A DNA stretch of 61,062 nt. Origin: an archaeon. Its GTDB lineage: Archaea > Nanobdellota > Nanobdellia > Woesearchaeales > UBA9642. The stretch spans positions 1 through 61,062 of the forward strand of contig JAZDHK010000013.1 in assembly GCA_043806035.1 (NCBI GenBank), written 5' to 3'. The notes under the pieces were generated by a model, which saw only the letters and a program-made list of their open reading frames with translations, ran no database searches and had not been told where the DNA came from. Both the position numbers and the translations under genes were made by a program. Position 1 is the stretch's first letter; the number at the start of each line of letters is the position of its first letter. Shown one piece after another: positions 1 through 61,062 of this stretch.

Positions 1-133
1 CATAGTCTCAAAGGCGCCGCTTTGCGGCGGCGCGCCGACTATGGTCTCTTCTTGATAATTCGAGAATTTAACAGCTGCGGCCTTTCAACTGCGGGTTTCG
101 CTGCTACTCAACCCGCGAGTATTCCCGGCCGCA
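1..133. repeat. cluster of GC-rich nested inverted repeats (REP/MITE-like hairpins)
   Basis: CATAGTC(1-7)/GACTATG(37-43) enclosing CGCCGC-TTT-GCGGCG; TGCGGCC(76-82)/GGCCGCA(127-133) enclosing GCGGGTT(91-97)/AACCCGC(110-116). Confidence 0.6.
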
Positions 134-235
134 CGATAAAATCATGAAAACAAAAGACTTGGTCGAGGACCGCTTCGCCCAAACGCACCGAACCAGAGCT
201 GCGGCGGACTTCGGGAAACAGCGAGAGCTTTATCG
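134..235 (+). repeat. ~100-bp dispersed repeat, copy 1
   Basis: 134-206 matches 2932-3004 at 66/73 nt; bounded by inverted CGATAAA...TTTATCG. Confidence 0.85.
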
Positions 236-269
236 ACGGTTGGAGTCTGGTTTATACTGCCACCTATAA
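144..269 (+). CDS. possible 41-aa peptide encoded by repeat copy 1 (MKTKDLVEDRFAQTHRTRAAADFG...)
   Basis: ATG..TAA; differences from copy 2 fall mostly at third codon positions; overlaps 3' end of 230..946. Confidence 0.3.
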   Translation: MKTKDLVEDRFAQTHRTRAAADFGKQRELYRRLESGLYCHL

Positions 270-946
270 TGTTTTACCCCGATAAGCTTGCCTAAACTAA
301 AATCAAAACGATTGCCTGCATCAGCATCACAGCAACCTTGCACGCCGCCTGCTCTCATGAGTACCAGAGTAGGCATACCATAAAAAGATCCGAAGTGAAT
401 AGGCATGCTCCTGTTACTCCCCGGGGAAATCGGATGTCGCTCATTCGTTTCCTTAAATACCGCCGTCGCATACTTCTTTAAGAGTTCAGGATCGCGAGCC
501 AAAGCATTCCAGAGAGGATTATCCAAAACCTCTTCGAGACTATGAAATTCGTGATTGCATCTTAGGAATTCGTTGTCGAACTCAACACCCGTCGTCTGTT
601 CGTATGCGAATTCTGGAAGAACTATCTGTCCTTCAAACACTTCACTTTTTGCATTGAGTTCACGAATCAGATACGCATCTCTCACCAGCTTTATTTTGTA
701 ATCTGGATGATATAGCATAGCATCACCCGTATAGATATCAGGTCTCCACCAAGAATCTCGAATCTCTTTCGGTGCCGAAAGCGCTTCAAGACGCACCCGC
801 ATCAATTCCGCGAACGAGATGGGATCGCAACTATCCTCTTTTAGCAGCGGCATCTGCGAAATTATTTTATCCGAATATGCCGTGTACGTTGCTCCCTTAT
901 GATTCAATCGAATATTGTTTGTCATCGTAATCACCTCATCACTCAA
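230..946 (-). CDS. hypothetical protein resembling DPANN DGR variable (AvpA-like, C-type lectin fold) proteins
   Basis: Recalled family-like motifs QMPLL, ELMRVRLE, TGDAxxYHPD, PLWNALARDxxLL and C-terminal ...GKLIGV; start uncertain (TTG 946 or ATG 925). Confidence 0.55.
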   Translation of the reverse strand: MSDEVITMTNNIRLNHKGATYTAYSDKIISQMPLLKEDSCDPISFAELMRVRLEALSAPKEIRDSWWRPDIYTGDAMLYHPDYKIKLVRDAYLIRELNAKSEVFEGQIVLPEFAYEQTTGVEFDNEFLRCNHEFHSLEEVLDNPLWNALARDPELLKKYATAVFKETNERHPISPGSNRSMPIHFGSFYGMPTLVLMRAGGVQGCCDADAGNRFDFSLGKLIGVKHYRWQYKPDSNRR

Positions 947-972
947 CAGTGGTGATAATTAACTATTAATAT

Positions 973-999
973 TTTTGCTGTAAATTATTTACGACAAAA
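973..999. promoter_or_regulatory. imperfect palindrome, candidate TrmB operator between divergent promoters
   Basis: TTTTG-CT-GTAAA-TTA-TTTAC-GA-CAAAA, just upstream of TATA-like TTTTATA of the TrmB gene. Confidence 0.45.
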
Positions 1000-1036
1000 G
1001 AAACATTTTTATAGGGTTACACATCAATACAAGTCA

Positions 1037-1774
1037 ATGGATATCGTCAATGCATTAAAGAAGTTCGGCCTTGCCGAGAAGGAGGCGAAAGTATATCTTG
1101 CTTCTCTCGGACTTGGCGATGCGATGGCGAACGATATAGCCCTCAAGAGCGACCTGCCAAGAACGCTCGTCTATGACATTCTCGAACGGCTCATCGATTT
1201 TGGCCTCATCTCATATTGCATCACGCAGAACAAAAAGCATTTCACGGCAGCGAATCCACAAGAACTACTTCGCATACTCAAGGATAAAGAAACTGCCGTC
1301 AGATCCGCACTCCCTCAACTCGATACGCTGTACAGCACAAAAGGCGTCAAACGCCCTAAGGTGCAGATTTACGAAGGAAATGAAGGCATGAAAAATGTCA
1401 TGGACGATATCCTCAGGTCTGGCGTGAAAATATTTCTTGCCTATGGGAGCTCACGGTCTTCTTTCGAGGTTATACCCGCATTCATGGAGGAATGGCATAA
1501 CGAGCGCATAAAAAAGAAAGTGATCATGCGCATTCTCTACAACAACACGAGAGAGGCAAGAGAGAAACTAAAAAGTAGGACAACATCTCTTGCGTATACC
1601 CAACATAAATTCATGCCCATTCAGCTTGAATCACCGACGGCAACACTCATTTACAGCAACAAGGTGGTACTGCAGTCTTGGACAAAAGAACCCTTTGCTG
1701 TAATGATAGAGAGTGAGGATATGGCTCGAAATCAGAAAGAATATTTTGAGGAGTTATGGAAGATTGCGAAGTGA
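1037..1774 (+). CDS. TrmB-family transcriptional regulator
   Basis: N-terminal wHTH (FGLAEKEAKVYLASL...RTLVYDIL..L) plus C-terminal PLD-like effector domain (YFEELW). Confidence 0.9.
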   Translation: MDIVNALKKFGLAEKEAKVYLASLGLGDAMANDIALKSDLPRTLVYDILERLIDFGLISYCITQNKKHFTAANPQELLRILKDKETAVRSALPQLDTLYSTKGVKRPKVQIYEGNEGMKNVMDDILRSGVKIFLAYGSSRSSFEVIPAFMEEWHNERIKKKVIMRILYNNTREAREKLKSRTTSLAYTQHKFMPIQLESPTATLIYSNKVVLQSWTKEPFAVMIESEDMARNQKEYFEELWKIAK

Positions 1775-1807
1775 AGAGCATCATTTAAATAATCCGTTGC
1801 ATCGTCG
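1774..1807 (+). repeat. post-stop motif AAGAGCATCATTTAAATA-N8-CAYCGTCG, copy after TrmB gene
   Basis: 18/18 identical to 2900-2917, same spacing to CAYCGTCG. Confidence 0.8.
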
Positions 1808-1821
1808 CTGAGCATCAACAC

Positions 1822-1859
1822 TTACCCTCTACAATAATTTTACGCAATGTAGAGGGTAA
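1822..1859. promoter_or_regulatory. perfect 12-bp inverted repeat abutting Fic gene promoter
   Basis: TTACCCTCTACA-N14-TGTAGAGGGTAA immediately before TTTATAAATA TATA box. Confidence 0.65.
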
Positions 1860-1891
1860 ACTTTATAAATAAGTGCCACGTCTAAGCAGGC

Positions 1892-2899
1892 ATGGTCTAC
1901 ATTTACCGCAAAACCATAGGAAATAAGGACTATTACTACCTTCGCGCCAGCGTGCGAAAGGGAAATAGAGTCATAGCTAAAGATATCAAGTTCATGGGTA
2001 GTGAAATATCTGCAATAAAAGATAACCTTAACTCAATCCCTAAGAAGTACAGTGAGGAGATCAAGAAGACGTACAGAACGATAAACCGCTTCCTGGAAGT
2101 AAACCTCTTCTTGGAGAAGGTCAAGCACTTGAAGCTGAGATTAGATGACTATCTGAGCAAGGAAGCTCTCCAGAATATCGAGGCGTGCAAGCTGCACTGG
2201 CATGAGAAATTCCTCAATCTCAACCCTCTAACGCAAGAGGAAGCGCTCAAGCAGTTCGTGATAGAATTCGCCTTCAACACGACAGGAATCGAGGGCAATA
2301 CGATAACGCTAAAGCAAGCCCAGAATCTACTGTTGGAACAACTGACGCCCAAGAACAAATCCCTGCGGGAAATCTATGATTTGCAGAATACCGAGAGAGT
2401 ATTCAACAGACTTTACCAGGAGAAGAATAAGGAACTCACCCACGACTTCATAACAGGCATTCACGACAGTCTTCTGGAAAACATCGACTCACGGAAAGGA
2501 TACAGGACAGAAGACGTACGAGTATTCAAAGCAAGCTTCAAAGCCTCACCACCACCTTACGTCAAGACGGACATGGACCTCCTGCTCAAGTGGTACTCAG
2601 AAAATAAGGAGACACTCCATCCGTTCGTCCTCGCCGTCATTTTCCACCACAAATTCGAGAAAATCCATCCGTTTATGGACGGCAACGGCAGAACAGGAAG
2701 AATGATAATGAACCATCTCCTTCTCAAGCACGACTATCCCCCTTTGATTATTCGGAAGAAAAACAGAACGGAGTACCTCGATAAGCTGCACAAAGCGGAC
2801 GAATGCGCTCTCACAAAAAACAGCCCAGAACACTACAATGCGTTACTAACCCTTACAGCTGATGAAATGACAAATACATATTGGATGGTTTTTTTGTAA
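1892..2899 (+). CDS. Fic-domain protein with N-terminal putative nucleic-acid-binding domain
   Basis: Canonical HPFMDGNGRTGR motif; inhibitory TTGIEGN motif; N-terminal YYYLRASVR..G..I..F/YxG segment. Confidence 0.92.
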   Translation: MVYIYRKTIGNKDYYYLRASVRKGNRVIAKDIKFMGSEISAIKDNLNSIPKKYSEEIKKTYRTINRFLEVNLFLEKVKHLKLRLDDYLSKEALQNIEACKLHWHEKFLNLNPLTQEEALKQFVIEFAFNTTGIEGNTITLKQAQNLLLEQLTPKNKSLREIYDLQNTERVFNRLYQEKNKELTHDFITGIHDSLLENIDSRKGYRTEDVRVFKASFKASPPPYVKTDMDLLLKWYSENKETLHPFVLAVIFHHKFEKIHPFMDGNGRTGRMIMNHLLLKHDYPPLIIRKKNRTEYLDKLHKADECALTKNSPEHYNALLTLTADEMTNTYWMVFL

Positions 2900-3028
2900 A
2901 AGAGCATCATTTAAATACTCAAAAACACCGTCGATAAAACTATGAAAACAAAAGAGTTGGTTGAGGACCGCTTCGCTCAAACGCACCGATGCAGAGCTGC
3001 GGCGTTAGAACTTGATTTCGGTTTATCG
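2900..3028 (+). repeat. full-length composite repeat (TATA-containing motif plus ~100-bp repeat copy 2)
   Basis: 2900-2933 matches 1774-1807; 2932-3004 matches 134-206; ends in TTTATCG (3022-3028). Confidence 0.85.
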
Positions 3029-3034
3029 GCTTAG
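2942..3034 (+). CDS. possible 30-aa peptide (MKTKELVEDRFAQTHRCRAAALELDFGLSA)
   Basis: ATG ~25 nt after TTTAAATA (leaderless geometry); paralogous to 144..269. Confidence 0.35.
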   Translation: MKTKELVEDRFAQTHRCRAAALELDFGLSA

Positions 3035-3077
3035 GGTGTTCGATTTTTGCGCATGTACCTCTTCGGCGATCTTATTT

Positions 3078-3977
3078 TTATTCTGTGTTTCTCAACATCG
3101 TGAACGCGCTCCAGGGTCTGGTGTTCCATATTTGTTCAATATTTCCTGGCCTTGATTCTATACAATCAAATCCTGTTGTTTTTGCTTCCTCTGCTTTTTC
3201 AGCCATCCTTTCTTCTGTAGATGCCGGATGTCTTTCAGCAGTTTCTCTTGTGTTTGGCAAGTAAATCGCAAGTCGTATTGCAAAATAGTTCGGGTCGAAA
3301 ATTTTCCTGATTTTTTTCAAATCAATCTCGTTGTCTTCCATCAGAACAAACGAGAGATTTACTTTTCTTCTTACCAGAGCAGGCATTGCACTCACCCATT
3401 CTTCGCCAAATTGGGATATTTCGATGAAGCTCATTAAAGCAGGATAATCGTGCATCATTCTTTTTCTTTTTCCTTCATCTGATGTATGCATTGACACATT
3501 AATCTGGAAAGAGTCATCGTACGTTGCAAGATACTGTTTCATCTTTTCTATTAGTCTTCGGGAGATTTCCGTATTTGGCATGACTGATGCCAATTGAAAA
3601 CTAGGATGATATGCTTCAGCAATACTTTCTAATCCGTCAAGAGTGTGCTCGTTCAGGAATGGTTCTCCTGCTCTTGTGAAACACACTTTGACTTCCTTTT
3701 TTTGATCGAACCATTCAACATTGTTCTCAATTGCTAATGCGCCGTCTACTTGTCGCAGGTATTCTTCAGGGGTGATGTTGCGAACGAATCTGCTTTCTCC
3801 TCCCTTGCAGAAATCACATCTAACGGGGCATCCTATTTGGCTACTTACGGAAATCATGGTCTTGTGGTACGCTGGACCACCAAATACTGCTGTTTCAACT
3901 AGTTGCCCATCTTGTGTTCTATAGACATTTATATGAACTCCATCAGGATAAAACTTCATCTGTGATTCTAATTTCAT
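3078..3977 (-). CDS. radical SAM protein, RlmN/Cfr-like but atypical
   Basis: SSQIGCPVRCDFC CxxxCxxC motif, GEP and SMH motifs; lacks C-terminal ACGQL cysteine. Confidence 0.8.
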   Translation of the reverse strand: MKLESQMKFYPDGVHINVYRTQDGQLVETAVFGGPAYHKTMISVSSQIGCPVRCDFCKGGESRFVRNITPEEYLRQVDGALAIENNVEWFDQKKEVKVCFTRAGEPFLNEHTLDGLESIAEAYHPSFQLASVMPNTEISRRLIEKMKQYLATYDDSFQINVSMHTSDEGKRKRMMHDYPALMSFIEISQFGEEWVSAMPALVRRKVNLSFVLMEDNEIDLKKIRKIFDPNYFAIRLAIYLPNTRETAERHPASTEERMAEKAEEAKTTGFDCIESRPGNIEQIWNTRPWSAFTMLRNTE

Positions 3978-4177
3978 ATTGAATTCACGCGCTCAGTGTT
4001 ACTGTTCATGAGTGATCATTAATAAATATTCCTATTAGACGAGAAATAGACTGGCACCCGTGCAAAGAATTAAAAAATACACGAAAGATCAGATAACTTA
4101 TTTTATTTACCTGCTCAGCTAAAGTTCATGACGATAACAGCAACATTTAAAAATGGTCTAGCAGTCCTTTCACGCAA

Positions 4178-4273
4178 GGGCTCTTAGCTCAGTTGGTAGA
4201 GCGGTCGGCTCTTACTGAACTAAATGTTCATGAAGTAACCGACAGGTCAAGGGTTCAAATCCCTTAGGGCCCG
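4178..4273 (+). tRNA. tRNA-Lys(CTT) with 23-nt intron at 37/38 (4215-4237)
   Basis: GGGCTCT/AGGGCCC acceptor, GTCGG/CCGAC anticodon stem, GGTTCAAATCC T arm; TATA at ~4146. Confidence 0.93.
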
Positions 4274-4277
4274 CATC

Positions 4278-4405
4278 GCTCCGTTAGTGTAGCGGCCAAT
4301 CATCCCGCCCTCTCAAAACTGACCTCAGTTTGCACGGAAGCGGGCTTGCAGCCCACTGAGTTTTATAGAAAGGCGGTGACCCGGGTTCGAATCCCGGACG
4401 GAGCA
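4278..4405 (+). tRNA. tRNA-Glu(CTC) with 55-nt intron at 37/38 (4316-4370)
   Basis: GCTCCGT/ACGGAGC acceptor, CCGCC/GGCGG anticodon stem, CCGGG-TTCGAAT-CCCGG T arm. Confidence 0.93.
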
Positions 4406-4462
4406 TGCACGGAGATGACGTCTTTCTCCAGGAATAATCTGTGAAAAATACAGGAGCACTAT

Positions 4463-4789
4463 ATGAAAAACTTCAACAAAAAACCAAAGTTCGGAACACG
4501 TGGCGGCTCAAGATTCAAGAGCAGTGGATTTCAACGGGATCGATTCGACAATCGCCTGCAGATGCATGAAGTGACGTGCGATGCGTGCAAGAGGCCATGC
4601 AAAGTCCCCTTTAAACCGAGAAACAACAAGCCCGTGTACTGCAATGACTGTTTTGGCAAGCAGGATAGGCAGTCGAAGAACGAGCAGCCCGATAGTAATC
4701 TGGCGGATCAGCTTGAAGAATTGCGTGAACAAGTAGAGGAGCTTAACGAGAAAATCGATAAGATCATGCGTTCGCTCAGCATCGATTAG
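4463..4789 (+). CDS. CxxC-x17-CxxC zinc-ribbon protein with C-terminal coiled coil
   Basis: CDAC..C.VPFKP....PVYCNDCF; basic Gly/Arg-rich N-terminus. Confidence 0.85.
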   Translation: MKNFNKKPKFGTRGGSRFKSSGFQRDRFDNRLQMHEVTCDACKRPCKVPFKPRNNKPVYCNDCFGKQDRQSKNEQPDSNLADQLEELREQVEELNEKIDKIMRSLSID

Positions 4790-4790
4790 G

Positions 4791-6254
4791 CTATTTTCTC
4801 TTTTTTATTATTGCGTGCTTGATGATGGGAACTTGTGAAGGATGCGGGATGAAGGTAGTGACTTCATCGGCAACATCCTCTGCAGTCCCCACCACTTCCT
4901 TTATTTTGTTCTCAGCAACATCGAGCACGTACAAGGTCTGGTCGAGCGTGTACTCGACGGGATGCATCACGGCAAGCTCGAGAAAGAGCTTGCTTTCGCG
5001 GATACGCTTGTTGATGCGGAGCTCCTTGACGATGGGCATGAGCAGGTACACGGAGAGGAAGCGCAGCATGAACGAGATGAACATGACCAGCAGGATGACT
5101 TTCACGTTAAGGAAGGGAGTGAGGTGGCTGACAAGATAACTCCCGAGCAGCCCACCAAGCAGGACACCGACGCCCAGAATAACATTAAAATATGCAGAAA
5201 AAACTGCCGTGTTCGTCTTGCCCGTGCTCTCCAGCACGTAATTGAACGTCGTAAGTTCCATGCCCGCCCAGCCAAAGCCCGAGATGAGTTCAGTAAACAC
5301 GATGAATACGAAGACGTAATTCGTGTGTGAAAAGAATTGGCCGGCGATGAACCAGCCGAACGGAACGAGGCTGATGAGGAATCCTGACACGAGCATGATG
5401 TTCCTCGTGCCGAATTTCACGCTGTTCCTCCCCCAATACGGCATGGACAACGACCTGAAGACGAGTGGGAGAATGACTATGAGCATGTACTGCACGTACG
5501 AGAAGTGCAGATCTCTGAGCATGAACACGGCAAAGAAAGGTCCTGCAACAGTAACGCTGAATGAGAACAGGCTCCTGAAGATCACGAATCTTCCGAATTT
5601 GTTTTTAGCGATCGTGCCCAAGAATTCTCTGAACGGGGTCACGGGCGCCTTGACCATCTCCGGCTCATCATGCTTCAGCAGATAAAACCAAGATACCAAT
5701 CTGCCGAGCAGCGCAATACCAAAAAGAATGCCAAAGCCCACCCATATGTTCATGCTGTCGAACGTGTTCAGGATGACGCCTGCCACGAAAATGGAAAGCA
5801 CCATCGCGATAATGGCGTACTTTCCTCTTTTGCTGAAATAGACTGCTCGTTCATGCGCACTGACGACCTGGCCCATCCACGACGTCCATGCCGGAAGGGT
5901 CATGTTGCTGAACACAAGATACACTGCAAAAAGCAGGGTGAGCAAAAGCATGTTCTTCGTGAGCAGCGGGAGGAAAAAGAGGGGCAAGAGCATACCTGCT
6001 TGCAAAAATACGAAGAGCGTGACGAGCTTCTTGCGTGTCCACTGTTGGGAAAGGCGCGCACCCAATAATTGGAAACAGCTGCCGATACAAGAGGGAACAG
6101 AACCGAGCAGGGCAATCTCTGAAGGGAGTGCTCCCAGTCTGAGCGCAAAAGGAGTTATGTACTGTTCCCCAAATCCGTAAAGCACGTTATTTGCGCAGCC
6201 ATCGACGATACTGTACTTTTTTGTGCGTTCCTGCTGCGCTTTGGTCAAGGACAT
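4791..6254 (-). CDS. MFS transporter
   Basis: ~12 hydrophobic helices, WTSWMG and SxPYWG motifs; start moved to ATG 6254 because the longer ORF overlaps a tRNA. Confidence 0.85.
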   Translation of the reverse strand: MSLTKAQQERTKKYSIVDGCANNVLYGFGEQYITPFALRLGALPSEIALLGSVPSCIGSCFQLLGARLSQQWTRKKLVTLFVFLQAGMLLPLFFLPLLTKNMLLLTLLFAVYLVFSNMTLPAWTSWMGQVVSAHERAVYFSKRGKYAIIAMVLSIFVAGVILNTFDSMNIWVGFGILFGIALLGRLVSWFYLLKHDEPEMVKAPVTPFREFLGTIAKNKFGRFVIFRSLFSFSVTVAGPFFAVFMLRDLHFSYVQYMLIVILPLVFRSLSMPYWGRNSVKFGTRNIMLVSGFLISLVPFGWFIAGQFFSHTNYVFVFIVFTELISGFGWAGMELTTFNYVLESTGKTNTAVFSAYFNVILGVGVLLGGLLGSYLVSHLTPFLNVKVILLVMFISFMLRFLSVYLLMPIVKELRINKRIRESKLFLELAVMHPVEYTLDQTLYVLDVAENKIKEVVGTAEDVADEVTTFIPHPSQVPIIKHAIIKKRK

Positions 6255-6323
6255 GCTGCCTAAGAAAATTTCATGTTTTATTAACGTTATGTTTTTAAAG
6301 AGAAGATAATTCTGTGCACCGCT

Positions 6324-6407
6324 GCCGCGGTCGCATAATCTGGTATTGCGCAGAGCTCGAACCTCTGTGCCTGAAAGGGCTTCTCGGTTCAAATCCGAGC
6401 CGCGGCG
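6324..6407 (+). tRNA. tRNA-Ser(CGA)
   Basis: GCCGCGG/CCGCGGC acceptor, CAGAG-CTCGAAC-CTCTG anticodon arm, long variable arm, CTCGG-TTCAAAT-CCGAG. Confidence 0.93.
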
Positions 6408-6482
6408 TAGTAAGAGAGAATACACATAGTTCGGTTTAATAAAAACTCACACATTTATAAACATGAACTTCTCGTATCAATT

Positions 6483-7142
6483 GTGGAACATTTCCCTTTA
6501 GTCGATCGGCTACATACGGATGTGCTTGAAGAAAAATACGGGCCAATCCATGCTGTTGTTCTGGTGCATAATGAAAAAATGCGACTGGCGCACCTTGCTG
6601 ATGTGAAGGACGTATCAAGAACCTTTGCTATAACGTTCTTCTCTGCCAGTTGGACATCCGATGTTCGTCGCATCGACAAAGACATACGCAAAGGAACACC
6701 TATTGGAAAAGCATTCCGGAAAAAAGAGTACGCCATCAGAAAGAATGTCCTTGAAGTCTATACCCTGCAAATACCTCCCTGGTTGAAAACAGCATTTGAC
6801 ACGCGAGCAATGCGAGCAAAAGCACGATTGTCAGAATTCTATGCAAAGAAGAGAGGCCAGCCTCCCGTCATGTATGGTGTTGTCATTGAAATATACTCTC
6901 CTGATTTCAGAACAGCAACCATTAACAAGGTGGATCGAGCTCAGGAGAGTGCACTGACTCAGGAATTAGAAAAACAAGGATTTACCAAAGAAGAAATCTG
7001 GAGAAGAATAGGCAGAGAAAATGACTATGAAGACCAAAAAAAAGCATTTGCCGTAGCAAAAAAGGAATCAATCACTGCGAAAGCGAAGTTTAAACGAAAG
7101 ATTGCTGCTCTGCTGAAACGTCAAAACGAAGCACACCCATGA
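6483..7142 (+). CDS. hypothetical protein, possible chorismate-lyase/UTRA-like fold
   Basis: PIGKAF and VIEIYSP motifs resemble UbiC/DUF98-like proteins; GTG start 25 nt after TTTATAAA. Confidence 0.45.
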   Translation: MEHFPLVDRLHTDVLEEKYGPIHAVVLVHNEKMRLAHLADVKDVSRTFAITFFSASWTSDVRRIDKDIRKGTPIGKAFRKKEYAIRKNVLEVYTLQIPPWLKTAFDTRAMRAKARLSEFYAKKRGQPPVMYGVVIEIYSPDFRTATINKVDRAQESALTQELEKQGFTKEEIWRRIGRENDYEDQKKAFAVAKKESITAKAKFKRKIAALLKRQNEAHP

Positions 7143-7747
7143 ACACCCATCTTAACGAACCCAAACTGCGCAAGTTGCTTTCGGCACAACACCTGCTTAC
7201 GCCGCTCGTCGAAAAGGCATTGCAGCAGGCAAAGAGAAGCCACGAGCACCACAAACGAGATAGTGGCGCATCCTATCTCGAAGAGCACATCTATCCTGTT
7301 ACGAGCAGCGTCCTTGAGCACTATACGGGAGAACACAAAGACAAAGTCGTCGCCACTGCATTACTGCACGATGTTCTCGAGGACGATCCGCATTTGGACA
7401 GGGAACAATTTGCGAAAGACTTCGCACCAGTCATATCTTGGGTGGAAGCGCTGACCAAACCAGCATGGAAGGATGCGCAAGGGACGACGATGGAAGAGAA
7501 GAAGCACGTCGCATTCAGTGCATATCTTAAGCAGCTCAACGCTGCACCGCAGGAAGTGAAGCTCATCAAATGCCTTGACCTCCTGAATAACATCACGCAC
7601 ATGACCCTGGCAACACCTGCACGACGGGCATCGCTGCTCAGGAAATTCGACGTTGCCTATCTGGAGTTCATCAAGACATCCTGCCCGTTTCTGTATGAAC
7701 GCATCAAAGAGAAGCACACTATCGCAAAAACACTAAAAATTGAATAA
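7139..7747 (+). CDS. HD-domain hydrolase (RelA/SpoT-type, small alarmone hydrolase-like)
   Basis: H...KRDSG.SY..H, ALLHDVLED, VEALTK, IKxxDxxxN motifs. Confidence 0.8.
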   Translation: MNTHLNEPKLRKLLSAQHLLTPLVEKALQQAKRSHEHHKRDSGASYLEEHIYPVTSSVLEHYTGEHKDKVVATALLHDVLEDDPHLDREQFAKDFAPVISWVEALTKPAWKDAQGTTMEEKKHVAFSAYLKQLNAAPQEVKLIKCLDLLNNITHMTLATPARRASLLRKFDVAYLEFIKTSCPFLYERIKEKHTIAKTLKIE

Positions 7748-7865
7748 TATTCAAAAATAAAGGTTATTTCTTAATAGAATTCAAATAAACTTCAATAACA
7801 TATAAGAAGTCACGCGTCCTCCTCCCCATTGCAGCACAGACTGCGGAGGAAGAACATGGACTCGT

Positions 7866-8492
7866 GTGATGGACTTTATCGGTAAAATAGGTGCGTTCAA
7901 CGTACGAATGCTTCTCCCCAAAGACATCCCTGCAGCACAGCAGGAGCACATCGTACGGCAGTTGAATGACATCAGCACGGACGCCTTCAACAAGTACACA
8001 CCTCTAGACGAGACCCGGGAACGGACGATGGGTGTAGACAGGATATATCTCATCGAAAAAGGCACTGACGTTCTCGGCTACGCGACAAACCACCGCATGA
8101 AGCTTGCAGGAGAGAACGTGAATTATTTCAGCAGCGCACTTTTCACGAGAGCATTGCAGGGCAAGCGCATCTACAAACAGCTCAACAAGCTGAGGCTACA
8201 GCACCTGCCAAGCGACATCATCATGACCCGAACACAAAATCCAATCGTGGTGCATGCCTTCAGGAAATTATGCGAAGAAACGGGCAGGGACTGTTTCCCA
8301 AACGGCAAGCTCGACCAGCATGCCCTGCACATCGCTCACGCATACGCTGACTGCAGCGACGAGATGATCTGCAAGGGCGTCTATGGCCGGCAGCTCATGG
8401 ACAATACACCCGCGCCCGGCCGTGAAGAAAGAGCACTCTTCTCCACGCTCGACATTGAGCAAGGTGATGCCGTCATCCTCATTGGAAAATAA
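7866..8492 (+). CDS. GNAT-like acetyltransferase
   Basis: LQGKRIY acetyl-CoA-loop-like motif and RTQNP motif. Confidence 0.6.
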   Translation: MMDFIGKIGAFNVRMLLPKDIPAAQQEHIVRQLNDISTDAFNKYTPLDETRERTMGVDRIYLIEKGTDVLGYATNHRMKLAGENVNYFSSALFTRALQGKRIYKQLNKLRLQHLPSDIIMTRTQNPIVVHAFRKLCEETGRDCFPNGKLDQHALHIAHAYADCSDEMICKGVYGRQLMDNTPAPGREERALFSTLDIEQGDAVILIGK

Positions 8493-8538
8493 CCTTTTTT
8501 TCATAATTTTTATAAACAACCCAACCGAGCACAAGTGC

Positions 8539-9603
8539 GTGGACGAACTCACGAGACTGACGGCAAAACTCATCACGTTCAAAACCGTGAAAGAACATCC
8601 GGAAGAGCTGCAGCGCTGCACGGAATTCATAGCCAGATACTTCAAGAACAAGCACGTCAGGAAATTCATGCATAACGGCAAGCCGAGCCTGTTCATAACG
8701 AACAGAAAGACAAAAAGGCCAAAAATCCTGCTCAACGGTCACATCGACGTGGTGGAAGGCGAACCTGAACAATTCCTGCCAAGAATAAAAGCAGGCAGGC
8801 TCTATGGCAGAGGCGCCGTAGACATGAAAGCGGGCGTCGCTGCCTGCATGCTCGCCATGCAGCACAGCACAGGAGATGTGGGATTGATGATCGTTGCCGA
8901 TGAAGAAATAGGTGGCATGGACGGCACGGGCTTTCTCATCAAGAAAGGATACGGAGGAAGGTTCGTGATCGGCGCCGAGCCCAATCAGGCAAAGCAGCCA
9001 GGACAGCTTGACATCACGATTGCTCACAAAGGCGTCCTCTGGATAAAGGTCATTGCGCACGGCAAGGCCTGCCACGGCAGCAGGCCCTGGCTCGGCAAGA
9101 ATGCTGCAGAGAAACTCATTGCTGCATACGCTGCCATAAAAAAAGCGTTCCCCGAAACCACTCCTCAGGACAGGTGGAAGAACACCCTCAATCTGGGATC
9201 CATCCATGCAGGAAACTCACCAAACAGAGTTCCCGACCGTGCAGAGATGACGCTCGACATTCGATTCACCGAGAACAATACGCCGCAGAAGCTCCTCTCT
9301 CGCCTACGTAAACTGACGGATTGCAAGATAGAGACCATCGAGGCAAGCCCTCTCCTCAAGAACAAGAATAATCGGATGATAAAAAAATTGCAGAAGACCA
9401 TCATGGCAACAACAAAAAAACCTTGCCTTCTCCTGAAAGAGCACGGCTCGTCAGACCTCAGATACACCTCAGAAAAAGGCATGACCTCCGTCATCTTCGG
9501 CCCGAGAGGGGCGAACTATCACGGCAAGGACGAATATGTTGAAGTACGCAGCCTCGCCACATACTACGCTGCGCTCATGCGATTCCTCAACGAAGAATCG
9601 TGA
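8539..9603 (+). CDS. M20 family metallopeptidase/deacylase (DapE/ArgE-like)
   Basis: NGHIDVV, GRGAVDMK, DEEIGG, HGSRPW, H..DE motifs; GTG start ~23 nt after TATA. Confidence 0.9.
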   Translation: MDELTRLTAKLITFKTVKEHPEELQRCTEFIARYFKNKHVRKFMHNGKPSLFITNRKTKRPKILLNGHIDVVEGEPEQFLPRIKAGRLYGRGAVDMKAGVAACMLAMQHSTGDVGLMIVADEEIGGMDGTGFLIKKGYGGRFVIGAEPNQAKQPGQLDITIAHKGVLWIKVIAHGKACHGSRPWLGKNAAEKLIAAYAAIKKAFPETTPQDRWKNTLNLGSIHAGNSPNRVPDRAEMTLDIRFTENNTPQKLLSRLRKLTDCKIETIEASPLLKNKNNRMIKKLQKTIMATTKKPCLLLKEHGSSDLRYTSEKGMTSVIFGPRGANYHGKDEYVEVRSLATYYAALMRFLNEES

Positions 9604-9613
9604 ATTCTTTGTT

Positions 9614-9829
9614 CTACAAGTATTGACGTGCTGCGAACAATGTAGAGACGAGATCGGCAAGGCCCACACCCACCATGATCTCTCCGATGATGAAAGAATC
9701 GGACTGCTGTCCTGTATACATGAGCAATCCCCCGCCAACAATGGCAGCAGTGTCTAGTGCATAATGCATGCAACGATAATGGTCGTACACCCAGTCACGC
9801 ATGTTGTTTCGAATACCTTGATAGTTCAT
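9614..9829 (-). CDS. small membrane hypothetical protein
   Basis: 71 aa, two hydrophobic segments, directly downstream of 9834..10601. Confidence 0.5.
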   Translation of the reverse strand: MNYQGIRNNMRDWVYDHYRCMHYALDTAAIVGGGLLMYTGQQSDSFIIGEIMVGVGLADLVSTLFAARQYL

Positions 9830-9833
9830 GATA

Positions 9834-10601
9834 TCACTTATTCAACATCCATTTTACGTACGCATAGAGAAGCAATGCCCATTCGATCATGCGCATATTT
9901 CCCTCATACGCACGACGGATGCCTTGCTGTATGCTCAGCACGTCATTGGTTATCTTCTCAACAGGTTGCAATTCATGAACGGGAATCCTTCCCTTAATAA
10001 TGTTGAACGTCTGCTTGCTCAAGTGTTCCTGCAATGTCACGTGAAAGAGGAATCCTGTGCTGAGCGATTCGTGCAAGTCCCCTATCCTGTTGAGTGGCCC
10101 CTCGTGGATGATGTCCTGGTAGTTGAAACTGAACTCCTCGTGTCGCAGGAGTTTTTGGAAGATACCATTCAGGCGAAGGTCGAGCTCTTTCTTTTCTCCC
10201 TCCGTCCTTGCCGCAGGAATGCCGTTCAGTATGGTTGCAGCCTCTTTGTTGAATCCGTCCTGCCACTGCGCTATCTCTTCTGCAAAGACGAGATTGTTCG
10301 TGAGCGGCCGTGGAAGCTCATCCAGCATGGCAAGCGCTCGCTGCAAGTTTATGGCCTCATATGTCGGGCTGTTCAAGGCGATGAGCGTGCGTACGTCCTG
10401 CATGACGGGGCCGAGCATTTTCAGAGCATTCGCCATCATCTCCCTATCTGAAGCGCTTACAAAATACGGTGCGAACTGCCGCCAGAGCTGCTCTTCACTG
10501 AAGGGAGGGGGCGTCTTTTGCTTCAACTCCCTGATGAGCGGCGTCGCCTCGATGTCTGCAGAACGGACGTTGAAATCTTTGAGCGTATGAATGTAGAGCA
10601 T
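9834..10601 (-). CDS. helical hypothetical protein
   Basis: 255-aa ORF, ATG ~25 nt after TATA-like element. Confidence 0.7.
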   Translation of the reverse strand: MLYIHTLKDFNVRSADIEATPLIRELKQKTPPPFSEEQLWRQFAPYFVSASDREMMANALKMLGPVMQDVRTLIALNSPTYEAINLQRALAMLDELPRPLTNNLVFAEEIAQWQDGFNKEAATILNGIPAARTEGEKKELDLRLNGIFQKLLRHEEFSFNYQDIIHEGPLNRIGDLHESLSTGFLFHVTLQEHLSKQTFNIIKGRIPVHELQPVEKITNDVLSIQQGIRRAYEGNMRMIEWALLLYAYVKWMLNK

Positions 10602-10638
10602 ACCTGTGTTACGGACATTCCCAGTATAAATACTTTTC

Positions 10639-11322
10639 TCATTGGCGAGTGGCACGGATTCGCGCACAAGGCAAAAGCTGCAAGAGATCAATGGCTCTTC
10701 GAGGGTTTCCCCTTCCTATGGGAAAATAGCAAGGGATTATTTTTGTTGCGTGACCCGCGATGGTTACGGAAAACTGCTGCAACGATGCTGTGCGCAGTGC
10801 AGCAACGTGATACTCAGCAAGTTTTATCTTTTGCTTTGCTAACCATTCGAAAGGAATGAGGCCGAATGTCACGATGTGCACAGGCTTGACAATGCTAATT
10901 TCTTTTTCAAGTATGGGCAGAAACATCTTTATTTTTTGCGCGTCGGGAAGCGCAGCATCATGCCCTGTCCATTTCACGATGTTGGTGAAGTAGAACCCTT
11001 TTCTTCTGAGAAAGGCAAGCACGTCCTCTGCAAGACCAACGGACCAGTACGTACTCTGCTCAATTCGTGCAAGGAGCCGTTCATCAAAAAGTCCCGCCCT
11101 GCTGAAGATTCTCCATATGTGTTTCGTGCCGAGGAACGGATATCGGGGGCCTTGCCAATTCTTGTCCGAACTGATATTTCTTACTGTTGGGTTGATGAAG
11201 ACGAACATGCATTTCGGCTTGTGCGTTTGTCCGTTGCCGATGATAGGGACGAGTTCGTGATCAGGATAGTTGCTCGCATGCACTCTTTCCAGCTCTTTCC
11301 AGAGCGCATCAAGTTGTTCCAT
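10639..11322 (-). CDS. uracil-DNA glycosylase superfamily protein (divergent)
   Basis: G.G....K.MFVF, PFLG, YFTNIVK, L..EI.IVKP..IVTFG pattern. Confidence 0.75.
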   Translation of the reverse strand: MEQLDALWKELERVHASNYPDHELVPIIGNGQTHKPKCMFVFINPTVRNISSDKNWQGPRYPFLGTKHIWRIFSRAGLFDERLLARIEQSTYWSVGLAEDVLAFLRRKGFYFTNIVKWTGHDAALPDAQKIKMFLPILEKEISIVKPVHIVTFGLIPFEWLAKQKIKLAEYHVAALRTASLQQFSVTIAGHATKIIPCYFPIGRGNPRRAIDLLQLLPCARIRATRQ

Positions 11323-11349
11323 CAGACCCTCGCATGTTGCTGCTGTAGT

Positions 11350-11622
11350 TCATTTCCGTAATCTCTTCTGCTCAATACAGGAGTAGACGGGGTAGAAGAT
11401 GATGTAGAAGAGCGCGGCAAAGAATGCCGGGCTGAGCAGCAGCAAAGGAACGTCCTGTGCAGTAAATGATGAAGACGCGCACGTGCAATCAGAGCCCTTA
11501 CACAAACAGGGACTTTGTGAGACGAGAAGCAGCTCGATCAGGAAAAGCACGACAAAAATAGCAGCTGCTAGGCTGAGTCCCCAGGTGAGTTTTTTCTTGT
11601 TCGGCTTAAGACAGGACAGCAT
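11350..11622 (-). CDS. small Cys-containing membrane protein
   Basis: LKPNKKK N-terminus, two TM helices flanking a Cys-rich loop. Confidence 0.6.
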   Translation of the reverse strand: MLSCLKPNKKKLTWGLSLAAAIFVVLFLIELLLVSQSPCLCKGSDCTCASSSFTAQDVPLLLLSPAFFAALFYIIFYPVYSCIEQKRLRK

Positions 11623-11626
11623 AGTA

Positions 11627-12454
11627 TCATCCTCCAAATGTCTTTTGCAGCAGCACTGCATCTCCCTCTATGTTGGGGCTTTCGCAGATGACGCACCCTC
11701 GCACATTGAATGACTTCAACGTGAGAAGCAGGTCTGTGTAGTTGAAGTCTGACTCTTTGAGCAGGAGATGGTTCTTCTCTCCTTTCTCGCCGTAATTGAT
11801 TCCTGATATGTGGATGTGCATGTTCTGCAATCCTTCCTTGCCCAGCGTCTTTTCCACTTGTCCGAGCAGCGCTGAGAATTCCTGTTTCGTGTTGTTCCTG
11901 CCGTTGTATCGTGCGTGCAGGTGCGAGAAGTCGATGCAGGGCATGACGTGTTCCACATCCCGAGACAAGTTCAGGATTTCCTGCAAGTCTCCCCATTGCG
12001 TTTCTTTACCTGTCGTCTCCGGCCTGACCCACACGTTGTTTCCTTCATCGTGCAATGTCTTCGTGATGAGCTGCATGTTTTTCTTGATGGTGTCATACAC
12101 GACAGGTTTGTCCATACCAAGATAGAATCCTGCATGAAATGTTAAGGAATAGCCACCGCATAAGTGCAGGATACGCGCTGCATTCAGGACGCGTTGGATG
12201 GACGCATGCATTTTCTCCTTTTCCTGCGCATTCAAGTTGATATAGTACTGGCCGTGTGCAGTCAAGATTATGTCGTTGTCCTGCGCTGTTTTCTTGACAG
12301 CGGGAGCGAGTTCTTTTGAGACGTTCACGGAATGGACGAATTCAAGCTCCATGCAGTCCAGCCCGAGCTCGCGAACTCGCGCTATGCCCGTCAGAGTTGA
12401 TGGCTTTTGTGTCGAGAGCGGAATGCCCGCTGTGCCGAAGCGCAGGATGTCCAT
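11627..12454 (-). CDS. nfo: endonuclease IV family (AP endonuclease, TIM barrel)
   Basis: FGTAGIP, ELEFV, HGQYYINL, PETTGK, DFSHLHAR, HIHISGI, ESP. Confidence 0.88.
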   Translation of the reverse strand: MDILRFGTAGIPLSTQKPSTLTGIARVRELGLDCMELEFVHSVNVSKELAPAVKKTAQDNDIILTAHGQYYINLNAQEKEKMHASIQRVLNAARILHLCGGYSLTFHAGFYLGMDKPVVYDTIKKNMQLITKTLHDEGNNVWVRPETTGKETQWGDLQEILNLSRDVEHVMPCIDFSHLHARYNGRNNTKQEFSALLGQVEKTLGKEGLQNMHIHISGINYGEKGEKNHLLLKESDFNYTDLLLTLKSFNVRGCVICESPNIEGDAVLLQKTFGG

Positions 12455-12524
12455 GTTCCTTCCAATAATGCAAAGTATAAGTATTTTGCGAAAAAACTGC
12501 TCAGCGTTGCACATGAGCAAGAAT

Positions 12525-12836
12525 TCAGTCATCGATCATTTCAATCTCAATATTGAGCCCTTCAGGGATGTGCACCTTCATGACCAATCGCAAGGCGCGT
12601 TCGTCCGTCGCGATATCGATGAGGCGTTTGTGCACCCGCATCTCGTAGCGCTCCCAGGTCGCCGTGCCATTGCCGCACGGGCTCTTTCTCGTAGTAACGC
12701 GTAATTTCTTTGTAGGAAGAGGTATGGGGCCGCGCATGACCACACCGGTCTTTTCTGCGATGTCCTTGATGTACGAACACGTCGCATTCAGCTTGTCGAT
12801 ATCGGTGCTTGCTAACTTTATGCGTGCTTTCTGCAT
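12525..12836 (-). CDS. rps10: 30S ribosomal protein S10 (uS10)
   Basis: [26 protein letters not shown]. Confidence 0.97.
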
Positions 12837-12903
12837 CGTGCGTGCCTCATGAATAACTATCCATTAATCATGACGTGAATCATGAAAAAAAATATTACAA
12901 TAA

Positions 12904-14196
12904 TTACATAGGTTTCTTGACGACGTCAATGCACATGCCTGCTGCCACGGTCGCGCCAGAATCTCTGACGGCAAACCTTGCCAGCTGCGGGATGGTCTTT
13001 TGCGTCTCGATAACCAGAGGCTGTACAGGCTTGAGCTTCACGATGGCAGCGTCGCCATTCTTGATGAAGTCAGGGTTCTCCTGCAGCACTTCACCCGTTG
13101 CCGGGTTGAGTTTCTTCTGGATTTCGGTAATTTGACAGGCCACCTGTGCCGTGTGCACGTGGAAGACCGGCGTGTAACCGACCGTTATGACGCTAGGGTG
13201 GTTGAGTACGACAATCTGTGCAGTGAATTCTGTTGCCACTGTTGGGACGTTGTCACTAGGCCCGATGACATCGCCTCTTGCCACGTCCTTCTTGCCGAAG
13301 CCTCTGATGGATATGCCCACATTGTCGCCAGGTCCTGCCTGCTGCATGGACTCGTGGTGCATCTCGATGCTCTTGCACTCGCCAGGGACGCCCTTGCCCT
13401 CTCTGCCGGGAACGGCCATGACCTTGTCGTTGACCTTGAGTATTCCCGTCTCGATCCTGCCTACAGGGACAACGCCTATGCCGGTGATGTTGTACACATC
13501 CTGGATAGGCAAGCGAAGAGGTAGCTGCGTTGGCTTGTCGGGAATCTTGAGCTGGTTCATTGCTTCGAGCAGTGTCGGGCCTTTGTACCAGGGCATGTTC
13601 TCTGTCTTCTTGGCGACGTTGTCACCAGGGAAGCTTGCGATTGCCACGAAAGGAATCTGGTCAGGCTTGTATCCTACTGTTTTGAGCAGTGCAGATACTT
13701 GTTCCTTGACTTCGTTAAATCTCTGCTCAGCATACTTTGCCATGTCCATCTTATTAACCGCTATGATGACCTGCTGCACGCCCAACGTCCGGGCAAGGAA
13801 CACGTGTTCTTTTGTCTGTGCTTGCACGCCATCGCCAGGGTTTGCGGAAACGACAAGGACTGCGGCATCCGCCTGCGATGCTCCCGTGATCATGTTCTTG
13901 ATGAAGTCTCTGTGTCCTGGCGCGTCGATGATGGTAAAGTAGTACTTCTCTGACTCGAAGCGCTTGTGGGCAAGGTCGATAGTGACGCCTCGTTCCTGCT
14001 CTTCCTTGAGGTTGTCCATGACGAAGGCGAATTCGAAGCCGGCCTTGCCTAGCTCCTTTGCCTTGTCCTTGAGCTTCTTCATGTCTTGTTCAGAGACCGT
14101 CCCTGTGTCGAAGAGCAGCCTGCCGACGGTTGTTGACTTGCCGTGATCGACGTGACCGATGAATACCAAGTTGATGTGTTCTTTTGCCTGTGCCAT
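12904..14196 (-). CDS. tuf: translation elongation factor EF-1 alpha
   Basis: [21 protein letters not shown]; archaeal-type sequence. Confidence 0.98.
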
Positions 14197-14335
14197 ACTT
14201 TACCTCCATATCCCCCTTTTCTCATTTCGCATAAGGAAAATATGCGTGAGAAACTGCGGGGTATTTATAAAGTTATCTTTTCTGGACAGGGAGTGAAAAA
14301 AAAGAAAAAAACCAATAAAACCAATAAATAGGCAG

Positions 14336-16522
14336 TTATTCTGCCGTCTCTTCCTCGACGTCCTTCATGCCCTTGCGCTGCCTGATTGCCGCAATCGTCT
14401 TGAACTGCAGTTCTTCAGGGAGCCTGTCGAATGTCTGGTCGACGACAGAGAACGTACCTCGTCCTTCCGTTGCCGAACGCAATTCCGATGACAGCCCGAA
14501 CATCTCACCGACGGGCAGCTTTGCTTTAACACTAATGTGGACGCCTTCTTGGTTCATCTCGAGCAGCTGCCCTCGCTTCGAGGAGACGAGCTTTGATATT
14601 TCTCCCATGAACTCGACGGGGGCTTCCATGAGCAACGTCTGGATTGGTTCGAAGAGCATGGCGCCTGCTGATCGCATGGCCAGCCTGATACTGTCACGCA
14701 CGGCAGGATAGACCTGTGCTGGACCTCTATGGATTGCATCTTCGTGTAGCTTCACGTCATCCAACGTTATCTTGATGCCGATGCACGGATCGTTGGCGAG
14801 CGGTCCTTTGCGCATGACCTCCTCGAACATGTCGAGGATGAGCTCGATGACTTCCTGCATGTGCACTTCTCCTCTCGTTCCATCGACGAAGATGTTGCCG
14901 TTGTACACGTCACGGACTTTCCTGCTTTCCTTGGAGTCCATGCCTGCTGCCTCGAGCACTTCCCACATCTCCTTGACGTCCTTCTTCTTGACTCTGCCTT
15001 CAGGGATCTTGCCTTCCTTGATAGCTTGCTTCAACTCTGGCGTGAGCGGCTCCGCGATGAAGTAGAACCGGTTGTGCTTGTTCGGAGACTTTCCTTCAGC
15101 AGCGATAGGTGTCTTCCTGTTCACCGTCTCTCTATAGACGACGATGGGAGGGCTGGTCTGGATGTCGACGCCTTTCTCTGTTTTTATCCTGTTCTCGATG
15201 ATCTCAAGATGCAGCTCTCCCATGCCGTGCATGAGGTGCTCTCCTGTCTCCTGGTTAATCTCGATCTGCACGGAAGGGTCTTCCTTGCCCACCTGGATGA
15301 GCACTTCGATGAGTTTAGGCAAGTCAGAAGGCCGTTTCGCCTCGATGGCCTTCGTGATGACGGGTTCGAAGATGTGTCTGATAGGATCGAATGCTTCCTG
15401 CTCGCCTATGGTCACGGTTTCTCCAGGATACGCTCCTCGCAATCCGCCAACGCCGATGATATTCCCGCAAGGGACGTCATCGACAATCTCTCGCTTCGCA
15501 CCGTTGTAGATGTAGATCTGCTGGACGCGCACATCAGCCTTCGCAATGTTCAGGCGGACCGCGTCTCCCTTATGCAACGTGCCTGAGAACAGCCTTCCTG
15601 CGGCGATCTCTCCTGCCTGCGGATCAATAACAACCTTCACGATGACGAATGCAGGGACGCCTGCCGGATTGCAGCTTTTCAGATCCTTGCCGAATTGGCT
15701 CTCCACATCGCCGTGCCAGATCTTCGGGATGCGATACTGTTGCGCTTTCAAGGGAGACGGGTGGTGTTTGATGACACTCGTGAGGATGACCTCGTGCAAA
15801 GGGGCGAGCTTCTTGAGCTCCTTCCACGTATCATTCTGGTAGGCATCGATGATCTGCTTGAACGTTATGTTTTTCTTCTTCATGTAGTCGATGGACAATG
15901 CCCAGTTGTGAAATGCCGAGCCGAAGCAGACAGAACCGTCCTGCACGTTCACTTGCCACTTCTCACCAAGACCAGGTTCTGCGATGTCCATGATGAGCTT
16001 GTTGACGTGCGTGATGATCTTGATGAACTGCTGCTGCATCGCTTCAGGAGTCAGCTGGACTTCCTTGATGAGCCTATCCACTTTGTTGATGAACAATATG
16101 GGTTTCACCCGCTCGCGCAATGCCTGCTTGAGCACGGTTTCCGTCTGCGGCATGATGCCTTCGACGGCACAGCACAAAACGATCGCTCCGTCGACTGCGC
16201 GCATGGCCCTTGTCACGTCTCCTCCGAAGTCGACGTGCCCTGGCGTGTCTATCAGGTTGATGAGATATTCCTGGCCTTCATGCTCTTGGACCATACTCAC
16301 GGATGATGCATCGATGGTTATGCCTCGTGCCTGTTCGTCGTCGTGAAAGTCGAGCTGCAGCGCCTTTCCTGCCAGCTCCTCAGACATCATGCCGGCTCCT
16401 GACAAGAGGTTGTCAGAGAACGTCGTCTTGCCGTGATCGATGTGCGCACAGGTCGCAATGTTCCGAATGCTCTCTGGTTTGCCCATGATGCGGACAACCT
16501 TCTCAACCATTTTTTCTCCCAT
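14336..16522 (-). CDS. fusA: translation elongation factor EF-2
   Basis: AHIDHGKTT, DTPGHVDF, HEDAIHRGPAQ diphthamide loop. Confidence 0.98.
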   Translation of the reverse strand: MGEKMVEKVVRIMGKPESIRNIATCAHIDHGKTTFSDNLLSGAGMMSEELAGKALQLDFHDDEQARGITIDASSVSMVQEHEGQEYLINLIDTPGHVDFGGDVTRAMRAVDGAIVLCCAVEGIMPQTETVLKQALRERVKPILFINKVDRLIKEVQLTPEAMQQQFIKIITHVNKLIMDIAEPGLGEKWQVNVQDGSVCFGSAFHNWALSIDYMKKKNITFKQIIDAYQNDTWKELKKLAPLHEVILTSVIKHHPSPLKAQQYRIPKIWHGDVESQFGKDLKSCNPAGVPAFVIVKVVIDPQAGEIAAGRLFSGTLHKGDAVRLNIAKADVRVQQIYIYNGAKREIVDDVPCGNIIGVGGLRGAYPGETVTIGEQEAFDPIRHIFEPVITKAIEAKRPSDLPKLIEVLIQVGKEDPSVQIEINQETGEHLMHGMGELHLEIIENRIKTEKGVDIQTSPPIVVYRETVNRKTPIAAEGKSPNKHNRFYFIAEPLTPELKQAIKEGKIPEGRVKKKDVKEMWEVLEAAGMDSKESRKVRDVYNGNIFVDGTRGEVHMQEVIELILDMFEEVMRKGPLANDPCIGIKITLDDVKLHEDAIHRGPAQVYPAVRDSIRLAMRSAGAMLFEPIQTLLMEAPVEFMGEISKLVSSKRGQLLEMNQEGVHISVKAKLPVGEMFGLSSELRSATEGRGTFSVVDQTFDRLPEELQFKTIAAIRQRKGMKDVEEETAE

Positions 16523-16553
16523 ACTTTCACCAATTACTCTTAATCATGTATAT

Positions 16554-17042
16554 TCATCTGACGTGCAAGTCGTGCACGGTCTTGTAGTCGTGCAGTTCTT
16601 TTGCCGTGAACCACAAGGGGATCTCGTATTCTGCATCCTTGCTGTTCCCTGATGCATGGATCAGGTTGCTCACGCGCTTGTTCTGTGCGTTCGCATAGTC
16701 TTTGCTGATGTGCCCGAAGTCACCCCTAATCGTTCCTGGCGGCGCTTCATTGGGATAGGTGCTGCCGACGATCTTGCGAACGACCTCGACGGCATTGATC
16801 CCTTCAAGACAAATAGCAACAATGGGTCCTGACATCAGATACTCGACCATGCTTTTCAGGACGCGCTCGCCATGCCGCTCGCCTAGATCGAAATAATGTT
16901 TCTTGCCGAACTCCTGATCGACCCAGATCATCTTCATGCCAATAGTCTTGAGTCCCGCATCCTCGAAACGTTGGATAATCCTGCCCATGAGCATTCTCTC
17001 GACAGCATCAGGCTTCAGAAGAACGAGCGTTTTCTGAATCAT
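16554..17042 (-). CDS. ndk: nucleoside-diphosphate kinase
   Basis: KPDAV, PGTIRGDF, NLIHAS. Confidence 0.96.
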   Translation of the reverse strand: MIQKTLVLLKPDAVERMLMGRIIQRFEDAGLKTIGMKMIWVDQEFGKKHYFDLGERHGERVLKSMVEYLMSGPIVAICLEGINAVEVVRKIVGSTYPNEAPPGTIRGDFGHISKDYANAQNKRVSNLIHASGNSKDAEYEIPLWFTAKELHDYKTVHDLHVR

Positions 17043-17305
17043 GCTTTCTCCTCGGTCTTTTCTGTTGCCTTTTCTGCCTTAGGCGCCTTCTTCCTCAGGG
17101 TCTGCTTCACTTTCCTTCCCTGTCTGACCGCATCCTTGTCCTCGTGATATTGCTTTGTCCATTTGATATTATAGGATTTCCTTCCCAGCTTGAACATGTT
17201 CTTCTCACATTTGTTGCTGCACAAGTAGATGATGCTGCCGTCTTTCTTGACAAACATCTTTCCCGTCCCGGGATCGAGGTCGTGCGAGCAGAAACTGCAT
17301 TTCAT
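17039..17305 (-). CDS. rpl24e: 50S ribosomal protein L24e
   Basis: CSFC..PGTGKMFVKKDG..CSNKC, KWT. Confidence 0.95.
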   Translation of the reverse strand: MKCSFCSHDLDPGTGKMFVKKDGSIIYLCSNKCEKNMFKLGRKSYNIKWTKQYHEDKDAVRQGRKVKQTLRKKAPKAEKATEKTEEKA

Positions 17306-17314
17306 GATCTCACC

Positions 17315-17677
17315 TTACGTGTTCGACCTGCCCATCTTGTTGAGCGGCCGTGCTTCAATTTCCGTTTCTCGCAGCATGAGGATGTCGCCAGGCTGTACAG
17401 GACCCCTGACATTTCTGCGCATGATCTTGTTCTTGTCCCTACCATCGAGGATCTTGCAGGCCACTTGCGTCGCCTCTCCTCTCGTGCCCGTCCTGCCGAT
17501 GACTTCTTCTACTCGTGCGGGAACGGCGAAGGAAAACGTTACGGTTCCCTTCGTCTCGGCTTTGTCTTGCGGTCTTCGGGTGTCTGGCCGCCTGCCTTCC
17601 TGCTTCCCTTCTGACCTGCCTTCGGGCTTGCCTTCCGATTTCGCATTTGGTTTCTTGTCGTCAGCCATCCTGCTCAT
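17315..17677 (-). CDS. rps28e: 30S ribosomal protein S28e with long N-terminal extension
   Basis: [32 protein letters not shown]. Confidence 0.93.
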
Positions 17678-17979
17678 CCTCGAAATTCAGCGATAAGTTC
17701 TTTCGCATCGCCCTCCTGGACGATAGCAACCGCTACGGTTGGCACGGAAAGACCTGCTGCCGCGCCGAGCTCTTCTCTGCTGGGGACTTCCGTGCAGGGA
17801 ATGTTCTTGTCCTTGCAGAGCAGCGGAAGGTGCATGATTATTTCTGGAGGCGTTACGTCCTTTGCGTATACGACCAGTTTTGCAGTCCCTCGCTCGATTG
17901 CCTTCGTGACTTCATTAGCTCCCTTCTTGATCTTGCCGGATTTCCTTGCAAGCTCTATAGCCTCGTATGCATTTGCCAT
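17674..17979 (-). CDS. rpl7ae: 50S ribosomal protein L7Ae
   Basis: [33 protein letters not shown]; GGAGGT SD before ATG 17979. Confidence 0.96.
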
Positions 17980-17996
17980 GGTAAACCTCCGGTGCA

Positions 17997-18056
17997 GAAA
18001 CACCTCGTTCGGCAACCCACTTACGTGAGCGCCTCATCACTCATTGGCTACGTTTC
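17997..18056 (-). promoter_or_regulatory. tandem kink-turn RNA leader of rpl7ae (autoregulatory element)
   Basis: GCC-AAU-GA-GU-GAU-GA-GGC...GCC-GA-AC-GA-GGU closed by GAAAC/GUUUC. Confidence 0.8.
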
Positions 18057-18145
18057 GGAAAAAAGCAGATGTTTATAAATGTTATGGCGGGGAAAAAACT
18101 GCACGCCATCCTCAGTCAAAATCACAGGAAAAGCCCGCTCTATGT

Positions 18146-19336
18146 TTACTTATTGAGTTTAGTCTCCCGCAGAGAGGAAGGAAGGAATAACAGGACGCGT
18201 CGCACGAGCAGTATCCAGAATGGGCTGCACAGCAGCGTCAAAGCAATGACGGAGACGATAAGCTGATAATCAAAGGAGGAGATGAATCCCGAAACAAGAC
18301 CTATGCTTGCCAAAAGGAAGCTGAATTCTCCGATTTGCGCAAGGAGGCTTCCCGCATAGATGCTCTCACCAAGCGTATCGCCAAGGAAATACAATACGAT
18401 TGCGTTGATAAATGTGTTCAGCACGAAGACGAAAAGCACCAGCAACAACACCGTTCCTAAGTTGATGAAGAAGAAGTGCACATCAATCAGCATACCCACA
18501 TACATGAAGAAAAGAGCGACGAGGATGACCCTGAACGGATGCAACGCCGTGCGCACCCATCCCGTCTCCTTTGCCGTGCCGACGATGATTCCTGCAATGA
18601 ATGCTCCGAACGCAGTACTTAGACCAAAGAACGCAGAAATGGCAGCTATACCCAAGCAAAGAATGATGCTCATGAACACCTGCAAATCATGATCGCCTCG
18701 TATGAATTTTGCGAACGGCACGTGCCAACCTTGTCTCCTGTGGATGAGGATGAGCAATCCAACGATGAGCGCGCTGCCGATAATGGGCAAGAGGACATCC
18801 TCCGGGTTCAGCACCCCTTTTCCGAGAAACGTCAAGAGCAAAAGCATAGGAACAAGCGCGATGTCCTGCACCAGCGCTATGCTCAGTACGTTCTGACCTA
18901 TTCTCGTCTTGAGCTCGTTGCGTTCTTCCAGAATTTTCAGGATGACAGCAGTGCTGCTAATAGTTATGACAAAGCCGAAGAGCACACTACGCGCAACATC
19001 CCATCCGAGGAAATGCCCCAGTCCGAGCATAACCAGCACGCTTATCACAATCTGCGCTATCGTACCCAAAATACTGACACGCCATTTAGCAATGAGCTGT
19101 GGTAAAGAAACTTCCATACCGAGAAAGAACAAAAGAATGATGATGCCTATGTTTCCTGCTTCATTGAGCGACTGTACATCCGTCACCAGCTTGAGCACCG
19201 CGGGTCCAGCAACAATTCCTGCGAGGATGTACGCAATAATGTACGGCTGCTTGAAGAAGCGCAGCGTCATAGCTAGTCCGAGAACGACAATGACCATGCC
19301 AAGAATGATGGGAAGTAACGTGCTTTCTGCCACCAA
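18146..19336 (-). CDS. CPA2 cation:proton antiporter (KefB-like membrane domain)
   Basis: QP.I.AYI.AG, SSTAVI, VQDI, FGAFIAG, QIGEFSF. Confidence 0.9.
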   Translation of the reverse strand: MVAESTLLPIILGMVIVVLGLAMTLRFFKQPYIIAYILAGIVAGPAVLKLVTDVQSLNEAGNIGIIILLFFLGMEVSLPQLIAKWRVSILGTIAQIVISVLVMLGLGHFLGWDVARSVLFGFVITISSTAVILKILEERNELKTRIGQNVLSIALVQDIALVPMLLLLTFLGKGVLNPEDVLLPIIGSALIVGLLILIHRRQGWHVPFAKFIRGDHDLQVFMSIILCLGIAAISAFFGLSTAFGAFIAGIIVGTAKETGWVRTALHPFRVILVALFFMYVGMLIDVHFFFINLGTVLLLVLFVFVLNTFINAIVLYFLGDTLGESIYAGSLLAQIGEFSFLLASIGLVSGFISSFDYQLIVSVIALTLLCSPFWILLVRRVLLFLPSSLRETKLNK

Positions 19337-19408
19337 CAGACTGAGTGCGGCGAATGCTTAAAAAGTTTGTGCAAAGATTTATAATGCGCCAGGCATACAC
19401 TGAACCGC

Positions 19409-20359
19409 ATGCTTGAACTCATTTTGTTCATCATCGGCATAGGTTTGCTCGTCAAGGGAGCCAACTGGCTCATCGACGGATCATCCAGCCTGGCGAAACG
19501 GCTCGGCATGTCCAGCCTTGTCATCGGCCTCACCATCCTTGCGTTTGGAACAAGCCTGCCCGAGCTCATCGTCAGCCTTTTTGCTGCAGTGCAGGGCAAT
19601 GGTGACATCGTCCTAGGTAACATCATCGGCAGCAACATTTCCAACATCCTACTGATCCTGGGCATCAGCGCCACGATTATGAGCATACGGGTGACACGCA
19701 CCACGACCTGGAAAGAAATCCCCTTTGCATTCGTCGCCGTGCTCGTGCTGCTCGTCTTTTCCCTGGCACACCGACTGGATAATGTCAGCAGCACCATCTT
19801 CCGCTTCGAGGGCCTGCTCTTGCTGCTGTTCTTCAGCATTTTCGTCTATTACGTCATCGAATTGGCACTCACGACAAAGAAGCACGAAGACATTCCCGTC
19901 AAGCAATTGCCGTTGTGGAAGTGCATGCTGTTCATCATTCTCGGGCTTGCCATGCTCTTCCTGGGCGGGAAATGGGTTGTCGACGGAGCAGTGTTCCTCG
20001 CCCAGCTCCTCGGATTGAGCAAGTACATCATATCCGCCACCATCGTGGCAGTCGGCACGAGTCTTCCCGAATTGGTAACGAGCGTCATTGCCATGATGCG
20101 CAAAGAACACAATCTCGCAGTGGGCAATATCATAGGAAGCAACATCTTCAACATCTTCTTCATTCTAGGCATAACCACCCTGATCACACCCATCACCATC
20201 AGCGCGAGCGTTGTGCTTGACATCATCCTCCTGCTCGGCGCAACACTGCTGCTCTTCGTCTTTTTGCTCTATCCAAAGCCGCACCAGATTACCCGCTGGG
20301 AGGGGGCGTTATTTGTCCTGCTCTACATTGCTTACGTTACCTTCTTGCTATTGCGGTAG
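19409..20359 (+). CDS. Ca2+/Na+ antiporter (YrbG/NCX family)
   Basis: two GTSLPE alpha-repeats with GNIIGSN. Confidence 0.93.
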   Translation: MLELILFIIGIGLLVKGANWLIDGSSSLAKRLGMSSLVIGLTILAFGTSLPELIVSLFAAVQGNGDIVLGNIIGSNISNILLILGISATIMSIRVTRTTTWKEIPFAFVAVLVLLVFSLAHRLDNVSSTIFRFEGLLLLLFFSIFVYYVIELALTTKKHEDIPVKQLPLWKCMLFIILGLAMLFLGGKWVVDGAVFLAQLLGLSKYIISATIVAVGTSLPELVTSVIAMMRKEHNLAVGNIIGSNIFNIFFILGITTLITPITISASVVLDIILLLGATLLLFVFLLYPKPHQITRWEGALFVLLYIAYVTFLLLR

Positions 20360-20944
20360 AAGCAGCGTCGGCCCTTGATCCCACTCTTTTGAGTAACCGA
20401 CGTGCGCGAATCCATGATTCAATGCTACCGTATACACGGCCTGGCTGCTCTTTCGTGGCACGTCCCGTTCTCCTTGGCCTGTGCGTGAGCAGCTGCCGAA
20501 AGGCTCAGTGATGATTGCGCGTTGCATCCCATCGTGTGATTCTGTCGTCTGCATACGTGCGTATTCAAACCTGTGCCTGAACATGTACGTGTAATGGCCA
20601 TTGCCCCTATATGCTGGCCTTATCCACGCACCACCTATGTACATGTTACGGTCGATGCACTCCTCTTTTCCGTAGTTCGGATTGTTCACGACACGCACAC
20701 CGTTCTCGCCTTTCGTGTAGATGTGTTTGTTGTGCACAAAGGAGACAGGAACGTCCCTTTTGAGCAATCCCATGCCGAAGACGTCATTTCCGTCGAGATA
20801 GAGGAAGACCCACACATTTTGATGATCAACCAACTCCCTATAATTCTGCCTGTTGAATGAGAGCAATTCCTCTTCAGGAGGAATTTCGCTTACGAGCTGC
20901 TCGAGAAGATGCAGATCATCTGTTGTCGCGTGTCGTGCATGCAT
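20348..20944 (-). CDS. GNAT-like protein
   Basis: R.AT.DD start, IRPAYRGNG motif, GF..VG; true start ATG 20944. Confidence 0.6.
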   Translation of the reverse strand: MHARHATTDDLHLLEQLVSEIPPEEELLSFNRQNYRELVDHQNVWVFLYLDGNDVFGMGLLKRDVPVSFVHNKHIYTKGENGVRVVNNPNYGKEECIDRNMYIGGAWIRPAYRGNGHYTYMFRHRFEYARMQTTESHDGMQRAIITEPFGSCSRTGQGERDVPRKSSQAVYTVALNHGFAHVGYSKEWDQGPTLLLPQ

Positions 20945-20946
20945 GT

Positions 20947-21249
20947 TCACACCTGGAGGAGGACTATGCCGACAGCAACGGCGGCCATGCCGAGCAGTCC
21001 TGATGCTTTGATGTGGTCTCCTAATGTCAGACCTGCTATGCTGACGAGCACGATGTTCAGCCCGAGATAAACGGTCGTTGCCACGCCAGCGGAGAGGGTG
21101 CGCATGCTCTGCGCATAACAGAGGATGCCTGCGATGTTGAGCAGCAAACCTATGACGAAAGCAAGAGGTTGCCCTTGTCTTGCCCAGATGACGAAAAGCA
21201 CATCGCCTAATGCCACAAGGAGTCCTGCTGCGAGTATGGAGATGTTCAT
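20947..21249 (-). CDS. SMR/DMT-like small membrane transporter
   Basis: 100 aa, four TM helices, GD at the EmrE Glu14-like position. Confidence 0.7.
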   Translation of the reverse strand: MNISILAAGLLVALGDVLFVIWARQGQPLAFVIGLLLNIAGILCYAQSMRTLSAGVATTVYLGLNIVLVSIAGLTLGDHIKASGLLGMAAVAVGIVLLQV

Positions 21250-21289
21250 GCACAAATGGAACGGAAGAGACACTATTAACTTTATGTAA

Positions 21290-21308
21290 AATAATTCACA
21301 AAATTATT
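21290..21308. promoter_or_regulatory. AT-rich palindrome between divergent promoters
   Basis: AATAATT-N5-AATTATT. Confidence 0.3.
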
Positions 21309-21336
21309 AGAGAATGTAAAGATATATAAAGCAGGT

Positions 21337-22032
21337 ATGCGTACAGCAACAATGGCAACAATAGCGCAGATAGTGCATGACTGGTTAGACGAACATCCTT
21401 TCCTCGAAGAGACGCTCTCCCGAGGTCTCGTCAACAATGCAGCGCTAGCAGAGTACCTGCTGCCCCACATCGAGAAGACGCTCAAGAAAAAAATAAAATT
21501 CTCCGCAGCAAACATGGCAATACGCCGCCACACCGAGCGCATCAAGACAAGACCTTTGCTTCAACAAGCATTCCCCCCATCTGATCTGAGCATCCGCTCT
21601 GACCTCATCGAGATAACCATCTACAAGCATCCCGAAGTACAATTGCACATGCAGGCATTGTACGGCATCATCGATTTGAAAAAAGGGGATTTTCTCACCG
21701 TCACGCAAGGACAGCATGAGGTCATGATCATCACCAACGCACGGCACGAGAGGGCGATCCTCAAGCAATTCCCTGCACGGCTGATCAAGAAAGTCATCCG
21801 TTCTTTGAGCAGCATCTCGATTACCTTGCCTGAAGAGAGCACGACCATGCTCGGACTGTTCTATCTTGCCAGCAGGGCACTGAATTGGGACAATGTCACC
21901 ATCATCGATGTCGTCTCCACTCTCACAGAAATGACGTTTCTCGTAAGAGAAGAGGACACGCCGCGCGCATACACTGCCTTGCACCAGCTCACACGTGGGA
22001 GCTGTGCGGTTTCTTCTCATGCACGCTCATGA
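21337..22032 (+). CDS. ACT-domain protein with N-terminal HTH-like region
   Basis: PFL...L..G.VN..ALA..L, C-terminal ACT strand (IIDVVSTLTEMTF). Confidence 0.75.
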   Translation: MRTATMATIAQIVHDWLDEHPFLEETLSRGLVNNAALAEYLLPHIEKTLKKKIKFSAANMAIRRHTERIKTRPLLQQAFPPSDLSIRSDLIEITIYKHPEVQLHMQALYGIIDLKKGDFLTVTQGQHEVMIITNARHERAILKQFPARLIKKVIRSLSSISITLPEESTTMLGLFYLASRALNWDNVTIIDVVSTLTEMTFLVREEDTPRAYTALHQLTRGSCAVSSHARS

Positions 22033-24658
22033 CGGTCTTGGCCAATTCCATGATGAACAGGCCAAACAACGCTATGCCTGTTATGACCAGCCAATCATTC
22101 AGGCTCAATCCTGTCGTGCCGAAGATGTGCTGCAAGAACGGAATGTACATCACCAGTACTTGCACGCAGAACGATGCCGTGATTCCTAAGAACAGCCACT
22201 TGTTCGTGAACGGATTCACTTTCGAGAACGGCTTCATGGACCTATTTCCTAGGACGGCGAATAGTTGGAACATGACCAGCATGGTGAACGCCATGGTGTG
22301 CGCATACCTTTCTCCGAGAGGCAGGGCTTTGACGAACACATACAATGTTCCTATGCTCATGACCATGCCAAAAAGAACAATCAAGCCAAGCAGCGCTCCC
22401 GAGATGGGCTGTTCTTTTGGATTGCGCGGAGTCCGCATCATGATGTCCTGTTCTGATTCTTCCCTGCTCAACCCTAATGCAGGGAATCCATCCGTGATGA
22501 GGTTCATGAGCAGTATCTGCAAAGGTATCATGGGCAGAGGGAATGCAAGCGCAAGCGCGAGCAGCACGCTCAGAATCTCTCCTGCATTGCAGGACAGCAA
22601 ATACCGAACTGATTTGATGATCTTGTCATAGATGTTCCTGCCTTCAGCGATGCCGTTCACGATCGTCGCAAAATTATCATCGGTTATCGTCGCCTTCGCC
22701 GCTTCCTTCGCAACAGTGGTTCCTGAACCCATGGCGATGCCGATATCCGCACGCTTGAGCGCAGGCGCATCATTCACGCCATCACCCGTCATGGCAACGA
22801 TTTCCCCTTTCTTCTGGAGCACGGTCACAATCCGCAATTTCTGCAAAGGCATGGCCCGTGCAACGATGCGAATGTCGTGGATTTTGTCCTCGAGCTCTTC
22901 CTCGCTCATGGCGTCAAGCTGCTCTCCCGTGATGGCAAGATCCCCTTCATCGAAGAGGCCTATCTGCTTGGCAACTGCCTTTGCCGTGACTACATGATCT
23001 CCCGTGATGACCATGACGCGTATGCTCGCCTGCTTGCACTGCTGTACGGCATCCTTGACTTCCTCGCGCGGCGGATCGATCATGCCGACAAGCCCTATAC
23101 AAATGAGATCTTTCTCCACGAGGTCAACCTTGTACTTTCCTTTCTTCACGGGCTTGTACGCGAGTGCGAGGACACGCAACGCCTGTCCCGCAAAGTCCTC
23201 ATTCTTCGCAAGCAACACCCTCTTGAGACGCGACGTGAGCGGGACAATCTTGCCATGCATCAGGACGTGCGTGCACTTGTTCAGGATGATGTCCGGAGCG
23301 CCCTTGACATACGCTTCTCGCTTCCCCGTTCGCTTGTCTTCGTAAATGACGCTCATCATCTTTCTCGTGCTGTTGAACGGGAATTCCTCTATTCTCGAGA
23401 GCGTCTCGGAAATAGCCACATTCACTTTTCGTGCGAGGACGAGCAAGCTCCCTTCCGTGGGATCGCCGATGAGTTCCCATTGGCTCTCTCCTCGAACAAC
23501 GCGTGCATTATTGCAGCACGTGCCAGCAAGGGCGAGCTTGACAATTTTTTTTGCATCGACTTGTTTCCCGCCAATGGACAATTGGCCAGTGGGTTCGTAG
23601 CCTGAGCCGCTCACCGCTATAGTCTCACCCTGCACAAACAGTCTTGTTACCGTCATTTGATTCTTTGTCAGCGTCCCTGTCTTGTCCGTGCAGATGTACG
23701 TTATGCTCCCTAAGCTTTCGGCAGCAGGCAATTTCTTGATGATCATCTTCTTCTGGGCAAGCACCTTCGCCCCGAGAGAAAGACTCACGGTAACAATGGC
23801 AGGCAACGCAGAGGGCACGGCAGCGATGGCGAGGCTGAGCGCGACGAGCAACATTTGTGCAGTAGACATGCTGCCACGCAACATGCCAATGCCAAAAATG
23901 ATGATGATGAGTATGACTGCCGTCATGCCGAGCTCTTTCGAGAGCTGCTCGAACTTCTTTTGCAGGGGCGTCTTGGTTTCCTTGCTTTCCTGCAGCGTCG
24001 TCGCTATTTTCCCAAATTCGGTCTGCATGCCCGTTGCAACAACTACTGCCTTGCCTTTGCCATACGTGAGGGTTGTCCCCTTGAACGCCATGTTTTCCTG
24101 GTCTGCGATGGGCGTGTTCAGGGGCAGCATGCCCGTCATCTTTTCAGAAGGCAAGCTCTCTCCGGTCAACGATGCCTCATCTATCTGCAAGTGCGTCTCC
24201 TCGATAAGACGGACGTCCGCAGGGACGATATCTCCCTCTTCCAGGAGGATGATGTCACCAGGCACGAGATCCTTGGCGGGAATGATGGTCGGCTTGCCAT
24301 CCCGAAAGACCGTCGCTTTCGGAGAAGAAAGTTTTTCGAGCGCCTCGACTGCTTTTTCTGCACGGTATTCCTGGAAGAAGCCGAGGATTGCCGAGAAGAG
24401 CGCGATGCACAGCATTGCTGCAGTTTCTGCAATCTCTCCCAAGAAAAGACTGATGAGCGCTGCTGCAAGTAGGAGTAGGATGAGCACGTTCTTGAACTGC
24501 GCAAAAAAGATGCGCAGCATGCTCGTCTTCTGCATGCGCACGATCTCATTCAGGCCATACTGCGCCTGGCGTGCACTGGCTTCTGCGGATGACAGCCCTT
24601 GTTCGCTGGTCTTGCACAGCTGTAATGCTTCCCGCACGCCCACATCGTGAAATGGCAT
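21989..24658 (-). CDS. cation-transporting P-type ATPase (P2A, Ca2+-like)
   Basis: TGES, DKTGTLT, KGAP, TGD, GDGVNDAP. Confidence 0.95.
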   Translation of the reverse strand: MPFHDVGVREALQLCKTSEQGLSSAEASARQAQYGLNEIVRMQKTSMLRIFFAQFKNVLILLLLAAALISLFLGEIAETAAMLCIALFSAILGFFQEYRAEKAVEALEKLSSPKATVFRDGKPTIIPAKDLVPGDIILLEEGDIVPADVRLIEETHLQIDEASLTGESLPSEKMTGMLPLNTPIADQENMAFKGTTLTYGKGKAVVVATGMQTEFGKIATTLQESKETKTPLQKKFEQLSKELGMTAVILIIIIFGIGMLRGSMSTAQMLLVALSLAIAAVPSALPAIVTVSLSLGAKVLAQKKMIIKKLPAAESLGSITYICTDKTGTLTKNQMTVTRLFVQGETIAVSGSGYEPTGQLSIGGKQVDAKKIVKLALAGTCCNNARVVRGESQWELIGDPTEGSLLVLARKVNVAISETLSRIEEFPFNSTRKMMSVIYEDKRTGKREAYVKGAPDIILNKCTHVLMHGKIVPLTSRLKRVLLAKNEDFAGQALRVLALAYKPVKKGKYKVDLVEKDLICIGLVGMIDPPREEVKDAVQQCKQASIRVMVITGDHVVTAKAVAKQIGLFDEGDLAITGEQLDAMSEEELEDKIHDIRIVARAMPLQKLRIVTVLQKKGEIVAMTGDGVNDAPALKRADIGIAMGSGTTVAKEAAKATITDDNFATIVNGIAEGRNIYDKIIKSVRYLLSCNAGEILSVLLALALAFPLPMIPLQILLMNLITDGFPALGLSREESEQDIMMRTPRNPKEQPISGALLGLIVLFGMVMSIGTLYVFVKALPLGERYAHTMAFTMLVMFQLFAVLGNRSMKPFSKVNPFTNKWLFLGITASFCVQVLVMYIPFLQHIFGTTGLSLNDWLVITGIALFGLFIMELAKTVMSVHEKKPHSSHV

Positions 24659-24753
24659 GGGTCTTTTTGCAGATGCACACTATATAAATATTCGTCATTA
24701 CGCATGCGTGAAACGGTGAGAAACTTTATATAGGCACGATATTGGACAGGTAC

Positions 24754-25359
24754 ATGCCTACTGAGGAAGAATTAGAGCAGATGTCTCCTGAGGAACTCGC
24801 CGCATACCAGAAGGCGAACTGCCTGTTCTGCAAGATCATTGCCAAAGAAGTGCAGAGCAAAATCGTGTATGAGGATGAGAGCGTGCTGTGCATCCTCGAC
24901 ATCAATCCCGCAGCGCCAGGCCACGTCCTCGTCATCCCGAAAGAGCATTATGCACTTCTCCCGCAGATTCCCGAGGAGGTCATGGCAAAGCTCTTCCTTG
25001 TCGCGCAGCACGTGAGCAACGCCATGCTGCGGGCGCTCGACACGCAAGGCACGACGCTCTTTCTTGCGAACGGCGCAGTTGCAGGCCAGCGAAGCCCGCA
25101 TTTCCTCTTCCATGTCATCCCTCGGTCTGAGAATGATAACATCCTGCCCGTGCCGGACAAGCAGCTCCCTGATGCGCAAGCACAGGAGTTCAAACGCGTC
25201 CTTCCTGCGCTGCTCGCACGCACGTTCGGCCAACCACCTCCAATAACCGAGAAAAAAATGCCGCCACCTCCGCCAAACACTCCTGCAGCACCTGCGCCAA
25301 AGCCAGCCGCGCAGCTCACCGATGACAGTCTTGATGACATTGCGGGGTTGTTCACATGA
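24754..25359 (+). CDS. HIT-family protein, degenerate triad (HFLFH)
   Basis: CLFCKI, LDINPA.PGHVLVIPK.H, HVIPR; Pro-rich tail. Confidence 0.88.
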   Translation: MPTEEELEQMSPEELAAYQKANCLFCKIIAKEVQSKIVYEDESVLCILDINPAAPGHVLVIPKEHYALLPQIPEEVMAKLFLVAQHVSNAMLRALDTQGTTLFLANGAVAGQRSPHFLFHVIPRSENDNILPVPDKQLPDAQAQEFKRVLPALLARTFGQPPPITEKKMPPPPPNTPAAPAPKPAAQLTDDSLDDIAGLFT

Positions 25360-25961
25360 CGTGCGAGCTATGCGAACGCATGAAGAATGACGCGCTCTTC
25401 GTCAGCGATGCATTTGCCGTCCTGCTTCCAAAAAAAGTATTCTTGCCAGGGCACCTCATCCTCGCTCCTCGAAAACATCATGTCATCCTGGAAGAGCTTT
25501 CTGCAGAAGAGCTCAGTGTGCTGTTCGGGGCGGCAAACAAGATCTCGAGCCTGCTCTTCGATAGTCTGCAGGCGCACGGCACCAACCTGCTCGTGAGGAA
25601 CGGCATCCCTGCAGGGCAGGACGTGGGACATATCGTCATCGACATCATCCCACGATGGAAGACGGACAATCTCAACCTGCAATGGCCACCGCAGCAACTG
25701 CCTGCTGACGTGTTCGAGAAGAGCTTTTCTCGTCTGACCGCCGAGCTGGAAGGCAACATTCCGGGGCACAAGCCGAAAGAGGAGACGTACGTCATGGACG
25801 AGAGCGGAGGAATAACCACTGAAGAACAACCCTCCCCTGAACAGGACATACCGGATAGCCAATCTCTTCCCGAAGATACACCCACAGATAAGCAAGCAAA
25901 GAACACGCCGTGGAAACCTCCGCAGGACAATCGCCTAAGACACTTGCTGCGACTACCATAA
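25356..25961 (+). CDS. HIT-family protein, degenerate triad (HIVID)
   Basis: CELC, GHLILAP..H, NG..AGQ, IIPR; acidic tail. Confidence 0.82.
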   Translation: MTCELCERMKNDALFVSDAFAVLLPKKVFLPGHLILAPRKHHVILEELSAEELSVLFGAANKISSLLFDSLQAHGTNLLVRNGIPAGQDVGHIVIDIIPRWKTDNLNLQWPPQQLPADVFEKSFSRLTAELEGNIPGHKPKEETYVMDESGGITTEEQPSPEQDIPDSQSLPEDTPTDKQAKNTPWKPPQDNRLRHLLRLP

Positions 25962-26780
25962 CACGAGCCAATTACCCAGAGCAAGGTAGGCGAGCAATGC
26001 TATGAGGAAGCTCGGCACGAAGGGAATGCCTATCTTGACGAGCACGGTCTTTCTTTTTTTCTTGAGCAGGGCAATCTGTTGTTTGGTTACTCCCGTCTTT
26101 CCTATGCGCTTTCCCTGCACCAGAATTTCTTCCGCAAGCCAGTCACCCTCGGTGAGCTTACGCACGGGAAGTGCAACTATCATGATTGTTCGTTCAATGA
26201 GTCGCGTGAAGATGAGCAGGATGTAGAGCACGTAGAGCACTGCTGTGCAGGCGATGAGGATGAGTCGTGCAGTGTCGTGCAAGAGCAGGAATGCGCAAGC
26301 GAGTAGGATAATGACGAGTATAAGAACGCTCACCCTGATTCGCAGCATGCGTGGCGTGCTCGTGTATGCGTGCAGCGCTGAAAAAAAGGTCTTCCTGTGC
26401 TTGATGGCAAGTCCTATGCTCCAGAAGATGCCATACACTGCGCCGCCAATGAGCAAGTTCACGAGAAACGTCAAGAAGTCAGGATGTTCAAACCAGAGAC
26501 CGATCACGCTGCCAACACCCATGATGAGCATGCTGTCACCACCACCCCACTGTCCCGTGTAGTACATCAGTACGGCAACCAGCAGTCCAGCAGCAAGGCC
26601 GACAAGCATAATGAGAAAAGGCATCCACGACAACATGATGAGTGATTTGGCAATAGCATAAAAGATGCCGAAACACACGAGAGAAAAGCTCAAGAGGTCA
26701 GGCACTTCCCGCGTGCGAATGTCAATGATGGTGCTGATGAGCAATGCCACAAAAAGAACCACTGCAGGAATGATATCCAT
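25953..26780 (-). CDS. A24 prepilin/preflagellin peptidase
   Basis: DIRTREVPD, GGGD, LTEGD, IPFVP. Confidence 0.88.
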   Translation of the reverse strand: MDIIPAVVLFVALLISTIIDIRTREVPDLLSFSLVCFGIFYAIAKSLIMLSWMPFLIMLVGLAAGLLVAVLMYYTGQWGGGDSMLIMGVGSVIGLWFEHPDFLTFLVNLLIGGAVYGIFWSIGLAIKHRKTFFSALHAYTSTPRMLRIRVSVLILVIILLACAFLLLHDTARLILIACTAVLYVLYILLIFTRLIERTIMIVALPVRKLTEGDWLAEEILVQGKRIGKTGVTKQQIALLKKKRKTVLVKIGIPFVPSFLIALLAYLALGNWLVLW

Positions 26781-26879
26781 GCTGTGCCAGTCTGCCAAGG
26801 ATTATAAAAAAGTATCGTTATGATCCGCAATTAACCTGCAATGCATACAATTTAAAAAATACATCGCACCTATCAATGC

Positions 26880-28595
26880 ATGCACGATGCGTACATCAGA
26901 GCAATCATCACTGCATTGCTCGAGCGCAAGCCAAAAAAAGATGACGTCTCACGAATCAAGCAAGACCTGGCGAAGCAGTACGGTGCTGCTGCATTGCCGA
27001 CAGACATAACCGTGCTCATGCATGCAACACAGGAAGAATATGCACTGCTCAAGAACGTGCTGACGACGAAGCCGACACGAACCATCTCCGGAGTAACGGT
27101 TGTTGCCATCATGTGCAGGCCGGACAATTGCCCGCACGGCAGATGTATCATGTGCCCGGGAGGGACTGGTTCTGCATTTGGTGATGTCCCGCAAAGCTAC
27201 ACGGGCAAAGAGCCCGCTACCCTGCGGGCAATTCGTAACAGGTATGATCCGTACTTGCAAATCATGAACCGTCTCGAGCAGTATATTGTCCTCGGTCAGA
27301 GTCCGCAGAAAGTCGAACTCATCATCATGGGCGGCACGTTCCCCGCATACGATAAAGACTATCGCGACAAGTTCATTATCATGTGCTACCAGGCCATGAA
27401 TGACTTCTCCCAGCAATTTTTTGACATGCAGGGAAATTTGCTTCTCGAGAAGTTCAAGACATTCTTCGAGCTTCCCGGCAGCGTCGGGGATGGAGACAGG
27501 ACGACACGTATCCACCAGAAGCTGCTACTGCTCAAGGAGGCAAGGCAGGCTCTGCTCGAAGAAGAGCAGCACAGCAATGAACGCGCGTTCATCAAATGCA
27601 TCGGCCTCACGATAGAGACAAGACCGGATTGGGGCAGATTGGCCGTAGGCAACGATCTCTTGCAGTACGGCTGCACCCGCGTGGAAGTCGGTATCCAAAG
27701 CATCTACAACAACGTACTACATGCTATCAACCGCGGCCATACTGACGAAGAATCACGACACTGTCTGCAGGAGCTCAAGGATCTTGGCTTCAAGATCAAC
27801 GTGCACTACATGCCCGGACTTCCTGGACTAGCCGAGAATGGGCAGAAGGATATTGCCGGGATGAAGGCGCTTTTTGAGAATCCTGCATACCGGCCAGACA
27901 TGCTGAAACTGTATCCGTGCATGGTCATGCCGGGAACTCCACTGTACGAGCAGTTCAAGAGAGGACAGTACACACCCATCGATGCACGAGAGGCGGCCTT
28001 GCGCATCGCAGAACTCAAGTGTATCGTGCCGAGATACTGCAGGATCATGCGCATCCAGCGAGATATTCCCACGTACAGGACGGTTGCTGGCGTCGAGAAA
28101 ACAAATCTTCGGCAGGATGTTGATGCGCTCATGCGTGATCACGGATGGACTTGCCAGTGCATTCGCTGTCGAGAAATAAAAGGGAAAAAAATTTCTGGAG
28201 CGTGGCAGTTCGAGATCATCCCGTATGACGCCTCAGACGGCAAGGAGCTCTTCATCTCGATTAAGGACGAAAAGGATAGGCTGCTCGGCTTTGCCAGGAT
28301 GCGCTATCCGTCTGCTGCATTGCGCCCAGAAATAACTGAGAAGAGCGCGCTCATCAGGGAACTGCACGTGTACGGCAGCGCCGTCACTCTCGGCACACAG
28401 GGAGGGGAGAAGGAAACGCAGCACAAAGGCTTCGGTAAGATGCTGATGGAAAAAGCAGAGGAGCTGGCATGCAGAGACGGCAAGGAAAAAATGATCATCA
28501 TTTCTGGCGTCGGTGTTAGAGCATATTATCGCAAGTTAGGATATACGTTGGAAGGTCCGTACATGACAAAATTTATGAGCAGAGAGGATTTGTGA
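26880..28595 (+). CDS. elp3: Elp3 tRNA U34 carboxymethyltransferase (radical SAM + KAT)
   Basis: CPHGRC.MCPGG, QSYTG.EP, ETRPD, RELHVYG, QHKGFG. Confidence 0.95.
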   Translation: MHDAYIRAIITALLERKPKKDDVSRIKQDLAKQYGAAALPTDITVLMHATQEEYALLKNVLTTKPTRTISGVTVVAIMCRPDNCPHGRCIMCPGGTGSAFGDVPQSYTGKEPATLRAIRNRYDPYLQIMNRLEQYIVLGQSPQKVELIIMGGTFPAYDKDYRDKFIIMCYQAMNDFSQQFFDMQGNLLLEKFKTFFELPGSVGDGDRTTRIHQKLLLLKEARQALLEEEQHSNERAFIKCIGLTIETRPDWGRLAVGNDLLQYGCTRVEVGIQSIYNNVLHAINRGHTDEESRHCLQELKDLGFKINVHYMPGLPGLAENGQKDIAGMKALFENPAYRPDMLKLYPCMVMPGTPLYEQFKRGQYTPIDAREAALRIAELKCIVPRYCRIMRIQRDIPTYRTVAGVEKTNLRQDVDALMRDHGWTCQCIRCREIKGKKISGAWQFEIIPYDASDGKELFISIKDEKDRLLGFARMRYPSAALRPEITEKSALIRELHVYGSAVTLGTQGGEKETQHKGFGKMLMEKAEELACRDGKEKMIIISGVGVRAYYRKLGYTLEGPYMTKFMSREDL

Positions 28596-28600
28596 GGAAC

Positions 28601-29557
28601 ATGGAGTTAGAGCCAATTCCTCAACACGTCGACATTAAACCGCTCTTCGTTGAGCGCTACAAGGCATTGCTCGGCAAAGACTACGAGCTCTTTCTCAACT
28701 ACTCGCTCTCCTACCAGCGCAAGGCCATCCGCGTCAATACGCTGAAAATCAGCATCAAGGAATTGCAGAAGAGGCTTGAGCCACGGTGGATTCTCAAACA
28801 GGTGCCGTGGTGCAAGGAAGGATTCTGGATAGAGGCAAAAGGAGATAAACGCTTCGACATCGGCAACCTGCTCGAGCACGTTTTGGGATACATCTACGTC
28901 CAAGATGCAAGCAGCATGATCCCGCCCCTCGTCCTCGACCAACGGCCAGGCGAGCTCATCCTTGACGTGTGCGCAGCACCGGGCAGCAAAAGCTCACAGA
29001 TAGCGCAGTACATGCATAATGAAGGATTGCTCGTCTGCAACGACGTGCAGGGGAGCAGGCTCAAACCTCTGGGTGTGAATTTGCAGCGGTGCGGGCTGCA
29101 CAATCACATCATCACTCTCATGCAGCCGGCGCAATTTCCAAAAGCAGGAGTGCAGTTCGACAGGATTCTCGTCGATGCGCCCTGCTCGGGGACGGGCACG
29201 ATACGAAAAAGCCTCAAGACGTTGCAGATGTGGAGCCCGAACCTCGTGAGCAAGATGGCAAAAGTGCAACTGCACATTCTGAGGAATGCGTACAAGGTAC
29301 TCAAGCCAGGAGGGACGCTCGTCTACTCGACGTGTACGCTCGAACCGGAAGAGAACGAGGCGGTCGTCAGCGCATTCCTTGCGGAGCATCACGACATGCG
29401 GCTGCAGCCCATCATCCTCGAAATAAAACGCAGCAAGCCCGTCCTGCAGTTCGACAAGCTCACCATCAGCCCTGCCGTGCAGGACTGCCTGCGCATCCAC
29501 CCCCAGGATAATGACAGTGAAGGTTTCTTCGTGAGCAAGCTGCACAAAAGTATTTAA
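28601..29557 (+). CDS. NOL1/NOP2/RsmB RNA m5C methyltransferase
   Basis: CAAPGSKS, DAPCSGTG, YSTCT, EENE. Confidence 0.93.
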   Translation: MELEPIPQHVDIKPLFVERYKALLGKDYELFLNYSLSYQRKAIRVNTLKISIKELQKRLEPRWILKQVPWCKEGFWIEAKGDKRFDIGNLLEHVLGYIYVQDASSMIPPLVLDQRPGELILDVCAAPGSKSSQIAQYMHNEGLLVCNDVQGSRLKPLGVNLQRCGLHNHIITLMQPAQFPKAGVQFDRILVDAPCSGTGTIRKSLKTLQMWSPNLVSKMAKVQLHILRNAYKVLKPGGTLVYSTCTLEPEENEAVVSAFLAEHHDMRLQPIILEIKRSKPVLQFDKLTISPAVQDCLRIHPQDNDSEGFFVSKLHKSI

Positions 29558-29580
29558 ACCCCCTGTGCGGGAAAGAGGTC

Positions 29581-31053
29581 ATGAAGTACAAGGCAAAAAT
29601 CCTTCCGCTCTCCACTGGCAGGCAAGCCATCGTTGCCATGACGCTGCAAGATACTGTAGAGCACGACTGGCATCCGGGGACGAGGCTGAAAATCAGCGCG
29701 GGCAAGACCAGCATCATCGCGACGCTTGACAATGACACGAGACTGCTCGGCAGAGGCAGCATCGGCCTCTTCTCAGAGTCGGCGAAAAAGCTTGGCGTCA
29801 AAGACAAGGCCGTGTTGCATGTCGAGGAAGTGCAAAAGCCGGAAAGCGTGTGGCTCATCAAGAAGAAGCTTTCCGGAAAGAAACTGACGGGAGAGGAACT
29901 GTACAGCATCGTCAAGGACATCACCGACGACAAACTCACTGAAGTAGAATTGACGTATTTCGTCGCTGGCTGCTACGCCTGGGGGCTCAGCCTTGACGAG
30001 ACCTACCATCTCACGCAGGCAATAGTCAAGACAGGATCGCAACTGCACCTCAACGAACCCATCATACTGGACAAGCACTGCATCGGCGGCGTCCCCGGAA
30101 ATCGGACAACGCTCATCGTCGTACCCATCATCGCAGCGTTTGGCTTGCCCATCCCGAAGACGAGCAGCAGGAGCATCACCAGCCCCGCGGGAACGGCGGA
30201 CACGATGGAAGTGCTCTGCAACGTCGAGCTCAGTCTGGAGCGCATTACGCAGGTCATCAAGAAGACGAACGGCTGCATGGTGTGGGGCGGCACGCTGAAC
30301 CTCGCGCCTGCTGATGACAAGATCATTGTCGTTGAACATCCCTTGAGTATTGATGCGCGGGGCATGCTCTTGTCGAGCGTGCTCGCAAAAAAGAAATCCG
30401 TCGGCGCAACCCATCTGCTCATCGACATCCCGTACGGGGAAGGTGCAAAGATAGAAAGCAAGTCGGATGCGAAAGCGCTGCGCAGATACTTTCTCATCAT
30501 GGGTCGGCGTTTGGGCATGCGCATGAACGTGCTCTTGACGGACGGCTCGCAGCCCATCGGCAACGGCATAGGTCCGTATCTCGAAGCCATGGACGTGCTC
30601 AAGGTGCTCAAGAACGATACCGACGCTCCGCGAGACCTGAAAGAGAAATGCATACTGCTCGCCGGCGAATTATTGAACTTAAGTGGCAAAACAACAAACG
30701 GATTCACAGTTGCAAGGAATCTTCTCGAGTCAGGCAAGGCATATCTGAAGTTCATGGAAATCGTCGCTGAACAAGGCAAGCGTACCCTGCCAAAACCTGC
30801 GAGCCATCACCACGACGTTCTCGCATGGACAACAGGCAAGGTAGTGCGCATTGACAACAAGGACATAGCGAAGATCGCATTACTTGCCGGAGCTCCTCAG
30901 ACGAAACAGGCAGGATGCTACCTGCACAAGAAGAAGGGCGAGTTCGTACGTCAGGGAGAAAAACTCCTCACCATCTATGCGAACGCAAAAGCCCCGCTCG
31001 AGTACGCAAGCACACATTTCATCAAAAACAGAACGTATGCCATACGACCATGA
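29581..31053 (+). CDS. AMP phosphorylase (thymidine phosphorylase family)
   Basis: DKHCIGGVPGNRTT, KTSSRSITSPAGTAD, N-terminal extra domain. Confidence 0.9.
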   Translation: MKYKAKILPLSTGRQAIVAMTLQDTVEHDWHPGTRLKISAGKTSIIATLDNDTRLLGRGSIGLFSESAKKLGVKDKAVLHVEEVQKPESVWLIKKKLSGKKLTGEELYSIVKDITDDKLTEVELTYFVAGCYAWGLSLDETYHLTQAIVKTGSQLHLNEPIILDKHCIGGVPGNRTTLIVVPIIAAFGLPIPKTSSRSITSPAGTADTMEVLCNVELSLERITQVIKKTNGCMVWGGTLNLAPADDKIIVVEHPLSIDARGMLLSSVLAKKKSVGATHLLIDIPYGEGAKIESKSDAKALRRYFLIMGRRLGMRMNVLLTDGSQPIGNGIGPYLEAMDVLKVLKNDTDAPRDLKEKCILLAGELLNLSGKTTNGFTVARNLLESGKAYLKFMEIVAEQGKRTLPKPASHHHDVLAWTTGKVVRIDNKDIAKIALLAGAPQTKQAGCYLHKKKGEFVRQGEKLLTIYANAKAPLEYASTHFIKNRTYAIRP

Positions 31054-31904
31054 GCCTCGCCACCACCATCAAGGACATTCTTCACGTGCGCATACAAGGA
31101 GCTCAAGCAGTGGAGCTGGCAGCGGTCAAGGCATTGTATGACTTGGCAAAAAGAAATCCTGCTGGAGTGGAGAAGGCATATGCGCAGCTCATCGCCACAC
31201 GTCCTACCGAGCCGGGCATGCGTAATGCATTGCAGTACTTGCTGCAGGGCATCCGCGAACAGAAGCGAGAGGAAGCGTACGCGTACATTCTCGAGCATTG
31301 GACATGCTCTGCAGTCATTGCAGAACACATCGCACAGCACATCAAGGACGGCATGGTCGTGTACACGCACTGCCATTCGGGAACAGTCGTCAACGGATTG
31401 CTCCTCGCGAAGAAGCAGGGCAAGCGCTTTTCCGTCAACAATACGGAGACGAGGCCGCTCTTCCAAGGAAGGAAAACTGCAGCAGAACTTGCTCGTGCAG
31501 GCATTCCCGTGACTCATTTTGTTGACAGCGGCATGCGACTGGCTATCAAGGACACACAGCTCGTGCTGCTCGGCGCTGATGCCATCACGGCGAAGGGAGA
31601 GGTGTACAACAAGATTGGGAGCGAGCTCGCCTGTCTCCTCGCAAAACAATACGCCATCCCCGCATACATCTGCACTGACTCCTGGAAGTTCGATCCCAAA
31701 ACACGCTTTGGTTTTGACGAGAAGATAGAGAAGCGGCACGCGAAAGAAGTGTGGAGTGCAGCCCCTCAAGGAGTGCGTATCAGCAATTATGCGTTCGAGA
31801 AGATAGATGCAAAGCTCATAACGGGCATCATTACAGAAATTGGAGTGCTCAGGCCGAAAACAATAAAAAAAATAGTGAAGACTTATTCTTGGCTAGGCCG
31901 ATGA
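31050..31904 (+). CDS. ribose-1,5-bisphosphate isomerase (eIF-2B family)
   Basis: IQGA, RPTEP, THCHS, ETRP..QG, GAD, NKIG; translationally coupled to AMP phosphorylase. Confidence 0.85.
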   Translation: MSLATTIKDILHVRIQGAQAVELAAVKALYDLAKRNPAGVEKAYAQLIATRPTEPGMRNALQYLLQGIREQKREEAYAYILEHWTCSAVIAEHIAQHIKDGMVVYTHCHSGTVVNGLLLAKKQGKRFSVNNTETRPLFQGRKTAAELARAGIPVTHFVDSGMRLAIKDTQLVLLGADAITAKGEVYNKIGSELACLLAKQYAIPAYICTDSWKFDPKTRFGFDEKIEKRHAKEVWSAAPQGVRISNYAFEKIDAKLITGIITEIGVLRPKTIKKIVKTYSWLGR

Positions 31905-32209
31905 ACGCAACTGCCACGTATGCACATGCCATCGCGTTGTGCGCAGTTGATGCGCTCGCTCCTGCATGTCATTTCCCTGACAGGATAATACTCGATGAGC
32001 ATTGTCCGTGACGCGCAATAGTCAGTAAAGCTGTGGCTTACGCCGTTCTCCCTCGTCATGGTGCATGTGCCTCTGCGCAGAGGATTCCTTCCCCCGTCCG
32101 TGTCCGTCGCGTACGCATAGGCGAGCACAGCAAGCAAGGCAACGATGATCACCCCAGAAAGTATCAACATCCACTTCATACGTCTCACCCCAGCACACAC
32201 GTCCTCCAT
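31883..32209 (-). CDS. small secreted Cys-rich protein (DTDGG motif)
   Basis: signal/TM helix then DTDGG.N...GTC...DYC....L.EYY...C....C..G.C; start may be 32179. Confidence 0.65.
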   Translation of the reverse strand: MEDVCAGVRRMKWMLILSGVIIVALLAVLAYAYATDTDGGRNPLRRGTCTMTRENGVSHSFTDYCASRTMLIEYYPVREMTCRSERINCAQRDGMCIRGSCVHRPSQE

Positions 32210-32283
32210 TCTTGTTTATAAATGTTGTTCTCTGGTTGTTTTCTTCGCAACGCATATAAATGAGTGGCTTCCTTCCAGTGCAG

Positions 32284-32868
32284 ATGAAACTACTGCTTTG
32301 CACGGACATGCACGGCAACATGCTCTATCTGGATAAGCTCAAGCAGCTGGCCAAACAGGTTGACGTCGTCATCTGTGCAGGAGACTTCACGCAGTTCGAG
32401 CACAACATCGATGTCATCCTCAAGCACATGAACGGCTGGGGCAAACAAGTCCTGCTCATCCACGGCAACCATGAGGACAACGATAGCGTGCGCAAGCTCA
32501 TCATGAAGATGCCATTCCTCTTTCTCATCCACGACCAGCCATTCCAGAAGCGGGATGTCACGTTCTACGGGTGGGGCGGTGGCGGGTTCAACATGAGCGA
32601 TCCTTCGTTCGCAAAACGGGCAGAACAGCACTTCCAGAAGAGTTCTGGCAAGCGCGTGCTCGTCATCCACGGCCCGCCGTACAACACCATCATGGACAAC
32701 GTCCATGAAGGTCATGTAGGAAATAAGAGCTACACGGAAATCATCAAGAAATACCAACCCAACCTGGTGGTGTGCGGCCACATCCACGAGACGTTCGGGA
32801 CGCAGGACAAAATTGGCAAGAGTATCATCATCAATCCAGGGCCGAAAGGAAAAATAATAGAATTGTAG
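32284..32868 (+). CDS. metallophosphoesterase
   Basis: D.HG, AGD, GNHE, H.PP, GHIHE, NPG. Confidence 0.9.
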   Translation: MKLLLCTDMHGNMLYLDKLKQLAKQVDVVICAGDFTQFEHNIDVILKHMNGWGKQVLLIHGNHEDNDSVRKLIMKMPFLFLIHDQPFQKRDVTFYGWGGGGFNMSDPSFAKRAEQHFQKSSGKRVLVIHGPPYNTIMDNVHEGHVGNKSYTEIIKKYQPNLVVCGHIHETFGTQDKIGKSIIINPGPKGKIIEL

Positions 32869-32870
32869 CA

Positions 32871-33560
32871 TCATGCAGGAAATGTGGGAAATATTCTGAG
32901 CTTGTCGAGCGACCTTCCTCGTATCGCCATTCCTTTTTTGGCATAGCTGACCATGGCCAGGTCTCCTCGAGAGTCGCCAATGGCGAGCAGCGGCTTTTCC
33001 TTGCCGATGTAGTGCTTGATGCAGGTCACTTTCCCCGAACGGATGGGCACGGGCCGGATGAGTTGTTTCGTTAACACACCCCTTTTTTCTTTCATCCTGA
33101 TGCCGATGGTGTGCAATTGCACGTCGGAAAAGAATTCTTTTGCAGCGACGTCGATTATGTGTTGTGCGGTTGCACTCACAATCCAGATGGGCACGCCTCG
33201 TTTTTGCATTTTGTGCATGAGCCGACGTATGCTCGCTCGCACCGTGATACCCGTACAAATGCGTTTGCCAAAGAGCGTCGTCTTTCCAAGCGTTGCGCCC
33301 TCTTCTGCAATGCATGCTCGGGTTATGGCGCGTACTTTCCTGACGGAAAAACCAGCGAGTATTTTCGATGCATGCGCGCATGCATGCCAGTGCTGCCCTC
33401 TGCTGAGCAGCGCATAATAGTGCAGAAACTGCCGTCTTGGCCTTGCAATGAACTTGTGCCTGCACACGTACGCGAGCACTGCCTCGCCTATGTCGTTAAC
33501 AATGCAGGTGTTGTCGAAGTCGAGGACAACAACCGACCGGGTTCTGGATGTATCGCACAT
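32871..33560 (-). CDS. HAD-superfamily hydrolase
   Basis: LDFDNT, IVSA, K, GDSRGD. Confidence 0.85.
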   Translation of the reverse strand: MCDTSRTRSVVVLDFDNTCIVNDIGEAVLAYVCRHKFIARPRRQFLHYYALLSRGQHWHACAHASKILAGFSVRKVRAITRACIAEEGATLGKTTLFGKRICTGITVRASIRRLMHKMQKRGVPIWIVSATAQHIIDVAAKEFFSDVQLHTIGIRMKEKRGVLTKQLIRPVPIRSGKVTCIKHYIGKEKPLLAIGDSRGDLAMVSYAKKGMAIRGRSLDKLRIFPTFPA

Positions 33561-33587
33561 GCGGAACGGTCATAGCAACACCTTCAT

Positions 33588-34322
33588 ATGTTTTTCCGAA
33601 AATCATATAAGAACGGCAGCAGTGAGAGATTCGTGAAATCCAAGGAAATCTGGAAAGTCTACGGGAATGTCTTTTCCGAATTCACGAGACGCAATCTCTC
33701 CAAGCTCAGCACAGAAGGGTATTTTGAAGAACTGACCAGCCCTATCGCCGTCGGCAAGGAGAGCAATGTCTTTTCCGCAAAACGGCGTGACGGAGAAACG
33801 GTCATCGTCAAAATCTATAGGCTGGAGAATTGCAACTTCAACAAGATGCTCGACTACATCAGCCAGGACTTGCGCTATGCCTCGCTCAAGAAAAACAAGC
33901 GGGACATTGTCTTTTCCTGGACACAACGGGAATTCAGGAACTTGCTGAAGGCACGAGAGGTCATCCGCGTGCCCACCCCGCTCGCGTTCAAGTATAACAT
34001 CATCATCATGGAACAGATAGGACGCCCGGCAAAACAGCTCAAGAATAACCTCCCTTCGAACGTCGAGGAATTCTTCAAGAAGACCATCACCTGCATGGCC
34101 AAGCTGCACAAGGCAGGATTGGTGCATGGTGACCTTTCCGAGTTCAACATCCTCAACGACGAAAACGATCCCGTCTTCATTGACTTCTCACAATCCACGA
34201 CGACAGAGAGCTATAATGCAAAAGAGCTGCTGGTGCGGGACGTCAACAATGTCTGCAGGTTTTTTGGCAAGTTCATGAAGGTGGACAAGGAGAAGGTGCT
34301 CAAGCGGATTCTCGGAAAATAA
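33588..34322 (+). CDS. rio1: RIO1 serine/threonine kinase
   Basis: GKESNVF, VKIYR, W..REF.NL, HGDLSEFNIL, IDFSQ. Confidence 0.92.
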   Translation: MFFRKSYKNGSSERFVKSKEIWKVYGNVFSEFTRRNLSKLSTEGYFEELTSPIAVGKESNVFSAKRRDGETVIVKIYRLENCNFNKMLDYISQDLRYASLKKNKRDIVFSWTQREFRNLLKAREVIRVPTPLAFKYNIIIMEQIGRPAKQLKNNLPSNVEEFFKKTITCMAKLHKAGLVHGDLSEFNILNDENDPVFIDFSQSTTTESYNAKELLVRDVNNVCRFFGKFMKVDKEKVLKRILGK

Positions 34323-35283
34323 GCATGGCGTCCCCTAGGCTGTAGAACCGATACTTTTTATCAATGGCTTCTTCGTACGCTGCAAGCACCCGCTCCCTGC
34401 CTGCGAACGCGCACGTCAGCAGGATGAGCGTGGATTTAGGCAGATGGAAATTGGTGAGCAACGCATCTGCCCCTGACTGAAATGCGTGTCCCGGCTTGAT
34501 GAACAGCTGGCTTGCACCACTGCCAGGAATGATTGTGCCGTTGCGAGAAGAACTCTCCAGTGCCTTGAGCGTCGTCGTTCCCACGACGAACAATCGTCCC
34601 TTCCTGTTGTTTATTGCGGCTGCAACGCTTTGCGGGATGGCATACTGTTCTTCTTCCATGACGTTCTCGCTCAAGTTTCTGACGGGCAAGAATGTTCCAT
34701 AGCCGACGTGCAAGGTGAGAAAACACAGGACAATACCTTTCTTCCTGATTTTTTCGAGGAGCCGTTTCGTAAAATGTAATCCTGCAGTTGGCGCAGCAAC
34801 GCTGCCTTTCTTTTTTGAAAACACAGTTTGGTAGTCGTTATCCGTCACGGTGTGCTTGATATACGGAGGATTGGGGAGACTGGCTTCCTGCATGAGAGAG
34901 GGAGTGCTGAAACGAACAGTGAACATGTCACCAGCTTGCGCCACAACCTCTGCTGCACCCTTGCCGAGCAGGAATTTCGTGCCGACAACAGGATTTCTCG
35001 TCTTGATCCTGCATGTATACGTATTCGTTGCCAGTCTATTGAGAAGTATGATCTCGGCAGGGCTGCCTGTCGTCTTTTTCCCTGTCAGTTTCGCTTTCAC
35101 GACCTTGGTATGGTTGAGGACGAGCACATCCCCTTTTTCTAAATACTCTACAAGGTGCGTGAAGGTCGTGTGCGTTACGTTTTTGCCAAGAACGAGAAGC
35201 TTGCATGCATCTCTTGGCTTTGCAGGGAATTGGGCGATGCGTTCTTCAGGCAAGACATAGTCATAGTCAGAAAGCTCAGCCAA
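34300..35283 (-). CDS. queA: SAM:tRNA ribosyltransferase-isomerase QueA
   Basis: YDY.LP...IAQ.P, PPYI, YQTVF, GSVAAPTAGLHF, LHVG.GTF, VGTT, TNFHLPKSTL, YRFYSLGD. Confidence 0.93.
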   Translation of the reverse strand: MAELSDYDYVLPEERIAQFPAKPRDACKLLVLGKNVTHTTFTHLVEYLEKGDVLVLNHTKVVKAKLTGKKTTGSPAEIILLNRLATNTYTCRIKTRNPVVGTKFLLGKGAAEVVAQAGDMFTVRFSTPSLMQEASLPNPPYIKHTVTDNDYQTVFSKKKGSVAAPTAGLHFTKRLLEKIRKKGIVLCFLTLHVGYGTFLPVRNLSENVMEEEQYAIPQSVAAAINNRKGRLFVVGTTTLKALESSSRNGTIIPGSGASQLFIKPGHAFQSGADALLTNFHLPKSTLILLTCAFAGRERVLAAYEEAIDKKYRFYSLGDAMLIFRESA

Positions 35284-36766
35284 ACGGCTCCCCCGCGAAG
35301 AATTTCTCGAGACGTTCCTTGATTTGTGTCATGGGCACGCGAATCTGTTTTTCCGTGTCTCTTTCTCTGACCGTTACTGTGCCGTCCTTGCTCGTGTCAA
35401 AATCGACCGTGATGCAGAATGCCGTGCCTGCCTCGTCCTCTCGCAAGTAACGCCTGCCGATGCTGCCTGCGCTGTCGTACTTGCAGATGAAGTACTGCAT
35501 GAGGCTGTTGTAGAGATCCTTGGCCAGGTCTGGCAAGTTCTCTTTGTTGACGAGCGGGAAGACAGCGAGCTGCACGGGAGCGACTTGAATGGGTATTTTG
35601 AACCTGCTTTTCGCCTCTTCTTTCTCGTTCTTTTCATAGAAGAGGTCGAGGAGTGCGAAGACGGGTCTGTCCGTGCCAAACGCTATCTCGATGATGTGCG
35701 GCAGTTCTTGTTTGTGCGTCTCGTCAGAAACTTTGAGGTTGCGCTTGCTGTTCTTCTCGTGCTGGCCGAGATCGTAATCTCCACGATCATGCACGCCACA
35801 CAGTTCTGTCCAGCCGAAACTGTTAAGCTTTATCTCGACGTCCCACGCGTCGATGGCGTAAAATGCCTTCTCGTCCTTGCCGTGCTGGCGTAGGCGGATG
35901 TTCTCTTCGGGAATGCCTAAGCTCAGGAAGAACTCATACGTCTTTGCCAATGCCCACAGGTATGCTTTGCTGCCGACAAGTTTTTTTTGTAGGGCTGCAT
36001 CGCACGAAATGGCATGATGGTCTTTGTGTTCGAGCTGCTGCTCTTCCGTCCAGAGTGGAAGCTGCTTTGCTGCGACGTCCGGATATTTTTCGAAGGAGTC
36101 TTTCTGGTCTTTGAACAGGATGATCTGCGCTTCTGCTTGGGTGAATTCTCTCATGCGTAGGACGTGCTGTCTTGGACTTATCTCGTTCCGGTACGCCTTG
36201 CCTATCTGGAAGACGGCAAAGGGCAGCTTTTTCCTGAAATAGTCGAAGTAGCGGATGAACGGCAAGTACGTCGTGGTTGCCGTCTCGGGGCGATTGTACG
36301 CCTCTACGTCTAGGCCGACGGTGGTGCGCATCATCAGCGTGTGTCTTGTTATGTCGTCGCCGAAATGGCCTTTGCATTTGGGGCAGAGGATGTTGTGCTT
36401 TTCGAGCAGGGCAGGATGCGCGTGCCAGTCAGCAAGGTCCGCATCCGTGATGTCAGGGAAGTTTTCCTTGATGAGATTATCTGATCTGAACGCTGCCAAG
36501 CATTTCGTGCACTTGACGACAGGATCAGTGAAGTTGGTGAGATGCCCTGATGCCTCCCAGACCACACGGGGCATGATGGTTGGGCATTCCACTTCCCAAA
36601 AATCATTCTTCTGATAGAATCGTCTAATGTGTCCTTCCACTCTGTTCTTGAGCAGTTTTCCAAGAGGACCGTACGTGTAGAATCCGGAAAGCCCACCGTA
36701 CAGTTCAGGCTCGGGTCCCCAGATGAATCCTTTCTGCTGGATGAAACTCAACAGGTCGTCTGCCAT
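35276..36766 (-). CDS. glyS: glycine--tRNA ligase (alpha2 type)
   Basis: YGPLG, WEASGH, RPETA, RNEISPR, REFTQAE, GSIGRRY. Confidence 0.95.
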   Translation of the reverse strand: MADDLLSFIQQKGFIWGPEPELYGGLSGFYTYGPLGKLLKNRVEGHIRRFYQKNDFWEVECPTIMPRVVWEASGHLTNFTDPVVKCTKCLAAFRSDNLIKENFPDITDADLADWHAHPALLEKHNILCPKCKGHFGDDITRHTLMMRTTVGLDVEAYNRPETATTTYLPFIRYFDYFRKKLPFAVFQIGKAYRNEISPRQHVLRMREFTQAEAQIILFKDQKDSFEKYPDVAAKQLPLWTEEQQLEHKDHHAISCDAALQKKLVGSKAYLWALAKTYEFFLSLGIPEENIRLRQHGKDEKAFYAIDAWDVEIKLNSFGWTELCGVHDRGDYDLGQHEKNSKRNLKVSDETHKQELPHIIEIAFGTDRPVFALLDLFYEKNEKEEAKSRFKIPIQVAPVQLAVFPLVNKENLPDLAKDLYNSLMQYFICKYDSAGSIGRRYLREDEAGTAFCITVDFDTSKDGTVTVRERDTEKQIRVPMTQIKERLEKFFAGEPFG

Positions 36767-36798
36767 GACAGTGCAGTCATCTTAGGATTTAAAAATGT

Positions 36799-37416
36799 TT
36801 AGAAAGCAGTGCTCACGCCCGCAGAGAGGTAGAGTATGACCGCGATGATGCCCAGGACGAGCAGAGGCAGGGCGACGACGGCGATGAATGTCTTGAACGT
36901 GTCCAGTTTGTGGACTGTCTTCTGCGCTATCACATTCAGGATGATGCCGTATAGGACTGTACTGACTGCCAGGATGATGAAGAGGAAGATGAGTATAAAA
37001 ACAAAGTAGGTGGCGAACCCGTACCCGTACGTCATCTCCCTGGTGAGCTGGGGAGTGAGCAGTCTGGTGAGGATGTTGAGCACGAGACTGGGAACGAGCG
37101 CAAACCAGAACAGGGGAAGGAGCACATGCGCGAATGCAGCGAAGGTTTCCTTGTACTTCCCTTTGCCGTTCATCAATTTGGCGAAGGAATACATGAGCAA
37201 GGAGAAGAAAAAGACCAGCACGAGCATAGCGGCAAGCAATGCCACAGCTGTCACAAGCGTCTGTGGTTTAACGGGATTGGGAATGACGAGCTCTAACAGA
37301 AATGCCAACACGACATAGCAGAAAATGTAAAGTGGCACGATCAAAAAATATTTTTTCTGCTTATCTGTCTTTGCGAAGAACTGTTCTGGTTTTGTGAGTA
37401 TTTTTTTTAGGCACAC
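36799..37416 (-). CDS. Yip1-like membrane protein
   Basis: IL.KP..FF start, five TM helices, GKGKY..TF motif. Confidence 0.7.
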   Translation of the reverse strand: MCLKKILTKPEQFFAKTDKQKKYFLIVPLYIFCYVVLAFLLELVIPNPVKPQTLVTAVALLAAMLVLVFFFSLLMYSFAKLMNGKGKYKETFAAFAHVLLPLFWFALVPSLVLNILTRLLTPQLTREMTYGYGFATYFVFILIFLFIILAVSTVLYGIILNVIAQKTVHKLDTFKTFIAVVALPLLVLGIIAVILYLSAGVSTAF

Positions 37417-37440
37417 GAGTGCAGAACAGGCATGAGCCGC

Positions 37441-37713
37441 TTATAAATGTTTTGCGTTTAGGCCGAGTTCGTACATGATGTGCTCGCTATCGCCGCCCCA
37501 AGAATACGTTCCTTTCTCCTTTCGTATCTCCTTTATCTTGAACACACCAAGCACTGCTCCTCTCTTGAGATGATAGTAGATGGAGCGCTGGCTCACTTTA
37601 GGATAGTGGTCGAGGTATTTCTTGTAGAGCTGGTAGCCATACATGCTGCCGTGTGTTTTCAGGAGAGCGATGATGTTCTTTCTGATGGGACTGCCGAGTG
37701 GTCTTCCGCGCAT
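37441..37713 (-). CDS. small winged-helix (PadR-like) protein
   Basis: GRP.GS.IR.NI, YGYQL, RSIYYHL, YSWG...E...Y.L. Confidence 0.7.
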   Translation of the reverse strand: MRGRPLGSPIRKNIIALLKTHGSMYGYQLYKKYLDHYPKVSQRSIYYHLKRGAVLGVFKIKEIRKEKGTYSWGGDSEHIMYELGLNAKHL

Positions 37714-37820
37714 GTAGTATGTTACGCATGGCCGTTTATAATAATTTCGACTCTTGCACGTCATGCTGGTGAACAAGAAAATACGTAATATTTATAAGCA
37801 GCCTATCCTGAAAAAAAAGC

Positions 37821-38387
37821 GTGGTTACTTTCCTTGAACAAACACTCGATGATGTTACAAAAGAAGAACAGTATCTTAAAGAGATGATTGAGAACGTACG
37901 GATTGCAGAACAAGATCTGGCAAAGGAAGAAAGTCTGCTCAAGACTGTTGAAAGAATCATCGTGCGTCTGAAAGAGAAAACGAACGAGTTTGCATTTAGA
38001 AAGTTTCCCCATCTGATGACTCTGCTCAGTAATCCACAAAAAACGTATACACAAGAGATTGACGATATCATCAAGACCTATGCTGAAATAAAAGTGGATA
38101 TCACGTTGCTTAACAAGTTCATTGAGGAAATACGAAAGAGAACACACGAGGACGCCTGGAAAAAGATGACGGAGGAGAGCCAATTCCTTCAAATACTGAG
38201 CAATGAACACAATAAGACAAGAGAGACCGTGTCCAATTTCGACAAAGCAATGGGTTGGAACTGGGCAATAGACGTGCCTCATTTTGATTGGAATGTCAAA
38301 GAACGTGGCATTGAGCAAGGCATGCAGCAAGTGAAAGAAAAAATAGCCGAAGAATTCAAGAAAAAATACGGGTTCACTCGATATTGA
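37821..38387 (+). CDS. coiled-coil hypothetical protein
   Basis: 188-aa charged helical ORF ~25 nt after TTTATAA. Confidence 0.65.
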   Translation: MVTFLEQTLDDVTKEEQYLKEMIENVRIAEQDLAKEESLLKTVERIIVRLKEKTNEFAFRKFPHLMTLLSNPQKTYTQEIDDIIKTYAEIKVDITLLNKFIEEIRKRTHEDAWKKMTEESQFLQILSNEHNKTRETVSNFDKAMGWNWAIDVPHFDWNVKERGIEQGMQQVKEKIAEEFKKKYGFTRY

Positions 38388-38427
38388 CTTTCTAAATCTT
38401 TATAAATGCTCCGCAACCCCGAAGTGC

Positions 38428-39543
38428 ATGCCTGAACCCATCGAACACTTGGACAGCAAGGAACGCTTCAAAGTCAAGCACTTCATCAAGGAGTTAGAAA
38501 ACTTCAGAGGCAGGCACACCGAACTCGTCACTGTGTACGTTCCTGCAGGGTATGACCTTAATGCCATCATCAACCACTTGCAGCAGGAGCAAGGGACGGC
38601 ATCGAATATCAAGAGCAAGGGAACAAGAGACAATGTCATTGCCGCCCTTGAGAAAATGGTCCAGCATCTCAAGCTCTTTCCAAGAACGCCGCCGCACGGG
38701 CTTGCCGCATTTTCGGGCAACGTTGCAGAACGGGAAGGCCAGCAGAATTACAAGGTGTGGTCATTAGAGCCTCCTGTCGCGATGAAATTACGCCTGTACC
38801 GGTGCGATAAGGAATTCATCCTCGATCCGCTCCGAGAAATATGCGATGACAAGAAAATCTTCGGCCTGGTCGTCATGGACAGAAGGGAAGGGAACATCGC
38901 CATCCTCAAGGGCAAAACCATCATCCCTCTCGTCAATACCGAGTCTGCCGTGCCAGGAAAGTTCAAGGCAGGCGGACAGTCCGCCGTCCGCTTCGCAAGG
39001 AACAGAGAGCTTGCCGCGAAGGAATTCTATGACAAAATAGGAGCGTTCATGAAAGACCAATTCCTTGGCAAGGAAGAACTGCAAGGCATCATCATCGGCG
39101 GGCCCGGCCCTACCAAATACGAATTCGTGGATGGCAACCACATCACGAACGAGGTCAAGAAGAAGATCATCGGCATCAAGGACATCGCCTACACGGGCGA
39201 ATTCGGCCTGCAAGAGCTGCTCGAGAGAAGCGATGACATCCTGCAGAACGAAGAGGTCATGGAAGAGAAGAAGGTCATGCAGAAATTCTTCAACCTGCTG
39301 GGCAAGCAGCCCGGCCTCGTTGCGTACGGCAAGGACGAAGTTATGCAGGCAGTGATGCAAGGAGCTGTCGATACGTTGCTGCTCAGCGAAAGTTTAGAGG
39401 ACAACAGCATCGAGGAGTTCGAGAAGGCCGCAGAGCCCATGAGCTCGAACGTCATCATCGTGTCTACTGAAACGAGAGAGGGCGCGCAATTGCGCGACAT
39501 AGGCAAGATTGCCGCTATTTTACGGTATGAGTGGAAGGGATAG
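38428..39543 (+). CDS. prf1: peptide chain release factor aRF1
   Basis: NIKS, YxCxxxF, GGQSA.RF.R. Confidence 0.96.
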   Translation: MPEPIEHLDSKERFKVKHFIKELENFRGRHTELVTVYVPAGYDLNAIINHLQQEQGTASNIKSKGTRDNVIAALEKMVQHLKLFPRTPPHGLAAFSGNVAEREGQQNYKVWSLEPPVAMKLRLYRCDKEFILDPLREICDDKKIFGLVVMDRREGNIAILKGKTIIPLVNTESAVPGKFKAGGQSAVRFARNRELAAKEFYDKIGAFMKDQFLGKEELQGIIIGGPGPTKYEFVDGNHITNEVKKKIIGIKDIAYTGEFGLQELLERSDDILQNEEVMEEKKVMQKFFNLLGKQPGLVAYGKDEVMQAVMQGAVDTLLLSESLEDNSIEEFEKAAEPMSSNVIIVSTETREGAQLRDIGKIAAILRYEWKG

Positions 39544-39544
39544 C

Positions 39545-39997
39545 ATGCATGACTGCATCTTCTGCAAGATCGTGAAGGGGGAAGCGCCTTGCCACAAGGT
39601 CTGGGAAGATGAGGAGCATCTCGCATTCCTCACCATCTTCCCCAACACGCAAGGGTTCACGGTCGTCATCCCGAAAAAGCACCATCCCAGCTACGCATTT
39701 GACGTCCCTGAAGACATCTTTATCAAACTCGTGCTCGCAGCGAAAAAAGTGGGCAAGCTGCTCGATCAAAAACTGGACGATGTGGGCAGGACGGGCATGA
39801 TCTTCGAAGGATTCGGCGTCGACCATCTGCATGCAAAGCTTTTCCCCATGCACGGAACGAAGATGAAGGAATGGAAAGCGATCCATTCGCAAAACAAGAA
39901 ATATTTCGAAAAATATGAGGGCTACATTTCCTCGCACGATTGCGAACGTGCGGATGACAAGAAACTCACAGCACTCGCAAAGAAAATAAATGAATAA
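39545..39997 (+). CDS. HIT-family protein
   Basis: DCIFCKI, IFPNT.G..VVIPK.H, GVDHLHAKL.P. Confidence 0.88.
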   Translation: MHDCIFCKIVKGEAPCHKVWEDEEHLAFLTIFPNTQGFTVVIPKKHHPSYAFDVPEDIFIKLVLAAKKVGKLLDQKLDDVGRTGMIFEGFGVDHLHAKLFPMHGTKMKEWKAIHSQNKKYFEKYEGYISSHDCERADDKKLTALAKKINE

Positions 39998-40002
39998 AAA
40001 AA

Positions 40003-41043
40003 TTATGTCTTCTGCACGGGAACGATGGGAACATTGCTATCGGTGACAATGTTTACCAGGTTGCTTCCTTCAGGGACAAACACCACTTTCGCATTTTGCT
40101 CCAAAGCTCTTTGCGTGACTTCCATCCGTTTGTAATCGATAGCAGAACCCTTGAAATATTCTTCCACTGCCTGGTTGACTTTCTTGATGGCTTCTGCCTG
40201 GGCATCTGCATTCACCTTTATCGCCTCTGCAGCGCCTTGCGCTTCGAGGATGGCCGCTTCCTTCTTACCCTGTGCTGATTTGATCGCCGCGCGCTTCTCA
40301 CCATCCGCTTTCGTCTCGAGAGCAGTGGCAAAATCAACGGCTGCCTCTTTTTCGTTCTGTGCCTTCACCACTTTGTTCATGGTTTCCTGCACGTCTTGCG
40401 GAGGGTCTATCTCCTTGAGTTCCGCCCGTACCACATCGATGCCCCAATTACTCGTCTCTTTTTGCAGCGTCTCCATCAATGCGTTGTTGATCTTGTTCCT
40501 GTCACTGTTTGCTTCTTTTAATGTCAGATTGCCGATGATATTTCGTAAGGTCGTCCGTGCCAATTGCACAATCTGCGTATGGTACTCATTGACGTTGTAC
40601 TGCGATTTCTTGACATTGTCTTCATCCGGCCTGACTTTGAAATAGACTTGCGCATCCACCCGCGCATTCAGATTATCCTTCGTGATAATCTCCTGAGGTT
40701 GCGCATTCACCATCATCTCCGTGATGTTCACCTTACGCACTCGTTCGATGCCCATTGGCATGATGTACGTAAGCCCAGGATCCGCCAAGCGCTTATACTT
40801 GCCGAATCGTTCGACGAGACCGCGCTCCGTCTGACGGACGGTCCTGAATCCAGATAGAGCCATGCCTGCGACGCAGACCATGCCCGCATATCCTGCAAGT
40901 TGCCAGAGCATATCCGCATCAACATCCACTTTCTGCTCGATGCCTTGCGTGTTGTCCACAGCATGCGCTTTCTGCAAGTACCCAACACCGGCAAGACCAG
41001 CAAGCATGAGTACACCCATTGTTGCCTGTTTCAAATACCCCAT
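40003..41043 (-). CDS. SPFH/stomatin-like membrane protein
   Basis: VERFGKY, ITKDN, TTLRNIIG, WGI.V.R.ELKEI.PP, AEA coiled coil. Confidence 0.92.
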   Translation of the reverse strand: MGYLKQATMGVLMLAGLAGVGYLQKAHAVDNTQGIEQKVDVDADMLWQLAGYAGMVCVAGMALSGFRTVRQTERGLVERFGKYKRLADPGLTYIMPMGIERVRKVNITEMMVNAQPQEIITKDNLNARVDAQVYFKVRPDEDNVKKSQYNVNEYHTQIVQLARTTLRNIIGNLTLKEANSDRNKINNALMETLQKETSNWGIDVVRAELKEIDPPQDVQETMNKVVKAQNEKEAAVDFATALETKADGEKRAAIKSAQGKKEAAILEAQGAAEAIKVNADAQAEAIKKVNQAVEEYFKGSAIDYKRMEVTQRALEQNAKVVFVPEGSNLVNIVTDSNVPIVPVQKT

Positions 41044-41191
41044 GATACCCCTCCATATGCGACACGTGTGAGCTTGCAGCTACATGAATGTATCGTCTGC
41101 AATATTCTGCATTCCCGAAAAAAAACACGTCCTGCCAGAAATCGTTTAAAAACGACACGCGCACTTTTTCGTAAGGAGACAATCAGCGCAT

Positions 41192-42106
41192 TCAATCCTT
41201 GCGTTTCGCCAAATACTCGAACGCTTTGAGCGCCGCTTTCGCTCCCTCACCCGCCGCAATGATTATCTGTTTTTCGAAGATGTCCGTGACGTCCCCTGCT
41301 GCGAACAGCCCCGGAATGTTCGTGATGTTCTCCTTATCAACCACTATCTCTTCATTCTTCTCCTTGGCAACAATGCTGCAGTAGCTTGAGCTGGGCATTG
41401 CGCCTATCTCGATAAAAATCCCCTCCACAGGAACGGTCCGTTCCTTGCCTTTGACTGAAAATATCATGCTTTTGACGAATTTCTCCCCCGTTATCGCCTT
41501 GACGGCAGCGTTGAAGAACACATCGACATTGTGCAAGGCAAGAACTTTCTCGCTCATAATAGGGTCTCCCGTGAATTTCGGCGTGTTCGTGATGATGGTT
41601 ATCTTGTTCGCTATCTTGGTTAAGAGCAATACTGCATCCAGTGCAGCATTCCCCCCTCCGATGACGGCGACATCCTTGTCCTTGAAAAGTGGCGCGTCGC
41701 AATTTGCGCAGTACGTGATGCCTTTGCCCTTGAACTCCTGCTCTCCAGGAATGTTCAGCAGTTTTGGCAGGCGTCCCGTGCAGAGGATGACGGTCTTGCT
41801 GTAGAACATGTTGCCTTTTGTGCGCACGTGGAAGACGTCGCCGTCCTTGCTCACATCAGTGACTTCTTCGCCTTCACGCAATTCCACATGATAGCTTTCA
41901 AGATGATGCTCGAATTTTTGCACGAGCTCAGGGCCGGTGATGAACTGATAGCCCGTATAGTTCTCCACGTCAGAGCTCCACGAGGCCATGCCGCCCACAT
42001 CCTTGCTGATGACGAGTGTCTTGAGATGTTTCCGCACCGCATAAATGGCCGCTGTTATTCCTGCGGGGCCTGCACCCACGATGATGACATCATGCATGCA
42101 TATCAC
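41192..42106 (-). CDS. trxB: thioredoxin reductase
   Basis: GAGPAG, VENY.G, CANCD, GGGNAA, FAAGD. Confidence 0.92.
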   Translation of the reverse strand: MICMHDVIIVGAGPAGITAAIYAVRKHLKTLVISKDVGGMASWSSDVENYTGYQFITGPELVQKFEHHLESYHVELREGEEVTDVSKDGDVFHVRTKGNMFYSKTVILCTGRLPKLLNIPGEQEFKGKGITYCANCDAPLFKDKDVAVIGGGNAALDAVLLLTKIANKITIITNTPKFTGDPIMSEKVLALHNVDVFFNAAVKAITGEKFVKSMIFSVKGKERTVPVEGIFIEIGAMPSSSYCSIVAKEKNEEIVVDKENITNIPGLFAAGDVTDIFEKQIIIAAGEGAKAALKAFEYLAKRKD

Positions 42107-42333
42107 TTCAGCTTGAGTGCTTTTTGCAGTTCTGGCTTGTTGAAGCCAAGGATGATCTTGCCATCGACATCAATGACGGGCACGCCCATCTGACCGCTCT
42201 TCGTTACGGCATCCTGGGCATTCTTCGTGTCTGAACAGTCTTTCTCGACGAATGCTATCTTGTTCTCCTTGAAGAAGTCTTTCGCAAGGTGGCAGAAGTG
42301 GCATGTTGGTGTGGTGTAGATGGTTACGGTCAT
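42103..42333 (-). CDS. glutaredoxin/NrdH-like protein
   Basis: YTTPTCHFC, SGQMGVPVI. Confidence 0.92.
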   Translation of the reverse strand: MTVTIYTTPTCHFCHLAKDFFKENKIAFVEKDCSDTKNAQDAVTKSGQMGVPVIDVDGKIILGFNKPELQKALKLK

Positions 42334-42417
42334 GAGAATAGCACCTCACTGCACGGTATAAGGGCGGGTTTTTATGTGTTTCGCAAAACATTTATGTTCT
42401 CGACAATTTCCAGACAC

Positions 42418-42762
42418 ATGACTCGCCTGTTCGTTCCTCTGATGACTGCATGGTTCGAGGCGTTCACCTCGGGAAGGAAGACGTATGAGTTGCGTGGGTA
42501 TGGCAGGCAATACACGGAAAAGAACGTCTATCCGGGCAAAGAGGTGGAATTGCGCAAAGGCTATTCCGGCGCGAGTTTGCACGGTACGATAGGCGAGGTC
42601 GTCATCGGATCCCTCGACGACATTCTAGAACAAGTCCCTTATCGGGCGATCATGCCAGACGCGCGGACGCGATCAGAAGTGAAAGAAAACGCACAGGCAT
42701 TGCTCGCGAATAACGAAAAATATATCGCATTTGAGATAAAAAATATAAAAAAAGAAAAATAA
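42418..42762 (+). CDS. ASCH/PUA-like domain protein
   Basis: WF.AF.SG.KT.ELR motif. Confidence 0.7.
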   Translation: MTRLFVPLMTAWFEAFTSGRKTYELRGYGRQYTEKNVYPGKEVELRKGYSGASLHGTIGEVVIGSLDDILEQVPYRAIMPDARTRSEVKENAQALLANNEKYIAFEIKNIKKEK

Positions 42763-42763
42763 C

Positions 42764-43201
42764 TTACTTCCTCGCCTTCTCGACCTTTCCTCTTCGCAAC
42801 GCGTTGAGGCTCTGGTCATTGACTTTGATGACGCACCAGCGCACGCCAGGGATGTCTCCTTTAGAACGACCCATCTTTCCGCCGATGCTCTCGATGATGA
42901 CCTCATCGTGCTCATCGATCAATTTGGTGGCGCCGTCACCCGTGCAGAATGCCGTGACTTGCTTGCCGTTCTTGATCAACTGAACACGAACGCACTTGCG
43001 CATCGCCGAGTTGGGCTGCTTTGCTTCCAGCTGGATCTTCTCAACAACGATGCCTCGTGCCTGTGATGCGCCGCCGAGCGGATCTGACTTCTGCCGCATG
43101 CCCGTTGCCCTGCGCTTGAACGCCTTGCTGGACAGCCTAAAATTCTTTCTCTTCTTTGCCAGTTTCTTTGCCGCATTCATTCCATGTGCTTTCTTTCCCA
43201 T
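42764..43201 (-). CDS. rps12: 30S ribosomal protein S12 (uS12)
   Basis: [23 protein letters not shown]. Confidence 0.97.
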
Positions 43202-43204
43202 GAT

Positions 43205-43618
43205 TCACACCACTCTGATCTCCCTGATAGGGAAAAATTTTTGCGTGATGACCTCGTACTGGCGCAAGTTCTGCGCTTTTGCGCCGATGACGAGTCCCTT
43301 CGTCTTGACATCGTCGCTGCTGAGGATGATGAGATCATCTTCTTGAACGATACTCTGCACCTTGTTGGGCAGGATGAGGTTGGCGACGAACTTGCGCACA
43401 TCTGTGCTGTACTCGACAACCTTTATCTTCTTGTTGAGCAAGCGCTCGAGCTTCTGGACATTCTCACCCTTCTTGCCTAACGCCTTGCCCATCTCTCCTT
43501 CGCCAACGACGAAGGTCTGCATGTCCTTGAACATGCACACATGCTTCACCGTACAGCCCGTGACATGCTCGAACATATTCACGAGCTTGATATCCTCTGC
43601 AGTAAACGTTATCGTCAT
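43205..43618 (-). CDS. nusA: NusA-like KH-domain transcription factor
   Basis: two KH domains, GK.G.N, VVEYS.D; operon position. Confidence 0.9.
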   Translation of the reverse strand: MTITFTAEDIKLVNMFEHVTGCTVKHVCMFKDMQTFVVGEGEMGKALGKKGENVQKLERLLNKKIKVVEYSTDVRKFVANLILPNKVQSIVQEDDLIILSSDDVKTKGLVIGAKAQNLRQYEVITQKFFPIREIRVV

Positions 43619-43625
43619 GCAACAC

Positions 43626-43895
43626 CTATTTGAGCTGTCCGAGCACGGAGATCGCGAATGGCTTCTTGCAAATCGTGCCTAACTCATCATTCGGCATGTC
43701 CAGCTCGACCACGTCCGCAGGACAGACAACCAGGTAGCGTTGCACATCCTTGCGCACGTCCGCAGGACAGTTCACACTCAAATACACCTTGATTATCTTT
43801 CCTTTCTTCAGCAAGTCCAACGTGCGCTTCGTGCCAAACACTGCCTTGTCCGTGCCTATCAATTTCTTAATATCATCAACACTCATCATCGTCAC
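43626..43895 (-). CDS. rpl30e: 50S ribosomal protein L30e
   Basis: G.K.T...L, S.NCP, ELG.IC.KPF.IS. Confidence 0.92.
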   Translation of the reverse strand: MTMMSVDDIKKLIGTDKAVFGTKRTLDLLKKGKIIKVYLSVNCPADVRKDVQRYLVVCPADVVELDMPNDELGTICKKPFAISVLGQLK

Positions 43896-43896
43896 C

Positions 43897-45051
43897 TTAT
43901 TTTGCTTTCTTCACGCGCGTGATCAGTCCGGGCAGTCCCGTTCCCACGGGAATGTATTGGTTCATCATCACATTCTCGATGACACTGTTCAGATGGTCTT
44001 CCTCACCGACCATGGCCGCACCGATGATGTGCTTGATAGGCGTCTCGAAGCTCGCCCGTGCGAGGACGGAAGGCTTCTCTTTCACAATACCATATCTGTT
44101 GATGCCCAGTATCTTGCCACCCATGCACATGGCATCGGCGATAAGCAGAATATGCCTCGTATCGACGTTCAATCCTTGCGCGTCAATGACCTTCTTCACT
44201 TCATCAACGATGGCCTGCCGTGCCGCTTCGATGCCGAGCACATCCTGTATTTCAAAAACGTCATTCGTCCTCGTCAAAGCAGCATCGACGAATTCGAGCT
44301 TGAAGACATCCTTAAGGTTGCTGCCAGCGGTGACGATGACGAACTCGTCTCCCCGACGCACCGGCAGGACCTGCTTGATGCCCTTGATGCCGGTAATGTA
44401 GACATCCTTGATTTTCTCCTTCAGCTTGTACAGGCTGTTGATATCCTCGTCCTTAGCAGAGCTCTTGACGATGATGATGCACGCATCATTCTTGTCCTCC
44501 TTGAAGTGATAGTTCTTGAATGCCTTCTCGAGAATCTTGACGAACTGGCCTGCCTTGAGCTTGAGCTCGTCCAGCTTGTCCTTGTGCAACTCCATGCGCA
44601 ACAAGCCTTCTGCAATGTTCAGTGTAATCTCCTTGAGATAATCCCTAACGACCGTCTCCCGCAATGATTCCGCAAGCTTTCGCACATCCGCCCCTTGATT
44701 GTGCGGCTTCTTTAGATGGATCTCCATCATCTTCGTGCTGATTTCCTTCCTGCCATCCAGCAGTTCGATGAGTCGAGGAAGGCCCGTCGTGACGTTCATC
44801 TCGGACACGCCCGCAAAGTGGAACGTGTTCAGGGTCATCTGCGTGCCAGGCTCACCGATGCTCTCTGATGCAATGATGCCGACGCTCTCCCCCGGTTCTG
44901 TGCGCGCGCTCAGAAACTCCTTATAGACGGCATCCATGATTTTTTTCAGCTGCGTCTTCGTCGTCTTTGGAGGGATGTTCGTTTTGACATCCTCAATGAT
45001 TTTCTTCGGAAGCAACACGCCATATTCTTCAAAGATGTCATCCATGATCAT
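43897..45051 (-). CDS. rpoA2: RNA polymerase subunit A'' (Rpo1C)
   Basis: SIGEPGTQMTLNTFHFAG, GLPRLIE, RASFE. Confidence 0.97.
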   Translation of the reverse strand: MIMDDIFEEYGVLLPKKIIEDVKTNIPPKTTKTQLKKIMDAVYKEFLSARTEPGESVGIIASESIGEPGTQMTLNTFHFAGVSEMNVTTGLPRLIELLDGRKEISTKMMEIHLKKPHNQGADVRKLAESLRETVVRDYLKEITLNIAEGLLRMELHKDKLDELKLKAGQFVKILEKAFKNYHFKEDKNDACIIIVKSSAKDEDINSLYKLKEKIKDVYITGIKGIKQVLPVRRGDEFVIVTAGSNLKDVFKLEFVDAALTRTNDVFEIQDVLGIEAARQAIVDEVKKVIDAQGLNVDTRHILLIADAMCMGGKILGINRYGIVKEKPSVLARASFETPIKHIIGAAMVGEEDHLNSVIENVMMNQYIPVGTGLPGLITRVKKAK

Positions 45052-47663
45052 CAGTCCTCCAGCACCCTATTGATGATGGTCTTGACGTTGATCGAACCAC
45101 CCTCTGATTTCGTCACGTCGATACCATCCTCGCCGTATGCGAACTCGACGATCTTGCCTGACGCGTCACGCACGGTGAAATCATACTCAACCTTGAGGTC
45201 CTGCAAGGCATTCGCCAAGCGTCGATACAAATATCCTGACTTAGGAGTACGCAAGGCAGTATCCATCATACTGTCCCTGCCCGTCATGCTCATGAAGAAC
45301 AGCTCGTGCGGCTTCAAGCCGTGCTTGAACCCTCCCGGGATGAATCCCCGCGCTGCGGGACTCACGTCATTCTTCGCAAAACAGGAAAGTGTCCTACCAC
45401 TATATCCTCTACCGATTCTGCCACCGCGGAATGCCTGCTGACCGACACAACCGGACATCTGCGTGATATTCAACGAAGACCCTCGGCCACCGCTCTTGAT
45501 CATGTACATCAAGTTCGAGTTCACCATCGCCCTCGAGTTGGTGATTTCCCCTGCCCTGTTTCTCGCCTTGTTGAGCAGTTCGAGCAAGCGGACCTCCCTC
45601 GTCTCTTTCGCCGTCCTGCCGGGTAGCACGTCGAGCTTTCCTGTGTTGTACTCTTCGATGATGCGCTTGGCATCTTCTTCCGCCTTGCGCAGGATGGCAT
45701 TCAACTCTTTTTGCGTATTCTCACTGACGTCAAGCTCTGCGATGTTCACGGAGAAGCCGTAGCGCAGCATGACCTCATTGCCCAAGTTGAAGAAATTCCC
45801 AAGAATCTTCATGGTAAGTTCTGCACCATATTGCTTGTGCAAGTTTCGCAACATGAGCCCCTGTCCAACGCCGAGCGTGTTCTTGTCGAGCACGCCACTG
45901 ATGAGCTTTCCATCCTTGATCAAGACGACCGTGTCTTCATTCTCCATGCCTGGCTTGTAGCCCCTTGCATAGCCCTGGAAGTTGAAGTCATCAGGCAAGC
46001 AGCAGCTGAACACCTCTCTGCCACTAACCACTTCCCTGTTCGGCAGTTTCGAGAAGTTCGTAAATCCTATCCCTGCAAGAATGTCAAGCGCTTCCTCACG
46101 GGGCAACTTGAAGTCTGATTTCGTCAGCAAATACGTCCCCGTAACTGCTTCCATAGTGCAGCCAATGATGCTCAGGCCATACCTCGGGCTGATAATGTGA
46201 TGCTGCACCTTCATGAGCACTTCTGCTTCCGCTCGCGCTTCCTCCGTCTGCGGGACGTGCAAGTTCATCTCATCACCGTCAAAATCTGCATTGTAAGGGA
46301 TACACACCGCAGGATGCAAACGCAACGTCAGTCCTGGCAACACCTTGACCGTGTGGCACATCATGCTCATGCGGTGCAGTGAAGGCTGTCGGTTGAACAA
46401 GGCAACATCACCGTCGAGCAGATGCCGCTCGATAATGTAGCCGGGCTGAATCTCCTCCAGCAACTGTTCCTTCGTCTCATCAGTTATTTTCTTTCTCTTG
46501 CCATCGGGTCTGATGATGTAGTTCGCTCCAGGATACTGCTCTGGTCCGCGCTTGATGAACTCGACAAGGTATTCCTTGTTCCACTCCGTCACGCGTTCGG
46601 GAACGGTAAGCTTCATGGCAATGACTCTGGGTACGCCAACGTCGCCAATGTTTAATTTCGGATCTGGACTGATAACCGTTCGTGCAGAGAAGTTCGTCCT
46701 CTTGCCCGCGAGGTTGTGCCGGATACGTCCTTCCTTGCTCTTTATCCGTGCAGTGAGCGTCTTGAGCGGCTGACCGCTTCTGTGCCGTGCGGGAGGCAAT
46801 TGAGAAACTTCATTATCAAAAAATGTCGTGACGTGATACTGCAAAAGATCCCACAAGTCTTCAATGATAATTTCGGGAGCGCCTGCGTTGATGTTCTCGA
46901 AGAGACGCTGATTGATACGCACGATATCGCCAAGCTTGTGCGTGAGGTCATCTTCAGAGCGCTCGCCGCTCTCCAATGTTATGGAAGGCCGCATCGTCAC
47001 AGGAGGAATGGCCAAGACGGTGAGCACGGTCCATTCAGGTCGCAAGGTATTCGCATTGATGCCCAGCACTTGCAAGTCGTTGTCTGGAATCTTCTCGAGC
47101 CTCGTCCTCACCTCGATAGGACTGATGCGCTTTTCATTCTCGATGAATGTCGTCGGCTTTTCAACGGTTATCTTGAATTGTTTTGCGTTGCAGTGGCTGC
47201 ACTGCATGACCGCCTTCGCTCCATGAATGACTTCCTTGACCTTGGCCAGGCGAGCCATGATACCACCTTCCGCCTCTGCCTGGTCGATCGCATCCTCTTC
47301 TTTAGCAATCTTCTGCTTGGGAATGAGTAGTCTGCCGCATGACCTGCACGTACTCCGTAGCAGATCGAGAATGACGGTTGCGAACTTCACATGGATGACT
47401 GGCCTCGCGAGTTCAATGTAGCCGAAATGCCCGAGGCTTTCTTTGAGCTTCTGCCCGTCCGTCTTGCACACCAGTCCCGGATCGATAACGCCTAAGCGGA
47501 TGTCCATCAAGCCACCGTCGACAGGATACCCTTCCTTGTCATACAATTCAGGCGTCACGATCTTCGCTACGGCCATGTCCTTGATGACTTTCGGCGAGAA
47601 AAACTCGAAGCGGATCTTGTCAATTTTGTGCTGGACGGGAATACCTGCATCCATGATTATCAC
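45051..47663 (-). CDS. rpoA1: RNA polymerase subunit A' (Rpo1N)
   Basis: YNADFDGDEMN, NRQPSLH, SGYLYRRL. Confidence 0.98.
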   Translation of the reverse strand: MIIMDAGIPVQHKIDKIRFEFFSPKVIKDMAVAKIVTPELYDKEGYPVDGGLMDIRLGVIDPGLVCKTDGQKLKESLGHFGYIELARPVIHVKFATVILDLLRSTCRSCGRLLIPKQKIAKEEDAIDQAEAEGGIMARLAKVKEVIHGAKAVMQCSHCNAKQFKITVEKPTTFIENEKRISPIEVRTRLEKIPDNDLQVLGINANTLRPEWTVLTVLAIPPVTMRPSITLESGERSEDDLTHKLGDIVRINQRLFENINAGAPEIIIEDLWDLLQYHVTTFFDNEVSQLPPARHRSGQPLKTLTARIKSKEGRIRHNLAGKRTNFSARTVISPDPKLNIGDVGVPRVIAMKLTVPERVTEWNKEYLVEFIKRGPEQYPGANYIIRPDGKRKKITDETKEQLLEEIQPGYIIERHLLDGDVALFNRQPSLHRMSMMCHTVKVLPGLTLRLHPAVCIPYNADFDGDEMNLHVPQTEEARAEAEVLMKVQHHIISPRYGLSIIGCTMEAVTGTYLLTKSDFKLPREEALDILAGIGFTNFSKLPNREVVSGREVFSCCLPDDFNFQGYARGYKPGMENEDTVVLIKDGKLISGVLDKNTLGVGQGLMLRNLHKQYGAELTMKILGNFFNLGNEVMLRYGFSVNIAELDVSENTQKELNAILRKAEEDAKRIIEEYNTGKLDVLPGRTAKETREVRLLELLNKARNRAGEITNSRAMVNSNLMYMIKSGGRGSSLNITQMSGCVGQQAFRGGRIGRGYSGRTLSCFAKNDVSPAARGFIPGGFKHGLKPHELFFMSMTGRDSMMDTALRTPKSGYLYRRLANALQDLKVEYDFTVRDASGKIVEFAYGEDGIDVTKSEGGSINVKTIINRVLED

Positions 47664-49483
47664 TCCTTAACCTCGACGGGCGCTATCTCCCTGAACTTGC
47701 TCTCCACAATGATGCGCGGGTAGACGCCGAGCGTCTTGAGCTCATCCAGGAACAGCTTGAATGCGTAGCTCATCTCCACGGGGACGAGCTCTGCCTCCTC
47801 GCCATACAAGGGGCTGATGGGTTTTTTCTTCCTCGCATCATAATACCCTATAAGACCACTCTTCAGGCACACGTACACGATGACCTTGTCGCTGTCAAAC
47901 CGTTCCTTGAGCAGCAGGCTCGCGCCATGCGCGATGAGGGTGTCCTTCTCCATCTCTCCCAACCTGAGGCCTCCTTCTTTTGCCCTGCCTTCTGTCGGCT
48001 GTCGGGTAAGGAGTTGTATGCTTCCTCTTCCTCTGCTGTGAATCTTGTTCTGCACCAGATGCTTGAGTTTGAGATAGAACATGTTTCCCACAAAAATCCG
48101 TGATGTGTACTGCTTTCCCGTAATGCCTGAGTACATGATTTCTGTGCCGTCCTCGGAGAAGCCATAGCTGGCAAGTTCCTTGCGCAAGTCCTCCTCGCGC
48201 TCAGACTGGAACATCGTCCCGTCAACGTATCTTCCTGAGAGTGCACCAACCTTGCCGCCCACCAATTCGATGAGGTGTGCTACCGTCATACGTGTGGGGA
48301 GGCTGTGCGGGCTGAACAGAATGTCAGGGATGATACCCCGTTCGCTGAACGGCATGTCCTCTGCAGGAATGATCAGACCAATCACTCCTTTCTGCCCGTG
48401 CCTGCTCGTGAACTTATCTCCAATTTCAGGGACGCGCTCGTCACGCAAGCGCACTTCAATCAGCTTGTTCCCTTCGCTGTTCTCCGTGATGATCACGAAG
48501 TCGACGACGCCGTGCTCGCCGTGCTTGAGTGCTGCACTGCTCTCCCTGCGCTGGTTGCTCGTGAGATTGTACTCGTCCGTGCTGCTCAAGAATCTCGGGG
48601 GAGAAGTCTTGCCAATGATGACGTCGCCTTCCCCGATCCTCGCCTCAGGATAAATGATGCCGTCAGGCTCCAAGAATCGGTAGTCTCTCTCGGACTTGTA
48701 GCCCTTGACGTCCTTGTCAGGAATGCACACTTCGTCGATCAGGCCACCGCTATACCGCAGTTCTTCCGTGACCATGGGTCTGTAGTAGGAGCTTCTTCCT
48801 AGTCCTCTGTCGATGCTGCCTTGATTCACGACGATGGCGTCTTCCATGTTGTAACCATCGAATGCCATGACTGCCAACGTCACGTTGAGCCCTTGTGGGT
48901 GCTTGTAGTCCTGATAGATGCTGTGCAGGACGGTGCTGCAGATGGGCACTTGTGCATAGTGCAGCAGGCTGACATCCATGTCCATGCGTGTGAAAAAATT
49001 TGCTGCATAAAAGCCGATGGCGTGCTTCTGATTCTTTGATCCTTGCACTAAACGCACGGCGTGGTTGAAATTGCCAAAGGGAACGAGATTCGTGCACAAG
49101 CCGAGAATGTCACATGGCGCAACCTCGAGATGCGTGTGGTTGAGCGAGAGTTCTTCTTCGGAGAGTGCGACGAATGCGCTCTCCTCCTCCGTTGCATCTA
49201 GGTATTCGATGATGCCTTGCTTGACGAGGTCCCACCAGCCCAACTTGTTCTGCTGCAATTGCTGGATGTGCTGCTCGGTCAGCAGCGGCTTGCCGTCTTT
49301 GACGATGATCAACGGGCGGATGCACCTGCCTCTGCTCGTCTCTACAAAGACACCTGCAGGAGTGCTGAGGACGTTCACATAATGGCTCAACTTGCCTGCA
49401 CGCCTGTTAGAGAGGAGCTTGTCAACGAACACTTTTGGGTCTTGCACGCTGCCGACGAATTTGTTATCGAGATAGACGTCCAT
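47660..49483 (-). CDS. rpoB1: RNA polymerase subunit B' (Rpo2C)
   Basis: GDKFTSRHGQKG, RQPTEGR, GGLRLGEMEKD. Confidence 0.97.
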   Translation of the reverse strand: MDVYLDNKFVGSVQDPKVFVDKLLSNRRAGKLSHYVNVLSTPAGVFVETSRGRCIRPLIIVKDGKPLLTEQHIQQLQQNKLGWWDLVKQGIIEYLDATEEESAFVALSEEELSLNHTHLEVAPCDILGLCTNLVPFGNFNHAVRLVQGSKNQKHAIGFYAANFFTRMDMDVSLLHYAQVPICSTVLHSIYQDYKHPQGLNVTLAVMAFDGYNMEDAIVVNQGSIDRGLGRSSYYRPMVTEELRYSGGLIDEVCIPDKDVKGYKSERDYRFLEPDGIIYPEARIGEGDVIIGKTSPPRFLSSTDEYNLTSNQRRESSAALKHGEHGVVDFVIITENSEGNKLIEVRLRDERVPEIGDKFTSRHGQKGVIGLIIPAEDMPFSERGIIPDILFSPHSLPTRMTVAHLIELVGGKVGALSGRYVDGTMFQSEREEDLRKELASYGFSEDGTEIMYSGITGKQYTSRIFVGNMFYLKLKHLVQNKIHSRGRGSIQLLTRQPTEGRAKEGGLRLGEMEKDTLIAHGASLLLKERFDSDKVIVYVCLKSGLIGYYDARKKKPISPLYGEEAELVPVEMSYAFKLFLDELKTLGVYPRIIVESKFREIAPVEVKE

Positions 49484-49486
49484 GGT

Positions 49487-50977
49487 TCACTTCCTCTCCT
49501 GCAAGCCGAGCGTCTTGAGCTCAGCCAATATTTTTGTCTCGTCGAGGACGGGGGTGACACTTGCCAAGATGGCCAGGTTCTTCCTTAGACCTATGTTCGT
49601 TCCCTCGGGGGTCTCGGAAGGGCAGAGCCTGCCTAGGTGGGTGCTGTGCAAGGATCGCGCCTCGAAATTCTCTTGCGATGTGGATAAGGGACTGACGACG
49701 CGTTGCAGATGCGACATGGCCTGCAGGAAATTCAGACGTTCGATACGTTGCGAGACGCCTTTCCTGTTGCCCACCCACGAGCCTGTCGCCATGGCACTGT
49801 AAATGTGCTGGGTCAACAGTTTTTCGCGGATGATGACCTTGATGCTGGGGAACTTGCCTCGCTTGACAATTCGTTGAAAGTTGTAGAGCATGTCGCCGAT
49901 GAGCATCTTCATGTTGACACGGATGAGGTCTGCCAGGAGATCTCCTGCCAGTTTCAGGCGTTTGTTCATGTAATGGTCTCTGTCGTCGATCTGCACCTGC
50001 TTTGAACTCACGAGGATGAACTGTCTGAGGAGTTTGCACAAGTTGTACGCCTTGAACGGCCTGTCCTTGCGCTCGATGCCGAGGTGCGGCAGCAAGTACT
50101 TGTCGAGAATTTCTTGCATGCGCTCGATGCGGATGTCCTTCGTCTGCGTGATACCTACTTTTTTTGCGACAAAGTCGACGGCGTCATCTTCCGTCTTGAC
50201 ATCGACGTACTCGTAGATATTGATGAAGACTTCGCTGCTATCAGACAAATCGATAAACTTCATGATGTCCTCATCACTGATAAGACCGAGTGCCTTAATG
50301 ACCGCGATGATGGGAATCCTCTTAACGCGCGTGAATGTCAGATAGTACATGCCGTCTTTGAGGCGTTCGATTGTGTGGGGGATCTTGTAGCTGCCCCGCT
50401 CTGAGAAGAGCCTGCCAACGTATTCGGAGACGCCCGTGCTTGCCTCGTCGATGAGGAGCTTGTTCGGTGCGAGGTCTTCCACTTTGACGAGTACTTTTTC
50501 CGTGCCGTTGATGATGAAGTAGCCTCCTGGATCGTCAGGGTCTTCTCCCTGCTTGACGAGGTCGTCACGGGAAAGGCCGTTGAGGTGGCAATACTTGCTC
50601 TTGAGCATGATGGGCAAATTGCCTATCTGCGTCTTGAAGCTCTCCCGCTGCACGCCGTTGATGTGCGCAGAAACCTCAAGAGAGACGGGAGCGCTGTACG
50701 AGAGTTTCCTCAGACGTGCCTCGGTGGGGAAGACGCTTCTTCGCGAACCGTCAGCTTCTGTAATCTCTGGTTTGCCAATCTCGATCTTGTCTATGCAGAT
50801 CTTGAAGTCATCGATGTTCGGCGGGATGATGGTTGGTTCAATGACCTTGTTCTCGTCGATGATGATGGGCAGTTCTTTCTCTACGAAGTCATTGAAGCTC
50901 TGGATGTCCGCCTGAATCAAAGAATTCTCCTCAAAATATTTTTTGATAAGCAATTTTGCAGTCGTGTCTTTACTCAT
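49487..50977 (-). CDS. rpoB2: RNA polymerase subunit B'' (Rpo2N)
   Basis: EARLR.LSY, GGYFIINGTE, CPSETPEG. Confidence 0.96.
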   Translation of the reverse strand: MSKDTTAKLLIKKYFEENSLIQADIQSFNDFVEKELPIIIDENKVIEPTIIPPNIDDFKICIDKIEIGKPEITEADGSRRSVFPTEARLRKLSYSAPVSLEVSAHINGVQRESFKTQIGNLPIMLKSKYCHLNGLSRDDLVKQGEDPDDPGGYFIINGTEKVLVKVEDLAPNKLLIDEASTGVSEYVGRLFSERGSYKIPHTIERLKDGMYYLTFTRVKRIPIIAVIKALGLISDEDIMKFIDLSDSSEVFINIYEYVDVKTEDDAVDFVAKKVGITQTKDIRIERMQEILDKYLLPHLGIERKDRPFKAYNLCKLLRQFILVSSKQVQIDDRDHYMNKRLKLAGDLLADLIRVNMKMLIGDMLYNFQRIVKRGKFPSIKVIIREKLLTQHIYSAMATGSWVGNRKGVSQRIERLNFLQAMSHLQRVVSPLSTSQENFEARSLHSTHLGRLCPSETPEGTNIGLRKNLAILASVTPVLDETKILAELKTLGLQERK

Positions 50978-51230
50978 CGACAACACCCCGGTAGAAGACA
51001 ATGTCGCCGGCGGTGGCGCTGGTCCTCATGATCTTGATAATATCGCCGGACTGGACATTCAGGTCATGAATGGCAGGATCATGTATGTTGATCTTTGGCA
51101 GGTCACGGACGGCGATGTTGTACTGTGCGAGCAGGGCTTTTTTTTCCTTCTCTGACACTTTGACGTGCTTAGGCACGAGGAGGTGATCTTTGATGAAGCT
51201 GCTGGGGTCTTTTGCGCGTCTCTTCTTCAT
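50970..51230 (-). CDS. rpoH: RNA polymerase subunit H (Rpo5)
   Basis: HLLVPKH, LPKI...DP, GDIIKI.R.S.TAG. Confidence 0.95.
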   Translation of the reverse strand: MKKRRAKDPSSFIKDHLLVPKHVKVSEKEKKALLAQYNIAVRDLPKINIHDPAIHDLNVQSGDIIKIMRTSATAGDIVFYRGVVDE

Positions 51231-51252
51231 GGTTTCCCTCGCTGATTATGAA

Positions 51253-51404
51253 CGGGTCGGACGAGACTTCCTTCAACCGCGGCTGTTGCCGGGATTGTTT
51301 CGAACTCGCGACCACCTGCTTAAAAGGCAGGCGCTCTAGTGCCCAACCGTCACCAGTCACCGTCACCAGTTGCTGGTGGGGTTTCCAGGCTGAGCTACCG
51401 ACCC
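51253..51404 (-). tRNA. tRNA-Lys(TTT) with two non-canonical introns: D-loop (~51339-51384, 46 nt) and T-loop (~51270-51301, 32 nt)
   Basis: GGGTCGG/CCGACCC acceptor, CCTGC-CTTTTAA-GCAGG; removing both inserts gives a 74-nt cloverleaf (junctions +/-2 nt). Confidence 0.88.
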
Positions 51405-51408
51405 GTCA

Positions 51409-51566
51409 CGCCCTGACCGGGACTTCCGACACCGACTCAATAGGCGCAAAGCCCGCTTCCATGTCATCTGAGTCCAGTTGTTTCGAACCCGGGTCGAGGC
51501 CTGTATGCGCAGCAGTTCTCTGCTAGCTCGACAGGGCCTCATGCTAGGCCTCTACACCATCAGGGC
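51409..51566 (-). tRNA. tRNA-Asp(GTC) with two introns: 37/38 (51503-51528, 26 nt) and T-loop (~51426-51484, 59 nt)
   Basis: GCCCTGA/TCAGGGC acceptor, AGGCC/GGCCT anticodon stem, CCGGG/CCCGG T stem; 73-nt mature form. Confidence 0.88.
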
Positions 51567-51732
51567 ATTCGCTTGCCGAGGGGCATGGCTACTCCAACGC
51601 ATATCAATGCAGAAGTATCCTCTAATTTCCCCAGGAACATGCTGGCTGGCAGGAATTGTGGTTCGTTTATAAACCTTCCGCTTATAGGTTAGAGACGCAA
51701 GCTTTTTATATGCGCGGAACTTTTCTCACCAA

Positions 51733-52113
51733 ATGTCACAAAAGAAGAGTATTGTGGTTATTGAAGATGACAAGAACATCGCCCAGGCAGAAAAAATCAT
51801 TCTCGAGAGAGAATTTTCTGTGAACGTTGCACATGACGGCAAGGAAGGACTGGACCTGGCACAACAGCTCAAGCCTGATGTGGTCATCCTCGATATCATG
51901 ATGCCCAAGCTGTCAGGCTATGACGTGTGCAAGGCAATCCGTGCAAGCCCTGACCTAAACCACACCAAGATAATCATGGTCACGGCGAAGGACAGGCAGA
52001 TTGATGAACTGCATGGCATGGATCTCGGAGCTGACGATTACATCATGAAGCCGTTCGAGCCGGAAGAGCTGAGGCATGTTGTACATCAAGTGCTGAAGGA
52101 ACAACTGGAATAG
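51733..52113 (+). CDS. single-domain response regulator (receiver only)
   Basis: EDD, LDIMMP, VTAK, KPF. Confidence 0.93.
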   Translation: MSQKKSIVVIEDDKNIAQAEKIILEREFSVNVAHDGKEGLDLAQQLKPDVVILDIMMPKLSGYDVCKAIRASPDLNHTKIIMVTAKDRQIDELHGMDLGADDYIMKPFEPEELRHVVHQVLKEQLE

Positions 52114-52135
52114 AGGGGGTGAGTTGGGGGCAGCG

Positions 52136-53641
52136 ATGGACGTATACTTATTAGTTACTGCATTTCACGGCATCAACCGATTCCTTGATTCTTCTGCCGG
52201 CGAGCTCTTCAAGCAGTCGCTGGAATTCGTCCTGTTCTCCATCGTCGCCTATATGGTATATGTGGAATACCGTCGTGAAAGGACGGTGCAACTGAGATAC
52301 TTTCTCTGGGGATTCTCTGCGTTAGTTATTGACAATTTCTGCTCGACCTTGTTCCTTGCTCTTGTCGTGTTCGGCAACGTGCCCGCGAACGTGTTCATGC
52401 CGTACTTCCCTGTCGCGGATCTCGTCCTCGAATCATTGGCTTTGCTCGCACTGGCGTATTCGTTCGTGATGTCGCGCATCAGGGGAAAACATGTGCAGCG
52501 CATGCTCTCCATAGAGCTCGTGGCCATCCTCTTCGTTGGAGGGCTAGTACAAGTGCTCTGGCTCATCACCTTACAGCAAGGTACTGTCGCGTTCTCGCAG
52601 AGCATGGGTTTCTTCCTGCTCGAGCTCATCCAACTCGTCATCCTGTTCATCCCCATCTACGTTTTATTGACGAGCAAGAAAGAGAAATATGCGCGATCCA
52701 TCGCTCTCGCTTTCGGCGTGTACATGTTCGCACCAGCTCTATCCATACTCAACTTTGTCTTCTGCGAAGGAGCGAATGCAGCGCTGAAAATCATCGTCCA
52801 TCCGCTGCCATTCCTCAGCGTGCTGCTCTTCACCAGGGTCATGTATCTCAAGCTGGGAGACAAGGCAAGCTTGCAGCAGGAACTGCAGCTTGCCAAGAAA
52901 AAGTATCTTGAAGAACGCGAGGTCGTGCGCATGAAGGATGAATTCGTGAGCACCGTCACCCACGAACTTAAGACGCCATTGACGAGCATGAAGCTCTACC
53001 TCGCCCTGCTCCGCGAGCAAAAAACAGGGACGCTGAACAAGGAGCAGAAGAAGATGCTCCGCATCGTCGAGGAGGAGAACACGAGGTTGAGCCAGCTCAT
53101 CACGGACGTTCTGCATCTCTCCAAGCTGGAAGGCGGCAATGAGCAGCTGCATCTCGTCCGCACCTCCATCCGGCACGTGGTAGAGAACAGCATGTACTAC
53201 AACCTCGCCGAGGAGCGGGGCATACGCATCACCATCACCGTCGATACCGGACTCATGGCAGACGTGGATCCTGAGAAGTTCAAACAGATTTTCATCAACC
53301 TGTTCAGCAATGCGGTGAAGTATGCGAAGAGTGTCATCATCATCGACGCTGCAAACACGCCGCACGGCTGGTATTTTTCCATCAGTGATGACGGTCCAGG
53401 CATCCCTCCTGAGAAAATCCCGCACCTGTTCGAGCGATTCTTCAGGGTGGAGGACTACCTGACGACGGACAAGGCAGGTACGGGCTTGGGGCTCGCCATC
53501 GTCAAGAAGCTCGCGGAGCTGCACGGCGCGAAAATCGACGTCGACACCCACCCGGGGAAAGGGACGACATTCAAGCTGTTCTTTCCAAAAAAAGAAAAAC
53601 GATACGCCCACGACAGCCACCCCACTATATTTACCCAATAG
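52136..53641 (+). CDS. membrane-bound sensor histidine kinase (~7 TM)
   Basis: HELKTPLT, NLFSNAVKY, DDGPGI, F.RF, GTGLGL. Confidence 0.93.
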   Translation: MDVYLLVTAFHGINRFLDSSAGELFKQSLEFVLFSIVAYMVYVEYRRERTVQLRYFLWGFSALVIDNFCSTLFLALVVFGNVPANVFMPYFPVADLVLESLALLALAYSFVMSRIRGKHVQRMLSIELVAILFVGGLVQVLWLITLQQGTVAFSQSMGFFLLELIQLVILFIPIYVLLTSKKEKYARSIALAFGVYMFAPALSILNFVFCEGANAALKIIVHPLPFLSVLLFTRVMYLKLGDKASLQQELQLAKKKYLEEREVVRMKDEFVSTVTHELKTPLTSMKLYLALLREQKTGTLNKEQKKMLRIVEEENTRLSQLITDVLHLSKLEGGNEQLHLVRTSIRHVVENSMYYNLAEERGIRITITVDTGLMADVDPEKFKQIFINLFSNAVKYAKSVIIIDAANTPHGWYFSISDDGPGIPPEKIPHLFERFFRVEDYLTTDKAGTGLGLAIVKKLAELHGAKIDVDTHPGKGTTFKLFFPKKEKRYAHDSHPTIFTQ

Positions 53642-53795
53642 GTAAGTATGCTGACGAAGGCATAATCTGCTGCGCTTAAATTCTTAGCACAATAATTCCC
53701 TCCAAATATCGTCTCATATTAGCTGTGAATGGCAATTTTTCTTGCCGCATGCAACAAAGTATTTAAATGTATATTTCACTTAAAGGTAAAACTAT

Positions 53796-54494
53796 ATGCC
53801 TCGTGCATATTCCTTTGTACACACGCGGAGCTGCCCCATGACACGACATGAACGAAACTGGACATTAGTCTGTTCTCAACTTCCTAAGCACATATTCAAC
53901 ATCTATTTCTCTGGGTGGAAGACGCAACAGGACGTATCGCATCAACTCGGAAATGACAATCCCAACAGGCACGTCAGCCATTACAAGAACCTCTTCCTTA
54001 AAGCAAAATACATCCGTGAAGAGCGCAGGCACGAGCCGACAAAACCGCGCACCCTCGTCATGGGCACAGGCACCATCCAACCCTATGCGGACTACCTGCG
54101 AGCGGAACATCCCGAGCTGTACTCGCCAAAAAGCATGGCACTGCTGCAACTCTTCATTCAAACGCAAGGCATGCGGCAGCTCATCATCAAAGACGACAAG
54201 AACATCATCCAGGGAATGAACGATATGCTCTTGCTCTATTGGCAGACGAAAAACACACTCTCGCTGCTGAAACCGCATAACGGCAAGAATCTCACACTGA
54301 CAACGGTCTTACACGACACTGGTAATTTTCTCGCACAGCAATTCAGCACCATAGAACGGGCAGAATCATCCATCTGGAACAAACAGGAGCAGGCATACTG
54401 GTGGCAACAGTTCGTAGCAGCACATGGTATAGACCCTGCATTCCTCCTCACCTTCAAAGATGCACTGGCAAGGACGATTAAGAAACATGGCTGA
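53796..54494 (+). CDS. hypothetical protein
   Basis: 232-aa ORF after TTTAAA; stop overlaps start of the giant surface protein. Confidence 0.6.
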   Translation: MPRAYSFVHTRSCPMTRHERNWTLVCSQLPKHIFNIYFSGWKTQQDVSHQLGNDNPNRHVSHYKNLFLKAKYIREERRHEPTKPRTLVMGTGTIQPYADYLRAEHPELYSPKSMALLQLFIQTQGMRQLIIKDDKNIIQGMNDMLLLYWQTKNTLSLLKPHNGKNLTLTTVLHDTGNFLAQQFSTIERAESSIWNKQEQAYWWQQFVAAHGIDPAFLLTFKDALARTIKKHG

Positions 54495-57400
54495 AGACAA
54501 GATACGCAAGCTCGAACAACTCAGGAAAAAAAGCATCCAGGTAGAGGGAAAACTAGCAGCAGTGCTGCAGAAAAAAAAGATCAGTCAACACGAATATGAA
54601 GAACAGTTGCTGCACGTGCATGATCACAAGACCAGAGAGCAGTACTACAAAGATCTCGATGCAGCAATAGTGAGGAACACGCCCCGACGTACGTCCTCTT
54701 CTCACCGAGCACCTTCCCTCGCCGTATTGTCGGCATTGAGTTTCTTCATCATCGCCATGCTTCTCTACGGATTCATCGCCTATACCACAATTACCGGGCA
54801 CACGACAATAGACAAAGGGCAAACGCACCATCTCCCGCTGAACATTACCTTCGCAGAGAACAGCACGTATGCAACAAATCTTTCCAACATCACCTCACTA
54901 CGCATAAGCGGCACCATCACGGGCAACGGCTCGGTGAGCATACTCGTTCCACAAGGAGACAAGCAGCTCATCGTTCTCCATAGCGCTGCACGCGAGAGGA
55001 AAAATTTCATCACAGGCAAGACCATAGATAATGTGACTGCAGAGAATGTGACCAACCTGCCAGCGCCAGATCGTATCGATGAAAACAGCAGTCAGGCGGA
55101 AAATGTGACCGCTGTAGAGAACAGCAGCATGCCCGAATCAACACCTGAAACCATAACGACATCTGCAGAACAGAACCTATCAGAACCGGTGACACCTGAG
55201 ACCGTATCTGTAGATGGTGCTGTCAATCAAAGTATACTTGAACCAGAGGCAGCAAACATCACCGAAGAAGAATTGCCTGACATCACGGAGAATAATGAAA
55301 ACAGCTATGCGTTCAATCTCATCTGCATCGACACGTGCAGCACGTTCATCGAAGAAGCGACACTCATCATCGAAGTGGATAATGCCGCAGTCACCATTAC
55401 GAACATCACCTACACGAAAAGAGACCATGCTCCTGATGAAATCCCTCTCGTTGAAAACAGCGCCAACGACACAGAAATAACCAACGAAAGCCAGCTCGTG
55501 CAAAACGAAACGCCATCACGACCCTCTCTGCAGAGCATGCTCAGCAGGAGCGCCATCGTCATCAACCAGCCCGTCAAGTGGACGCAGGACATCACCACAG
55601 CAGAGAACGTATCTGGCATTGAGATTCCCGTTCCTGTAGTCGCATTCAATATCACGGCAAAGAAAATAACGGGAGGCGAAGAACTCACCATAGCTAAAGA
55701 TAATATCAGCATACCTTCCCACGAGAAGAATGCACTCACCGGAAACGTCATAGTGCCATTGCACACTACGTCGGAAATTCCGGCAGAACTCGCCACCAAT
55801 GAGACCGTGAACGTCACCATTCTCGAGACGGCAGACCACGTACGCGTAGAATACTACACGCAAGGACCGATAACGGAAGAGACTGAATTCAGTAGTGGCA
55901 AGAAAAGAATACATGTTTTCAGCAACATCCATTATGAGAATATCTTCAGCTACACATCCATTCCTGACGTTCCACAAGAGCGCATTAGTTTCTACTGGAT
56001 TGATGATGGCATCCGAAAAAAAGTGACGAATGTCAGCTACTACGACGAGAACAACAACGGACTGGTCGATTACATCTCTTGGATTGTCCCCCATCTGAGC
56101 AATGAGACGTATGAAGTGAGCATCACCATATTGAATGTGCAGAGCTATCCGTATGTAGGCGGGACGTGGACCGTGCTGATCAACACCTCTGGCGAGGCGA
56201 ACCTCACCATCTCTGCGGTTGAAGATACAAGCTATGGCAGCTATCCTGACGACCTCACGCCACTACAGCTCATCTGTTCAGGCTCAAGCATTCCTTTCAT
56301 CTGGACAGGAAAAGATGTTACTGTAGAGAATTATCGCTGCGACAGCACTGCATCCTGGACTGTACACGTACATACTGCGGGCAGGCACGTCCAGCAATTC
56401 ACCTTCGGCAACATCACGGCCTTCGCATACAATGACGCATCACAGGCGAGCATGAATGGCAGCAGGATACAGCCATCTCCGTTAGCCAATGACACCGATA
56501 ATTTGTTCGGCTATTGCAACGGCACGACCAACTCAACAACAGAACCAAAACTAATCTATAACTACTCGTGGTACAAGGATGACGTGCTCAATGTTTCCGG
56601 AACCGTATTCAAAGCAGAAACCATAACTACAGAGTATCTGCACTCCTGTGGCATACGAGCAAACGACTCACGAGTACTCTGCTGGGGAGATAATTATAAT
56701 GGTAAATTAGGAAATGGATCAGAAGTAGACAGTTACAACCCCATACTCACTAGTGACGATAGCAAATACATCCACGTAAGTGTGGGCTGGCTTCACTCCT
56801 GCGGCATTCGAGCCAACGACAGCAGGGTTCTCTGCTGGGGAAGTAATGATGATGGCCAATTAGGAGACGGCACGACAACACGAAGACTAAACCCCACTCT
56901 CATTAACGACAGCAACGCTTACGTACAGATTAGTGCAGAGGGACAATACCATACGTGTGGATTACGAAATGATAGTAGAGTACTCTGCTGGGGAAGAAAC
57001 GCCAACGGTCAACTAGGAAATGGATCAACGGGCAGCAGTGTGCTCAACCCAATGCTAATTAATGATTCGGCAGAGTACAGAAGTATAAATGCAGGATATT
57101 TCCACTCCTGCGGCATACGAGCAAACGACAGCAGAGTATTGTGTTGGGGAAGGAACGACTTTGGGGCAGTAGGAGATGGGACTAATATTGACAGACCAAA
57201 CCCAACACTCATTAATGATACAGCAGAGTACATCAGTATAAGCGCAAGTTATGACTACACATCCGGCATTAGAGTAAATGACAGTAGAGTAATGTTCTGG
57301 GGGTGGAACACTAATGGCCAGGCAGGAGATGGCACATCAGGCAATAGCAAACTCAACCCGATACAAACAAGTGATGACAGCGAATACGCAAGCATTGACG

Positions 57401-60400
57401 CAGGAAATGCACACGTGTGTGGTATCAGAGCAAACGACAGCCACGTATTATGTTGGGGAAGAAATGATTACGGTCAAGCTGGCAATGGTTCTGCGGGCGC
57501 TAACATACTCACCCCGCTAGCGATTAACGACACATCTAACTATTACCTTGTAGAAACGGGAAATGTTCAGACGTGTGGTATCAGAGCAAACGACAGCCAC
57601 GTATTATGTTGGGGATACAATAATAACGGTCAACTCGGCGATGGCACACAAATAAATCGAAATGTCTCAACGCCCATAAACGATACTGCAAGTTACTTTC
57701 CCGGATTCCCATCAGATAAAGAAACGTGCATAAATGTACTTGGCAGTTATCTCACAACGCCAGGTGAAGAATGGATTTTTTCTTGCATGGCGTCGGACGC
57801 ATATAGCCAAAGTCCCGATTGGCTTAACAGCACCATAACAACAATCATAGATGAGACCGTTCCTGCAGTGACGCTTGACAAGAATGCATCACAAATAGAA
57901 TACGGTACGGGAAGCATCCACATCAACTGGACCGTAACCGATGACCAGGGCGTCAGCAACGTCATCTTCAACGTCACCTTTCCCAACGGCACACTCCTCT
58001 ACTCGGCAACAGCAATCAATGGATCGGTCAATCTCACCAGCACTGCAAACCTTTCAACGCCAGGTAATTATACCATCACCCTCTGGGCAAACAACACCTA
58101 CAATGGTACCAACAGCGCCACCGCATGGTTCACTGTCAACGACACCACCGCACCAACCGTACACCTCGTCAGTCCAGCAAACACGACGAACACCTCAAAC
58201 TCCAGTCAAACATTCACCTGCAACATCACCGACAATTATGAAGCAGTCAACCTCACTCTCCACATATGGAATGCTAGCGACAGCCCGCTCACGAGCAACA
58301 CCACGAACATAAGTGGGACGAGCAACAGCACAGCATGGACGTACACCTTCCCTACTGGTGGCGTCTATTACTGGAATTGTCAAGGAGGGGATGCAAACAA
58401 TGCTGCCTGGAGCAACGAAGGGAATTACACCATCAACTTCTCAACCATCCTGGTAGAGAATGCACGCATTGATCCAACACCGCTCGCCAACTACACGGAC
58501 AACCTCTTCGGCTACTGCAACGCAACACACCCTGACGGCGAAAAGATCATGTACAACTACACGTGGTACAGGAACGACGTGCTCAACGTCTCAGGAACGC
58601 TGTTCAAGGCAGACACCTTACGTACGGGAGACTTGTACACGTGCGGTATACGTGCAAATGATAGCAGAGTGCTCTGCTGGGGATACAACTACGATGGTCA
58701 ACTAGGAAACGGCACCAAAGGCGGAAGCCAACCAAACCCCACACTCACTAGCAATGACAGTGCGTACAGCAGCATAAGCGCTGGCAGCTCTCACATATGC
58801 GCAATCAGGACAAATGATAGCAGAGTGCTCTGCTGGGGAGATAATATTGTTGGAAACTTGGGAAACGGTGGTACGACAGATAGTCCTGATCCGACACCCA
58901 TCAATGACAGCGCAGCATACAACAGCATAAGCGCCGGTGGCTCTTACACATGTGCAATCAGGGCAAACGATCACAGAGTCGTGTGCTGGGGAAGCAACAC
59001 CTATGGCCAGCTAGGAAACGGAACCACAACACAACGAAACAACCCAACACCCATCAATGATACTGCAGCATACACAACTATAACGACAGGAACCTATCAC
59101 ACATGCGGCATTCGTGCCAATGATTCTCAAGTGCAGTGCTGGGGAAACAACGAAAACGGAGAATTAGGAAACGGCACAGGGGGAGGATATCAACCAAATC
59201 CTCAACCCATCAACGACATCACACCATACGCGAGCATCAAGGCAGGAGACGATTACACGTGTGGCATACGCGCAAATGATAGCAGAGTCGTGTGCTGGGG
59301 AAGCAATAGTGTTGGACAGCTAGGCAAAGGTACCCCTGGCGAGGATAGGCCGAATCCAACACCCATCAATGATACTGCAGCATACACAACTATAACGACA
59401 GGAACCTATCACACATGCGGCATTCGAGCAAACGACTCGAGAGTGCTCTGCTGGGGAAGCAACACCTACGGACAATTGGGAGACGGCACCACAACACCAC
59501 ACTACAACCCTGCAACCATCAACGATACCACACAATACACGAGCACAGACACAGGAACGCACTACACGTGCGGCATCAGAGCAAACGACTCACAAGTCAT
59601 GTGCTGGGGAAGAAACAGTTACGGACAATTGGGAGACGGCACCACAACACCACACTACAACCCTGCAACCATCAACAGCACGAGCAGCTTCTTCCCCGGC
59701 TGGCCATCAGGGCAAGAACAACTCATTTCCGTATTGGGCAGTGCATTCACCGCATTTGGCGAGAACTGGACGTTATCCTGCATGGCCACGAACATCACGA
59801 CAGACAGCGCCTGGCTCAACAGCTCTGCAACACGCATCATCGACGGTATATTCCCGAATGTTGGCATAACGAAGAACGAAACGCAAGTAGAATATGGCAA
59901 CAGCATCTACATCAACTGGTCGGCAACGGACAGCATAGGAATCAGTGATGTCGTGTTCAACATCACCCTGCCCAATGGAACGCTGCTCTTTAACTCGAGC
60001 ACTGCAGTGAGCAACGTCACCCTCACCGTCCTCAATCTTACGCAGCTCGGCCAATACAACCTAACACTCTGGGCGAACGATACCAGCAACAATGCTGCAT
60101 CAAAAACAGCAAACTTCAGCGTCAACGACACCACCGCACCAACAATACACCTCACCAGCCCAGCCAACCAGACGATCGCGAGCACGGCGAGCAACAATCT
60201 CATGTGCAACATCACCGACAATTATGGCGTGTATAATCTGACGTTGTACGTGTGGAACAGCACTGGCAGTCAAGTGAACACACCAAGCTGGTCATGGTGC
60301 TATCAGGAGAGCGCAAACGTAAGTCCTGGCTGCGGAGGGCTCCCCACTGGGACATATGCAAACACAAGTGCTTGGAGTAATATCTACAACGCCACAGATG

Positions 60401-61062
60401 GTGATTGGAACACATATGCCAATCGTGCGGGCGGCAATGGATATTCCTATCTTTACGTTAATTATTCCGTGCCCAATGGCGCATCGAACACGAGTCTCTG
60501 GCAAGTAAAAGACTATGAAAACACAGTAAATCTTACGCTTAACAATTTATGCTGGAACGATTCCATACTACAATTCCAAATAAGAGCGTATTATAACGCA
60601 GTCACAGACAACATAGCATATTGGGATTGTTGGAACGGATCTGCATTCATGAATCTGCGAAGCTACATCAATTATAATTACATCTACGAAGAAGCCATGT
60701 ACTGGAACATCACGAGCAGCTACACGACATCACTCGGCGGCACGAGCAACAGCAGCAGCTGGAACATCACTTTCCTGTACAACGGTCTCTTCACGTGGAA
60801 CTGTTTGGGGTATGACGCAAGCAATCTCTCGAGCTGGAGCGTTGAAGGCAACTACACGATAAGCTACAGCCAACCCAACGTGACAAGCATAGCAGTCCTG
60901 CCAGCACGGCCGAGAACGACAGACAACATCACGTGCAACGCAACTGCTGTTGACAGCGAGAACAGCACCCTCTCCATAGAATGGACATGGTACAACAACT
61001 CAGTACAGTACAGCACCGGCATCACAACAGGCGTCAGCAACAACACCAACACCCTCATCACC
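54487..61062 (+). CDS. giant membrane-anchored surface protein with two RCC1/BLIP-II-like propellers and Ig-like domains (3'-truncated by window, >2190 aa)
   Basis: Frame from ATG 54487 read without a stop to window end; TM helix plus ITG motif near aa 80-105; 14 CGIRANDSRVLCWG..N..GQLG.G repeats; dense N-x-S/T sequons. Confidence 0.9.
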   Translation, partial: MAEDKIRKLEQLRKKSIQVEGKLAAVLQKKKISQHEYEEQLLHVHDHKTREQYYKDLDAAIVRNTPRRTSSSHRAPSLAVLSALSFFIIAMLLYGFIAYTTITGHTTIDKGQTHHLPLNITFAENSTYATNLSNITSLRISGTITGNGSVSILVPQGDKQLIVLHSAARERKNFITGKTIDNVTAENVTNLPAPDRIDENSSQAENVTAVENSSMPESTPETITTSAEQNLSEPVTPETVSVDGAVNQSILEPEAANITEEELPDITENNENSYAFNLICIDTCSTFIEEATLIIEVDNAAVTITNITYTKRDHAPDEIPLVENSANDTEITNESQLVQNETPSRPSLQSMLSRSAIVINQPVKWTQDITTAENVSGIEIPVPVVAFNITAKKITGGEELTIAKDNISIPSHEKNALTGNVIVPLHTTSEIPAELATNETVNVTILETADHVRVEYYTQGPITEETEFSSGKKRIHVFSNIHYENIFSYTSIPDVPQERISFYWIDDGIRKKVTNVSYYDENNNGLVDYISWIVPHLSNETYEVSITILNVQSYPYVGGTWTVLINTSGEANLTISAVEDTSYGSYPDDLTPLQLICSGSSIPFIWTGKDVTVENYRCDSTASWTVHVHTAGRHVQQFTFGNITAFAYNDASQASMNGSRIQPSPLANDTDNLFGYCNGTTNSTTEPKLIYNYSWYKDDVLNVSGTVFKAETITTEYLHSCGIRANDSRVLCWGDNYNGKLGNGSEVDSYNPILTSDDSKYIHVSVGWLHSCGIRANDSRVLCWGSNDDGQLGDGTTTRRLNPTLINDSNAYVQISAEGQYHTCGLRNDSRVLCWGRNANGQLGNGSTGSSVLNPMLINDSAEYRSINAGYFHSCGIRANDSRVLCWGRNDFGAVGDGTNIDRPNPTLINDTAEYISISASYDYTSGIRVNDSRVMFWGWNTNGQAGDGTSGNSKLNPIQTSDDSEYASIDAGNAHVCGIRANDSHVLCWGRNDYGQAGNGSAGANILTPLAINDTSNYYLVETGNVQTCGIRANDSHVLCWGYNNNGQLGDGTQINRNVSTPINDTASYFPGFPSDKETCINVLGSYLTTPGEEWIFSCMASDAYSQSPDWLNSTITTIIDETVPAVTLDKNASQIEYGTGSIHINWTVTDDQGVSNVIFNVTFPNGTLLYSATAINGSVNLTSTANLSTPGNYTITLWANNTYNGTNSATAWFTVNDTTAPTVHLVSPANTTNTSNSSQTFTCNITDNYEAVNLTLHIWNASDSPLTSNTTNISGTSNSTAWTYTFPTGGVYYWNCQGGDANNAAWSNEGNYTINFSTILVENARIDPTPLANYTDNLFGYCNATHPDGEKIMYNYTWYRNDVLNVSGTLFKADTLRTGDLYTCGIRANDSRVLCWGYNYDGQLGNGTKGGSQPNPTLTSNDSAYSSISAGSSHICAIRTNDSRVLCWGDNIVGNLGNGGTTDSPDPTPINDSAAYNSISAGGSYTCAIRANDHRVVCWGSNTYGQLGNGTTTQRNNPTPINDTAAYTTITTGTYHTCGIRANDSQVQCWGNNENGELGNGTGGGYQPNPQPINDITPYASIKAGDDYTCGIRANDSRVVCWGSNSVGQLGKGTPGEDRPNPTPINDTAAYTTITTGTYHTCGIRANDSRVLCWGSNTYGQLGDGTTTPHYNPATINDTTQYTSTDTGTHYTCGIRANDSQVMCWGRNSYGQLGDGTTTPHYNPATINSTSSFFPGWPSGQEQLISVLGSAFTAFGENWTLSCMATNITTDSAWLNSSATRIIDGIFPNVGITKNETQVEYGNSIYINWSATDSIGISDVVFNITLPNGTLLFNSSTAVSNVTLTVLNLTQLGQYNLTLWANDTSNNAASKTANFSVNDTTAPTIHLTSPANQTIASTASNNLMCNITDNYGVYNLTLYVWNSTGSQVNTPSWSWCYQESANVSPGCGGLPTGTYANTSAWSNIYNATDGDWNTYANRAGGNGYSYLYVNYSVPNGASNTSLWQVKDYENTVNLTLNNLCWNDSILQFQIRAYYNAVTDNIAYWDCWNGSAFMNLRSYINYNYIYEEAMYWNITSSYTTSLGGTSNSSSWNITFLYNGLFTWNCLGYDASNLSSWSVEGNYTISYSQPNVTSIAVLPARPRTTDNITCNATAVDSENSTLSIEWTWYNNSVQYSTGITTGVSNNTNTLIT
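56611..57700 (+). repeat. RCC1-like propeller 1 (7 coding repeats, ~153-156 bp)
   Basis: seven C/SG.R.NDS.V..WG units. Confidence 0.88.
58606..59697 (+). repeat. RCC1-like propeller 2 (7 coding repeats)
   Basis: seven C.IR.ND..V.CWG units. Confidence 0.88.

Follow-up and report, generated by a model that had tools for sequence, protein, structure and literature searches.

A dispersed two-hairpin repeat forms the core of tRNA introns and recurs beside tRNA genes in a Nanoarchaeia (DPANN) genome

Transposed bulge-helix-bulge (BHB) tRNA introns have been reported in Thermoproteales (PMC4090602, PMC3239211), and Sugahara et al. 2012 (PMC3293823) described introns gained when a mobile element integrates at a tRNA gene. 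Introns at the 59/60 position in the T-loop are known from pre-tRNAs of ARMAN-2 (Ca. Micrarchaeum) (Fujishima et al. 2011, PMC3239211), and a C/D box guide resides in the tRNA-Trp intron of Euryarchaeota (PMC12558985). For Asgard tRNA introns, a 2026 preprint (10.64898/2026.10.13.758758) has put copying, mobile elements and reverse transcription to the test and left the route of intron arrival open.

We analysed a 61,062-nt stretch (the window) of a 1.5-Mb archaeal genome (G000), in which a preliminary description had aligned 45-nt motifs from the introns of two different tRNAs, at 4317-4361 (+) and 51435-51479 (-), ungapped with 34/45 identity and a shared 12-nt core. Coordinates and match were reproduced, and the core is exact at 4336-4347 (+) and 51449-51460 (-). 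The motif turned out to belong to a dispersed family of structured repeats, about 43 nt long, which we call element E. The relevant features of the window are as follows.

4278..4405, + strand: tRNA-Glu(CUC) gene, found by ARAGORN with introns; intron 4316-4370 at 37/38
4316..4358, + strand: copy of element E, full model 1-43; cmsearch 64.4 bits (model R1), 63.1 bits (model R2)
4316..4331, + strand: hairpin 1, 6-bp stem and 4-nt loop; covariation, and used in the MFE fold of the whole pre-tRNA
4332..4341, + strand: single-stranded linker, RCAYG plus purines; alignment A6
4342..4354, + strand: hairpin 2, GGGCT / AGCCC with 3-nt loop; covariation and alignment
4359..4370, + strand: Glu intron tail, 3/4 pairs with anticodon-loop bases 32-35; putative BHB-like splice motif by the 3-4-3 rule
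51409..51566, - strand: tRNA-Asp(GUC) gene, exons 51566-51529, 51502-51482 and 51422-51409
51528-51503 and 51481-51423, - strand: tRNA-Asp intron 1 (37/38) and intron 2 (59/60, T-loop), by in-silico splicing
51438..51480, - strand: copy of element E in the Asp T-loop intron; cmsearch 52.5 bits (R1), 50.0 bits (R2)
51480-51465, 51464-51455 and 51454-51442, - strand: hairpin 1, linker and hairpin 2 of the Asp copy
51423..51437, - strand: Asp T-loop intron tail, UCGG AAG, 4/4 pairs with T-loop bases 54-57, read by eye

In-silico removal of 4316-4370 leaves a 73-nt tRNA-Glu(CUC) as called by ARAGORN, and removal of 51503-51528 together with 51423-51481 leaves a 73-nt tRNA-Asp(GUC). Because these removals restore 73-nt tRNAs, and because ARAGORN calls no tRNA when the T-loop insert is left in tRNA-Asp, the intron positions originally assigned, 37/38 in tRNA-Glu and 59/60 in tRNA-Asp, can be considered confirmed. 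More generally, canonical tRNA-Asp, tRNA-Glu and tRNA-Ala of 73-74 nt are recovered by ARAGORN once the intron is taken out. Under the 3-4-3 BHB rule, a 4-bp helix is flanked by two 3-nt bulges at the exon-intron joints. Assessed by hand against this rule, all 4 pairs of the putative central helix can form in Asp, Glu(UUC), Ala(UGC) and an intron of another genome (G159), and 3 of the 4 can form in Glu(CUC) and Ser(UGA). The T-loop cases have a weak outer helix h', and in tRNA-Glu(CUC) the 5' strand of hairpin 1 (4316..4331) could alternatively pair with the intron tail, forming h' of the splice motif. Intron-bearing tRNA genes of this kind are overlooked by tRNA finders: a default ARAGORN run reported only 2 tRNAs in the window and an Rfam scan reported 1, and ARAGORN with the intron option still misses tRNA-Asp and tRNA-Ala(UGC), both of which carry T-loop introns.

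In an ungapped scan of all 3,004,538 positions, the Glu 45-mer matched unrelated genomic places at no more than 27/45, and the binomial tail for at least 34/45 at p=0.27 is 1.7e-11. The copy most similar to that of Glu(CUC) is found in the tRNA-Gln(CUG) intron on contig C24 (37/45), which rules out the Asp copy (34/45) as the closest relative of the Glu(CUC) copy. The covariance-model search that the preliminary description had proposed as a check yielded 12 copies of E in the source genome (model R2, E<=0.001), 11 of them already detected with model R1 at E<=0.01. Beyond the source genome, E is also present in 7 other genomes and in one metagenome contig.

Seven of the 12 copies are intronic, five at 37/38 (Glu x2, Gln x2, Ser) and two at 59/60, in tRNA-Asp and in the tRNA-Ala(UGC) of the rRNA operon. 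The other five lie within or near tRNA 3' flanks, with both orientations represented. The earlier view of a repeated, apparently mobile mini-element in tRNA introns is supported, except that E is not confined to introns. Two copies begin directly behind a discriminator base, that of tRNA-Ala GGC (C1) or of a 24-nt copy of the tRNA-Trp 3' end (C41), and three are antisense in tRNA 3' flanks (C1, C33 and C37). All 12 are located at most about 200 nt from a tRNA gene or fragment, a zone covering ~1.4% of the genome. The intron copies are uniformly sense (9/9, comprising the seven above and those of G159 and G028), and in each of them E begins at the first or second base of the intron; the BHB-forming tails vary from site to site, the E core being the only common unit.

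E comprises hairpin 1, with a 6-bp stem of the CAACTG/CAGTTG type and a loop of 4-8 nt, a conserved single-stranded linker (RCAYG followed by purines), and the GC-rich hairpin 2, which is GGGCT/AGCCC or a longer variant. In a covariation analysis of 25 distinct copies, extending an earlier pass on the first 14, 95.9% of 246 cells were paired and double changes occurred at 6 of 11 pairs; the local 6-bp hairpin (CAACTG-N4-CAGTTG type) showed them at 4 of its 6 pairs. The covariation score was attained by none of 500 shuffles, and slid controls were 23-49% paired. Of the two stems initially proposed, the GGGC:GCCY hairpin is confirmed by family-wide covariation, whereas the long-range CTCAG:YTGAG stem is not family-wide: complete pairing is seen in 2 of the source genome's 7 intron copies and in none of the copies outside introns, a third intron copy reaching 4/5 positions, and this stem competes with hairpin 1. 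The unpaired GGAAGC described as invariant in fact varies, the family retaining only RCAYG and then a purine-rich stretch of variable length. The motif matches no Rfam family, even at E-values up to 5-10, and carries no C/D boxes, in agreement with the initial remark that no ribozyme or C/D motif was recognised in it. The longest complementarity of E to 16S or 23S rRNA is 6-8 nt, which 108-200 of 200 shuffles equal, and a C/D box or antisense guide RNA was rejected on these three counts. An intrastrand triplex repeat was rejected as well, both stems being mixed in sequence and no run of purines in the window copies exceeding 5 nt.

Among the genomes searched, E was found in 0/18 of the same family, in 7/150 others of the order, spanning 6 families, and in 0/132 from other orders of the class; the absences are soft, because only 42 candidates per genome were scored and the genomes are incomplete MAGs. 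Copies outside introns occur in G034, G045, G079, G125 and G147, and the loci in G034, G079 and G125 are intergenic, with no tRNA call by ARAGORN or the Rfam tRNA model, both of which miss intron-rich tRNAs. Between families, E is only about 70% identical (best match for the source genome, 42/59), which could also reflect ancient inheritance with many losses.

E copies resemble one another without regard to tRNA kinship. The Gln(CUG) copy matches that of Glu(UUC) at 37/42 and that of Gln(UUG) at 29/39, the closest copy to the T-loop E of Ala(UGC) is that at 37/38 of Ser(UGA) (42/51), and in one family (f11) copies that are 83% alike occupy T-loop introns of two different tRNAs (G159 and G028). 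Moreover, intron content turns over at fixed tRNA sites. Among the tRNA-Asp genes of relatives (n=13), 2 have a 59/60 intron, of unrelated sequence, and 11 have none; among their tRNA-Glu genes (n=8), 5 carry an unrelated intron at 37/38 and 3 have no intron there. The analysis found no empty site in the same species. A metagenome contig from the same community carries a tRNA-Asp-like T-arm in which 8 letters replace 51 nt of intron (the E part), although this contig has only 22 letters on its shorter side, was aligned at 88% likeness and stems from another organism.

Extragenic copies lie beside duplicated target sequence. In the source genome, C1 has a 17-nt copy of the tRNA end alongside, with 1 mismatch, and C33 and C37 each have a 16-nt target duplication, with 2 and 4 mismatches, respectively. 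Elsewhere, a 20-nt copy of the tRNA-His 5' end (G045) or a 12-14 nt duplication (G147) adjoins E, repeats of 25 to 74 nt are present at four loci of G079 (L034, L039, L040 and L041), and G125 has a tandem 87-nt unit. Overall, the flanking repeats span 12-74 nt and are absent around intron copies; this pattern is unlike the classical transposase mark, and slipped-strand duplication at the hairpins could be an alternative source. None of 19 flanking ORFs at 10 loci encodes a transposase or integrase, and Y1 transposases show no excess in E-bearing genomes (3/7, against 56/150 in the order sample). Two candidate identities were discarded: a REP-like element moved by Y1 (RAYT/IS200-type), because of these frequencies and because the complete genome G034 has E and no Y1 hit, and a MITE or classical transposon, because single copies lack terminal inverted repeats and the flanking repeats are of the above lengths or missing. 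The source genome gave 7 tyrosine-recombinase hits; tRNA-Gln(CUG) and tRNA-Trp are each followed immediately by one of these, encoded on the same strand as the tRNA. It also has two reverse-transcriptase genes, both beside an RT-16 RNA motif, a proximity that may point to dedicated retron-like systems.

With moderate confidence, we favor the interpretation that E is a small, non-autonomous, selfish structured repeat of one Nanoarchaeia (DPANN) order that persists in tRNA genes as a spliceable intron. New copies would land at the DNA level in transcribed, non-coding places, namely, in those parts of tRNA genes that encode loops (behind nt 37, behind nt 59 or within the D-loop), immediately past tRNA 3' ends, and downstream of stop codons. 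A copy inside a tRNA gene would survive only if it is in sense orientation and its 3' bases pair with the exon as a bulge-helix-bulge, whereupon the splicing endonuclease would excise it; such a copy would thus be observed as an intron because the endonuclease removes it. Both the mobility at the DNA level and the role of splicing as the cause of persistence within genes are what we infer from the data above. A broader proposal, possible rather than probable, is that this mini-element of about 45 nt is the vehicle of archaeal tRNA intron gain, caught simultaneously at every stage, as an extragenic copy with target duplication, a tRNA-end copy and a spliceable intron: E inserted at loop-coding sites or at gene ends would become an intron wherever its flank forms a bulge-helix-bulge with the exon. 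Against the DNA-level reading stand the strict sense orientation and the 5' edge at the 5' splice site or behind the discriminator base, which fit an RNA-level origin or function as well.

One such origin is transposition through RNA, whereby the excised E intron would be reverse-inserted by endonuclease and ligase at a BHB-like site of a different pre-tRNA or of some other RNA, reverse-transcribed and recombined into DNA. The 9/9 sense intron copies with E from intron base 1-2, the two copies directly behind the discriminator base, an RNA processing site, the A-runs after several copies, and the two reverse-transcriptase genes are all consistent with this route. We nevertheless consider it unlikely: the retron-like setting suggested for both of these genes, the three copies antisense to the neighboring tRNA, the intergenic copies without a tRNA call (by tools that miss intron-rich tRNAs), and the BHB-forming tails that differ between sites around a common core all argue against it, and reverse splicing does not predict direct repeats of target DNA in the flanks.

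Alternatively, E could be a host-useful RNA module or protein-binding site, released by tRNA processing as a circular intron or a 3' trailer. The hairpins maintained by compensatory changes and the linker motif kept across 9 genomes would be expected of such a module, as would the 5' edge that is always at a processing site and the copy in the tRNA-Ala that lies in the spacer of the rRNA operon, where transcription is high. This explanation, too, seems improbable to us, given that E is missing from all 18 same-family genomes searched, that orthologous introns hold unrelated sequence, that antisense copies exist, and that E has neither an Rfam match nor C/D boxes nor rRNA complementarity above the shuffled level.

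That E copies are scars of integrase elements appears doubtful. Here, E would be the att-proximal arm of a plasmid or virus, and introns would be imported when an intron-bearing attP recombines with a tRNA gene (following the model of PMC3293823), in line with the tRNA-end copies that flank several E copies and with the recombinase genes behind tRNA-Gln(CUG) and tRNA-Trp. However, the E copy at tRNA-Trp is not part of the integrated element but sits just past the second, 24-nt copy of that tRNA end; the stretches enclosed by repeats are gene-free and span 50-130 nt rather than kilobases; and the other E copies have no adjoining integrase. Genome and viral collections yielded no relatives of the C24 integrase, and the match of the DNA pattern to one viral contig, in GC-rich DNA, appears coincidental. 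Finally, neutral recent copying between just two introns, without wider meaning, agrees with the one-sided, uncompensated G-C to G-U differences between the stems of the two window copies and is refuted, with virtually no probability left to it, by the 12 copies in the genome, those in 7 other genomes and a metagenome contig, and the covariation.

Like bacterial REP/BIME extragenic palindromes and MITEs, E is a short structured repeat found behind genes, in some cases as inverted pairs or small arrays, and its stems are preserved by compensatory change. It differs from them in having only 1-12 copies per genome, a strong tie to tRNA genes, no Y1 (RAYT-type) link, and neither terminal inverted repeats nor target duplications of constant length. 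Like the C/D guide in tRNA-Trp (PMC12558985), it is a structured RNA within a tRNA intron, predicted to be released by splicing; unlike that guide, it lacks C or D boxes, an Rfam match and excess complementarity to rRNA. With the ARMAN-2 introns (PMC3239211), E shares the non-canonical 59/60 position and a DPANN host; the parts of that article used here describe the position and the enzyme and do not mention a repeat shared by introns and extragenic sites.

The mobile-element integration model of Sugahara et al. 2012 (PMC3293823) is paralleled by direct repeats of tRNA fragments next to intact tRNAs and by integrases behind tRNAs in the same genome. In contrast to that model, the repeats around E enclose inserts of 50-130 nt with no recombinase gene, and E lies outside the sole integrase element for which both ends could be placed. 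E supplies the core of introns in seven tRNA genes, at two different positions, and has extragenic copies next to duplicated target DNA as well, which makes it a rare sequence handle on the origin and spread of archaeal tRNA introns. As E is searchable and defined, the question of intron arrival becomes testable by population genomics, small-RNA sequencing and biochemistry. A further parallel is offered by the transposed introns of Thermoproteales (PMC4090602, PMC3239211), where, in the passages drawn on here, related introns likewise appear in different tRNAs and positions, as E does in Glu, Gln, Ser, Asp and Ala. Compared with those introns, in which the common unit is the whole intron, E is a 43-nt two-hairpin core, occurs in a Nanoarchaeia (DPANN) lineage, and is also found outside tRNA genes, in both orientations and beside duplicated target sequence.

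A search with the repeat E, a ~43-nt two-hairpin structured element, showed that the likeness first seen between two tRNA introns extends to a family. The two window copies, 4317-4361 (+) in tRNA-Glu and 51435-51479 (-) in tRNA-Asp, match ungapped at 34/45 positions around an exact 12-nt core, as the preliminary description had reported; when the Glu 45-mer was compared without gaps with all 3,004,538 positions of G000, the genome holding the window, unrelated places reached 27/45 at most. More copies were recovered straight away by nhmmer from the two-copy alignment, and covariance models were built from 9 copies (R1) and rebuilt on 14 (R2). This covariance-model search, which the preliminary description had proposed, established that E is not a pair, with 12 copies in G000 (1.50 Mb, 42 contigs):

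Window, 4317-4361 (+): 37/38 intron of tRNA-Glu CUC
Window, 51435-51479 (-): 59/60 intron of tRNA-Asp GUC
C40: 37/38 intron of tRNA-Glu UUC
C24: 37/38 intron of tRNA-Gln CUG
C4: 37/38 intron of tRNA-Gln UUG
C42: 37/38 intron of tRNA-Ser UGA
C15: 59/60 intron of tRNA-Ala UGC, encoded in the spacer that separates the 16S gene from the 23S gene
C1: directly 3' of the last (discriminator) base of tRNA-Ala GGC
C1: antisense, in the 3' flank of tRNA-Ala GGC
C33: antisense, in the 3' flank of tRNA-Ala CGC, 194 nt off
C37: antisense, in the 3' flank of tRNA-Arg UCU, 5 nt off
C41: directly 3' of the discriminator base in a second copy, 24 nt long (2860-2883), of the tRNA-Trp 3' end

None of the 12 copies is more than ~200 nt from a tRNA gene or fragment, a zone that makes up ~1.4% of the genome, and the likeness among these copies does not follow the kinship of the tRNAs. 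The C15 rRNA operon (8350-13366, minus strand) is ordered 16S, tRNA-Ala(UGC), 23S; the T-loop intron of its spacer tRNA, which holds E, is 76 nt long, and the 23S model, of 2987 positions, is matched over 3159 nt.

The intron positions first assigned to the window copies, 37/38 (Glu) and 59/60, in the T-loop (Asp), hold, because in-silico excision restores 73-nt tRNAs by ARAGORN: tRNA-Glu(CUC) on removal of 4316-4370, and tRNA-Asp(GUC) on removal of 51503-51528 and 51423-51481. With the second Asp insert (51423-51481) left in, ARAGORN called no tRNA there. The window has at least six tRNA genes, near 4178-4405, at 6323-6408 and near 51300-51566; default ARAGORN reported only 2 in 1-61062 and Rfam, at its gathering score, 1, the intron-rich genes being missed by both. 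Just downstream of tRNA-Asp, tRNA-Lys(UUU) (51300-51404, minus strand) carries a D-loop insert with a short tandem repeat, which starts with a CAACTG-like word and does not match the E model.

The structure was assessed on 26 matches, 25 of them distinct, drawn from one metagenome contig and eight genomes, G000 among them. The fold that they support consists of a 6-bp local hairpin (CAACTG/CAGTTG type, loop of 4-8 nt), a linker and a GC-rich hairpin. Paired cells made up 95.9% of 246, compared with 23-49% in slid controls, double-sided changes occurred at 6/11 pairs (28 such cells), and the covariation score was matched by none of 500 shuffles, all of these pairing and covariation figures being flattered by an alignment fitted to the model. 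Hairpin-1 variants are visible directly in the alignment (TAACTG/CAGTTA, TAGCTG/CAGCTA, CAACTC/GAGTTG, CAAATG/CATTTG, GAGCTG/CAGCTC). The fold differs from the one first proposed: the long-range stem CTCAG:YTGAG, which draws on the 3' half of hairpin 1, is fully paired in no copies but those of Glu CUC and Asp, with 4/5 positions paired in Glu UUC, and the supposedly invariant GGAAGC gives way to a conserved RCAYG in the linker, after which come 1-6 bases that are mostly purines. Single-sequence folds of the original 45-mers were no better than shuffles (z of -0.75 and +0.79), and the window copies contain no homopurine stem that could support a triplex.

Archaeal tRNA introns are bounded by a bulge-helix-bulge (BHB) splice motif, for which we used the rule of a 3-nt bulge, a 4-bp helix and a 3-nt bulge. 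Applied by hand, this 3-4-3 rule gave a central helix with 4/4 pairs in the Asp, Glu UUC, Ala UGC and G159 introns, and 3/4 pairs in those of Glu CUC and Ser UGA. In 9/9 intron copies E is sense-oriented and starts at intron base 1 or 2. Judging from sequence, the CTCAG:YTGAG stem, and the related helix that the 5' strand of hairpin 1 can form with the intron tail, may correspond to the splice motif's outer helix h', in which case the long-range stem would be an alternative precursor fold, outside the repeat proper.

Beyond G000, E was found in 7/150 other genomes of the order (G028, G034, G045, G079, G125, G147 and G159, from 6 families) and not in the 18 searched from the same family (0/18) or the 132 searched from other orders of the class (0/132), these being samples of incomplete genomes with only 42 candidates scored in each, so that absence means not found in those searched. 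Exact-pattern scans returned only the two already known G034 sites from genome contigs and 8 stretches from metagenome contigs, among which only L060 (36% GC, beside a tRNA-like D-arm) looks genuine; the single GC-rich stretch from viral contigs looks like a chance match. In G159 and G028, E occupies T-loop introns of two different tRNAs, which we read as Arg UCU and Val CAC, the E copies being 83% alike. Elsewhere its neighbour is a copied piece of a tRNA 5' end: 20 nt of tRNA-His in G045, 12-14 nt of tRNA-Glu in G147 and a fragment of ~19 nt in G079. It also lies just 3' of stop codons in G034, a complete genome, and in G079 and G125 it sits within short tandem arrays or is flanked by direct repeats of 25-74 nt. 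The Rfam tRNA model called 1 tRNA in 11 of the relatives' loci and misses intron-rich genes, and therefore the G034, G079 and G125 copies cannot be called distant from a tRNA.

Further duplications occur at the relatives' loci. At the G045 locus (L020, 1174-1478), tRNA-His has a second copy of its first 20 nt 131 nt upstream, E lying between the two, and a second copy of its last 32 nt 95 nt downstream. In G005 (L088) and G147 (L037), from different families, 12 nt from the 5' end of tRNA-Glu, the same in both, are repeated ahead of the gene and followed by GAGCC and then a hairpin-rich insert; E forms this insert in G147, and in G005 it is a pair of AT-rich hairpins unrelated to E.

Turnover is seen at the same intron sites. 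Among family relatives, a 59/60 intron occurs in 2/13 tRNA-Asp genes (G004 and G001, with unrelated sequences) and is absent from 11/13, and at position 37/38 most of the 13 carry an intron that is unrelated in sequence. Among 8 tRNA-Glu genes, the 37/38 intron is unrelated in G006, G003, G010, G018 and G009, and there is none in G002, G013 and G005. A contig from the community in which G000 occurs, with a tRNA-Asp-like T-arm (a single contig from another organism, depth 4.7, 22-letter side, 88% likeness), has 8 letters in place of 51 nt including E, and its intron, which has the same tail, is ~16 nt long; this is weakly in line with E as an addition to a short older intron, the community contigs giving low and patchy cover with one informative joint and uninformative uncovered parts.

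Taken together, these results speak most for a small, selfish structured repeat, its copies inside genes surviving as introns that can be spliced out, a reading to which we give somewhat better than even chances. Movement at the RNA level, by reverse splicing and reverse transcription, appears improbable. Among genes that might move E, G000 encodes two reverse transcriptases (C34:19122-22739, L063; C1:218-3877, L064), each preceded by an Rfam RT-16 RNA match (61.1 and 58.4 bits); one of the two frames contains a TAG. The genome also has 7 tyrosine-recombinase and 2 Y1-transposase matches, no TnpB-type match being found in it, and among 19 ORFs flanking 10 E loci, no gene of these three classes adjoins an E copy. 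Genomes with E show no enrichment of Y1 genes (3/7 versus 56/150), and a Y1 link was rejected.

Similarly unlikely is a host-useful RNA riding on tRNA processing. The sense orientation in introns could accommodate it; a guide-RNA role was rejected, complementarity to 16S and 23S rRNA, the comparison suggested at the outset, showing no excess over shuffles. E lacks C/D boxes, as first described, and matches no Rfam family: over the whole window at gathering score, and in six stretches holding E at expectation values up to 5-10, Rfam gave only tRNA and noise.

Attachment scars of integrase elements are the most doubtful of these three rival readings. Tyrosine integrases lie directly behind tRNA-Gln(CUG) (C24:2692-4020, L012, a 369-aa ORF) and tRNA-Trp(CCA) (C30:877-1770), each on the same strand, and the second tRNA-Trp end on C41 is followed by E, which therefore is the original tRNA-Trp neighbour, outside the integrated element. 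Integrase genes placed in this way behind a tRNA have the layout of pNOB8-type integrated elements; close relatives of the tRNA-Gln(CUG) integrase were not found among the genome or viral contigs searched. G000 also carries a different repeat of at least 100 nt, with at least 10 near-identical copies around the word GGGGATGCA (e.g. C1:64501, C1:114805, C20:8069, C23:46977, C38:3793, C39:5757 and C42:9869).

In the full-text literature, subscription journals lying outside its coverage, we found no paper on E or on a repeat common to DPANN tRNA introns and extragenic DNA. For a selfish repeat persisting as introns, the nearest comparisons are look-alike introns in different tRNAs of Thermoproteales (Fujishima 2010, as described in PMC4090602 and PMC3239211) and the earlier proposal of intron gain via mobile elements (PMC3293823).
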